From NCBI GenBank assembly GCA_964035545.1, contig OZ037770.1, positions 3,566,662-3,630,661 of the forward strand: a DNA stretch of 64,000 nt. The letters are read 5' to 3'. The notes beneath the pieces are model-generated. The model had not been told where the DNA came from and did no database searches. It saw only the letters and a list, made by a program, of their open reading frames with translations. How positions within the stretch are numbered: position 1 is the stretch's first letter; every line of letters begins with the position of its first letter. Source of the stretch: Bugula neritina. Its lineage: Eukaryota; Animalia; Bryozoa. This document shows, piece after piece, positions 1-64,000 of the stretch. The position numbers and the translations under genes are program-made.

Positions 1-2004
1 ATTAGAAGAGCATATATTATAAAACTAGTTTTTGTACATTTTATTTTATTGTTGAATTTCCATTTTACTATTAATTTGCTAAGCAGGGTATCATTCTAAC
101 TACTTGAATTATGATCTGTACATTCCTACTCTGTGATGAAATAAAATATATTTTGTAAATTGACATGTTATCAGTCTTCACATCCTGTGTATGATCTGAA
201 TCCACCTTTGATTCATAATCACTGAGGAGGTCAATTTTTGTGAATAAATACCTCTAATAACTCCAAACCAGGTGTTTATGGTTTGTGACTTGAAACTTAC
301 TCAAGTTTGACTCTTACATGACTTGTAACTACTTGATGGTCACCCATCCTAATAAATTTCACAGCATAATAAATTACAGTATAATTTAAAACACCTTCAA
401 TATAGTATAGGCTATCTTTTTCAGTGCATTGAACTATATATGTCATTTAGACTTAATTCTGTATACATACCATCTAGAGTTTAGACTCAGTTTTATATTA
501 TGTTCTAGTTGTTGGGACTTTACATAAGCTGGGAAAGCTTTTCCCTAATGCATTATAGCTTTTCACATATCATCTCAGCTATGCCAGCTTTTTCCACATT
601 CATTATAGCTACTACACAATAGCTAACTTCTTTTACTAGTATAAAAACCCAGCATTTTTCACTTGTCCACATTCTGGTCTCACACTTGCAACTTATAACT
701 TATGATATAACCTTCTTCACATTGCTATTTTCTTTCATCATGTGATAATAAATATTTCTATACACTTAAAACACAACACTAGTTAGACTCAGTGCTATAT
801 ACACAATTTAGACTGAGTATCATATGCTAGTTAGACTATTTGCTATGTTATTTTACAAAAAGTGGTGGTGCTAACCCCCCCCCCTATATCAGGGACTGTG
901 GGCTGTAAGGATACCAGTCTATATTCTATTAATATGATTCAAGTGCACTTAGTTTACAGCTCCTGTCTGGAATTAGTAATTTGGAGTGGCTCTTACATAA
1001 TGGACCCTGACCTCTGAGAACTAAGGCTAATCTTATTAGTTACCTGCATGAAGAATTCAGTCTCTTTATTACTCTATATTACTCTACCTGCAGTCTACTC
1101 AAATTGTGGAGTTTATTGTGTGATTATATGAAGCCCCTCCCTGAATACCCTTCATCCACTCCTTTATACTTCTACTCACTACTTTTACTAATTACATAAT
1201 TGTTTAATCTATACTAAAGTCGAAATTTTATTGTATGTTTCTTAAGTTTTGATATGGGAGGGATTTGAAAGAAACTTATTTTGTTTCTGTAACAAAAGTT
1301 TCTCATGTAACAGTGTAACTGTGGTACTACTATATGTATATAATACTTAGATCTAGCTGTAGTGCAGTTCCATACTAAACACATATAACTTGCATATTAT
1401 ATTATATGTGTTTAATATTTAAACATGAAATAAATTGTTCTTTGTTCAACAAGTTTTATCTGGCTTTGTTCAATTTTCCCATATATTGAGTATAAAAGGC
1501 AAATTGTGAATAACTTGTATTGTCATTATTTATATAATATACAATGTGACAATTCATATGTTCTCTCACTCCACCCTTCTGAGTGAGCTTGAATATTACT
1601 TTATCTACTTGCGTGGCATTAAATTAACTATACTTCCACACCGTGACTCAACTGAATAGTATTTTATATAGTTAATAGGACTCACAATGCTATATATAAC
1701 ATATTACACGAAATAATATAATATATTCAATTCTATAATATATATTTTAATATACACACAATACAGCATACCTACACTGTTTGATATACATATATGCAAT
1801 ATGTTATTGTATTCTTTATATTTAATATATATTATAGTGCATCATATAGCATTGTGTTTTAATACACACTGTTACACAATGTAGCTTGTAAAATAAATCG
1901 TATAATACGTTATATATATTTTATATTAACATAGGTTTTTGGAATATTACTTATTTTTAGATAAAATGCTTTTTTGCACCTTAAAAGTTTGCAGGCAGGC
2001 TAAG

Positions 2005-2163
2005 GATAATGCCCTTCCCAATGCTATTTAAGGTTTCAGGGCTAATATATGTAGGACAGTGGTAGTAATGACCTGATGCTCTTCATAACATCACCACTGG
2101 CACAGCTGGAGTTCGGACCTGTGACAAAGGTCATGCTAGGCCAGTGCTTTGACCGCTGGACCA
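2005..2163 (-). mobile_element. tRNA-derived SINE copy (degenerate)
   Basis: Minus strand has an A-box-like TGGTCCAGCGG and a B-box-like AGGTCCGAACTCC, then CCAGTGGTGATGTTATGAAGAGCATCAGGTCA, which resembles the copy at 53556-53730. Confidence 0.5.
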
Positions 2164-3139
2164 TATATACTAGCTAGTACTAACCATCTGGCTATACCAT
2201 GGCATTATATAATAATAGCATCAATTTAGCAAAATAATGCTAATTTTAGTTTTATTTAACGGCTGTAACAGTTTACGATGTAGACCAGAGGCTTGAGGCA
2301 TGGCACTGGGGCTAATTTACTTTTGGAATGCCTCAGAGATTAAAATTACACAACCTTCTTGGTTCTAGCTGATTGGAATGTGATTGTATGAAGTATAGAT
2401 CAAAATGAGCTCGAAACTGCAGTTTAATACAACAATATACGCACACAATATGTATAGACAATAAAAGTACTCACAGGTATTTTAAATATTTTCAAAATGC
2501 TGCAGTTTTCATTCTGCTGTAATAGAGTCAATGCAGCTCAAGCTAATATTACTGTGAGTTGAACTTCAAATCAAAACATTCTTTAGATAAGCAGTAAATC
2601 GTGAGTTTTAGCTGTAATAAATCATAGTATATGATGTAAACAGTATATTTGTGAGTACATTTATAGATAATGGAATATGATTCCCACCCCCATTGATTCA
2701 GTTAGCCATTAAGTAAACAAGTCGCTAGACAAACTCATTCATCATTACTGACCGCCAACACTACACTAATCACACGCACGTGACCGAAATCATTCAGCCA
2801 CGCCACTACATTTCTCCGCGGTTTATTTTACTATAGTTCCGGTAACTGACTTTTCCATGCACTTAGCGTATTGTAAGCTAAATTTTATTGTAAGTTGCCA
2901 CAGAAGCATGGTTTGAGCCCCACCGCAACGCCTAGCTAGCTTTCTAATTTCTGCACTGTTTCATGCTGGATCGGAAAATGTATAATATAAAACTGTAAAT
3001 TTAGTGCGTTTTTAATTCAATGAACCCGGTCGCTATAAACAAAGCTCATTTTAAACTGGATTACTAGCTACTAGCTTAGAGTCTTTAGACATCAGAAATT
3101 ATAGCATACCCAGTAGAATTATTGCTGTTGAATAAAGTA

Positions 3140-4555
3140 ATCTTGTTATGCAACTAAGTCAATACGATTATAGTATTGAGTATCGCACGACCAGCAAACA
3201 TGGCAATGCAGATGCACTTAGTCGTCTGCCAGTTGGCCCAGACTTCAAGTTTGATGAGGAGGAAGATGGCGATGATACAGACACGATATGCACGATATGA
3301 CTGATTTCTCAACAATTGAAGCCAACAGATCCTGGAGTACTTCTAAAAGAAGCCTTGAAAGACCCTGTTCTGTCTACAGTAATTCGCTATACAAGAGAAA
3401 GATGGCCTAAAACACTAGAAGAGACAAACACAGAAGATGAGGACCAAGCTCATAGTGCAGCTTACAACATACAGTGTTTCAAGAAGTTGTCTGGCTCACT
3501 CTCTATCTCAGATGGATGCTTGCTCCACGGTTCAAGAGTTGTAATACCGCTTACCGTTCAGCCACAAGTCCTGCAGATTCTTCATCTAGGACACTTTGGT
3601 ATGCAGCGGATGAAACAACTCGCAGACATCATGGATGCTTATAAACAGTGCCGCTCTTGCGCTGAGCACCAGAATCAACCAGCCAAAGCTCCTCTCCATC
3701 CTTGGGTGATTCCAGAAAAGCCATGCAATCAACTTTCTGGGAAGCAACTGGCTAGTAATTGTGGATGCATACTCAAAGTATCCCTGCATACCTCCAACTA
3801 CATCAACATCTTCGAAAAGAACTACAGACCTTCTAGAACAAGACTTTGCACACTTTGGATATCCACACACAATTGTATCCGACAATGCAAGCACATTCAA
3901 GTCTGAAGAGTTTCAAAGCTGGTGCCGGGATCGTGGAATAGTTCATCTATCTGGAGCCCCTTATCACCCTGCCACAAATGAAGCAGCTGAAAGACTAGTG
4001 CAATCATTTAAACAGGCTCTAAGAAAATCTAATTTACCACCAAATCTAGCTTTGACTGAATTCCTGATGCACTATCGACGCACACCCTTGATAGGAGGAT
4101 ACTCGCCCAGTGAACTGCTGAATGGGAGACAGATTCGTTGCAAAATTGATGTTCTGCTACCATCACCAGCACACCATGACCAAGGACGACAATCAAAAGA
4201 AGTGGAAAAGTCTACAGACCAGAAATCCACTGTATCCAAAGTTCACACCTATACAGTTGAAAGTCCTTGCTACGCACTCTATTGTGGACCCCGAAGAGAC
4301 AGAGAACCGCGATGGGTCCCTACCATTGTTACAAAAGTATTGGGACCAAGAAATATAAATGTCAAAGTCACACCAGGAGGACCAATATGGAGATGTCATA
4401 TTGAACAACTTTTACCACGCTACGGAGTTGAGGAAGATTCTGAACCAGCAGACGATATGAAATCTGAAGTTCAAATGGCTGATGTTTCAAATGACGATAG
4501 TACTGCTAACCAAACACCTCAACCATGGAGAAATCTCAGACTACCCACAAACTGA
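3140..4555 (+). pseudogene. Ty3/Gypsy (K02A2.6-like) pol 3' fragment: RNase H end plus integrase, frameshifted
   Basis: LSQYDYSIEYRTTSKHGNADALSRLP (RNase H end) at 3150-3235. Integrase HHCC LHLGHFGMQRMK..CRSC in ORF 3316-3906. D,D,E core VDAYSKY / VSDN / NEAAERLV in ORF 3761-4555. Confidence 0.85.
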
Positions 4556-4704
4556 GCGTATGAACATGAAAATCTTAGAAGGTCAAAGAGATTGGCAGCT
4601 CGCCAAAATACATAGATGCATCAAAGGCTAGTCGGAGGATAATACATATGCAACGGATGCTGCTACAGGACTGACTATGACAATTATATCATACCATAAA
4701 TAAC

Positions 4705-4967
4705 AGCCAATTCAATTATGTATCAGGTGATACCCCCAGCGATGCGTGTACAGAGGGAATTACATTACTAGTTAATAGAGTAGATAGCGTGCTAGTGTAT
4801 AGACGAGATGTAATTTTATAATAACGATATGAGATGTATCTCTTTTCTTGCTATATAGTAGTAAATAAAAACATTCTAACTCTCAAAAAACCCTCAATTA
4901 TTGCGGATAATTGAAACCATAATAACAGGCTAGGAAACCACGCATAGTAATTGTGCAAATTACAACA
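4705..4967 (+). repeat. 5' LTR of element 1 (lacks first ~39 bp)
   Basis: Matches 9917-10178 with about 7 substitutions and small indels by eye; ends ...TTACAACA. Confidence 0.9.
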
Positions 4968-4968
4968 G

Positions 4969-4988
4969 TGGTGGCAGCGGTGAGATTC
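4969..4988 (+). promoter_or_regulatory. Primer-binding site complementary to tRNA-Leu 3' end
   Basis: TGGTGGCAGCGGTGAGATTC directly after the LTR; complementary to the ...GAAUCCCACCGCUGCCACCA end of eukaryotic tRNA-Leu (from memory of tRNA sequence). Confidence 0.8.
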
Positions 4989-5027
4989 TAGTTACTGTTG
5001 GAGACAATGAAAGGACATTAAGATATC

Positions 5028-8010
5028 ATGGCAGAAAGTACAGCTTCAAGTGAGGAAGGTGAGCGAGATACTATCATAACCCCTCTCCAGGCTGGAGAGG
5101 AGGCGCATAAGTATAGATTAGAAGCTCTCGTCTTCACGGGCCTAGAAGATATTGAACAATTTATTCAGAAATTCAACGAAGTTAAAGCCATTACTAAATG
5201 GCCGCCAAGAGTAGCTCTGATAAAACTACGGATGGTGCTGACGGAGCGAGCCAGGCTGTACAGACTGAGATCCAGCGTAAACGAGATTTTTGCTGCGCTG
5301 CGGGCTCGTTTTGGCATATCTGTCATAGACGCCAGGGCCCGTTTACAAAGGCTGCTCCGTGGAACACACGCACCACTCCAGGACCACGCTACACTAGTGA
5401 AGAGATTGGCGCCTGCCAGAAACACATCGACGACACTATACCTTCGAGGCCTTTGTACAGTCCCTCAATAATCTGGGCCTCCATCATCAGCTTCAAGCGA
5501 GAAGAGTGACCATGATAGACGCTGCGCTACAAGAAGGCGAAGCCTATCTGTTGGCCGAACAACTCCATCGAGCGACTGTGAACTCCCCGCGACTCACCAA
5601 AGGGCCAGACCACCCGGTCCGGGTAGCTGTCGCTACTACCAACCCCTCCTTGGAAACGGAGGTAGACCGCCTAATGACCATGCTAGAACAGTTGGTGGCG
5701 ATCATAACATGTGTCAACCCCGCAGGATCCAGGAGACCGAAGATAGAGGTTCCATGACAGGCTGCCTTATGTTGGAGATGCGGCACCAGGGGACATCTCC
5801 GCTCGAGTTGTCCACAACCTCAGAAGCAGTTAAATCCACGGCCCGCGGATGCCTCCAAAACTCCGCAGGCCAAGAAAGTAGGAGCCACAGGGTGGATACC
5901 GCCAGGCGTCTGTACGGACTCCGCAGTATGCCCCCACCAGTGCCAGACACCCCGTCGGACCAGTCAACCTGACCGGCGGCGGGAACCTTTCTTACTGCCT
6001 CTCACTAACCGCTTCAGCCAGCTACTAGAAATGGAGCCGGCTGACAGGGTCCCTTCGGACATCGGAGGGGAACAACTCACCCCTCCGCAAGGAAACTCTC
6101 ACCTCCACCGGCCCGCAAACCGCAGAACAAACGGGCACCGCCCCGTTCGGCCGAGACCGAACACGCTGGGGAGTAAGGGTACAACCTCATGGAGATAACT
6201 ACTTCTTGCCAGGGAAGGTGGCCGGCAATGCTGTCACATTCCTGCTAGACTTTGGGTGTACCACTAATCTCCTCAGCCGTCGGGTCTTCAATACCCTCCC
6301 CTCCAGGGAGAGGGGAGCCTTAGCTCCTTATACCGAGGAACTTGGCACCCTTGCAGACGGGTCGCATGTCCCATTCTACGATATCATAGAACTGACTGGA
6401 CGCATCCACGACCAGGCCATTCAGGAGACCTTCGTCATCAGCCAGCTAGAAGAGGATGCCATACTAGGGATGCCGTTCTTGAAGCGACACAGTTGCCGCA
6501 TTGACTTTAGCAAGTCAGCCATGCTAATGGCCGGCAAGGAGCTCACCTGTGTCGACAAGTTCGGCCGTCCCCTAGTGGGAGGCGTGCAGGTAGTACGGAA
6601 GTGTACAATACCAGGCCGCTCCTGCGCTACCATTCACTGCAGGGTGAACAATAGCAAATCTCGGGGTTGGGAGTTGTCGAAGGCGCGCACACAAGAATCC
6701 AGCTTACCAGCAGTCTTAATCGGCTGACTGATCGAGGAGAGATCTTGGTGCAGTGTGTCAACCCCTTCTCCGAGGCGGTGAAACTACCGTCAAGGTCCAT
6801 GCTGAGCCGGTTCCATTCTGTTCAGGAAGAATATATAGGGCCGTCGCTAGGAGATGCGGCGGAAGGTTCCCGACAAAGCCTGTCATTGAGGCGGGGGACC
6901 ATCCCACAACACGTCCAGGAGCTGTACCAGACAGCGTGTGACGGCTGCGCGGACAACGGAGAGCGCCAGGCTATGGCCCAGTTGCTACGCGAGTACAGCG
7001 ACGTGTTCAGCAGTGGAGACCATGACGTAGGCCTAACAACGGCTGTCCGTCATGAGATACCGCTAACTGCAAGGACTGTCCCTATCCGGCAACCCACTAG
7101 GAGGTTGGGACCAGAAAAGGAGAAGGAGGTCAGTCAACAAGTCCAGGATCTTTTGGACCGCAGCCTCATAGAGCCAGCACATAGTGCGTGGAGCTCGCCG
7201 GTTGTCTTGGTCCGAAAGAAAGACGACAGTTGGCGGTTCTGTATGGATTATCACAAGCTGAATAGCGTGACCATACAGGACGCCTACCCCTTACCCCGGA
7301 ATCGACAAATCTCTAGACGCCCTAGCCGGCAGCAAGTACTTTAGTACACTAGATTTGCTGAGTGGCTATTGGCAGGTCTCCCTCAGTCTCGACGCCCAAG
7401 AGAAGGCGGCGTTTATCACGTTGGACGGCCTATGGAAGTGGAAAGTCCTACCTTTTGGGCTGACTTCCGCCCCTGCCACCTTCCAGGGCTCATGGAACAG
7501 GTCCTCAGTAGACTCCACTGGAAGACACTGCTGGCATACCTTGATGACATCATTGTGATTTCCCCAGAATTCCAGACCCACGTCAGTCGTCTGCAGGAGG
7601 TGTTTGAACGACTCAGAGGTGCCGGTCTAAAGCTCAAACCCTCTAAGTGCGTTCTCTTGCAGCCAGGGGTGAAGTACCTGGGGCACATCGTCGGCCCTCA
7701 CGGCGTGACGACAGATCCCAAAAAGGTACGAGCTGTAGGAGACTGAGTTACCCCCCAGGATTTGACCGGACTCCGGGCATTTCTAGGGCTGGTGGGGTAT
7801 TACCGACAGTGCATACCAGACTTTGCAGGGGTGGCTCAGCCGTTAAATCGGCTCACCGCAAAGGGGGTGACCTGGCAGTGGACTTCCCTCGAACAGAGGG
7901 CGTTCGACTTCCTCAAGGGCCGCCTGCTAGAGGCTCCCATCTTGGCCTACCCAGACCCCGCTCTGGAGTACATCCTAGACACGGACGCCAGTGACCAGAA
8001 CGACAGGTAG
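5028..8010 (+). pseudogene. Element 1 gag-pol (gag, CCHC knuckle, aspartic protease, RT, truncated RNase H), multiple frameshifts/stops
   Basis: ORFs 5028-5471, 5506-5757, 6206-6727, 6667-7344, 7355-7558, 7369-7746 and 7762-8010 tile a Gypsy gag-pol in shifting frames. Confidence 0.9.
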
Positions 8011-8467
8011 GAGACACCACTAGTGGAACCTAATAGTCCACCAGTGAGTACGCCGCCCCGACCAGCAACCATACCATCTTCCCCAGCTAGTATGCCGCCT
8101 CCCCTGGAACGGGGACAACGTACTAGACAACCCCCAGCATACTTCAAAGACTTTATATATGACCGCGTTACAAGTGGCAATTATGAAAGTCTCGCTGGGT
8201 GCCGTACGGAGAGACTGGCAGCAAAACGTGGGAGTTGTGAACACCACGGAAATACTAACTTTTGCCAGGGCGGAGTAGTGGGCGAAATTACTATGGCGGG
8301 AAAAACTGTTCCGGCCTTGCACAACAAATACGCTGTCCGGTCTTTTCCTACGCTGACATCTCCAAGGGCAGACGTATTAAATCCACTAACATCCAAGCTT
8401 AAACGCTGAGTATGATTTTAAATACCAGGTTCCAAAGTAAGCTTGCCTAGACCTAGTATTCCTATGT

Positions 8468-9559
8468 ATGGAAACGGGTCTAACAGCTAATTCTGATTTA
8501 ATCGCTCTGATTGAATCACAATTACTGGGGACTGAGTTACACGTGAAAGATGACGAGGACATAACAATGGCCGACGATCTACTAGATCTGGAGCTTGACA
8601 CTATGTCCCTCAGTCAGTCTACACGCCACGACGCAGTCCTTCAAGTGCCGTATAACAAGATGCATGACTCTCAGACTAGTAACAGTTGGTTGTCATCAGA
8701 ATTATGCTGTAAAGATCTCACTCGATCTGACAATAATTCTGCTCTTCCAGATACCACTAGTCTTCCTAACCTTAATGATATGCCGCCATTGGAGATGGCT
8801 TGGAACGAAGAACCTATCCCCGCCACGCTACCGGAAACACTCCTAACCCAGTCCTGCTGGATCACGAAGGACACCGAGACACTTATCCAACAAAGCAGAG
8901 GCAACGATCAGTGCACCACCTGCCGTCTGTACCAGTTACACTTTACCACCCTCGCAGACTCAGATTCCAAGTCCCCCAACACTATATTACCACCTTCTGT
9001 CCCTGTGGTGAATATAGTTACCACAGGGACTACATCCTCCGCCACCAACGAACAATGGGGTGCCACGCTGGACATCTTTATGAAGTAGACAAACCTTCTT
9101 TTCCTCATTTCCTCAATCTCATCAGGCCATTTATCTTTGATCTGACTCGTTATGAACGGCTGCGCCAAGAATTCTCCGCCTCGCGTATCATTACACAAGG
9201 ACCCTGTCCCAAACCCCCGGGGTTTAAGAAACCCCCGACACCTCACCCGTCAACCCCCGCCTGCACCGTACCCCCGTCTCAACTCTATACCCCAAGTCGT
9301 CTTACAACGAATAGAAGTACCCCAGAGATGGAGCCCCTTTCCTCCAGTTTCTCCTCGACCCTCTCGTAAGCGCCGTTGGTGGTCTTCCTCTCCCAATCGC
9401 CACTCTTTTCCTGCTAGGAATCTGAAAGAGACGAAGCAACAAATACATGAGTTAGAGAGAGAAGTTCAACAGTTGGCACCTAGCATATCTGCCGCCGTTT
9501 TCGAGCTCCAGGCTCTCAGTGACTCCGTGGTCCAATTAAAGAGGAATGCCCAAGACTGA
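8468..9559 (+). pseudogene. Element 1 extra 3' ORF: acidic N-terminus, tandem C2H2-like zinc fingers, Pro-rich segment, C-terminal coiled coil (frameshifted)
   Basis: QCTTC..., then HYITTFCPCGEYSYHRDYILRHQRTMGC, then RNLKETKQQIHELEREVQQLAPSISAAVFELQALSDSVVQLKRN. Homologous ORFs in elements 2 and 3. Confidence 0.7.
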
Positions 9560-9877
9560 GGGTCTACTCCCTCCCTTCGTCCCACTCCACTATCACTTAA
9601 CTACGCCGCGGGTGGTGCCTCACTTACCACCTTCTACATATCACTTCCCGGTGCTATAGTAAAGACTCTCAATACAGACAATTTATTAGTTAGTGCGCAA
9701 TTATTTTTTTTTATAGTTTTATATAGGCCGTCGGCCTAAAAACACCTTGTGATTCTGTTAACGCTGTGTCGTTGTTTATTTTTGATTGTGTTTATATATA
9801 TATATATATATATGTACACATTTCTTTTTAAATTTTATTAGTATTATCAGGAAGGTGGGCTTCCTGCTGGGGGGCGG

Positions 9878-10178
9878 TGTAGTGGGGTACGCGGTATGTG
9901 CCTCCACGTGCTCCCTAGCCAATCAATTATGTATCAGGTAATACCCCCAGCGATGCGTGTACAGAGGGAATTGCATTACTAGTTAATAGAGTAGATAGCG
10001 TGCTAGTGTATAGACGAGATGTAATTTTATAATAACGAGATGAGATGTATCTCTTTTCTTGCTATATAGTAGTAAATAAAGACATTCTAACTCTTAACAA
10101 ACCCTCAATTATTGCGGATAATTGGAACCATAATAACAGGCTAGGAAACCACGCATAGTAATTGTGCAAATTACAACA
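9878..10178 (+). repeat. 3' LTR of element 1 (301 bp, TG...CA)
   Basis: Starts TGTAGTGGGG after the purine tract GGGGGGCGG; contains AATAAA; ends TTACAACA. Confidence 0.92.
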
Positions 10179-11275
10179 CTATACTTATACGAATCAAACT
10201 ACGATATCTTAAACCGATTAGAAAATCTTGCAAGGAATAGGACAATTTTAAACATGTTCACAACTAAAGTTTAGTTAAATGAGTGTACAGATATATTCAG
10301 TACTACTAATTACTAATAAATTATATGGCATAAATTTTATATTTAAAAATTGAGAATTCAACAATGAGCTGAAAATAAAAGTTATGTAACAATTTAATGT
10401 AGGGAATTCCAAAGTACCCATGAGCTACTCGAAATTAAAAATGGCTGTAATTAGATTACTCGTGCTAAATATATTATTAATCATGTCTTTAGAAATTTGT
10501 AAGATAAATTCTGTAGTATTCAGTGATGAGCACATCTCACTAGTAGTGTTCAGTTTTTTTATTCAGTGCAGGTAAGATTTCATACAGCTACTATATGAGT
10601 TTCTTCAATATACTTCATATTTTATTATGCGTTAAATTTGTCTCAATAATTATGTTGTTTATGCATGTGCAAATAGGTAACTTAACAGATTAATTGATAT
10701 ACATAATTATACAACTGCACTCATTGAAGGGACAGTTACTATATATGAGCTTCTTTTTATTTTTCATATTTTAATATGCTGTCATTGCCTATAAGAAATG
10801 GAAAATATATTTTGTTTAAATATTGTATCACCTTTTGATAAAGCCTGATCTGTTTCCTTATTGTTAGGGTTATCTTCTCAAAACAAAGATGCAGACATCC
10901 CAGAAGAATCTTCAAAATAGATAACTCAAGTCAGACATCAGAAGATTTTATCATATCCGGAGCAGAAAATCTACAAAATTCACCTGACAAGAAGAAATAT
11001 GTGCCACAACAAGCACATAGAAACTTGGTAGAGAAGTTAGATAGTATCAGCCCTGAGATGCTAGATGAAGCAGAGGAAAAGCTAAAGGTAGCGGAGAACA
11101 AACTTAAAGAGTTGGCAAATGATATAAAACTATTTGACAACACTTGGGAAAATTTATTAAACAAAGATGAAAAGATGGTGGAAGGCTTTACAGATGACTT
11201 TGGCTCCTTAAGCTTAGAAATTGTAAAGAGTAAGCTAAACTCTGGAAACTCACAACAACCAACAGATAGAACTGG

Positions 11276-11584
11276 TGTTGTGAAATTATGCTTCACTGCA
11301 ATCACTCGGTCTATTTAATGAATGTCACTACGCCAGGTTTTACTAATTGCTAAGAGTTTATTTACTTCAAATTACACGCATAAAAGATTAACACAAACTA
11401 ACACAAAACGATTACATAAATGAGAGCTAACTGTACACAACTTCACCCTAACAAGTCCAAGTTCTCTCTGCCGGTTACGCTGCCTATAACTGGCTTCCAC
11501 TACAGTTAGCAGCTACGCCTACTAACTAGCATGTCAGTCCTCACTGATTGGCCAAGACGATCAGGCCACCCAAGTAACATGACA
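11276..11584 (-). repeat. Possible solo LTR
   Basis: TG...CA termini (minus strand TGTCATG...TTCACAACA) and LTR-like composition, but no clear TSD. Confidence 0.3.
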
Positions 11585-11829
11585 CCAGCTGCATCACTCA
11601 CTGTCGGCAAGAGGTATCCTTTCAATACAAATACAAAATACTAAAATCTACTAATAATACAATTATTAATACAATTAACACATTATGAAACACCCTTACA
11701 CTCTCCCTTCCTATCGAAAGGTACTGCTCTAAGAAAAACAATATAAGAAATATAAAATAATACAAGGGTAACACAATAAGAATATGGGAAATCCACAAAA
11801 CAGGGACGATGAAGGTAACACTGTTTGTC

Positions 11830-12556
11830 GGCTCTGCCAACAATAATTCACCACCCACCGCCAGCTGTGTGTACACCTCCCGCAGCACTCCTTCTGTTCC
11901 TGTGGGGAGTTTATAAGCTACCACAGGGACTATATACTAAGGCACGAACGTACCATAAATTGTTTTCAAGGGAATCCACATGAGGTAAATGAAGCCTCCT
12001 ACCCCACATTCCTCAATCTCATACGACCGTTCATCTCAGACTCCGCTCGGCTAGAGCGTCTTAACCAGGGATTTTCTGCTCCCCGGCCCATCACCCCTGG
12101 ACCCACTACGAAGCTTCCATGATATCTGAAGAACTCCCCTTGATCTATCCCTCGTGTCTTACTACAATGCATCAAAATAAGTCTTACAAACTTCTTCCTT
12201 TTTCCTCTCCTACAGACCGAAAGAGACGGTGGCAGCAACCCTCCCCTCCACGTTCTTCAGCGTTGGCCCGCAACTTGCGGGAAGTAGAACTTGGAGCCAA
12301 CAAACTTGAACAGGAGGTACATCGGCTTGCTCCTGGGGTTAAAGAGGCAGCAAGTGAGTTATGATCACTAGAAGAGTCCATAGCCCAGCTCAAACGAGCC
12401 GTCAAAGATTGATATAGTATTCTCCAACCCGCCACAAACTCCCTACTCAGAGTGACCTGCTCCCCTCCATGACAAACTGGTGCTCAATAGGTGATATCGA
12501 AATATAACTGTACATATGGTAGACAATCACTATGGTTCTTTGTTTTATTGTTTATT

Positions 12557-12606
<50 letters not shown>

Positions 12607-12618
12607 TATATATATATT

Positions 12619-12649
<31 letters not shown>

Positions 12650-13139
12650 GTGTGTCTCGATGGATGTCATTTTCTTTTTATATATAAGTTTTTTTAGATA
12701 AACACCTTTTGTAAAAATTGCCTTAGATAACTTTGTTTTTGTGCATATAATAGTTTTTTTATAGTACGCTTCTCTTCCACTCTGGATTTAGCAGGAAGTA
12801 GGCTCCCTGCTAGAGGAGGTGGTGTAGTGGCCAACGAAGCATACTAGTTATACATATGCATTAAAGCCAATCATATGAAAGCACGTGATTACCCCCCCCC
12901 CCTGGCGAAGCAGAATGCTTCCGCACAGTTTTTATATAGCTGCAGTTGAGAGTAGTATGTGAAGATAGATAGTAGACCTTTGAATGTGTTACATAATTTG
13001 AATGTATTTTTATTATTTCTTGTATTAATATAAAAGCAAACATTCTAACATAATATAATTGAATAAAATTTATTGATAAAATATGAAGAGGAAACTTTGA
13101 TATACTAGCAAGCTAATTGATATAATAAGGTTGATAACA
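11830..13139 (+). mobile_element. 3' remnant of a related Ty3/Gypsy element (element 3): zinc-finger/coiled-coil ORF remnant, (TA)n, PPT, LTR
   Basis: FCSCGEFISYHRDYILRHERTINC..SYPTFLNLIRPFI and RNLREVELGANKLEQEVHRLAPG match element 1. PPT AGAGGAGGTGG then TGTAGTGG at 12823. LTR right end (~13139) uncertain. Confidence 0.75.
12558..12645. repeat. (TA)n microsatellite
   Basis: Long interrupted TA run, seen directly. Confidence 0.95.
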
Positions 13140-13495
13140 TGGCAGTTAAAACATGTGCTTGAGACTTAACTTAGTCAGAACCTAGTGTCACATCAAAGTA
13201 GAAAGAATGATAAACTTGACTAAATAGAAGGTGTGATATAAGTAGGGGTTGTTAGTGTTTAAAAAGTCATAAAATCAACTGTTACAATATATTGATAATA
13301 AAAATTATAATGTGACATTTTATATACTGTAGGTATAATTAAAATAAAGTAGTTAAATTAAGTCTTCGCTAGATAATATGGCTGTCAAGTAATAACAAAC
13401 AAGTCTCAAGAACTCACTCTATGTTTCAAGTCAAGAATCTTCAATAATTGAATTAAGCTTTGTGCAGCTTCAAATTTGAGTTGTGTACTGAGTAC

Positions 13496-13645
13496 TTAGG
13501 AGTTTTCTTCTCTACTAAGCCCATCGAAGCCAGGAAACAGGTAAAGTCTTTTACGGAGAGGAAGAGTCTTCCAGATTACAATCAAATTCCTGCTTATCTC
13601 TGAATCTTCATCTGGATACAGTTTCTTAACTAGTTTAGTCTGTAC
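13496..13645 (-). CDS. Terminal caspase small-subunit exon
   Basis: VQTKLVKKLYPDEDSEISRNLIVIWKTLPLRKRLYLFPGFDGLSREENS*; KxLYLFPG is the typical caspase C-terminal strand; acceptor CTACAG. Confidence 0.85.
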   Translation of the reverse strand, partial: VQTKLVKKLYPDEDSEISRNLIVIWKTLPLRKRLYLFPGFDGLSREENS

Positions 13646-16600
13646 CTGTAGAGTAAGTAATGGCTAGTAAGATTGTTTATCAATTCACTAATATAGCTGT
13701 GATAAAATGTAAATTTCAGCTTTTAGAATATTGTATCCCACTTGTAACAAATATGAACAGAAAACACTTTGGGAATTGTCTACCGCAGTCATATCATATA
13801 GCATTCAGCAGTACAGTGGCACTAGTAGATTAGCAAAATACAAGAACATATTGACAAGGAAGAGAAACTATAATCAATATAGTGAGCCAATATATGCTAA
13901 CGGAATTTTAGGAGCAAAAACTACAAGTTAAACTGGAGAAAACTAGGAAGGACGTTCTGTTACTAAAACTGTAGTAGATACATGTATTCTCTTTTAAAGG
14001 ACAAAAGGGTGAACAAACATAGAAATGAATAAAATGATATGATGAGAAATTATATTTTATTTTTTTAAACAAAAGTTGAACTAGCTAACAAAATATTTTG
14101 GTTTTTAAACTTGCCTGCTGAAAGATGGTGTAGAGATCACGGTGACAGGCATGTTTGTAGATTGAAGATACTAGAGCTCTAATTATAGGAGATCCATACT
14201 CAGGATGTCTCTTTGATGCTAAAATACAATTAAGTACAACCAAAATCTATAGGTTTATAGCCAGACCAAGTTTAACAGGTTTTAGTTATGGCATAGGCAT
14301 ATTTAAAATCTCAAAGTTCTGGAACACATTTTACTTTTTTCAGTTTAGAAGTTATTAGAATCAAAGCCCTTACAAAATGTGGGGATAATACAAAATCGAT
14401 AAACCACATCTTATACAAGGTACAACAGCTCAGACAAACTTATAGCCAATCACTGTCTCTTATTATACTTACAGCAGACGTTACTCTTAAGAACAAGAAG
14501 ATTATCAACATCCAGTTTTGTCATATGTTCTTCTATTCTATATTCTGGTGGTAAGACAGGTCTGATAGGTCTTATTACACTGGGTGTTTCAGGATATACA
14601 ATATCATCATCAGCTTCAGAATGTGTAGAAGAGACAGCTTCAGTTTCTTCTTCTTGAGCTGCTGCAAGACCTGATCTGTCTGGATTCACATCAATGTTTG
14701 CTGCAACACATATAATTTAGTTATCAGGGAAGTAGGATAGATCAAAACATCCATTTTCGTAGCAAAGTTGCCTAACCAATTTTATATGACACATTTCTGA
14801 AGATGTTCTTTTTTTTCTGTAAAAAATCATCTTAAGGAAACAAAGAAGTTTTGACTACTGTGTAACCACTCAAATAAGTGTGTCTGTTTTTATTACAAAA
14901 CAATATTCACCTTCGCTGGAAGCTTCTAGGATGACAACTGTAGGTTTAGGCTTTAAACTCAAAGGAGCGAGCAAATCATAGAAGTCTGTAAGGTTGACCT
15001 CCACAAGGTCAGTTCCATAGATACAGTTATCTTCACCACCATGAGTCATAATAACCAGTATTTGACAACCCAAGCCATTGTTTTTTTCTCCTCTTATCTC
15101 AGACTTCACAGCAGACATCATTTCCTACAAATTTGGAAATAATTATAATCATGTTGAATAATTGATACAAGGTTATGATAACTAAATAAAAGAATAATTT
15201 TCCAACTAGCAAAAAACAAAATTTTGACCAGCAATAAACATAATTTGGGTTTTTTAGTCAGGCCTTAATTTGAAACATTGATAAACTAAATAGTTAGGTG
15301 ATTGCGTCAATTTTTAAGGTTTGATAAAACAAGTGTCAGGTTTCATATAGATAAACTGATTGAATACTATTGCTTTCAGTTTAACAATATTATACCTCTG
15401 CCTTTAGGTCTGTGTGTGTCTCAACATCAAACCTGAGAGACTTCAACATGACAGACATATTCTCAACATCAGCATCTGAACCTTCCCTGCATAAGTCTGG
15501 TCTTTCAACAAAGTTCTTGTTGTTTATTATCAGAGCTTTTCCTCTCTCTCTGGTCATACTGAACACCTGGATACAATTTTCAGACAATCGCATACAGTAG
15601 TGACATACAAGTTATATGCATGTTTACATCATGATGTGAAGCATTCCAAAAATGATAATTACAATTATTCTAGAGCTCAAGATGCCATTTCGAGCCTCAA
15701 AGTTAGAAATCTCATACAAAGCAGTATCTCTCTTGCAAAATCAATTATTTTATTTTTATGCTAGATTTTAATTTCATTACTATTTAGCTATAAAACTGAA
15801 TAAAAATTTTTTGTTTAAAAGATCAATTGTCAGCTTTACCAACAAAAAATTTAAATAGTCAATTAAGTGCTAATTGGTATTTTGGCGAGAGACATTCATG
15901 ATATGATTTAATGATGTTACAAAAGTTATTACACTACATGGTTCTTTTTATTGAAAATATACATGTTCACATGTACACAAAAGCATATATACAATGAGGT
16001 AGACAGAGTGGTCGAACACACAGTTGGTCAGCTACAGAGAGAGAGGGTGCTGTACAGCACACGGACCAATGGCCAGGGGAATTCGTCATTTACACGATGA
16101 TAATGTAGTCCACCGAGAAGGTGTCTTTAACAGGCATGCTTATGTAGGTAGGCTCTCACTCTTGTAGTGAGCGCGATCTGTGCCGAGCTTGTCGGGCACG
16201 GAGCCTCCGCTTCAATCGCCCCACTGAGTCTTTGAGTTGGTATAGGCCTGTTGTTGTATCGAGCAGGTCTGGAGCTAGTTGTGTAAATTCTGCTTGTAGT
16301 CACAGAAGCCGCTCTTCTACTGTGGCCAATCGGCTGGGTCCTGGCGGGGGTGGAGTAGTCTCTGGGGCAGGGGGTGTTGTTACTTCTCCTGGTTCGGGGG
16401 TGCTACTAGGATTAGCAGGGTTTGTTAACCGGGCATTTACCATGGGGGACTTCTGGCGGGCAGACAGCAGTAGTATTTAGAAACCCGAAGTTAACGCAGC
16501 CAGGGTTAGAGCCTTCTTGACGACTGGCTCGATGACATCCAAGTACTGGGGGAAACTGTCTTCGTCCACGACGTGGCCTTCTCCCGCGAAGCAGCTCATC

Positions 16601-19600
16601 TTATGTACTATAACTTGGTACGGGCACACGTCATGGAACCCGCACGGGCAAAAGTGCAGCAGGAAGTGCGCGTCTACATGTAGACGCAGAGAGCGGTGTG
16701 AGGGGAATTCCTCGAGGCAGGCCTGACAGGTCTGGTGGGGTCCGCTGGGTCTCCAAGCTTCTTTGATCCTCCGTTCTGTTGCTGGCGACACCCAGCTGTG
16801 CCGTCGGCGGAGCACCACGGGCAGTCCATGTTTTGTTTCTGGTTCTTCTTCCATAGGCAGACACAGGATAGTCAAGGGCATCCTCACTAAGAATATCATA
16901 AATTTCTCTCAAAATGTAGTTCAGGTTCTTGAATAATATTGCTCTGCGGGTGGCATGCGTGTTGCCTACTTGCATTTGTTTAGCCTAAGATTAAACTACA
17001 GCCAATGAGCAGCAACCTTCATTAGGGCTGCGTTATCTATCAACATTCCATTATGGATGCTACATAAACAAAGTACAAAGCAAGCTATTCATTATAGCCT
17101 GCCAGTTAGCAAGCCTGTAATTATTATGTACACGCCAATATCTTCTCATCCCTACGTGCTCATTGAAGCGTGAAGTGCTGCGCGCTGCTAGTTTCTTATG
17201 AAAAAATATGGCATTTTCAGTGTATAAATCACCAATTTATGGGCAATCTAGCAGAGTTATTGGAAAATGAAAAACATTGCACTGAAGAAATATCTCAGGA
17301 TTCTAGCAGTGCAATTTTTATTCAGATATCATCTTTTGCTGCTGAGATATTTTACTGGTACTGAAAAGTCAGCTTTTCAGGCAAAATTGGCCAAAATTGG
17401 GCAGTTTTTTGTCTATTACTTTGCAAAAAAAATGAAAATTGAAATTTCCAAAAAAAGATGCACTGGGGAAAAAGAAGATCTACAACATAGTTTTTAAATT
17501 TTGACTCTAGCATAATTAGGCGAGATTTTATTTTACTGGTACTGAATTCTTATATGATTACAATGCAAACCTCAGCAAGGCAGTTGCAGCTAAAAGGTTG
17601 CCCTTAACTATCCTGTGGAAGGGTTGGCTGATCCCGTGACCGGGAGGTGGTCACTCGAGTGTTATCTGACAGAGTTAACAGTGTTAAAGATTATACCCTG
17701 AAGTACCGCCGGCATGTACAGCCTGGCAGGTGCTCTGTTCAGTTAAACACTCGCGAGATTCAGGGTAATGAATAGTTGATCGAGAACACACCCGCTATGG
17801 CAGATTATTAAAATCTAAGTCGATGTGTGTTCCCACCACTGTGTTTCATTTTCAAATCTCCAGCTCGTTAACTGGTACAGTTAGAGCTGACTGATGTAGT
17901 CTAGTTTCCGTACCAAAAACAAAACTAACTCACCCTTCGATCCAGAATAGTAAGACATTTTGAATGAGAGTGGTAAAGATTATTGTTTAGTGGCACGTCT
18001 ACTCTTGACTGCATCAACATAGGAAAAGACCGAGCAACGTGGTTGTGAAGCGTGGCTGGGACTTTTTGCTTCCGGCGGATGAATCTTATTTGTGATTCCG
18101 CCAAAGCAAAAGTTGGTACTTTCGTGATGTTCACAACTCCCACGTTTCTTTGACTGTCTTCCCATACGATACCTAGCTAGACTTTCATAACTGCCGATTG
18201 TAGCGCGGTCATGTACGAAGTCTCTGAGGTACGCTGGGGGTTGCCTAGTATGGGGTCCTGGAGATATCGTCACTGTGGGAGGCAGTGTGCTCACCCGTGG
18301 ATTGTTACGTCTCACGGGTGGTGTTTCCAGCCTGTTTGTGACGGTTGTTCCTACCTTGGTGTCTCCGTACAGAGCCCCTCCCACGGGGGGTTTTTGCACT
18401 TCCGAATCCGTTTCTGGTTCCGGGAGTGGTGGTGGCAGGCCTGACGTTGGGGGCGGTGGGCGCGCTTCCAAGGGCGGAAGTGGCCTTTCCTACTTTGCCA
18501 AGTCTTCCTGGGAGGGGTCATGCACGTGTTGTCGGCCAAGTCGACAATCTCCGCTTACCAGGACCTTCTAGCACAATGCGTCTGCCGCCCCACTCCACCA
18601 GGGAAACGGCTATGCTTGTTGGTCTGGCAGACTTCGCACTGTCTCACTCTGCGCCGTATGTCCCGCTCCATGTTGGGCCAGTACCACCGGAGTTGTAACT
18701 TGGTGACCACCCTGGACTCCTGCGTGAGTCTGCTGGTGGGTGTCCCGTATCAACTCCCGGCGGATGACAGCGGGGCAGACTATCCTCTCCCTTACTGGCT
18801 GTCTGTTGTTGGCGGCTAAAGTCATGGTCAGCAGACCATCTGGCCCGATCCGCAGAGAGTTCCAACGTTTTACAGTACAGCCGTAACTCGGCGCGTCCCT
18901 GTCCCCGTTGTCTACCACTGGGTCGTCGCCCTTCCTGTTTTGCTCGGTACACGTTGGCTACCACCCCAGGGAGGTTTTCCTGGAACTTCGGTAGCTCCCT
19001 AACGTTACCAGACCAGACAGGTTTGGCGCGGAGGCTTTGTGTTGCCTCCGGAGGTGTTTCGGGCTTTTGTTGGAGTTGGTCCTATTCCAGTGTTTCCAAC
19101 TGGGACCGTGGGGGACCTCTGCTCTTCTTTCTCGGGCCCAACCTCCTCGGGGGCTGCCGAGTAGGGGCAGTCTCCGCTACCCGTGGTACATCACGACGGA
19201 CCGCTCTATTGAGGCGGGCTTCATGGTCTGCGTGGTGGGGTGCATCATTGTATCCGTGCGGCAACCTGGCCATAGCATGGCGCTCTCTGTTGCCTGCACG
19301 GCCACCCCAGTGGCCGCCACGCGTCCCAGGATTATGGAAGGTGCAAGGTGGAACGGTCCTCCGCCCTTGAGACAGGCGCTGTCGAGGACCTTCCGTTGTA
19401 GCTCCCAACGACGGCCCGATATCTTCCTCCTGAACAGAATGGAAACGGCCCAGCATGGACCCAAATGATAGGTCTACCGGCTCTGAGGAGGGGTTGACGC
19501 ACTGCATCGAGATTTCTCGTCGCCCGGTAAGCTGGTTAAAGCTGTGGGCAAGTTGGGTTCTTGAGTGCGTGCTTTTGACAACTCCCAACCTAGAGGTCTG

Positions 19601-22600
19601 GCTACCGTCTACTTTACAGTAGATGGTAGCCCGGTATTGGCCTGGTATCGTACAGCTTTGTACTACCTGCACTCCTCCCGCTAGAGGACGACCAAACTTA
19701 TCGACACAGGCGAGCTCTCTGTCACCCATGAGTATCGCATATTTACTGAAATCGATGCGACATCCGTGTCATTGTAAGAATGGCATCCCGGGGATAGCAT
19801 CCTCGTTGAGCTGTCCGACAATGAACGTCTCCTGGATGGTCTGGTTACGGACGCATCCAGTAAGCTCAATAATGCCGTAGAAGGGAATGCACGACCCATC
19901 TGCCAGAGTGCCAATAACCCCCTCATACGGTGCCAACACGTTCCTGACCTTAGTGCTGAGGGTGTCAAAGAACTGACGGCTCAGGAGGTTGGTGGTGCAA
20001 CCCGAGTCTAGAAGGAAGTTGGCAGGCTTGCCAGCTATTATTCCTGGCAGGAAGTAGCTACTCCCATGAGGTTGCATCTGTACGTGCCGTAGTTGCACCT
20101 CCCTCGCTGTGGGTCGAGGAGTCCATGGTTGGCGACGGCTATTAACCAGCTGCCGAGGTCGGGGCGGTACACCTTGCGTTGCCTGTACTGTTTTTCTCAC
20201 AGGCTCTGAGGTCAACAGCTTGTTGGATCTGTTTTGGAGTGGCATAGAGGACACAGGTGGCGAGTGGGTTGAACAGCCTACTTGCTGCGATGGTCGCCAC
20301 TCCACAGTATCCTCGCGTGGCGCCCGGCGAGGTGGCCGGCGCTTTGTCTTTCCTGGGTAATTCACCGGCGGCCCGCAGGAAGTGGGAACATCTGCGGGCC
20401 GTGGTAGTTTAACCCTTGTTGGAGTTGAGTGCAGTTTCTCTGGAATTGTCCAAGTCTCCCGCATTCCAAGCAGAAGTTATGCCCGGTGCCTGGTGACTGT
20501 GCCGGCAGCCTGCAAGGCTCGTGGGCAGTGTCTACCTGGCTTGGGAGAGCTAACGTGGAGTCCGGTTTGGCTAGCATGTTGGTCATCTGAGCGACCTTCG
20601 ATGCCACCTTCATCTGTGTCACGTTAGCCACCGCGGAGGGTTCCCCATTTGGTTTGGCAGGAGCAGTAGAATGCTCCGTGGCTACCTGGCAGGAGGCCAC
20701 GCGGTTCCGGTGCATGTGACTCGCCAGGAGATAAGCTTCTCCTACTGCGAGGGCACCCTCGGCTGTGGTGACTCACCTTGCCTGGAACTGGTGATGGAGT
20801 CCCAAGTCAGTGATGGATTGCATGAAAGCATCATAAGTATACCCCTCACGGTTCGCTTGAGGCAGATCGCAAAACGCGATCTGTGCCAGCCTCATCACCG
20901 TGGCAGCATGCTCCTGCAGCGGCGTGTGAGGATAATGCCTCAGCCTTTGTAGGCGGGCCCGCGCATCTATGGCAGAGATACCAAAACGGGCCCACAGAGA
21001 AGCGAAGATCCCGTCAATGTCAGGTCCCGCTCCGTAGGGCTTAGCCTTGTCCGTCAGCGCCATTCTGAGTTTAAGCAATGCCACCCTTGGTGGCCACCGT
21101 GCAATTTCATCACATCTTGAAATTCTTGGATAAATTGCACTATTTTTTTTTGCCCGTAAAGGTGGGCGCCTTCAGCCGGTACCTGTCCTCACTGGGTTCT
21201 CTGGGAACTTTCACTTCTTCCAACACTACTGGTTCCACAGGTATAACAACATTGTCTTCCTCATCTTCATTTAGTGGAATGGGTAGATCCGTACCTTCTT
21301 CTGCCATCCTGATGTACGCAAGATCCCGCCGCTGCCACCACTGTTGTAATTTGCACAATTACTATGCGTGGGGTTTTGCTTGCGTATTCAGTACTGCTTT
21401 TAACTAGTAATTACTAGGGTAGCTGATGTGTAATAACCTTTATTATATACAATAAAGTACAATACAAACATTACATCAATTTACAATACAACATCAGTCA
21501 CTACTAATACGTGTATACACTCGGAGTCCTCGCTCACAACAACGTGATAGTTGCTAACTACCCGGGAACTGTCAATCGGGGCGGAAGATCATCTTCCGGT
21601 GCTTCTTATTGGATAACACATTAGGGTCTTTAGTATTCCCCAAACGGAGAGGAGATAGTTATACATTATGATACTGCGTTACCCACTACAATATATTGGA
21701 GTACAATAAAGGATAGTGAGTATAAACCTTCTTATTTATTTATTAATAAATATTCTCAGCAAAGAGTCACTGTGTTCCATCAGCTAATAACCCACACCAA
21801 TAATTACATGCAGCTAAATAATAACATTCCACGCATAAAATTATTACAATACTCTACTGGGTGAAGAAAGGAGAGCTGCTATAACTCATGTTCATCAGCT
21901 GTAAAATTTACCTTGTCAGTGTTTGAGAAGAGTTGTTTTATCTTTGTGTTGGTTGTTGGCTTTAGTTCAAGTTGTATTAACTTCATGTCTTCCTTATTCC
22001 CTTCATCAGGGTACAGATTGTCATCATCTTCAGAGAGATCACTCAGATCACCATCATCAAATTCATCTGCAGTCACATTATCAGACAGATTATTGTCAAA
22101 ATTTGAAACCATAAACTACATATCTGGCTTAGACAAGAGAAGAAGCAATTAATTTTAAAAGTCACAATTAGATATGATTTGTAGGGAAATGTAGGGCAAA
22201 ATTTGCAAAGCCTATAATTTTACCAATGCTGCAGGTTTCAAAAGTAAGTTCTGTCTATAAAATTTTACCATTTGATTTGTTCTGCTCTCTTCGAAGTTTG
22301 AGCTCAGAAAGGAACTTCTTCAAGTGAATTGTTTCTGCTTCAGAAAAAGTCTCACCTGAACAATACAGACAGAATTTGTAACATTAAAACTAGATGAAAG
22401 GCATAATTAGAAGAATATGATATATGATCAAAAGCTTATGTTTCAAGTTTGCACGTTTTATAAGTTAGACTGAAAGTTTATTAAAGTAACTGCGTGTGTA
22501 GTTTGCTAACATCCATCTGTTATTGAAATTCATTAATGTCTGGAAAAAAAGATTAGATATGATTTGTTAGTGTAAAAAAAATATTTAAAAACAGCTTAGA

Positions 22601-25600
22601 AAGAAAATCAAAAAAGAATCATAATTATGTGTAAACATACATGGATGAATTAAAGCACTGGGTATCGGTTCATCATTACACAATATCTTTGAAGATCCAT
22701 GACACTTCTTGACATCTGGTGGCAGTTGGCTTTTCAAAGAACGGAGACACCATTTAGGATGCAGGAACCTTTTAGGGCAAGAAACCCCCAGTATGATGCA
22801 GTGAGCACAGATGCAGGCAGTAACTGGTCGACTAGCAGTCCAAGTTTCCATGACATGTTTGAGAATGTTGTTTGTGGCTGAAATAAGTTTCTCCCACATC
22901 TTGGAAATGTGAGGAGCATCAGATGAAACATAGAGTAAGACTCTTCTAGAATCATAGTCATGTGTCAGCTGTGTGTATATTTCATCTTGATAGACATTAG
23001 CTCCATTTCTCTTCACCTTCATTGTGGCAAACTCTTTAGAAAACAGTTCTAGCAAACCAACTGTCATTTGATGGTAGACATGCTGGGGCAAAGCCAGACC
23101 CTTGAACTTTACCTCGGTGTGAAGGACCATATCCTCTGGTGAGGTGTATGACACACTGTAATGTTCCTTAGCAAACTGAGGGGTTATAAAGTAGGGTTCA
23201 TGGACATCATTTTCCAAAGGGCCATACAACAAACGGAATGTTCTAAGCAAGCAAACAGCAGTTTCAACATCATGACAGCTTTTAAATAAAGTTTCCTTTG
23301 CAATCAAATATGTTAGAAGAGATTTCATCATTAAGCCTGTTGTTTTGAAGCAATTTACAGACTCTTCAAATTCTTCTGTTTCAATCCTCAACCCTTCTTT
23401 GGAAATGCATGGTTGAAACTGGTCAACTCTCCTCTGCCAAATATTTGGATCATGATGATACAAGACACAGAGTAGTTTGGTTACTTCTGTGATCTTGTGA
23501 AATATGTACGGTTTGAGTGCTTCAATATTCTTATACCACAAGACTTTACCGCAGTCATGCATGTATGTGAGAATAGTATCTAGCTGATTTTGCTCCACCT
23601 CAAAGCCTTCTTTTGTCAATTCCAACAGAATAAACCAGAAGGAGCTAAATGCTCCGCTTAAAGACAAAACTTTCTCATTCACTTCTTCCCAGATCAGTGG
23701 CAAAAGCTTAACAAAGTGCTGAATGTTTAGAAGAAGAGAGTTTTTTATTGTTTCAAATTCAGCATACTTGTCTTCTTTTCCAATCTGATAAATATCTTCA
23801 CTAGCAAAAACCTTTCCATTTGATGAATTGAAATGCTGTATTTTCGAGAAATCTCCATCTGAACTTTTCTCTTCATTGAGAACTTCTTTGCAAAGCGCTT
23901 CAGATATGCTAAGAAAACTTTCTTTAAGCTGTTGAAACTGTTCACTCTGAAACTTATCTTTGTGTGTGAAGACAAGCTTAGGTGGGCCAAGAGTAGGATG
24001 AGCGAGATAGAGGTGAGACATGAAGTCAAAGGCCAACTTTCTGACAGCCTCTTCCTTTGTAAACTCATTTGAAATCTGATCATACTGCTCCATGTTGACT
24101 ACAATTACTGGTACACAATTCTGCCTCAGTGTTAAATGGTATGTAATATGGTAGACCTCCTGGCCTCCCATATCTATGAGACGAAGAGTTGTACCGTCCA
24201 CCTCCACCTCTTCCACATTAAACACCTTTGTAGTCTCATCATACTCTGCATTCGAACTTCTGTGAGTCAGAACTCTTTTTCTGTCAGTGCTCTGTAATGT
24301 TCTGATTAGACTGGTTTTACCTGCCATGGTGTTTCCCACCACGACTATTGTAGCAAATGGAAGATTTCTACCAGCACCCTTAGCCAAGTCTGTGTAGTAT
24401 TGCCGTACAGCATCTAATCCCCTCTCACAGACTTCTAGTGGAGGAGATGTAAAGGCATAGCAACCCCATGTTATGAGGAGACTAAGACGTGTTAGCTGTA
24501 GTATCTCAGGATTCAAAGATGTCATGGATCTGTTGTAGGATATATTCAGTGTGTACAGATTACTCAATGCGCACACTGAAGATGGGAGACTGGTGAATTT
24601 ATTCTCTGATATGTTTAGTATCTGTAACTTCTGTAGACTCTGTAACCTAACAATACATTATAGTTCTATGGTCAGCACAAACTAGAGGTAAGTGTGATCT
24701 ACTTGTTGTAATAAAGATACAATGATAGTGAAACATTTATAATAGAACACAGAATTTAGTATGAAATGGCAGTGAATACAGTGAGCTTATTATGTAAAAC
24801 CCTTATTGTTTAGAGTAGTACAGTAGAGAATTGTTATTCTAATATTTGCCCTTTTCATTTCGTCACAATTGTCAAGTATTATTTTCAAGCTCTACAATTA
24901 ATATTTCGAAACATTTACAGCACTACAGTTCTATGAATAATTATTTGGTCAAAAATAATAAATAAGTACCTTATTATTGTCACTTTAGCACAATTCCTAA
25001 CGCTACCGTAAACAATGCTGTTCTATATAGCATGTAGTTGATTATAACTGCTTACACTGATATTTTATTAGATATGTATTATAATGAAAATTATAAAAAC
25101 TAGATAACTAAATTCTGCAGGATATACAGTATCTATAGTATTCATTTGGCAGAAAAACGCCAATTTTCTACTTAGGTTCACAATCCTGGATAAAGCTTTT
25201 TTATCTCCTGATTATTCAAATATAGGGTCCAAGTAAATGTTTTTAGGTGGGTGTGGACTTTTTATCCTTGAGAATTTTAAGAAATTTAAAATGGGTGCTA
25301 GGCACCAGACGATTCTATATAATTTAAATGTACCTACCCATCGGGGGGGGGGGGGGGGGGGGGCTAAACTTAAGGTTCCAATGATTTGAAATCTTTAGAA
25401 ATTAAACTGCCTTTATCACGTTCATTATTAAGTAATAGGCAAATTATACCCAAGAGGAACTAGGCAAAATCTTAATCACTCATTTTTTAAAGTTTAACCT
25501 AACCTTACTGGTCTAAATTTATGAAAATTTACTATATGGGGTGATATTTTTATGCTGATCACAAATATGTCAACCAAATAAAGCTGAAGAAAGTTCTGAA

Positions 25601-28600
25601 AAGTAAAAATACAACGTCTTTGTCATATATGAGCTAAATAGCAATTTATTTCAAATTAGCATGCCTATCAAAAAGGTTTGTTGAGCTGTCAATTTGATAG
25701 TTATTAATTTTTCACTTTTAAAACTTTAGCTTTGTTTTTTAACATTAGAAAATGGGTCAAAAAACCTTGATAAAACAACACTATGGCTTCTTAACATAAT
25801 TCAATTGCTTTAATATTAACACATCATTTATCTAAATATTGATATTTTTGCTTTCAAAAGCTACTTCTACAATCAGCATATTTGACTTTTTCTCTAAAAA
25901 AATTGTAAACAAATTTTATGAATGAGAATCTATTTCATGCTGGGGGAAGTAATACATCTATTAGAACAGTGGTTCTTTACATTTTCATACCAATCTCCTT
26001 TTATAAACATTTACTATTATTTTCTCCCCGTTTAATGAGCTATGTTGGGTGCACTGGAATACTATTGGCTGAAACTGATTTGGTAGAAGAAGTTAATTCT
26101 ACGTTTGATGGTCTCCCAAAAGTTCCAAAGAGAAAAAATTTCCTCAGAATGTGCCAGGTCTGAGAATATAGGTAAAAGAGCTGTGAAGAAGTCAGTTTTT
26201 GATGAAAGTGTAATCACTAGCATGGAAGACCTTGAAAAGATGTTGACTAATATTTCAGAGAGCTCAAGAACAGCAAAACCTGTGGGTCATGCGCTCTATC
26301 ATACCAACTTTTACCATCAACACTTGCATCATTATAGCTGATGGGGAAAAAGACTGGACCTTACACCTAGCAAGGGAAAAGGAAATGTACTATCTGCGTA
26401 GCATGGAGGTCATACCACAAGCTGCAAAGATTGAATTCTCAGCTGGTAACCACACAGTGCATCATAAACACAGCCAGCTGGGCGGCATCTGGTCAGACAT
26501 GGCCATTGAGGTGACCTTTGTGAGATTTGGTCACAGCAAAGGGAAATCATTGGCATTACCGTACTAAACCTGAAACTTTCAAGATGTGGGTGTACAGTAC
26601 TTCTGCATGCAACAAGATACAGTAAGGCCTCAGTGACATCAAAGATGAGTCTGAAATACATGCTTTCACTACTCATAAGGATGATATGCAATTCAATCTG
26701 ATTCAAAGAACAGAGAGTGTGTCAAAAGGAAGATTGAACTCTGCAATGACCCACTTAAAGAAGGATGCCACCCAGTTGCTCTTGTCAATATTGAAACAGA
26801 GAAAGTCATCAGTTATTTAACAATTTTTATTGACAATATTTCCGCTATAGGTAAAGGGTCTATGCAAGAATTCAAAGTGAACTGGTCAGAGGGGTTAAAT
26901 AATTCTTTGTCATCTGAAGTTAAAAAAAATGATATCATCTCAAAACATATTAAAATTTCTAATACCACTGTGCATGATACTGAAGTCATATATGCCCGAG
27001 CCATTGCACTCAAGCACACTAAGAATTTAGACGCAGACTCTTTAATGGCTCATAAACTTGCAGCATTGCCACCTTCTACATTCAAGGAAGCATGGAAAAT
27101 AAGAGAAGCTAGGACCAAGTCAATTCTCAGAAAATCTGTGAAATTTTGAATTTTCAGAACAGTTCGCGACAAGATGATAAGAAAATTCCCACCAAGCTAG
27201 AGAGTATGTTAAAAAAGTTGTGTGCTAAAGAGCCAAGACAGTGGCATCGGTTCATCAATGCGGCTCTATTTGCATATAGAGAAGTCCCACAGGAATCAAC
27301 AGGCTTCGCCCCATTCGAGTTACTCTATGGAAGAACTGTGCGTGAACCAATGTACATCCTGCGACAACTTTGGACAAAAGAAGACACTGCCGATGAAGTC
27401 AAGACCTGCTATCAACATGTTTTTGAGTTAAGAGAGCGTTTGGATGAAATGATGGAGATGGCACTAGCCTCGCTAAAAGACAGTCAAAAAAGATACAAAA
27501 ACTATTTTGACAAGAAAGCTAAGCAGAGAGACTTCAAACCTGGTGACAAAGTGCTCATTCTTCTACCTACGGATAGAAATAACTTGTTGATGCATTGGCA
27601 AGGACCATTCAATATTGAGGAGAAAGTCAGACTGAATGACTACATTATCAACATTACAGGCAAGAGGAGAACATACCATGCCAACATGCTGAAGAAATAT
27701 TTTGAGAGGGAGACGCCTACCTACCCTATGACTGTTGGAGCTGTGATGACTTCAGATGCTGCTAGTACTGGAATTATTGATCGTGATGAGGAAAGAGAAG
27801 AAGGCCAAGATGATTTGTTGGACGTGTACAGTAAGAAACAGCAGAGTGATGAGATGGGCTATGTAATTACACAACTTCAGAATCAAGGTGGAGTGAATCA
27901 AAGGAAAGGACAATGTTGGAGCCGATTATCTAAGCCGAATTGACTCAGAATTTTAAGTAGTAAGGATAAATTATCAAGATAATTTCTCTTAGAATGGGGG
28001 GTTGTCACAAATTCTGAGTGTACATATACCTATAGACTTACCGGGTTTTTCCTAATGATTATACACGAATGTTCATAAATATTCTAGACTGATCAAAGAG
28101 ATGGGTCATTGTTCATTGTTGTTCTTTTCATTAGTCATGTTAACTACTGCCCAGCAATGTAAACAAGGTGTTGCGCAATAATTGCGAAATAACCATGGAA
28201 ATTCCAATGTTTTGTTTTGTTTTGATTTTCTATCTTAATAGTATTGGCATGTGGGGAATGTTTTCTACTAGAATTTTCTCTACTGGAATGCTTGAGAATG
28301 TACTAGAGTGTTTTGTTTACTATAAATACTGAGGCAGTTGTGCTTACAAATCAGTTCATTTTTATAAGTTCATCTGTGTATATCTTACAGGAGAAATAAA
28401 GTATACTTATATTCACAACTCTATTTACTCTCAACTGGATTAGCAGGCTGTATGCTAATTGTCTATACACTTCTGACTGCCAGACTTTTCGAACTTGTCA
28501 CACTGCTACCAACAGTTTTGTGACAGTCAAAGACAAAAAGCAAGATAAGTGCAAATGAGATGAGAATGCTTTGACACATTTACAATATAGATTGGGACGA

Positions 28601-31600
28601 ATATGTAACAAATGATAGTATAAGGGAGGAAGCCAAAATAGAAGCCATCGTAATAGACATGAGGAGGAGACCTCTTCAGTGGTATGAAAATGTGTGCATA
28701 AAAGATAGGGAAGAAGATAATATAATGGGGGCTAAGATGAAGATACAGAAAAAGAGAAAAAGAGTGAAGCCAAAGAAAAAGTTAATGGATACAGTGAAGG
28801 ATGACATACTGAAATGTGGCCTCCCAGATAAAGATGTTGACCACAGAATCAGATGACACTCTCTGATAGCACTTGGTGCCCTGCAAAACCACTACCCATC
28901 TTGGACCACGACGTACTAGTTGAGAAAGTCTGAGACAAAACTCTATAATAGACAATTTGCTGCTTTTCCAAGGCCTTTCAGGGTGTGATACAGTGGTGAT
29001 AATGTAACATGTTGAAAAGAGAGTCTTGGTCAAAAGAAGATGTGATTTCGTGACATTAGTGCTTCTTTTCAGGATGACTGTTCATACAAGCTATCAGGTT
29101 TGGTGACTAGTCAATATTCCGAAGGCCTATTGCTCCAAAGGTCCATTATTCCGAAGGTCCATTGGTCCGAAGGTGCATTGTTCCAAAAGTGCATTAGTCC
29201 GAAAATTAGTAGATATAGTATTATATCACTGAGAATATCATAAATTTCACTCACAATCTTGCTATATTATTGCTAGCTGTGGGTGGCATGCATGTGGCCT
29301 ACTTGTAATTAAGGGCTGCATCATCTATCAACATTCCACTGTGGATGCTCTATAAACTAAGTACACAGCAAGCTATTCACTAGCCTGTCAGCTAGCAAGC
29401 CTGTAATTAGTAACCTATGCATTAGTATCTCCTCATCTCCAAGTGCTCACTGAAGTATGAAGTGTTGTGCAAGGGTGATATAATAAGTATTTTTAATTCA
29501 CAGTTTATATAAAAATAACAGCTATAAGCAATGAACTCATAATATCCAGTTCATTGGCTATAGTGATTGCAGTCAGTCAGCTTACATAGGCCCTTCATAT
29601 GTTGACTACTAATTGAAAAACTAAAGTAAAAAATATTAAAGCCAAGCAGACATTTTGGGTCTACTGTACTGTATTTATGATAAGTTTGGTAAAAGTTAAC
29701 TTCATATTTTATAAAAAATAGTTTGCATTTGAAGTTGGCGTCAAAAAATTATTGGTATTGAATGAAATAGTAAATTTCTGGCTTGGCAGTTAACTATTTG
29801 ATATCACATATTTGATCTCTAAAATTATCTGTAAGCTGCTAAACTGCATTATTCTATGCTATTATTCTTAATATCAGTAAATACAAGCATTGGAGACAAA
29901 AAAAAATAAACATCTTGCACGCCACTCTAAAATCAAATAACCAAAGCTGCACGCCAAACCAAACAACCCCACAAGATATGTAGATGAGGGCAACATTATT
30001 AGTATATAAGAATTCAGATCTGCCAAATAGAACCTCACCTAAACTAAAATTTGAAAACCATGTTATAGATTTTCCTGTTGCTCAGAGCAACTATTTTGAA
30101 ATGTTCAATATAAATAGTTTTAATTCTAATAATGATTCTACTAATTCGGACTAATGCACCTTCGGAACAATGCACCTTCGGAATATTGCTCCGTCCCCAT
30201 CAGGTTTATGCTATGTTGCTACAATTATGCAAAGTGCTCTTCCATTACATCTACAAGACAAAAGGCTTGGAAAACCAAGGTCTGAAATGCTGTTTGAGAT
30301 GTGCCTTTAACTTATGTACTTTGCCTCCTACAGATGAAGCTATTGTCACCAGAGCACACCTTTATATGAAACTGCAGCATTAAACCCCTTAAATAACATT
30401 GGTGGATGAAAGAGGATCTAATAAAATTTCTTTTCCCAAAATGAGTAGGAAATGATGTGCTTATACATGCACCAGACAGTATTATGAAGTGGATCCTTTT
30501 ACTTAATTTGGTGTACACTCTATGACTAGTTTTTGGCGATTTTTTACAATTTAGCTGCTAATGTATATACATTTCTGCCTTAAACTATTAAAATTTTAAC
30601 AAATAAAACTTAAAAATTAAGGCTTTTCAATTATGCATGATTTTCAATGTTTTTCCTAATTTATTAGTACATTGAGATATTATATGGACAGTGATGGTTC
30701 ACAAACATATATTCACCTTGTATGACAATGACGCAGCACTTAAACGTTGCAAGACCTTCTCCCAGTCTTTTAATGCTATGTATAGTTAGAATCAGCAAAT
30801 TCTATTACCCCATATAGTAAGTTTTCATGAATTTTGAGCAAACTTTAAAATGTTTGATCATAATCTGCTGATGTGTACTAAATAAATTAAAAGGACCAAA
30901 ATTCATTAAATACTCCCGTGGAAGCCAACAATCATGCAAAACAACAAGATATGGCTGTCCTAGTACATCTCTCTCATGCACAGAATTCTGCCCTTGTGAA
31001 GCAGTAACAGGAGTGTGCTGCAATGAACTAGCATTTCTAACAAATGTTAACGGTGGAAAAAAAAGGTGTTCAATATGAACATGAGCGAAAGTTAGTCACA
31101 TCTGTATGAGTATATATATGTTCTAGTTTAACTTTAGCTGAGCAATATCCTTCTGTATCTTTTTTCACTTTCTATTCACTCACAATAAGCAATGTTTTTC
31201 ATTATATATCTGTCCAAATAATTATTCAAAAACCTTGTATCATTTCTCTGTACCATATGTGATGTTTTATTGAAGCAATTACGATTTTTAAGCTGGGCAA
31301 CATGTTTCTTGGCTCTTTTCTTTCATCTTTTTTTACTGGCAGAGCGCATATTCATTCCAAAATTGCAAATCAATTTGAATCATCAAAAAAATTTTGTTGC
31401 TGCAACATAATATATACTTTATGCCTACAAAATTACGATTTTTTCATAATTGAAGCCATCTTAGATTTCTCAAAATGCTCCAAGATGGCAGGTTCACACC
31501 CACCTGAAAACATTTACTTGGACCTTCAAGATAAAAAATCGAGAGAGAAAAAAACTTTATCTGAGATCGCTATATAATACAGTTATAATCAAATTATAAT

Positions 31601-34600
31601 TATAGAAACAAAGCTATCCTGTTTAAGTCTGCATGAAGTACTAAAAAAAATATGTCAGGGAAAACACACTACTCTATATTTTTTGCTCTACCATCATAAT
31701 GTAATTTAACTGTGTAACTATTTTGCTGAAACGAATGAGTTAACAAATATCTTAAATGGTAAGTCTATAGTGACACACAAACCTCTCAGGTAGCTCAGAT
31801 AATTTACAGTTCCCCCCCACTAACAATTTACATTGATATAACGTTGTATAAACGTTGGAAAAAACGTTTATTAAATGTTTAAATGTCGACACATTTTTGT
31901 ACTATATACAACGTTTGAAACAAACGTTTATCGCAAAACGTTTTACCAACCTTTCATAAACGTTGCGTTGCATAACGTTGTGTAGATGTTTTTCATACAA
32001 CGTTGGTGAAAGGTTGCGATCCAACATTGCGTAAATGTTTAAATTTAAATGTATCTCTTTGTCTCGCACAACGTTTAGGCAACAACGTTTTCTGCAAACT
32101 ATTTTACCAACGTTTCATAAACAAGTCATACAAACGTTGCCATAACATTGCTTCGGCAACGTTTTTATAATGTTGCAAAGCAAGCGTTATCTAGATGTTT
32201 AAATGTAGATGTTATTTAGCTTTTTTATCTAAAACGTTCTATAAACAACTTTTCATAAATGTTATTATAATGTTGTATAAACTCTATGCAGCATTGCAAA
32301 TTTAGGTTATTATAATTATTTGGCAAGGTTTACATAACCATTGCTATATTAAAATATATATAGCAGTATAATATATACAAGTGGAAGTTTTACGTTGTGT
32401 GTTGATAACTTTATTGTTTAAAAGTAAAGAGCAATAATTACAAAAAATAATTGTTACTAAAAAAACATGTGCAACCTAATATAAAGACTTATTTGGCAAT
32501 TTAAATGAGCTAAAATAAATTAAATATAAAAAATGTGGCTAAATAAGTAGATAAATAAATTCATATTGGAGCTAATGCAAAAATTATAGATAGCAACAGG
32601 TCATAAGAAATACACAAAAAATTTAAGCAGCCAAAAAAGTAAAGCTAATTTACAAATGTTGATTCAAAACATAGCTATTTAGTAAAGTCAACAAAGAAAA
32701 CATTTCTGTATATAAGCAAGTAAACGGAATAATACAAATTATCATTTTAGAACGCTAAACCCTTTATATCCAAAGCTGAACATTAGCAATGAGCTTTATT
32801 TACGCTTTGGAGATTTAAAGTTATTTTAGCTTTCTAATTATTAAGCTTCATCCAAAATTGAGGTCCGGCTTAATGTTACAGAATATAGGCTTCTGAAGAC
32901 TGTGAATTCAGTCTGCTCATTCTTTTCCTCAAAATATATATTTAAGGCTTCAAAGTCTTGCTGCTCTTTACAGTAAGATGGTGACCACCTACAAAGCAAC
33001 AAGAATACTGACTAAAAACAAAAAAACATTCAATGTAAATGTATATCTAAACTGTAGTAAAATGAAGTCGTGTTTAAGAATATGTTGTGAAAATGGATGG
33101 GCAAATTCAAATTTTTGTTTATTTTTCTATAAAGATGACAAAAAAATTTGATGTATTCCTAAATGGGTAGGCAACTTTGACCTTATGTGCATTTCACTAT
33201 AAAATGACAAACAAGGGTGATCAGAAATAGGTGACAACTTCAAGTTTATGTAAGTTTTGCTATAAAGATCGCAAACAAGACAGTTCTTAAAATGGGCAGG
33301 CAACTTCACTTTTACTTAGATTTTATTATAAAAATGACTAACAAGAAAGTTGGAAAATGCGTGGACAACTTCAATTTTATGTACATTTCACCATAAAATA
33401 ATATGACAAACAGGAAAGTTGGTAATTGACTGGCCAACTTCAATTGTATTAATTACATTTCACTATAAACAACTAGCAAAAAAGTTAAATGGGTGGGCAA
33501 CTTCAATTTCATGTACATTTTACTATGAAAATGACTAACAGAACATTGAAAAATGAATGGACAACTTCAAGTTTAGGAACATTTTGCCATAAATATGACA
33601 AACAATAAAATTAGGAAATGGGTGGGCAACTTCAAGTTTATGTACATCTCACCATAAAATAATATGACAAACAAGAAAGTTGGTAATTGACTGGCCAACT
33701 TCAATTGTATTTACATTTCATTATAAACATGACTAGCAAAAAACTTTAAATGGGTGGGCAATTTCAATTTCATGTACATATTACTATGAAAATGACTAAC
33801 AGAACATTGGAAAATGGGTGAGCAACTTCAAGTTTATGAACATTTTGCCATAGATGACCAGCAATAAAATTAGAAAATGGGTGGGCAACTTCAAGTTTAT
33901 GTACATTTCACCATTCAGATGGCAAATAAGGGTGTTCAGAAATTGGTGGACAACCTCAATTTTATGTATATTTCACTATAAAGATGGCAAGCAAGACTGT
34001 TCAGATATTGGTGGGTATTTTTAATTATTTTACATTTCACTATAAATATAAAAAAGATTGTTCAGAGATTGGTGGGTACCTTCAATTTAGTATAAATTTT
34101 GTGTACATTTAACTATAAAAATGACTAACAATAGTGCTTGGAATTGGGTGTGCAAGCTTGACTTTATGCTAGTTTTACTAAAAAGATGACTAACAAAACA
34201 GTTGGAACATAGGTAGGCAACTTCACCTACATTTTGCTATAATGATTATTAAAATAATGTCTGATCATAGGTGGGCGACCTCACCTTCATACATACTGTT
34301 CTATAAAGATGACTAATAATTGGAAACTTGTGAAAATAGGTGGGCAACTTCTAATTCATGCACATTTTACTATAAAAATGACCAACAAGAAAATGGGGAA
34401 ATGGGTAAGCAACTTCCAGTTCAATTCCAATAACTTACTGCTAAATATTACACTTTTCAAACAATTATTGATATAATGACCTAACTTTTTAAATAATATT
34501 ATCAGTGCATAACTTATTTATTTTTATTTATTAACTAAAACTTTAAACTTTTTGAAAAGTTTGGTCAATATTATAAGGCAAGAAGTGATGTATTAAATAC

Positions 34601-37600
34601 TACTTTCAAACATTACAAGCTTCAAATAATCAGAATTGGGCTCACCAACCTATCAATAAGTTCACATAGTGGCACCTGTGCATTCCTTCATATACAGTGT
34701 GTAAATTACAGATAACTTCATTGGTATGACTATAAATTTACCTAAATAGCCAAGTACATGGAAATAGCTAAACTCCTATCATTCAATGAAAGCAAGGTAT
34801 AGATTGGTTCTTCTTGATGCACAGCCTGGGTAATTTTCTTATCAAGTAATCACAGGTGTGAGAATGGCTCAAGGGAAATTATTATTTTCAGCCTACAAAT
34901 AATAAAATATGCACAGATTAAACTAATAATTAAAATAGATTTTAACAAACTAGTTTCTGGCAAAAAAGGAATATTTTGGAAAAAACTATAATGGTATAGG
35001 TTGAAGGAGTTAGGTGCAAAATGCATAACTCTGTTCATGAAAACATTAATTATGCATGTGTACAGTATTCGAGCTATAAAATTTCTATATTATTTAAACT
35101 ACTTGCTTGGAGCAAAATCAGCAACTTGGAATAATTTGAGGAATAAAATTTATGGAGATGATTAAACAACTTCAATTTGATGTAGGTTATACTGTCATTT
35201 TAATTAACTTTCTTTAAATTTTATCAGTGACTTTGGCTCCAAGTCGCAAATTTAATATTTCAGTAATTAAAGAATAAATAGCAATTATACACACAGAGTT
35301 AAATAAATTGTGTCAAATTCATATTCAAGTTTTTTCTCTAAAATTATCTGGTAACTATTAATTTGTTCACAACTATGCTGATTGCATGTGTTAATCACTG
35401 TGTCGTGACACTCATGCATGAACAGATATAATCTACAAGCACATATTGCTTGTTTTATAATAAACACAATATGAAGTATAATCTGAATTATTCTAGAAAA
35501 AATTAGCAGTAATTTGGAGTTATTTATCCACTAAAGCTTTATAAAGTGGGTACGAAACTTTTAATTTATGTATGATCTACTAACCACTATGCCATAACTT
35601 GATGATTTTTGTTCAATTAAACAGAATTGCGTTGTCAAAGAAAAGGTGCAACCTGCATATATAGATAAAAGCATGAAAAATTGCCTTTAGTATCCGTGTT
35701 CAAACAATGAATTATTATACATAACATTTGATTAAATCAAAGACTATAACAAAGTTGTTATTTAAGGCGATTTTAAAAAGTAAGTAGGCAACCTAAATTT
35801 ATTGTAAATTTTACTGTAATGATGACCAGCACAAATGTTGTGAAGAAGGTAGGAAACTTCAATTCAAAATAGGTAATCATGCACTCTGTCTAATGAAACT
35901 GGCACAGGCTAAAAGGGCATAGGTAATAACTAATAATGGCACAAGTAATTTAATGGAAAAATGAAATATTGCAGTCATTAAGTACCTTGATGATCAATTT
36001 AAACATGTAAAATTTTCAATCAACTCGAAAATTATTTTACAATAACCTATGAGAAAAAAGCAAAGTACTATCTTTCAATAGTTGCTTTTAAAATTTAAAA
36101 GACTGTATTCATAATTATTATTTATAGATTGCAAGCAATCTAAGCATTGTACCTAGCTTCACCAACATAATTACAAGAATAATATGGTTGGGAGTTGTGC
36201 TCACCATTTAATCAAACATGGTGGAACTTGTGCATTTCACAAATTTACAGTATGTGCATAATTGGTACTATTACAAATTACCTTCTTAGCCAAATTATAC
36301 TTGGAAATTGCTGAAATCCTATCTATCCGCCTATGCAGTTCTAGTTGATGCCGAGCCTAGATATTTTTATTAGCTTCAAGTAGTCACAGGTGTGATAATA
36401 GCCTGAAGAAAATTCATACTTGTATTCCTGCAAATAATATACACATTTAATAGACTGCAACAAACGTTTTATTGAACAAAAAGCAACAATCTTTTGAAAA
36501 GACTCTGTACTTAAATATAGTTGCTTATGGAAGAGATTCAAGATGCTTGTACAATCATAAAATTGATAAAAATGATCACCATGTGCATTTTATTTCTGCT
36601 ACGTTTATTCCACGTCATATAAAATACTTGCGTAATGAATAGAAGTAGCACTTTATAGTGTTTACTTAGCATCCTTCTTTCCAACTTCAGAGTCAGAATG
36701 CTTTTCCATATTAGAGTAATCAATATAACCAAAGTAGTGAAAAGGATTATCTGAAAAGAAAAATTTGTGAACTTACAAATATGAAATAATAAGATAATAA
36801 TATATATTGATATTAACATAGACTATAAAATTTAATTAAAACGAAATTTTTTTTGATTGAAAAACAAATTTTGCAAATAAGTTGCTTTTAAAAATTAATG
36901 TAGGAATATATACATTTACATTAGATTAGCAATAACTTGACATTACATTTATTTAAGACATAAGTTTACAAACATTTTCAATTTATCATCTATAATACAA
37001 TTATTATTTTTAATATTATTAACTCTTAAGTTTAAAAGTTTGAAATTAAATTCAACATGGGAGATTCGAGACCTCTAGCTTTAAATTAAAAACTACTGAG
37101 ACAATGAAATTAAATACATCTATAGTTCTACTGGTCTAACTTTAAGTTACACCTCTTATAGTAGTACTAGTAGTAGTAGTACTATAAGGATGATAAATTA
37201 ACGTTTAACTTATAACTATAGTCTCACTGATCATAGTGTTAGTTAAGAGATAAACTTGAGTATATATAATGGTAATTCTTCATTAATATTACAGTTTTCT
37301 ATTAAGTTGCGTCTGATAACTTATTACATTTGTAAGTGATACCAAATATATGTTTAGTGGTCTAACCTGTATTTTGGCGAATCTCCATGTTTTTCAAATC
37401 TTTAAATAAACCCCTGTGGAAGGGCAGTTCGAAAGTCTTTCTACAACCAGCTATTAAAGAAAGTGTATTATTAGCTTGCATTAAAAGCCAACAATGCTCT
37501 GTATAGCCTGAAATAATGGCTTGTTGTATGTAATCCTTTCAGTAAAAGCTATTCCTTTTATGCAAAATTTGCTTTATTTGTGCACCTAAGTAACTTCTTA

Positions 37601-40600
37601 AGAGTACACCGCGCATTGAAATAATTTCTTTGTTCAAATACCCACTGTACACCTAGCTTATAATTTATAGCCAGTATACAGATTATACACTGTATACACT
37701 AACGTTTAAGCTATGAGCAAGTTTCAGAATATGGTATCATATTTTCAGGATCGAATAAGTGCATGGCGAAAATTCATGGTTATGTGCTGGTTATTTGGAG
37801 AAGTTTAGAAGAAATGTTGCCAATTAAGAATATGTTTAACTTTAATATTGCAAATTACCAGATGCCTGAAGTTTTGAAATTTTAGTATTTTGCATCAAAC
37901 TTAGGCAAAAATTTTATGCTTTAACAAAATAACCACATATACCCCATTCTAACATTGCAAAGACAGATGTTACCAAGTTGATACATGACTTGTGCCAGCA
38001 GCTTAAACCAAAATATAATAATAATATTATTTGATGGGTGTACATAAATTTTGTTGATAACTAAACAATTTTTTAAAAATTGGCTCAAAACTGTTGGTTT
38101 TACACAATTTTTTTATGTACACACAGTATGTGAATCACACCAATAGTGAGTCAAACTGATTTAATAGACTAATTATTCCAATTTGTTGGCAATTTTGAAA
38201 TAAAGTTGAAATGTAATTTTTAATGATTGGCTTGTTTATAAAGTCACAGTTTATTTTAATGATGTCGAAATTTACAACTTTATTTCATTATCTCACCATA
38301 TAAAATTCCAAAATTTCTATTGAAAACTGCATGCATCTAAAAATAGCTGAGTAACTGATTCTACTAGGGCATTATTTAGATTTACTTATTTGAATTTATG
38401 TCTTAACCCTTCCCAGATCACAGATACATGTATTATGTCTTTTTAAGCTTTTTTATTCACAGGTTAATTGAGCGAGTACGCCCAGTAAATGTACAAATGA
38501 TACCGCCTATGTTAAAGTTTTAGCTTTAGACCAAATTACTTCAAGATTTATATAAGCAATGTTAAAAATGCACCTCAGTAGTTTATAGATCATTATAGAC
38601 AATAAATCTGAATAAATGAAAAGCTACAAAGCCAGCTAATAACTTTTAATTCAATACCAGAATACTAAAATTAGCAGTACATTTTGCATTGTTTTTATAA
38701 CTTAAAAGAGTTAGCTATTTGGCAGCCTTGTAGAATTAAACGCAATGACTCTGAAAAGTTAAAAGGTTAAATGAATCATACGTAAATTTGCTAATAATTG
38801 AAAGAAATAATGTCTGGACTGTTATTATGAACTATATAGCATTGAATGGGTTTAATAACAGGGTTGATTTGGAGACTTTATAACACCAACATTTATAAAA
38901 GTACTCTTTGATCATTAGACCAGTCTTAATAGTTAATACATCAATGGATCTCTTGAAAGATTTTTCATCAAATAATATATTTGTAATTTACCGGTATATG
39001 TTGTACGACTAAAATAATGGAAATTCATTTAAAATTGTGTTTGGCAAAATATACAGTACTTCGATTAGGTTAGCATATGATTATCACATACAATAGATAC
39101 CTTTTCATGTACGGCTCACAAATATAATGTTATATAACAATGCTAACTAAAAAAACTATGATTGATCAACTTTTATTCAGTTGTAAAGTTAGTTGGTTTT
39201 TAAATTTTTATCCTAATAACTGTTTATAACTCATTGCTCAACTTGTTGCGCCTAAAGTCATTCCTGAATGAACTACTTGCATTCAAGGCTGGAGTAACTA
39301 TTAAAGCTGCTTGACTATTAGGTTTTTAAGGTGCTTTAGTCAGGTTTGAGATTTGGAGTTATATAACTATATATTATAACTATTTATACGTCAACCTAAA
39401 AGATTGTCTTTATTTAAAATAGGGTGCTGTCCAGAATTAATAAATAGAGAGTGCAGATTGTCTTCAAAGTCCAGGTCTAAAGTTAAACATAAATATAAAT
39501 AGCTAATTGCTATATTTATATTTTTGCCACTATAAATTGGTTATCTACAAGCTGCTTAGCTGCCTCACTAGAAATTGTTATATATGGTAGCTAACTGTTT
39601 TAGCCAAAGCCAGTAGTCTTGGAAAGTAAAGCATATAAAGTATATACCCAGTGGTCAAAATATCCATGTGTAACCATCTGGTATAGTATTATTAAACAGG
39701 GCAACTTAGTCTAAACATTGCTCTTTTGTTTTACTGGAACTAACTACAGCTATAAGTTACTGCCGCTGAACTGAAACTATAGTTCTATAGTTACTGCTAC
39801 ATATTTATCTCAATCCTAAGTAAATAAGTCTTATAAATATTATGCTTTGATGCATTATTTCCATGTAATCTTAAAATTTAAGTAGGCTCTTACAATATTA
39901 TTATGTAATAGTCCTTCATTTGAATAAGCATTAAACTCCTTGTTTACTACTCAACAATAAACATATACGGTGCTCCTGCAAACATTTGGTTGTATAAACT
40001 ACATAAGCAAAGCATTAATATGGCCTACGTAGCTGAGTGATATTTTTGTAGTTTATTAGTTTACCTCAGTTGGAAGCAATGGGACTAATTTGAAATAATG
40101 ACCACTAAACACCAATCTGTCACATAATGAGACAAGACATTTTTTTCTACTACTGAATTTTAGTGCATATATATATCTTCTTTTAGCCAATCACTTGCAA
40201 TGATTTCAGGTAAAAATGGCACAGGTAAATATAGCACAGGTGATAATGGCACAAACGGAAAGTTAGGTAAAAATAACAAACTGATGTGAAATTTTCTCAA
40301 ACCCCAAGTCCAAACCACCCACCTGAAACCCAAGCTGCCAACCTTGGAATCCAACCCCAAACTGAAACCTCTATTCCAAACTCCGACCCCAAACCCTAAT
40401 TTTGAAAGTGTACCATTATTTGGTGATTAATCAATATTTGGAAGGCCCATTGCTTCGAAGGTGCATTAGTCCTAAAATTAGTAGAGATAGTATTATATCG
40501 CTGAGAATATCATAAATTTCACTTACGATCTTGCTATATTATTGCTAGCTGTAGGTGGCATGCGTGTGGCTTACTTGTAATTTTTTCAGCCTGAGATTAC

Positions 40601-43600
40601 TTTACGATGCTGCTTCAATCAGGGCTACATAATATATCAACATTCTATTGTGGCTGTCTCATAAACTAAGTACACAGCAAGCTATTCACTAGCCTGTCAG
40701 CTAGCAAGCCTGTAATTAGTAATCTATGAATTAGTACCTCCTCATCTCTTCATCTGAGTGTTGTGCAAGGGTGATTTAATTAGTATTTTTATTTCACAGT
40801 TCATATAAAAATGACAGCTATGGGCAATGAACTCAAAATAGCCAGTTCAATGGCTATAGGGACTGCAATTCTATTCTAGCTAATGTCAGTCAGCTTATTT
40901 AGGCCTTTCATATGCTTACTATTAACTGAAAAACTAAAGTAAAAATATTAAAGCCAAGCAAACATTTTGGGTCTGCTGGACTGTATTTATGATAAGCTTG
41001 ATAAAAGTTTACCTCATAGTTTATAAAAAATAGTTTGCATTTTATTTTGGCGCCAAAAAATTATTAGTATATTCAATGAAATAGTAAATTTCTGGCTTGG
41101 CAATTAATTATTTGATATCACATTTAATCTCTAAAAGCATTTTTAATATCAGTAAATGCAAGCATTTAAGACAAAAAAAGATAAACATCTTGGACGCTAC
41201 TTAAAATTAAATAACCAAAGCTGCACGCACACCATACCCCAAACGAAACAACTCTACAAGATATGTAGATAACTGATAAGGGCAAAATTATTAGCATATA
41301 AGAGTTCAGGCTTGCTAAATGAAGCCTCACCTAACCTAAAAGTTAAAAACTATGTTGCATATCTTCCTGTTGCTCAGAGCAACTTTTTGAAATGTTCAAT
41401 GAATAATTTTAATTCTGATAATAATTCTACTAATTTTCGGACTAATGCATTTTAGGAGCAATGCACCTTCAGAATATTGCACCGTCCCCCCATTATTGCT
41501 TGTGCCATTATTACCAAGTCTTGCCATCTTTAACCTGGGTACCAACTTGAAATGCATGCTGCTTTGTTATTACAGCATGAATGAAATATTTATTTGGAAT
41601 TTTGATATTGATGATGTTAAATTCATAAACTTATGTGTTGAATTTACAATCTTAAAGTAAGCTATTCTAGCAAGCTAACCCACCAACCCCATTCTTGCAT
41701 GCTTTTAAGGGTTATAGTTGATTGTATATGTGCTTGTTTAAATAAAGATGCTACCTAAGCTGTTATTTGCAGCTTTACACTATTTACCAAACTTGCACTT
41801 TAATGTAGCTATAGAAACTATTCTGAAAAATGTTTTGTACATTAGGAAGCACAGATAAAAAATTACCATGTGAAGATTATTTTGCTAAAACTCAGTGCTA
41901 TCCCAGCCAATAAAATTTTACCTTAAAGTAGTATATTTGTGAACTGCCTTAGCCTCTGATACTTAATTGTAGTATAGTGTTTACTGGCTAATTGTATTTT
42001 CTAATTCTAATAATAAAGGGTACAACAAACGATTATACCAATAATTTTTACTGAAGACTGCGTGTCAAACTTCTAGCTCACCTTGCCATCTATTCTTAAT
42101 TACAGTTTGAAATACATCTTGCTGGTCTAAGACCTAAGTTCTTGCATTGAAACATAGACTTTATTCAAACTAGTAAGACTAAATTAATTAGTACCAACAC
42201 TGCAGGTAACGGTGGGTAGTTGGGGATTTGAAAAATTTTACATCAATGTTCCATCTTATCTACTCTTTCATTTTTCATTATTACTCTACCATTATTAATA
42301 GACCATGTAAAACTCAGCCAATCAGCGAAGTGTACCAGGTCAATGTCTTACCATTGTAACTGATATAAAATTCTGCAAGTTCAATTGCAAAATGCATGCT
42401 TCTAAAAGCTAGTTGTGCAACTTTTTTTTCATGCATTATTTAATTTCATATCTTAAATTGATGACTCTTGAAATGATTTTTTAAAATGTCTAAATTAAGT
42501 GTTTATAAAACGCAATTAAAAATTGCATGTCTAGAAAAATGACGTGGTACACTTTTGCAACTTAAGGCCAATTATTACATAACTGCCAGCTTAGTAGTTA
42601 TTTGTTGTTGCAGCTTGAATGGGTTATTGTTTAGCATTGGAAGCTTGCAGTAAACATCTGTGAATTTGGTACATGACTTTGATTGGCTGGTTTTTGAATG
42701 GCCCTTTAGTATATGCATCTGGATGGCTGGGTAGTGTAGACTCCGCCTACATCTAGCTAATGTACAGTAGCCAATCCACAGTAGTATTACAAAATTTCTG
42801 TTTAACAAATGAAATATTCTGGTCATTTGTTTTGTACTTTACAATAGTAAATATTCTATTCAACTATAATTTTATTGTATGTAAGCCATGGGAACTACTA
42901 AGAGGTTAAATCAACCACCCATGCTGGTAATATTGTTGCTCGCAGTAATAGCAAGTCCACACCATATAGATATACACATAAGCTATTATGTGCAGCTTAT
43001 GAATGCTGAAATGACCCCATTTCTTACTTTCAATTTGAAAAAAATTGTATTACATATTCTGCCACTTCTGCACCAAGAATTTGTTTTCCTTTTAAATTTT
43101 GAAAATAGTAGTCAGTTTCTGCAGCAGTCAACTGCATCCACAATAAACAACGTAAGTTTTCAAATAAACTATAAATATATGAAATATTAGTGTGGAAACT
43201 ATGTAATTTAGTTCTTGCTATGATGAAGAATTACAAGAATATTATATTATAGAAGCTAGATATAGATTTCTATAAAATGGCGCAGGTAAAAATAACACAT
43301 TTTTACTTCAAATTCTAAATTTCATCAGTCACCAATGGTGGCTGTAGATTACAGAGAGCATAGCAGACTATCATAATCATAAGGATGGTCAGCCCACTGA
43401 GCAAAATCCAACTCCAACCTTTCATTTGGGTTACCAACGCACTAAAGCATATAATGTAAGACGAACAAAAAACAGTGGTTTTAATGAAACATGTGGAGGA
43501 AGCGAACAGAAAACGTTATCAACAGAGTCAGCTGATATAGAGCAACAGAACTCATCTGACAGCCATCCTCATAGTCAGACTTCATCAGAAGTAACTGAGT

Positions 43601-46600
43601 TACCAGAATCATCAACTACTCAGAAAAAAAGATCTGCACATTCTATTGATAGACGAAAATCAAAAGTTGGAAGAAAAGGCTCAAAAAGATCCATGTTTAA
43701 ACAAAAAGCAACTATTGAAAAAGTAAAAGTTTTTAAAACTTTCACCACTACAGATGAGCAAACTAAATTCTATACTGGAATACCTACACGTTCTTTATAC
43801 TATTTTTTAGCAAGGTGAAAATTATGATTTTCTAATTGCAAAGATAGACTATGGTTTATTACAAATAAACAATGCAAGTCTCACTATGCTAAAATTTCTA
43901 CATTGATTAAATTTGATGTGTAGTAAAACTGTCATTTTAATTAAATTTGTTGCAGTGTGAGTACATCATTCATACATTTTTTATTAAAGATGTTGTTTTA
44001 TGTAAGATATTCATAAATACCACAGTGGTCATCTGTATGCTTTGACTTATTTAGTTTAGGGTTTTATTTAAACAAGCAGCAGTATTTTATTCGTGGACAA
44101 ATTGACTCACTTTCTCTAGGAAAAGTAAATTGTTTTGACTTAAATTTTCCTTGGTTATTTTAAAGCTTATCAAAAGTGGCCTCCTAATCTAATTTTTAGC
44201 TGAAACTAACTCAGTGTTTAAAACTAAAATGGTTTACACTGGTTACTAGTTTCACTTATTCACAAATATTATTAAATGCTATTCTAGAAATAATATGGGT
44301 TTGAATTAGTTATAGTATAATTATAAAATGAAGTAATAATTGTTTGTCCACAGTATTTGTTTAAACTCATAACTTCATTCAAAGCATGTATTCATACAAC
44401 TAGCTTACCATGTACTGTTACAGTATTATGTAACACATGTTGACACACATTACATTCTGTTTGGATGGTGATATATTGGGTCAAGCCTTCAGCTAGCAGT
44501 TCTTGAACTTCATAGTTGTTGCAAAATATAACTGAAGCTACTTACCAGAGGGTAAAAACTGCTGAATGAATACAAACTAAGCACAAAATTTATTTAGCAC
44601 ATACATTATAATTTGAATTATAATTTAATTTTCATTCTTTATTTTCTATATTTAGATTTATATGTCCGAAGATGAAAGTTCTTATTCTCCAAAAAAAGTT
44701 AACAGGACAAGATAGACTTTTATTGGCTTTGATGAAGCTGCGTCAAGGTTTACAGTTTCAAATACTTGCTGGCCTTTTTTATATCTCTAGATTGCTAGCA
44801 AGCAAAACCTTCCAAAACACATTAGATATTTTAGCAAGAGAACTGAACAATCTAATAGTTTTTCCAACAAGAGAGAAGCTGAACATCCCTCTGAGCTTTC
44901 AAAGCCAATATGCTACCATATATTTATAGTTTATTTGAAAGCTTACGTTGTGGATGTTGACTGCTATAGAAACTGACTACTATTTTCAAAATTTAAAAGG
45001 AAAACAAGTTCCTGGTGCAGAAGTGGCAGAATATGTAATACAATTTTTTTCAAGTTGAAAGTAAGAAATGGGGTCATTTCAGCATTCATAAGCTGCACAT
45101 ACTAGCTTATGTGTATATCTATATGGTGTGGACTTGCTATTACTGCGAGTAACAATATTACCAGTATGGGTGGTTGATTTAACCTCTTAGTAGTTCCCAT
45201 GGCTTACATACAATAAAATTATAGTTGAATAGAATATTTACTATTGTAAAGTACAAAACAAATGACCAGAATATTTCATTTGTTAAACAGAAATTTTGTA
45301 ATACTACTGTGGATTGGCTACTGTACATTAGCTAGATGTAGGCGGAGTCCACACTACCTAGCCATCCAGATGCATATACTAAAGGGCCATTCAAAAACCA
45401 GCCAATCAAAGTCATGTACCAAATTCACAGATGTTTACTGCAAGCTTCCAATGCTAAACAATAACCCATTCAAGCTGCAACAACAAATAACTACTAAGCT
45501 GGCAGTTATGTAATAATTGGCCTTAAGTTGCAAAAGTGTACCACGTCATTTTTCTAGACATGCAATTTTTAATTGCGTTTTATAAACACTTAATTTAGAC
45601 ATTTTAAAAAATCATTTCAAGAGTCATCAATTTAAGATATGAAATTAAATAATGCATGAAAAAAAAGTTGCACAACTAGCTTTTAGAAGCATGCATTTTG
45701 CAATTGAACTTGCAGAATTTTATATCAGTTACAATGGTAAGACATTGACCTGGTACACTTCGCTGATTGGCTGAGTTTTACATGGTCTATTGTGCCATTA
45801 TTGCTTGTGCCTGTGCCATTTCTGTCAGACACCCTTTCTGTTATATGAAGTTATCACAAAGGGGTTTTCTAAACGGCGTGGATATACTTTCTCACAGCAA
45901 AGAGCAAAACTTAGAATGTTTCACTCAGAACTTACATTACTAATTCTAAATAATAGCTCAACTGTAAACAAACCCATTATATGCCAGCTAGCTAATTCAT
46001 TAGTTTCATACTAAGTTCCAAAATGCTACATAATCACCCAAATGCTAAATTTAATAACTCATTGTTGCTATGATAACAAGGACAGAATGTATTGTCCGTT
46101 GTACCAGCAACAGCTGCAGCTATAAGCAGCCCAGTAAGCCTTGAGGAATATTTTCAAACACATAATTTTCAACAGCGCGGCCACGATTAAATTTTAAAGT
46201 ATTAATAAATTCTATGCTCAATATATGCAAAATTTGCTACAAATATTTTTAGAAACATGCAACGCGCACTTGAACTTGAAAAAATTTATTTAAGTTATAA
46301 TGGTGAGATATACCAGCGGTGTCATTCTACTTAGCCAGTTTTCACTTATACCATATTTGTAAATTTTAGCGTAATATATGTATTTTATACTATTATTTAG
46401 CACATAATAGAAAGCAAGAAGCCACCAGCAAGCTACTTACAGTAACAAAGCTTCTATAAGAAGCCATCTTGCACAAACCTTAAACCTAAAGGTAAAAGAT
46501 AGACAAGATATAATAAGAAAAAGTTGCAATATAGCAGTACGTGATATACCATGATATGCATTTGTGCATTTTATTCTGTTATTCTGAATAAAATAAACTG

Positions 46601-49600
46601 TAGCTAAACTAGTATTGAGTCAAAGCAAATAGCTGGCTTGGTAGCTTGTTTCATGTTTAGCAGTAAATGCAACAGTTATATTTGCATATTACTGTATATA
46701 TTGTACCAAAATAAAAAAATAGTCCAAGTGGTATGAAACCTCACCAGCACTACAATACTCTAGTCTAAGATGATATCATGTTTCCTCATGATTGTACATT
46801 GCTGGTTATAGGAACAAAATGATTTAAGTTGTGGTATGCAAATCTTATGTACATATTTTCTTTAGTCTTTATAGAATACATTACTGTTTATTCTGCTAAA
46901 TAAATAAATATTTATAAGTGGTATGCACAGTCTGCATTGCATCTCATTTAGCTTATTGTTAAACTCTGACCAAAGTAAAACTACGAAACCAGAGTAACGT
47001 TAGTCCAAATGACATGAAACTGAATATTAATATAAATCTTGGCTACAATTCTGACGTTTCCAGCTATTCAGCACTGAATAATTGTACTCTCATTATATAT
47101 TAAAACTAAATATATGCAGTAGATTCAAACTTCATGATAAGGCTAAACATTTTAAAGCTAATAAGGCATGAGTATTTCAAATTTATATGCATACTGTACT
47201 ACCACTTTATCCTATACTAAAATACCTGTAATTTCAACTGCAGTATAACTTAGTTTAAGTTGTTTAAATTAGATTATTTCTGTGTGTTTTCCAGGTATCA
47301 TCTTATTTAGACGCTTCCCACATAGCTGCTGTCTATGTGGGAAGCTTCTATTTATATATTTTATAAATATTTATAGATTTTAGAGTAATATATGTATTTT
47401 ATGCTATTATTTAGCACACAACAGAAAGTAAAGAAGCTACCAGCAAGCCTTTTTACAGTAACAATGTTTCTATAAGAAGCCATCTTGCACAAACCTTAAA
47501 CTTAAAGGTAAAAGATAGACAAAATGTAATAAGAAAAAGTTGCAATATAGCAGTACGCGATATACCATGAAATGCATTCGTGCATTTTACTCTGTTATTC
47601 TGACTAAAGTAAACTGTAGCTAAACTAGTATTGAGTTAAAACAAATAGCTGGCTTGGTAGTTTATTTAATGTTCAACAGTAAATGCAGCAGTTATATTTG
47701 TATATTGTTATATATATCGTACCAAAATAAAAAATCGACTAACTGGGATGAAACCGTTTTCCATGCTCAGTGCATCTATATGATGGGTTTGTTCTAACCG
47801 CTATTGTTCAAATTTTATCTATCAGTTGGTGAAAATATAGGCAATGTAAGATAAATTCACTAGTTTATGTAAAAACTGATTTGTTGAGAAAATTTGTAAA
47901 ACCTAAAAGTAAAATGTACAATGGATAAATGTCATTCATGTATATTAACTTTGTGTATGGTATGTTACAGACCAGTATTTGCCTATCACCCCATCTGGGG
48001 TACATGATACAGGTGTTGTTATTAAAGCACTGCAAACAAAGGCATTCTTTTTTGAAATTAGTAGTCGGCTGGTGAAAGTAAACATAAGCATTTGTAGCTT
48101 TCATGAACCCAAAACCCATCTTTCTAAAAGTTTTATTTACTTCTAAAGTTGTTTGTCCCTGTATAGGCAAACACTCTCATTGAAGATTTTTAATGTTGCT
48201 CTGAGAAAAAAGGATGTCAAAGGAAATATTACTTCACAAGCTTCAACTACTATAGTATAAAGAATAAGAATAAGCACTTCATAAAAATTTTAACTTACAA
48301 GTTGCAAAGTGTTTTTATTTAAAAAACATAACACTTCATACTTCATAAATTGATAATATATTTCTTTGGGGTTTTTTAGAAAATATGCCAAGAGACATAA
48401 AAATATATTGCAACTGCTAGTGCTGACCATCCTTGTTTAGAAACCTAAAACTTTTAGTCAACCAAACAAATTTAATCAAAATGTAGAAATCACTTTTCAC
48501 ATCATAAATGACGTATTTCTTGCTTTAAATTTGTAGTCTAAGATTATTTTCACAAAAGCTCTTTAGATGTTTTACACGTTTTACAGGAAAATGTCAATTA
48601 TAAAGTGGCTATGCTCTAATAACAGTTGTGACCATCTGTAAAAGCTGTGCTTGCTTCCAATACAATAGTTAGTTCATTGAAATATAACTGGAGAGGCAAC
48701 AACTGAAGCTATTAAAATATTTTATTTTGTAGCTTGCTCTATTTATCCTAGAAATAAAGTACTTGGTTCCCACCATTTAGCATTGTACTCTTTAAATAGT
48801 TCAGGGTACAACTGTCAAAGCATTTTGGCTGGTACACAAAATAGTTCAATAAAATACTTTATAACAGTTTTGTTCTATTGAATATTGACTAGTCACCCTT
48901 AAAGCAAATTATAGCCTATCCACGTTGCCAGCCAATAGGTTCCACGCTAATGTACTAGAAATAGAACTTATCAGCACTCAGATAAATTAAAATTACAATT
49001 GTCAATCAACATAAAACTAATATATAGTAGCTAGTCTTTTAAAGTGGCCTACAGCAAGAAGTAGTTATTTTTACCGGTCTATGACAAAACATAGGAAATA
49101 TCTATTCTGTCAAATAGTATCTGAGTAGTTGTAAAATTTGTTTGAAATACTGGTATTATGCACAGCATAGCCTATTATAAATATAATCAAAGTATGCCAG
49201 CAAATGAGACTTATAGTTTACTCTGTTACTACTGAACACTGTAGTAGTATTCACACAATTCACACTGCACTATTGCTATAAGTAGCTCAGTTAGATATGT
49301 AAGCTAGTATAATATATCTATTAACTTCAGTATAGTTATCCATATCTATTGTCTCATGCAAAAACTTTTTATGAAGTTTAATACTTCTAGTGTAATAGAA
49401 TATAGTAATGATGTCACTTAGCTCTGGTCCATTTAGAGCTATAGATGATTATATACTAGATTTATCCCCTTTTCATTGGTAGGAAAGCTTCTAATCTTTA
49501 TTCTGGTGCATGCGCTTTCAACACTGAATAGAAATTTATTGTCTTCTGGTGTTTATAAGGAAAACTCGTATCTAGTTGCAGACTATTTCCAGCTGTTAAA

Positions 49601-52600
49601 CCTATTTTTCAATTTGGTACCTTTATAATGTATATATATATATAGCTATATAACTGTAGATTGATTGCTAAATAGCTGATATGCTATAATAGTTATAATA
49701 GCTAATTATCTAAGTATCCGGAATAATAGTTCACATTTCACAGAATTGCTCATGGCAAAAACAGTAATATGGTAATAATAAACATTATTTTAATGAATAC
49801 CTATTAACACATTATTTTTCAATCAACAATAAGTAGAGAATATGCAAAATTATTAAATGCAATTAAATTAAATCAAATTAAAATCAATGCAGATCACAGA
49901 AATTTCTTCATGTACTGGATATAACAAACAATTGATCCAACTTTATTTAACTATGATATATTTTAATATTATTCAAATAAATATAGAATAAATATTATTG
50001 TACAAAAATAAACAAATAGTGTCTAAGTAAGATAGATTCAAGTAGGAAATTTAGCCTAGCATCTATAATAAATGGGAACCATCTATATCTGCGATGACAG
50101 AATATATTAATCGATAATATTTATAATCTACAAAAGTTACAACTAAAAGTCAAAAAGGTTCTAAGGCAGTAGAATCTCAGGGTGTCTTCAATGTTTTGAG
50201 AAGTAATATTTTGGAGTATTGAAATTACATGTTCTTCAGAGTTTATAGGCCAATATTGTTAAAAATAAACATGTTTTGAAGTTGAGATAAAATCTTGTTA
50301 TAAAAGTTAAAATTGAGAGCATAAAAAGATTATAGACTTTATAATGTGTTTTTGGTGAATTTTGATTTTATATGTCGGCAAATCTGTTTGGATCTTGTTT
50401 GAGGGATACAATTTGATTGACTTTATACAACTGGCAAAAAGTTCAGGATGAGTTTGCATTACAGATGAAGGGCTGGCACATGTTTTGGAGGATATAAATT
50501 TTATTCATTCAGAGTTTAAAAGAAAAGCAGTGCACTGGTGTGTTCTGCAGTGCAGATGTATAGAGTTTAAAAAACCTGCATTGCAAAATCCGAATATTAA
50601 TATGCAATTTATACTACAAGTTTGTAAATTCTAAACCAGCTCACATATTGTATTATTTTAATTGGTTTAACATCCTATATTGCATTGCTTGAAACACCTA
50701 GGTTATATAATAAGTCGGATAAAAACATATAAATCTGGCTCCCTACAGCTTTACCAAGGATATTAACGATGCAAGTGCTCTTAGCCTATCTATATAACTA
50801 TAGCCAAAATAATTTATCTAACTAGAGAGGATATCAGAAATTTGCAACAATATGGACATTGCATCTTGGTTTATAATGAAGAAGTTCCAGATTTAGGATA
50901 TTATATTTATATTGCTAACAAAAGAATTGCTTTGAATAAACTGTAAAATTTAATCTTCAAAATAGCAAGGCATAGTGCAAGGTAGTTAAATGATCATCGA
51001 TTTTGTATAAAATAATAAACAAGTTGAAGTATGACTGTTAGTTAAATAAAATAGATGTAGATAGTCATATTTTACAACTGATGGCCTAATTCTTAATGCT
51101 GCCTAACAGAGCTATATATATATATCAATTGATTCCAGTTAACGCTGTTTTATAATTTTGAAAGAAAATCTCATGTTGAGTAGGAAAAGCATTTGCATGC
51201 TTTTAATAGGTTAATGTCTAGTTTATTTGTTGACTAAAAGTTACCATAAGAAAAAAGCTGTCTATTATGTACATATTTGCATTTAAAAAAAATCTGTTTA
51301 CTTTTTAAAAATTTCTCAAGTGGCAGCATTGGACTTGAATTGATATAAGAATACAACTTAGTTTCCCACAATAAAATTCAAAATGGAGTTGCTTTTAATT
51401 TTATTTACACCAAAACAGGCAAAAATGCACACATGCACAAACCATGTGCACACATGCACACGTAAAAACCTAATTATAATTTAATAAGGAGTTATATTTC
51501 CAATATACATTATCCTAGTTGCATTGGAAGGCAAAATTGAAGGAAAATATTTCACAGTAACACCTTATGTTACACTTCGACTTAATTAAATTTCAGACAT
51601 ATAACATTCAAGTCCATTACAATATTTTATTTACAGAACTCTGGTGCAATTTCAATTTTGAATATTAAGATTCAACAAAACCTAACCTGAACGAATTTTC
51701 AAAAGACATATTTTCAGTAACAGACAACTCTTAAAAACTTCATCTAATCAAGCGAATTTTTACTTAAGATAGATTGCGCAATACTACTCCGGTAACTAAC
51801 GCGTAATTTAACATCAGCGTTATTTTTTAAAGTGCAGCAAGCACATTTTGTAAATTATTAAACGTTTTGTTTTAATCACTATATATAGCTGTCAAGCAAG
51901 CTATTAGATAGCTTTTGACGCTAGCTTTTATGCAACCCACTATAATTAAATTCATGATCACCCAATAAACTTGTTATTTAGTTTTTTCATATAAATACAC
52001 TGTTTATGTTTTTTTAGCCTAAGTTTTCCTACTCAACAAGTCAAATTTCTTCATTATATTGTCATCAATTATCAATAAGAATAACTTGCCATAATCAGTA
52101 AAAAGTTGCCCTTCAAATTCAATCTTTTATTAGGAAACACTTTAGATATCTTCTTCTTTGCTCTAATAAATTATTGTTTATAATTACAAAAGTTCTTGCT
52201 TTACATCAAACTTTATATAACACTATAAAATAATTATAAGCACAGTTGTAGAAATAGAGAGAGTCCGCAACTCCAACTACAAAACTAAATATTTGAGTTG
52301 TGTAAAAATAGATTATACAACGTTTATAATATTCATTGATGAAACATTTTTTTAAAACATTTTAGTAACCTTACTGAGAAACTGTTTTAGTAACGTTGTT
52401 TTATAACATTAACCTTATATTGGAGAAAAAACGTTGCATTGAAATGTTGAAGTAACGTTTTATTGATGTTTTTTGAAAACCTTTTTTAAAAAAGGTTTAT
52501 ACAACATTTCAAAATACATTCATGCAACCATTTTATCAAACATTTGAACAACATTGGTATTAATCGTTTCTTCAACATTGGGTTAAAACGTTATGTTTAT

Positions 52601-55600
52601 GTTTGCCAAACAACGTTGTTTGAAATGTTCTATGAATGTTGTATAAATGTTTAGTAAAACAATTTAGTTAAAACATTTATAAAACATTTTGAAAAAACAT
52701 TGATCCAACCTTTTTATCAAACATTCTATTAACCTTGGTAAAAATCATTTATTGAACGTTGAATTAAAACATTGTCGTTACGTTTGAAAGAAACGTTGTA
52801 TTGAAATGTTGTATAAACGTTGTATTATTGTTTTATTGAAACAGTTTGTGCAAAACGTTGATAGAATGTTTTGAAAACAACATTAACACAACCTTTTTTT
52901 CAAACACTTAATAAACCTTTGAAAAATACATTTATTAAACGTTGGGTTATAACGTTAATTTTATGTTTAGAACAAACGTTGCTTTGAAACATTCTACCAA
53001 CGTTTAATGGATGTTTTGTTACAACGTTTGGGTCAAACATTTAATGAACGTTGTGATATACATTTATACAACAACTTTTCTCAACATTTATTAAATGTTT
53101 GACCAAAATGTTGACTTTAAACATTTATCAAACATTACCATAACGTTAAACGGAAATGTTTGATTCTAATGTTGTGAACAAAACCTTCTGACAACACATC
53201 CAAAGGTTGTATAAACGTTTCTTGTTAGTTGGGGGCCCATATTCAACTCTTTGAGTGATGTGAGTGATGACACAACTTTTGGTACTGTGTTGACAGGATT
53301 CCATCCTATGTAGAGTTTCTCTAACTGAGTCAGCTGACATATACTGCAATATAAAGTGTATGATGAATGTAGACTGACTTATACATTTTATAATTGCAAA
53401 AATTGCTATAACTACCATATAATTATGACGGATATGACAACTACATGTACCATCACCTTGTTTCTTCACTACAGCTTTATTCAACTTATCATGACACTGG
53501 AATACTATATAGGCGAAGATATATTAATGTACCATAATGGTATACAACTATTTAGGGGAGCAGCCGTAGTCTAGGGGTTAGAGCATATGCCTAGCAAACA
53601 CGAAGGTCATGGGTTTGAGCCCAGACAAAGGCCATTGGTGATATTAGGAAAAGCATCCAGTCATAATTGCTCCTGTGCCTCATTTAAACAATTCCTTAGC
53701 CCGATTTAGACAGGGATAGTGACTATAAATTTGCGTGAGAAAAAAATGGTATACATAACTATTTAATTATTATACTCAGTAAACACAAGTAAACTAGATA
53801 TAATGACTTATTATCAATTACACTTTTTAACAGCGTAAGGATATACTATAATACAACGATCGACATACCTTAAAACTATGGGGTTTTCACATTATTGCAA
53901 ACCATTACATACGTCATATATAGATGACTTCAAAAAAATACATTTTTTATTTTCCCACTTTATGTTGGCACACAATAATGTTAGTTTTAAACAACTCATT
54001 AACTGTAATTGTAAAGTTAGCACTGAACATAATTAATTCAAGCAGTAAAAGTAACATAGTGTAATGAATACGTAATAGTTAATCAAGCATTCAGCGTTGT
54101 GTTTAACATAACGTTTCACTCAAATAGGCTATCACATCACTTGATTCCCGCCTACGCAGCGACTGCATGCTAGTTGTAAATTCACTAATTAGATTGCAGC
54201 ACGCCCCCGCCCATTGGCTGTGGCTTTAAGCTTTGGCAGCCCGGATGTTTCAGTGCAGACGTTGAACCTACGCAGCTATAGTAGAATAGTAGCTGCTAGC
54301 GATGCAATTTCATCACATCGATAACAATCAATTTTAAATGATATAATTCATAAAATATAAATTAATTTAAATTGGAATTAACTTAAAGAAGCACAGGTTA
54401 GTTTTGTCTTTCAGTATTTGTAATAATTTGAGGCTTTCCTTAAGTATTTTTATCTATTTTTAGCTATATAGATAAGAATAACTATTTGGTTTATTAAACA
54501 TGTTTATAAGTTTGACAATTTTTAGAATGCTAGTGCGGTCAGTGTATGATAGAATGTATGGCTATGTGTTTACTTTATAAGAGGTTTTTCATAAAATTAC
54601 TACTCTAAAGGCAGGCTCTCTAGTGATTGATCAGTTTGTCACTAGATAGTATAAATATTCTAATTGGCAGTTAAAGCCTTATTTTTACACTTACATGCAG
54701 TATTTTAATGCAGCTACTAATTCAAGTCAACATTGAACATAAGTTTTAATCCCTGTCTTTGAGCTATACATTCATTTTTACTAATTGTGTCAGCATTTGT
54801 TTAATTGCAGTTATCACCTAATGTCATTTTTATTATAGTTTGATATTTTTTAGTAGACCTGTAATACCGTTTCATAGAAACAAACTCACCCTAGGTAGCC
54901 ACTAAAAGAAGGCAAGAGGTGATTAATTCAAGATCTGTATACATGTTTGATTATTTTGCAATTTCACGAATAATTTTCTGTTTGTTTTATTTTAAAAACC
55001 TGTTATAATTGCATATATTAATAACCTACTTTTACAGTTTCTTACGGCAGTTGGAATAAGTAAAAATAAAATACTAACACCAACACCATGCAGTACAATT
55101 CATCTATAGTTAGTGGTGATGCTAAAGTAAGTGACACAAACCTCTCAGGAAGAGTAGATAATCCACAGCTCATCAGATTCAACTCTTTAAGTGACGTGAG
55201 TGATGACACAACTTCTGGTACTGTGTAGAGAAGATTATCTTCTATGTCTAGCTTCTCTAACTGAGTCAGCTGGCATAAACTGTAATATAAAGTGAATGAT
55301 ATATATTCAGTGTGCACTACCATAATATTTTATACTATATTAACCTATTGTCTTAAACCAGGTAAAATTATATATACACTATATGCAACTTAACTACCAA
55401 ACAACTTATTGTAGCATATAGTACATGTTGCAAAGCATGAAAATATAGCAGTTTATTATAATAGCATAAAAGTATTCAATTATTATACTCATTGAATGCT
55501 AAAAAACTACAACTAACTGCTAACTATTAATTACATTTTCATATCACAAGAATATAATATAATGGCATACTTTAAAATTATGTTATTTTTACAATATTAT

Positions 55601-56773
55601 GAACTATTACATATATATTCCTTTAAAAAATGCATTTCATGTTTCTCAATTATATAATGACATACTGTAATACTACTTGGTAAGCATATATAATAATGTC
55701 AAATATTGAATGCATGTTTAAAAAAAAAAACAATGACACAAACCTCTTAGGTAGATTAGATAATTCACAGCTCCTCATATTCAACTCTTTAAGTGATGTG
55801 AGTGATGACACAACTTCTGGTACTGTGTCGAGAGGATTCCATCCTATCTCTAGTTTCTCTAACTGAGTCAGCTGACATAAACTGTAATATATAGTGAATG
55901 GTATATGTAGTCTACTGTATCATATAATGACATAATCTGTAGCTACTCAGTTATAATGTAAATTATGTAGTAAACAATTTTGTTGAGACAGGGCACAACA
56001 AAAAGATTATATTATGGCGTGTTATAGGTGTATTGGATGCCCTGTGTAGAGTTGACTGATTAGATTTGTTTATAAGGTTAGCCTGTTAGTTTAGTTATAG
56101 ATAAAGGCTACTCTACAATGTAATGCTATATGGCATGACTGTAATAAATAGTATACAATATTATAGCTGATCTGACATAAATTAGCCTCAATTTGTCATT
56201 TTGATAAATCTGTTATTTTTGGATTTAGCGTTATATAATATATATGTATGCCTCCTACTTGTACATGTATGTGATATAGTACTATGCTACACATATACTG
56301 TATAGTATGTTACCTTTGGTACTCAACTATATGAAACATGCTTATATTGATGATATAATATCCATAACAGTAAAAACAGTTTTGTACTGTTTAAGTTCTA
56401 CAACTGTTTTGGCTTGTGTAGATACAATGTTTTGCTTATTACTATAGGTTTATATACTGCATGATAATATTATAAGTATGAATGTAAGTGACGACAGTTA
56501 ACACAACTAAATTTATTTTACAGCTATATACTGCAGAAATACTAACTTGTCTAGACTTGCTCTGTCAGTCAGGTTAGAAACACATAGACACAGGGCTCTA
56601 CCAGCAACCTCTCCAATGTTGTTTGGAATTCTCCCTTCCAGTTTGAGATATGTGATATGACAACTTCCAACTTCACGTTTTACCTCAGCAGTATTGTATG
56701 ATTTGGTAATAACATACTGTATATCTGACCAGTCTACAGGAGGCTGACCAGAATGTCTGAACCAGATTCTCAT
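13496..56773 (-). CDS. Multi-exon LRR-Roc-COR-caspase (ROCO/MFHAS1-like fused to a C14 caspase-like domain), ~1250 aa; one LRR exon TE-disrupted
   Basis: Exons 56773-56547, 55881-55744, 55279-55142, (53343-53236 + 31812-31783), 24646-22641, 22355-22269, 22066-21912, 15566-15396, 15124-14911, 14700-14473, 14218-14115, 13645-13496. All junctions are GT/GC-AG with compatible phases; total 3756 nt = 1252 codons with no internal stop. Confidence 0.7.
14115..14218 (-). CDS. Caspase small-subunit exon (GC-AG donor)
   Basis: SSKRHPEYGSPIIRALVSSIYKHACHRDLYTIFQQ resembles caspase p10 SxR...GSxFIxAL; donor CAG|GCAAGT. Confidence 0.8.
14473..14700 (-). CDS. Caspase inter-subunit linker / start of small subunit exon
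   Basis: ANIDVNPDRSGLAAAQEEETEAVSSTHSEADDD...DNLLVLKSNVC; TTGCAG acceptor, GTAAGT donor, phase 1-1. Confidence 0.75.
14911..15124 (-). CDS. Caspase large-subunit exon with His motif and degenerate Cys motif
   Basis: ILVIMTHGGEDNCIYGTD...KPKPTVVILEASSE; TTGTAG acceptor, GTGAAT donor. Confidence 0.88.
15396..15566 (-). CDS. Caspase large-subunit first exon
   Basis: VFSMTRERGKALIINNKNFVERPDLCREGSDADVENMSVMLKSLRFDVETHTDLKAE is the typical caspase start (RG.ALIINN, R.GS..D). Confidence 0.9.
16156..16885 (-). pseudogene. Element 2 extra 3' ORF (tandem zinc finger, Pro-rich, coiled coil), with in-frame stops
   Basis: CQACLEEFPSHRSLRLHVDAHFLLHFCPCGFHDVCPYQVIVHKMSC ... RLATVEERLL*LQAEFTQLAPDLLDTTTGLYQLKDSVGRLKRR. 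Confidence 0.7.
16885..17570 (+). mobile_element. AT-rich insertion in element 2, including a partial copy of the MULE-like MITE internal sequence
   Basis: 16885-17180 aligns with 29227-29470 and 40500-40760; abrupt GC drop within GC-rich Gypsy sequence. Confidence 0.6.
21342..21690 (-). repeat. 5' LTR of element 2 (349 bp)
   Basis: TG...CA termini; shares terminal sequence CCACGCATAGTAATTGTGCAAATTACAACA with the element 1 LTR; followed by PBS. Confidence 0.88.
21912..22066 (-). CDS. Acidic linker exon between COR and caspase
   Basis: DEFDDGDLSDLSEDDDNLYPDEGNKEDMKLIQLELKPTTNTKIKQLFSNTDK; CTGCAG acceptor (phase 1); AAG|GTAAAT donor (phase 0) matches the first caspase exon. Confidence 0.65.
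22269..22355 (-). CDS. Short post-COR exon
   Basis: CETFSEAETIHLKKFLSELKLRREQNKSN; TTCAG acceptor, GTAAAA donor, phase 1-1. Confidence 0.6.
22641..24646 (-). CDS. Large exon: last LRRs, Roc GTPase, COR and Cys-rich tail (MFHAS1-like ROCO)
   Basis: Intact ~668-codon frame. LRR cap PPLEVCERG, P-loop GNTMAGKTS, G3 DMGGQEVY, G4 FTHKD, COR motif YMHDCGKVLWY, tail CICAHC. Confidence 0.93.
27190..28525 (+). mobile_element. Gmr1-like Ty3/Gypsy 3' remnant (integrase followed by RNase H end, PPT, LTR)
   Basis: Integrase C-terminal half ALFAYREVPQESTGFAPFELLYGR..GPF, then RVMRWAM*LHNFRIKVE*IKGKDNVGADYLSRI. PPT AGAATGGGGGG; LTR 28003-28525 TGTCACAAA...TTTGTGACA. Confidence 0.85.
28526..28920 (+). mobile_element. 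RTE-clade LINE 3' fragment
   Basis: EMRML...VTNDSIRE...MRRRPLQWY...KRKRVKPKKKLMDTVKDD matches the C-terminal region of RTE ORFs. Confidence 0.7.
29102..30198 (+). mobile_element. Non-autonomous Mutator (MULE/Rehavkus-like) element with 9-bp TSD
   Basis: TSD ATCAGGTTT at 29093-29101 and 30199-30207; TIRs built of tandem CCGAAGGT(G/C)CATTG units. Confidence 0.85.
31783..31812 (-). CDS. 3' piece of TE-split LRR exon
   Basis: (G)NCKLSELPER plus GTTTGT donor; downstream intron homologous to 58120-58278. Confidence 0.8.
33090..34420. repeat. ~65-bp minisatellite, about 21 copies
   Basis: Recurring core AAATGGGTGGGCAACTTCAA(G/T)TTTATGTACATTTCACTATAAA. Confidence 0.9.
40422..41489 (+). mobile_element. 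Second copy of the MULE-like MITE
   Basis: Colinear with 29102-30198; TSD CCATTATTT / CCATTATTG. Confidence 0.85.
42297..45791 (+). mobile_element. PIF/Harbinger-ISL2EU-type element with ~880-bp inverted arms and truncated transposase
   Basis: Arms 42297-43181 and 44917-45791 are near-perfect inverted copies. Internal TDEQTKFYTGIP and LTGQDRLLLALMKLRQGLQFQILAGLFYISR (transposase HTH region). Confidence 0.8.
46365..47755. repeat. ~370-bp direct duplication (46365-46740 and 47380-47755)
   Basis: Colinear high-identity blocks seen directly. Confidence 0.85.
53236..53343 (-). CDS. 5' piece of TE-split LRR exon
   Basis: ICQLTQLEKLYIGWNPVNTVPKVVSSLTSLKELNM(G); TTGCAG acceptor. Confidence 0.85.
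53556..53730 (+). mobile_element. tRNA-derived SINE
   Basis: A-box TAGTCTAGGGG and B-box GGGTTTGAGCCC, followed by core TGGTGATATTAGGAAAAGCATCCAGTCA. Confidence 0.6.
55142..55279 (-). CDS. 138-nt phase 2-2 LRR exon (2 x 23-aa LRR)
   Basis: LCQLTQLEKLDIEDNLLYTVPEVVSSLTSLKELNLMSCGLSTLPER; TACAG / GTTTGT splice sites. Confidence 0.9.
55744..55881 (-). CDS. 138-nt phase 2-2 LRR exon
   Basis: LCQLTQLEKLEIGWNPLDTVPEVVSSLTSLKELNMRSCELSNLPKR; TACAG / GTTTGT. Confidence 0.9.
56547..56773 (-). CDS. Probable N-terminal exon of the ROCO-caspase gene
   Basis: Open frame MRIWFRHSGQPPVDW...RASLD ending at a phase-2 donor GTTAGT compatible with the LRR exons; could instead start at an acceptor near 56818. 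Confidence 0.5.
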
Positions 56774-57599
56774 ATCCTCTGTAACATCATACAGTGACAG
56801 TGTAATTACTACACAGTGCTAGCAGCTGTGATGCCAGGCAGCTTTAGGTTTACGAAAGTAAAAATTAGAAATAAATATATCACTGATTCCTGAAAACAAC
56901 CGTTTTATTTAAAATCTTTGAAATTATGCTGCTTCGGTTTCAATAAAAGCCCCCCCCCCCCCAAGTAATACTAGCATATTATATTCTTTGCTATACAATT
57001 TTAAAATAATAGTTTGAATGTTGATTTAAAGCAGCCGAAATTAAGCCGTGTTAGTATTTTATATTCACTAATAATTGGTCCAAATACCAACATCAAGTTA
57101 AAACTTTCTATATCTGACACTGCGTACTTCCTATACCCTATCAGTTACACAGATGACAGCTGTACTGCAGGATGATCATAGAAATACTCGAACTAGCGTA
57201 GCTATAGAGCACTTTCTGAATTGTGGAATCTAGAGCTATATAAGTATTTCAATGTTTCTCATATTTCAACTATAGAAAAAGGCATACCAATATAGAAAGG
57301 TTTCTGAAAAGTCTTGTCACAATAATATTCTTGTCAATTTAGATGAAACATTTGCTAGTTTTGCTCAAATAAAAAAAAATTTATGCATTGAAAACCAATA
57401 TAACTGATTGCATTCAAAATAATATTCAAATGAATGCCAAGTATATACTGCATCTAAATACAAATAGTGCGATAACCTTGGCATACACCATGTGCTACTC
57501 TCCTTCCCTCAATCGCCTTTGGACCATGTAGTTTACTTACTGTTCTACAAACAAACCGGCTACATATCTCTATCCTTAACTGACATTTGCAGGCATGCT

Positions 57600-57907
57600 G
57601 CACCATTATTGTAACTAATGAAAGATTTCTACCTGCACCTCCAGCCAAATCTGTGTAGTATTGTCGTACAGCATATAATCCTCTTTCGCAGACTTTTAGT
57701 GGAGGAGATGTAAAGGCATAGCAACCCTGTGTTATGAGAAGACTAAGATGTGTTAGCTGTAGTATCTCAGGGTTCAAAGATGTCATGGATCTGTTGCTGG
57801 ATATATTCAGTGTGTGCAGATTACTCAATGCACACACTAAAGATGGGAGACTAGTGAAGTCATTAAATGATATGTCTAGTATCTGTAACTTCTGTAGACT
57901 CTGTAAC
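57600..57907 (-). pseudogene. Truncated paralogue of the large LRR-Roc exon (breaks just before the P-loop)
   Basis: Near-identical to 24646-24340 up to GAGRNLSLVTIMV, then unrelated sequence. Confidence 0.85.
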
Positions 57908-58278
57908 CTAACAATACATTATAACTCTATAGTCAGCAAACTAGAGGTAAGAGAGATCTACTAGCTGTCATGAATATACAAAGATATTAAAGTAATAGAA
58001 GAGAAAGTAAGAAGTGGCAGTGACTACAGTGTGATTATTACATAACGCCCTAACTATTTGGAGTAGTACAATAGAAAGGTGATATTCTAGAATTTGCTCT
58101 TTGCCCTTTGCCCCATGCATGCATGAGGTATTACAAAAAAAAATATGTCAGATAAAACACAATACTCTATACTCTATTACTCTACATTCATAATGTATAG
58201 TTTGACTGTGTGACTGTTTTGCTGAAATGAATGAGTTTACAAATATCCTAAGTAGTAATTCTATTGTTACAGACAGAC

Positions 58279-58416
58279 CTCTCAGGTAGATCAAATAGTT
58301 TACAGCCCCTCATACACAACTCTTTAAGTGATGTGAGTGATGGGACCACCTTTGGTACTGTGTTGAGAAGATTCCAATTTAGTTCTAGTCTCTCTAACTG
58401 AGTCAACTGACAAAGA
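58279..58416 (-). CDS. 138-nt phase 2-2 LRR exon of upstream paralogue
   Basis: LCQLTQLERLELNWNLLNTVPKVVPSLTSLKELCMRGCKLFDLPER; TACAG / GTCTGT. Confidence 0.85.
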
Positions 58417-61400
58417 CTGTAAGGTAAAGTATATGATATATGTAGTTTGACTTAGACAGAGGATAATTATAAGAGTTGCTAAAACTACAACAAATTATGA
58501 GAGATATGATAACTACTATATCAAGTTGATTGTCTCTTCACAACAGTTCTATTCACCTTATCATGACACTTGACTAATATGTGAATATATAACAGTGTAT
58601 TATAATAGACTACAAGAATTCAACACTTAGTAAATACTAGTAAATTCAGTATATACTTTCCTAGAATGTTGTTTAGAGACATAAAAAAACTGCCTATGCA
58701 CAACATACTTTGCATCTGTTTAGTATCTCGTAATTAGACATAAAAAAATCAAAGCCAATTATAAGGCAAAAGACCATAATACTGTACTATCATTGGATAA
58801 TTCTTCATCAATAAACAGGTAGTCGCCAGTGGTGGATATGAACCCCTCCTAGATGTTTCTCGTACTTCTTCCTCAAAAAACATTTTCATTAAGCCAAAAA
58901 GAAATAACAATACACCTTTTTAGTTGACACTTTTTAATTTCTGACTGATATTTCACCTTATTTCCAATTATAATTAACTTTTAACCGGCACTTTTCTTTG
59001 TAGTAATTCCTACCCTTTAGACTGTGTACTTTGAAATGAGTCTGTTTTACTCGTTACATAAAGTATAGTTGCACTGGCTACAGGTTGACACAAAAGCAAG
59101 CCTATCTTGATAAAATCATGCGCAAATGTAGAAACTATCGAGGAGTTTGTTCCTCATAATTAGAAATTGACAAATTATTTTTAATCCGTTTAAAAGCATC
59201 TGGTTAGGGAAGCATATGCCGTGTTCAATTTGTTATTCTAGCATTAACAATAACAGAATGCAATAATTATAAGTTTATGAAAGTAATTTGTTTTCTTTCT
59301 AATTACAAATATAATATTTTAGTATAATATATTGTAAATTTATAAGGCTTGCATTAGGAATAACGCAGCTAAAACATCATTTTCCTTAAAGCCTTAAAAA
59401 TATATAAGTATAACATAATACACTATGCCAATAAACTTATTAAAGTACCAAGCAAGCTTAGCTAGTTTAAGAAAAATTACACTAGGTAAATTACCATTAT
59501 TTATAGAATGCTTGCTGATATTAGCTTTTGATGTAATTAAAGTAAATTATTATTTATCTTTCTAGCTAAGGATTTCTTGCCGTAAGTTTTGCTTTTATGC
59601 ATGGAGAAATGTCGTAACAAACGAGTTAAATTTTTATAGCACATAAAAATGTAATCTATAAGTCGAAAATATTTAAACTTAGCCATTAACTCATTTTAAT
59701 TAGAAATGTAGCCTAAATCTAATACAATACAAAATATATACCAGTATATATAATATATTTTTACCATGCTGTTAATTACAGTATTTGTAAGACAAATTTT
59801 ATGCTCATTAATTAAATGCAACAAATATTTATAAAATACTAATAATGTTGAATAAATAAATTCAATAATTCCTTTTCTATTTAAATGGCTGCATAATTTC
59901 TTGCAAGGTTGTATAAAGGAGTTGTGGCCCACCACTTATTATGTGTTCAATTGCCACATATGTCTTAGGAAGAAGAATACTCCCCAAAAATTCTTAGTTT
60001 GAAAATTCTAGTATAGTTAAAATCACTTAATATATGTCTTTGAAATGCATTTTGCCACTCTGCAAAGTTGCAGGAACAAATATTGCATGAAGTAATAAAT
60101 GATTTATGAAGTAATTAACAAACCAATGTAAAAACTGTTGTTGTATATAGAACACAACATATTGATTTTCTTCAATTTCCACATCAAATCTATATATTCA
60201 ATTATATCTAACCAATGCTATAATAAACTAAACATGCATGCATACAAATATTTGCATCATATGCAAGTAATATTAGCTAATTAGCAACTATAGCATTTTT
60301 TTCATTATCTTTATCGCTTGCATACGTCTAAGTATTATTAAAATAAGGTTTTTATTTGCAACTTTGCACCACAAATTACATAAAATCTAAAAACTTGAGT
60401 TGTGACATAGGGCTACCTATACACAAATAGACCTTCATAAAACTCTCAATGATTTTATTCAACTCATGTATGCAAAAGTTTTGCTTTAAAACAATTCTTC
60501 TAAACCACCCTAGAGCAGGAAATTATTACAAAAACAGCTTCTCATATATAATCTTTCCCCAGATTAATTTTTTTTCCTGTATTTAAACTAACTTAGCAAG
60601 TGAAGATTGTGATATCACTCAGGTAATCACATATATATTATTCATAGCTGTAATACTTTAGCAATAAATAGATCATGTTTAATTTCCACTCTACCTAGCA
60701 GTTTTTCAGAATTATAGAGCTATGTATATCGTGAAATTGGAATAGCCTAATAGTTTTACATGTGTTTATAGCTAGTCAAGTTAACTTAAAAAGCTTACAA
60801 TAATTAGATGACATTTGCATTCTTTTGAAGGTTATGGTGAAGCTACTGCAAAACTGGCCATTAGTTTAGCATAATATGCAATGCCACGCAAAAGCATGCC
60901 AAACAAGCAATGTTTATTTACCTTACCGGTGCAATTTTATCACCTTAAACACAAAAGCAAGTATAAAATACACATCCATATTAGATTAACTGTCAAGTTT
61001 AAAAAAGACAACATATATTCATGAGCTGGTTCTGTTTGCACAAGTACAATTTAGACCAGCTTATTATTTAGATTGCCACAAGAATATGACATAAAATATG
61101 TCTTTAATCATTATTTTGATATTCACTGGTTGAAGATATTTTTTATATCCTAATATGTAAATATTGTACATAAATCTTAAAAATTAACGTGAATAAGGAA
61201 AACTGCTAATTTTATGAAACTGTTATGTTAATAAAGACAATGGCTATCAACAAATCCCACCAGACCACAAACTAATTGTAAATACTAAAGCAATTATATA
61301 GTGCTATGTGTTGATCTAGCCTAGTTAATACACCACAAATATGTATTATGACATACCACATTTTAAGTACTGGGTTACCATTTATTCTAATGGGTATTTG

Positions 61401-64000
61401 TTTAAACTGTTATATACAGCTTTTTGCACTACCAATATACAAGCCAGTTGTTATTCTGTCACTTTTTATCTACATCTCTTTTTAATGCCAGTTACTTGTT
61501 AGCTTCAGTACAAACAGCTAAACATTCTACTCTACAGCCAATCTTACTGTTAACTCTTGTTTAACAATATTACAAGAATCTAAAAATTTGGGTGTGTTTT
61601 AAGTATAATATTCTATCATTATAACTTTTAAATGAAACAATAATATGATAAATGCATTATAACTTTCTGAAAAGTTTGTTTGCAAAGTATATGTTTTTCG
61701 AAAATAGTTTTACAAAATTTGCTAGGAGCATTATATTTATTTCTATCTAAAATAATTTTGTTTGAACTGATATGTTTGTAATCATGTAATCAGAAGTAAA
61801 GCATCAGTAAAATGAGTATAAGTAGAAGCTTGACAGCTACATTAGGCATTGCTACATAGTACATAAATACATGGCCGTATTAAATACTTAGCTGCATTCA
61901 CAGATAAATGCATGGCTTGGTATTACAATACCATGAATAAATTATTTATTTAGCTGGGTAACTATACAATTATGCCAAAGTGAAAAGCCTTTGGTTATTA
62001 ATGCCTGAAACGTCTAACAATCTACTTGGGAGACCACCTTGTTGTTACAGAGTGAATGAGTTATTTGTTTGGCATTTGGATGATGGCACAAAGAAAGGCT
62101 ATTTGGTTTGTTACTTGAGACTAGTAGCAAACTGCTACAGTCATAGCATCTTAGAAGATTTTGCATCACTTGCTAGAATTGTACATTATTTTAATGTAGC
62201 TATTGAAATTAATATCTCACTGAAAACACAGTATTGCAAAATCTTAAGCTGTACATAATTATATTATGCATCAAAAAGTACTTCTGCTATTCGACTATCC
62301 CAGGTTTATTTTAAACTAGCACTGCCAAAGTACCTTGACTCTATTACAGTGTTTACTAGCTAATTTTGTTCTTCTCAATAGTGAAATAGATCTATTGCAA
62401 GAAATTAATGACTAGATATAACAATAATGATTTTTAGGCAAGACTTTCGCATCTATATTGCTCATCTGCTAGCTTGAAATACCCCTCTCCTTGGACTAAT
62501 CTCAGGCTTTTCATTGTTGTTTAAACAGTTTTCAAACTCCTATTTCAATAAATCATTACCAACACTGCCTGCATGTATTAATATTCATTAGTGCCATCAA
62601 TGCACTGTGGAGACAGCACCTGATGTTCTGTATATTACATTATAGTACAGAGATACTAAATCCAAAACATCTAAAATAATTGATGCTTCTACCAGATTTT
62701 TAGCACACCTATAATATGTATTCCTGTAGTAAATATTAATAAGATGTTTTAACTGATAGTTTTTATGCCATTATAATAGCTTGATACTATAACTACAACT
62801 TGAAACTCTTTAACCAGCACATTGGTTAGTAATATTGCTTCTTGATATTTAATTGCTGGTTCACAAACTATCAATAATAGGGATGCATATCAAAACTTGA
62901 CTGCATTCATAATATGATTTTAATGCTAGGTAATGACTAAGCATGTCTGGCTGATATGAGGTGACTATTTTGTACACTGTTTAACAACATCAGCTTTTTG
63001 GGTTCATTTAAAGCATCTGCAAATCTGTATTATACATAATTACTGTTAGGGCCAATAAATTAAATTGTTAACCCTGAAATGCTTTTTACACTGTAATACT
63101 AAGTAGTAAAAGACATGTATATATATATATATAAACTGATTGTAATTTATACATAACATTGTACATTTAAAAAAAAAAAATCACAAAATACATAATTTAT
63201 TAGCTAAATTTCAAGGCGTTTTGTAGGTAGTGGGTTAATGTCAATAAAGTAGAATCCGGGAAGTTGAGTAGCTTTATTCAAGAGAAAGGCTCTCCAACAG
63301 TTCTACCAAAGCCTAAATAACATGTATAAAATAAAGGTTATATGTACAATTTTTTTTCCAAAACAGCCTGCAACTGTTTTGCTATTGCATATGCCCTATG
63401 CCATTCATCAAGTGGAACAATTTTAACCAGGATATCTAGAAAAGTTGACACAAGGGCTTTATAAACTATGTAACAGTAAAACTGTGAGTAGAAATTAATT
63501 GACACTAATGAATAATGCTTTAGGTGCTGGCAACAACCATAAAAGAAAAGTTATATAACAAACAAATAGAAAAAGCACTAAACAAATCAACAGCATTATA
63601 TACAATTGGGGCACATACATGAAAACAGCAGCTAGTGTCATTTTCTTAAGACAGCACTATTTTAGGTGTAAATTTAAGAAGTATTAGAAAATGCAGAAAT
63701 TTACTGCAATTGGTTCATTTTATTTAAGTTAGTACATACTGAAGATCTCAAGTTTTTGCTAATGAACATGAGTTTTGGCCCGAAACTAAAAAAATATCAA
63801 TAAATACACCTAAATAATCAAGGCTCTTTTTAATTTTCTTTGATTTCCTATGCTTTTTTCTAATTACAGCAACTTCTGACTGCGGATCGCCACGGTTAGT
63901 TTGTAACAATAGGCAATCCAAATGAAATGAATAAATAGGAAAAAACATGAGAAATCATGCAAAATTAAGAAGAACCTTGATTATTTAGGTGTATTTCTTG

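Follow-up and report, generated by a model that had tools for sequence, protein, structure and literature searches.

A lineage-expanded Bugula neritina gene family joins LRR, Roc-COR and caspase modules in one frame, and one member carries serine at the catalytic cysteine position

A 64,000-nucleotide stretch of the Bugula neritina genome (contig OZ037770.1, positions 3,566,662 to 3,630,661; hereafter the window) contains on its minus strand one member of a lineage-expanded bryozoan gene family of at least 67 copies, in which leucine-rich repeats (LRRs), a Roc GTPase, a COR domain, an acidic linker and a caspase fold are all spliced into one frame. The fusion of Roc-COR, linker and caspase is a trait of the family. 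New for the window copy is that its catalytic cysteine codon is TCC, which encodes serine. We consider it probable, at roughly 60%, that this copy belongs to a fused family and has been retained as a serine pseudo-caspase, with a sensor-switch-effector circuit operating in the cysteine-bearing members. A sequence-only reading of the window had proposed a single-chain LRR-Roc-COR-caspase receptor; this architecture is real at the level of the family, but the window copy is most likely not its proteolytic effector, because the catalytic cysteine is serine.

The phase-matched minus-strand chain described by that reading holds, although it comprises 11 exons (3690 nt, 1229 codons and a stop) rather than the 12 exons and 1252 codons claimed. 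A search from 24.6 to 56.5 kb for a twelfth exon, in the form of a 69-nt phase-2 LRR exon, yielded AT-rich chance frames only. The order is an N-terminal exon, three LRR cassettes, a 2-kb Roc-COR exon, an acidic linker exon and five caspase exons. Exon 1 (56547..56773, 227 nt), an open reading frame (ORF) for a conserved N-terminal region that matches residues 75-118 of the Watersipora protein P0022, begins with an ATG at 56773 and ends in phase 2 at the donor AA/GTTAGT; an AG directly before the ATG suggests an additional 5' exon. LRR cassettes 1 (55744..55881, open throughout) and 2 (55142..55279) each encode two LRRs in 138 nt, run from phase 2 to phase 2, are bounded by AG and GT, and align by tblastn with the LRRs of Watersipora proteins. 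Pfam LRR matches for single cassettes are all sub-threshold, including those of cassette 2 to LRR_4/LRR_8 (E ~1e-4, under the cut-off as a single exon). Cassette 3 (53185..53343, 159 nt), in which repeat 2 is broken after ELNMG, has an intact frame and phase-2 donor, and its use is uncertain. Outside the gene, at 57454..57912 on the minus strand, lies the beginning of a Roc exon that belongs to an upstream paralog and is cut short just before the P-loop.

The Roc-COR exon (22641..24646, 2006 nt) encodes the last two LRRs, Roc, COR-A and COR-B, and ends in phase 1 at the donor T/GTATGT. The motifs previously assigned to the GTPase (GNTMAGKTS, DMGGQ and THKD) are all found in the 663-residue ORF at 22585-24576 (minus strand). 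The Roc domain scores 34.1 bits against Pfam PF08477 (cut-off 27), with G1, G3 and G4 motifs present, and it has profile matches to the corresponding domains in C. tepidum Roco, LRRK1 and LRRK2 (LRRK2 span 1250-1606). COR-A (14.5 bits) and COR-B (13.2 bits) are both sub-threshold in Pfam. An AlphaFold model of the Roc-COR part (pLDDT 85) matches LRRK1 (E 4e-21), 6hlu, the RocCOR structure 3dpu and the COR-only structure 3dpt (E 4e-10, TMt 0.58-0.64). In this model a COR domain directly follows Roc, and the Roc-COR part is predicted to fold like LRRK1/2 and C. tepidum Roco. A homodimer prediction for COR-B (residues 440-650, two copies) scored 0.00, a value that speaks neither for nor against binding. 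No exon of the window copy has a Pfam match to a NACHT or NB-ARC domain, and the switch is a Ras-like GTPase.

The acidic linker exon (21912..22066, 155 nt, phase 1 to 0; acceptor CTGCAG/AT, donor AAG/GTAAAT) is separated from the caspase exons by a 6345-nt intron (15567..21911), compared with 1235 nt in the closest paralog, L011. A 5.7-kb retrotransposon had been placed here, and an insert of roughly 5 kb does precede the caspase exons (~16.0-21.4 kb; G+C content 46-56% vs ~30% around it). However, the insert is a decayed piece of a retroelement, not a complete retrotransposon, because it contains nothing beyond a gag-like part and the remnant of an aspartyl protease (Pfam, applied to the insert ORFs, detects only the remnant), and a search of the insert for reverse transcriptase, integrase and an LTR pair found none. 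Beyond it, the junction from 21912 to 15566 and the five caspase exons are borne out, with compatible phases.

Caspase exon A (15396..15566) starts the p20 region with RGKALIINN and carries an S1-pocket arginine in CREGSDAD. Exon B (14911..15124) carries the catalytic histidine in IMTHGG, within an M[TS]HG motif common to all paralogs, and exon C (14473..14700) encodes a long acidic and proline-rich intersubunit linker up to a conserved LDVD/N, followed by the first p10 strand. Exon D (14115..14218), also p10, encodes SKRHPEYGSPIIRAL and has a GC donor (CAG/GCAAGT) where most paralogs have GT, and exon E (13496..13645) completes p10 with RLYLFPG before a TAA stop at 13496-13498. All four caspase motifs named beforehand (RGKALIINN, THG, GSPIIRAL and RLYLFPG) are present in these small minus-strand exons. 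When exons were searched one by one against Pfam and the PDB, exon A matched Peptidase_C14 (PF00656) at 40.3 bits and exon B at 19.8 bits, just below the 21.4 cut-off; exon A matched effector caspases in the PDB at E 2e-8, and the best PDB matches of the caspase are caspase-3/6/7 and CED-3. The C14 domain of Watersipora P0035/P0047 aligns colinearly with exons A, B and D.

The caspase domain, earlier described as whole, is whole as a fold, but the catalytic cysteine is absent, with EASSE in place of the EACSE of paralogs. The serine in ILEASSE (codon TCC, 14920-14918) aligns with the serine at the QAC(R)G position of the crystallised CED-3 chain 4m9r. Both S1-pocket arginines are kept (CREGSDAD and SKRH), and glutamate stands in place of glutamine across the whole family. 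The catalytic position reads (Q/E/H)ACS or E[TV]CS in 18 of the 24 paralogs with caspase exons, and the window copy and at least six paralogs have serine there with the fold, the histidine and both S1 arginines kept. The window copy is thus most likely a pseudo-caspase, a caspase fold predicted not to be an active caspase; by analogy it is probably a non-cutting regulator, possibly with a cFLIP-like role.

Genome-wide, Roc-COR exons number at least 67 and C14 exon matches at least 177, and exon 1 occurs in 60 copies, each followed by a Roc-COR exon 3.5-39 kb downstream. In a paralog survey covering 26 of 66 loci, the linker exon and caspase exons A-E lie downstream in the same order and on the same strand at 24. 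Several paralogs carry in-frame stops. A cross-species search recovered fused RefSeq (Gnomon) models in the bryozoan Watersipora (P0035/P0047) and in amphioxus (P0159/P0160). The exon order at these 24 loci, the RNA contigs described below and the fused models of both animals together support the fusion. RefSeq labels the Watersipora and amphioxus relatives 'MFHAS1 homolog'; the caspase domain after COR departs from the MFHAS1 architecture, in which nothing catalytic follows LRR-Roc-COR.

Substitution patterns suggest that the serine variants have been maintained. Roc-COR dN/dS between the window copy and most paralogs is 0.12-0.27, with a maximum of 0.32. Judging from codons, serine arose twice independently, in a TCC clade (the window copy and L018) and in an AGC clade. 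Caspase dN/dS is 0.35 (p 0.001) between the window copy and L018, and 0.19-0.41 within the AGC clade, the same range as in cysteine-bearing pairs, indicating purifying selection on the caspase exons of both serine clades. Given these ratios, and the greater age of the AGC clade (dS up to 0.34), serine copies appear to have been retained over a long time. In the same paralog pairs, dS is much lower for the caspase than for Roc-COR, which suggests gene conversion, and such conversion could hold dN low without selection on the window copy.

Transcript evidence was obtained by placing RNA on the compact paralog L011, which is 97% identical to the window copy and whose contigs mix paralogs. In three RNA-like runs, each from a different study, cover on L011 is confined to the predicted exons, the linker exon among them, whereas a DNA run covers the introns. 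Exon joints E-D, D-C and B-A in the L011 contigs fit GT..AG. The linker-to-caspase junction, for which a transcript check had been proposed, is seen at its L011 equivalent in two X4 contigs that connect the linker exon to exon A, and the letters inserted in these contigs read YSMTR and FSVTKR, the start of exon A in paralogs. Contigs of the Roc-COR exon end at a distance of 2-11 nt from the equivalent donor, and cover nearly vanishes past it. No contig among those listed for L011 bridges the Roc-COR exon to the linker exon, and this junction is predicted from the coverage drop, the phase fit (1 to 1) and conservation.

The locus could also be read as two adjoining genes, an LRR-Roc-COR gene ending at the stop at 22585 and a caspase gene beginning at the linker-ORF ATG (22112). 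That ORF opens with ATG in the window copy and several paralogs, and no listed contig spans the Roc-COR and linker exons. We nevertheless find a split improbable, as the ATG is GTG, ACG or ATA in other paralogs, and close paralogs keep the acceptor AG and donor GT of the linker exon but not the ATG further upstream, with frame-breaking indels in the stretch before the conserved acceptor. Moreover, RNA cover of the Roc-COR exon on L011 ends at the predicted donor and is almost absent from the stop and 3' UTR that a separate gene would have, the phases fit, and the Gnomon models are fused in both Watersipora and amphioxus. Even less credible is an active protease with a serine nucleophile, serving as a full effector. 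The kept histidine and S1-pocket arginines, and a serine apparently reached twice and then conserved, count in its favour, but caspases mutated from Cys to Ser lack catalytic activity and are employed as inactive forms, CED-3 chain 4m9r was crystallised with serine at exactly this position, and no natural serine nucleophile is known to us among clan CD peptidases.

The window copy may instead be a young pseudogene whose open frames reflect youth or gene conversion from intact neighbours, an explanation that we think unlikely, though far from negligible. The loss of the cysteine, the ~5 kb retroelement fragment within the linker-caspase intron, the GC donor at exon D, the truncated LRR in cassette 3, the stops in several paralogs, the mosaic dS suggesting conversion, and RNA evidence that comes from L011 and is not copy-specific would all accord with decay. 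The window copy also has one 28.6-kb intron, and this intron, the retroelement-filled intron, the GC donor and the damaged cassette are compatible with early decay. Opposed to a pseudogene are ~3.7 kb of coding sequence over 11 exons without a stop or frameshift, an AG/GCAAGT donor that is the usual functional GC-donor consensus, dN/dS of 0.35 against L018 and 0.19-0.41 in the older AGC clade, and two apparently independent origins of serine.

That no characterised animal example was known to the sequence-only reading agrees with the literature, in which our searches found no animal description of a Roc-COR-caspase protein; the architecture has, however, been predicted in bacteria and stands unremarked in RefSeq in two animal phyla. 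In bacterial LRR-AP-GTPase(Roc)-COR conflict proteins, ~24 effector domains are listed after COR, caspase being one of them (Kaur et al., 2021; PMC8195603), and a Runella protein in which a caspase-like CHAT protease is attached to Roc-COR has been purified along with a bacterial gasdermin system (bioRxiv 10.1101/2021.06.07.447441). The bacterial proteins have the same module order as the bryozoan family, but they are prokaryotic, single-ORF and mostly only predicted, whereas the bryozoan genes are spliced and encode a metazoan-type, effector-like caspase. LRRK1, LRRK2, MFHAS1 and DAPK1 share the LRR-Roc-COR core, and our model aligns over ~650-730 columns with LRRK1/LRRK2 structures. Unlike these proteins, which have a kinase, a death domain or nothing after COR, the bryozoan family has a caspase fold, and it further differs from animal ROCO proteins in its tens of copies and in LRRs built from cassettes. 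Brown-algal LRR-ROCO genes are among the expanded or varied ones proposed as immune receptors (PMC11378527), and the exon shuffling in the title of that study recalls the 138-nt phase-symmetric LRR cassettes described here. Aplysia LRR-ROC-COR-TIR/Death proteins have likewise been proposed as immune receptors (PMC9334734). As presented in these sources, the brown-algal and Aplysia proteins have no effector, TIR or Death, and no caspase, unlike the bryozoan family.

NLR inflammasomes and the apoptosome (STAND NTPase, LRR/WD, CARD and caspase) follow the same logic, from repeat sensor to NTP switch to proximity-induced caspase, but recruit the caspase through an adaptor, whereas the bryozoan caspase lies on the same chain as a Ras-like GTPase switch. 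The serine copies resemble cFLIP(L), the partner of caspase-8, in having a caspase fold without catalytic cysteine that is kept by selection, and by analogy the two may share a regulatory role; cFLIP has DEDs and no GTPase, whereas the serine copies have a Roc-COR GTPase.

We hypothesize that in the cysteine-bearing members the LRRs bind a ligand, and that the Roc-COR module then responds like that of other ROCO proteins, by a change of nucleotide state and dimer state, which would bring two caspase domains together for proximity-induced activation. The Roc-COR module would thereby take the place of a CARD/DED prodomain and adaptor. The serine copy in the window would not cleave and would most likely act as a partner without catalytic activity, whether regulator, decoy or scaffold, as cFLIP does with caspase-8, pairing with catalytic paralogs via COR or the caspase dimer face. 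A broader proposal, which we offer only tentatively, is that the family, with its 67 or more genes, serves as a receptor repertoire in infection or colony allorecognition. A GTP-gated Roc-COR dimer would then activate the same-chain caspase as an adaptor-free, NLR-independent counterpart of the inflammasome, and serine copies would be cFLIP-like brakes or decoys, acting through heterodimers with catalytic paralogs.

ROCO proteins have been studied intensely owing to LRRK2, yet there is still debate over the way in which Roc-COR controls an effector attached to it. In a natural family of this size whose effector is a caspase, cleavage would offer a simple read-out of that control. Two independent, selectively kept Cys-to-Ser lineages would likewise provide a natural set of pseudo-enzyme partners with which receptor regulation could be tested. 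The genes described here constitute an uncharacterised receptor family with a putative sensor-switch-effector mechanism. Such a mechanism would mean that in animals, as in bacteria, a death protease has been coupled directly to a Ras-like GTPase switch, with neither a STAND NTPase nor death-fold adaptors involved.

Located at C6:3566662-3630661 in an assembly totalling 216 Mb, the window is AT-rich (~30% G+C overall) with G+C-rich transposon islands. On the minus strand, a 663-aa ORF (22585-24576) contains an intact P-loop (GNTMAGKTS), DMGGQ and THKD, and small ORFs downstream of it encode RGKALIINN, IMTHGG, GSPIIRAL and RLYLFPG. Splice sites taken directly from the window sequence assign these frames to one gene of 3690 nt in 11 minus-strand exons, giving 1229 codons plus a stop. 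Exon 1 (56773-56547, ending in phase 2) is followed by three LRR cassettes (55881-55744 and 55279-55142, each 138 nt and phase 2 to 2, and 53343-53185, 159 nt, in which repeat 2 is damaged and the frame intact), a Roc-COR exon (24646-22641, ending in phase 1), a linker exon (22066-21912, phase 1 to 0) and caspase exons A (15566-15396), B (15124-14911), C (14700-14473), D (14218-14115, with a GC donor, CAG/GCAAGT) and E (13645-13496, stop TAA). The junction from 21912 to 15566 and the five caspase exons proposed in the sequence-only reading are borne out by these sites, but its 12 exons and 1252 codons were not reproduced, and a search for a further 69-nt LRR exon in this gene found none.

An incomplete paralog lies upstream, with a Roc exon at 57454-57912 (minus strand), an LRR cassette at 58279-58416 and an N-terminal exon beyond the window at about C6:3647541. 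Its Roc exon ends abruptly before the P-loop (…LSLVTIMV) and is followed by unrelated sequence, so that 57454-57912, immediately 5' to exon 1 of the studied gene, looks like a truncated gene remnant. The cassettes at 55881-55744, 55279-55142 and 58416-58279 are all 138-nt, phase 2-2 exons and differ mainly at xxLxLxx (EIGWNPLD vs DIEDNLLY; NMRSCELSN vs NLMSCGLST), the pattern that would be expected of shuffled, diversifying ligand-binding surfaces. The 28.6-kb LRR-to-Roc intron contains a Harbinger-like or foldback DNA transposon, whose 836-nt inverted arms (42297-43132 and 44956-45791, 99% complementary) enclose 1.8 kb encoding an HTH_Tnp_4 (DDE transposase N-terminal) fragment.

Domain searches were run exon by exon. 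The Roc-COR exon matches Pfam Roc at 34.1 bits (cut-off 27), with only weak, sub-threshold matches to COR-A and COR-B; single LRR cassettes are likewise sub-threshold for the Pfam LRR families. A profile of 34 homologues matches the Roc domains of C. tepidum Roco and LRRK1, and LRRK2 residues 1250-1606, extending well past Roc. An AlphaFold model of Roc-COR (mean pLDDT 85, pTM 0.81) matches LRRK1 (E 4e-21, TMq 0.60), C. tepidum LRR-Roc-COR 6hlu and RocCOR 3dpu, and the isolated COR domain 3dpt (E 4e-10). Because of these profile and predicted-structure matches, the gene can be placed among the ROCO proteins despite the sub-threshold Pfam COR models, in agreement with the Roc GTPase and COR domains first recognized by eye.

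The fusion is a trait of a whole, expanded family. Roc-COR exons number at least 67 in the genome, at 59-97% identity; contig C6 carries 31, most of them between 2.5 and 6.3 Mb. Peptidase_C14 exon matches number at least 177, and in 24 of 26 retrieved paralog loci the linker and caspase exons A-E follow downstream with order and strand kept. Two Roc-COR paralogs, L019 (C6:2531774-2541763) and L029 (C6:2599803-2609792), lack any linker or caspase exon in the 7.6 kb that follow, reflecting either a larger intron or loss of the caspase. Every one of the 60 N-terminal exon copies precedes a Roc-COR exon by 3.5-39 kb; the 32-kb distance in the window copy is therefore long but not unique. L001 (C4:5000994-5001812) is a different, intronless caspase gene, its one 345-aa ORF matching Peptidase_C14 completely (125.6 bits).

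Could the linker instead open a caspase gene of its own? In the linker-region alignment, the donor (AAG/GT) is conserved in 23 of 23 copies and, among the closer clades, so is an AG acceptor equivalent to 22066, whereas the ATG upstream of the acceptor is GTG, ACG or ATA in other copies and the stretch preceding the acceptor carries frame-breaking indels. These features mark the linker as an internal exon and argue against a separate gene start. RNA evidence comes from four public runs aligned to L011, a compact paralog 97% identical to the window copy, and applies at the family level. One run (X9) covers introns like exons and is therefore DNA; the other three (X1, X2 and X4, from three studies) cover the predicted exons only, with zero intron depth, establishing that the family is transcribed and spliced. 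Contigs from these runs join E-D, D-C and B-A at minus-strand sites that fit GT..AG. In two X4 contigs the linker exon ends at the equivalent of 21912 and continues into exon A; the few letters between them translate as YSMTR and FSVTKR, with which exon A begins in other paralogs. The RNA link sought across 21912 to 15566 is thus present at the family level, in contigs not specific to the window copy. Contigs on the L011 Roc-COR exon end 2-11 nt from the predicted donor, none of those listed bridging to the linker, and the in-frame stop after this exon and the sequence beyond it are almost without RNA cover.

Peptidase_C14 matches the first caspase exon at 40.3 bits and the second at 19.8 bits, and the closest structures are effector caspases 3/6/7 for exon A and CED-3 for exon B. 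The whole caspase domain initially described stands as regards the fold, the catalytic His (IMTHGG) and both S1 arginines, but the catalytic Cys is replaced by Ser: the QACxG position reads EASSE in the window copy vs (Q/E)ACS in the family, the Ser aligning with a Ser at the same position of 4m9r, a crystallised CED-3 chain. On these residues, we predict that the window copy cannot cut. Among the 24 paralogs having caspase exons, 18 carry Cys and six Ser. The change is TGC to TCC in the window copy and L018, whose nearest relatives L011, L013 and L015 keep TGC, and TGC to AGC in L012, L014, L016, L017 and L020; the differing codons show that the Cys was lost twice independently.

The main rival explanation is that the window copy is a young pseudogene. 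Roc-COR dN/dS of paralogs against the window copy is 0.12-0.27 for most and at most 0.32. In the caspase exons, the two TCC copies give a dN/dS of 0.35 (Fisher p 0.001) and the AGC copies give 0.19-0.41 among themselves (dS up to 0.34, p 1e-7 to 0.01), the same range as that of Cys copies (0.28-0.48). The Ser copies have thus been maintained as caspase folds well beyond the loss of the nucleophile, evidence in favour of pseudo-enzymes over plain decay. Caspase dS, however, is several-fold below Roc-COR dS for many of the same pairs (for example L024, 0.16 vs 0.74), and the closest Roc-COR relative of the window copy is L011, whereas its closest caspase relatives are L015 and L018. This mosaic suggests that the caspase exon block has undergone gene conversion or recombination within the C6 cluster, either of which could inflate the apparent constraint. 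The linker-to-caspase intron is 6345 nt in the window copy vs 1235 nt in the closest paralog, the extra DNA being G+C-rich with a gag-like frame bearing a zinc knuckle and an aspartyl-protease remnant. A search of this insert for reverse transcriptase, integrase and an LTR pair found none, so the supposed 5.7-kb retrotransposon is retroelement DNA, but only a degraded fragment. Downstream of the gene lies another G+C-rich retroelement (3300-9600, plus strand); its frames are fragmented and include an integrase core (rve, 48.5 bits) along with an aspartyl-protease remnant.

Searched exhaustively with HMMER, the Roc-COR exon gave 93 representatives at E<1e-30, the full-length matches being RefSeq models of the bryozoan Watersipora subatra. 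Two of these, P0035 (1419 aa) and P0047 (1413 aa), labeled 'MFHAS1 homolog' or 'uncharacterized', contain LRRs, a homologous Roc-COR region and a complete Peptidase_C14 domain, colinear with the window Roc-COR exon and caspase exons A, B and D. Searching with the caspase part of P0035 returned additional Watersipora fusions as well as two models from Branchiostoma belcheri, P0159 (LRR; Roc, 54.5 bits; COR-B, 36.9 bits; C14, 195 bits) and P0160 (Roc; COR-A, 40.5 bits; C14, 189 bits). The cross-species search thus places the Roc-COR-caspase architecture in at least two animal phyla, at the level of predicted proteins. Our literature search found no description of an animal Roc-COR-caspase protein, consistent with the initial impression that none had been characterized. 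Bacterial LRR-AP-GTPase-COR proteins have been predicted with caspase among ~24 C-terminal effectors (Kaur et al., 2021; PMC8195603), placing the caspase after COR as in the Bugula family. The protease purified with Runella gasdermin is a Roc-COR protein with a CHAT effector (bioRxiv 10.1101/2021.06.07.447441) where the window gene has a caspase fold, and brown-algal LRR-ROCOs (PMC11378527) and Aplysia ROC-COR-TIR/Death proteins (PMC9334734) have been proposed as immune receptors.

By analogy with ROCO proteins, we hypothesize that ligand binding by the LRRs would switch Roc-COR to another nucleotide and dimer state, and that the altered dimer, as with initiator caspases, would bring two caspase domains together. 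Conserved Asp sites, LDVD immediately preceding the p10 strand and NTD where linker and caspase meet, may allow a processing step. Within such a family, the window copy would most likely act as a cFLIP-like regulator or decoy.
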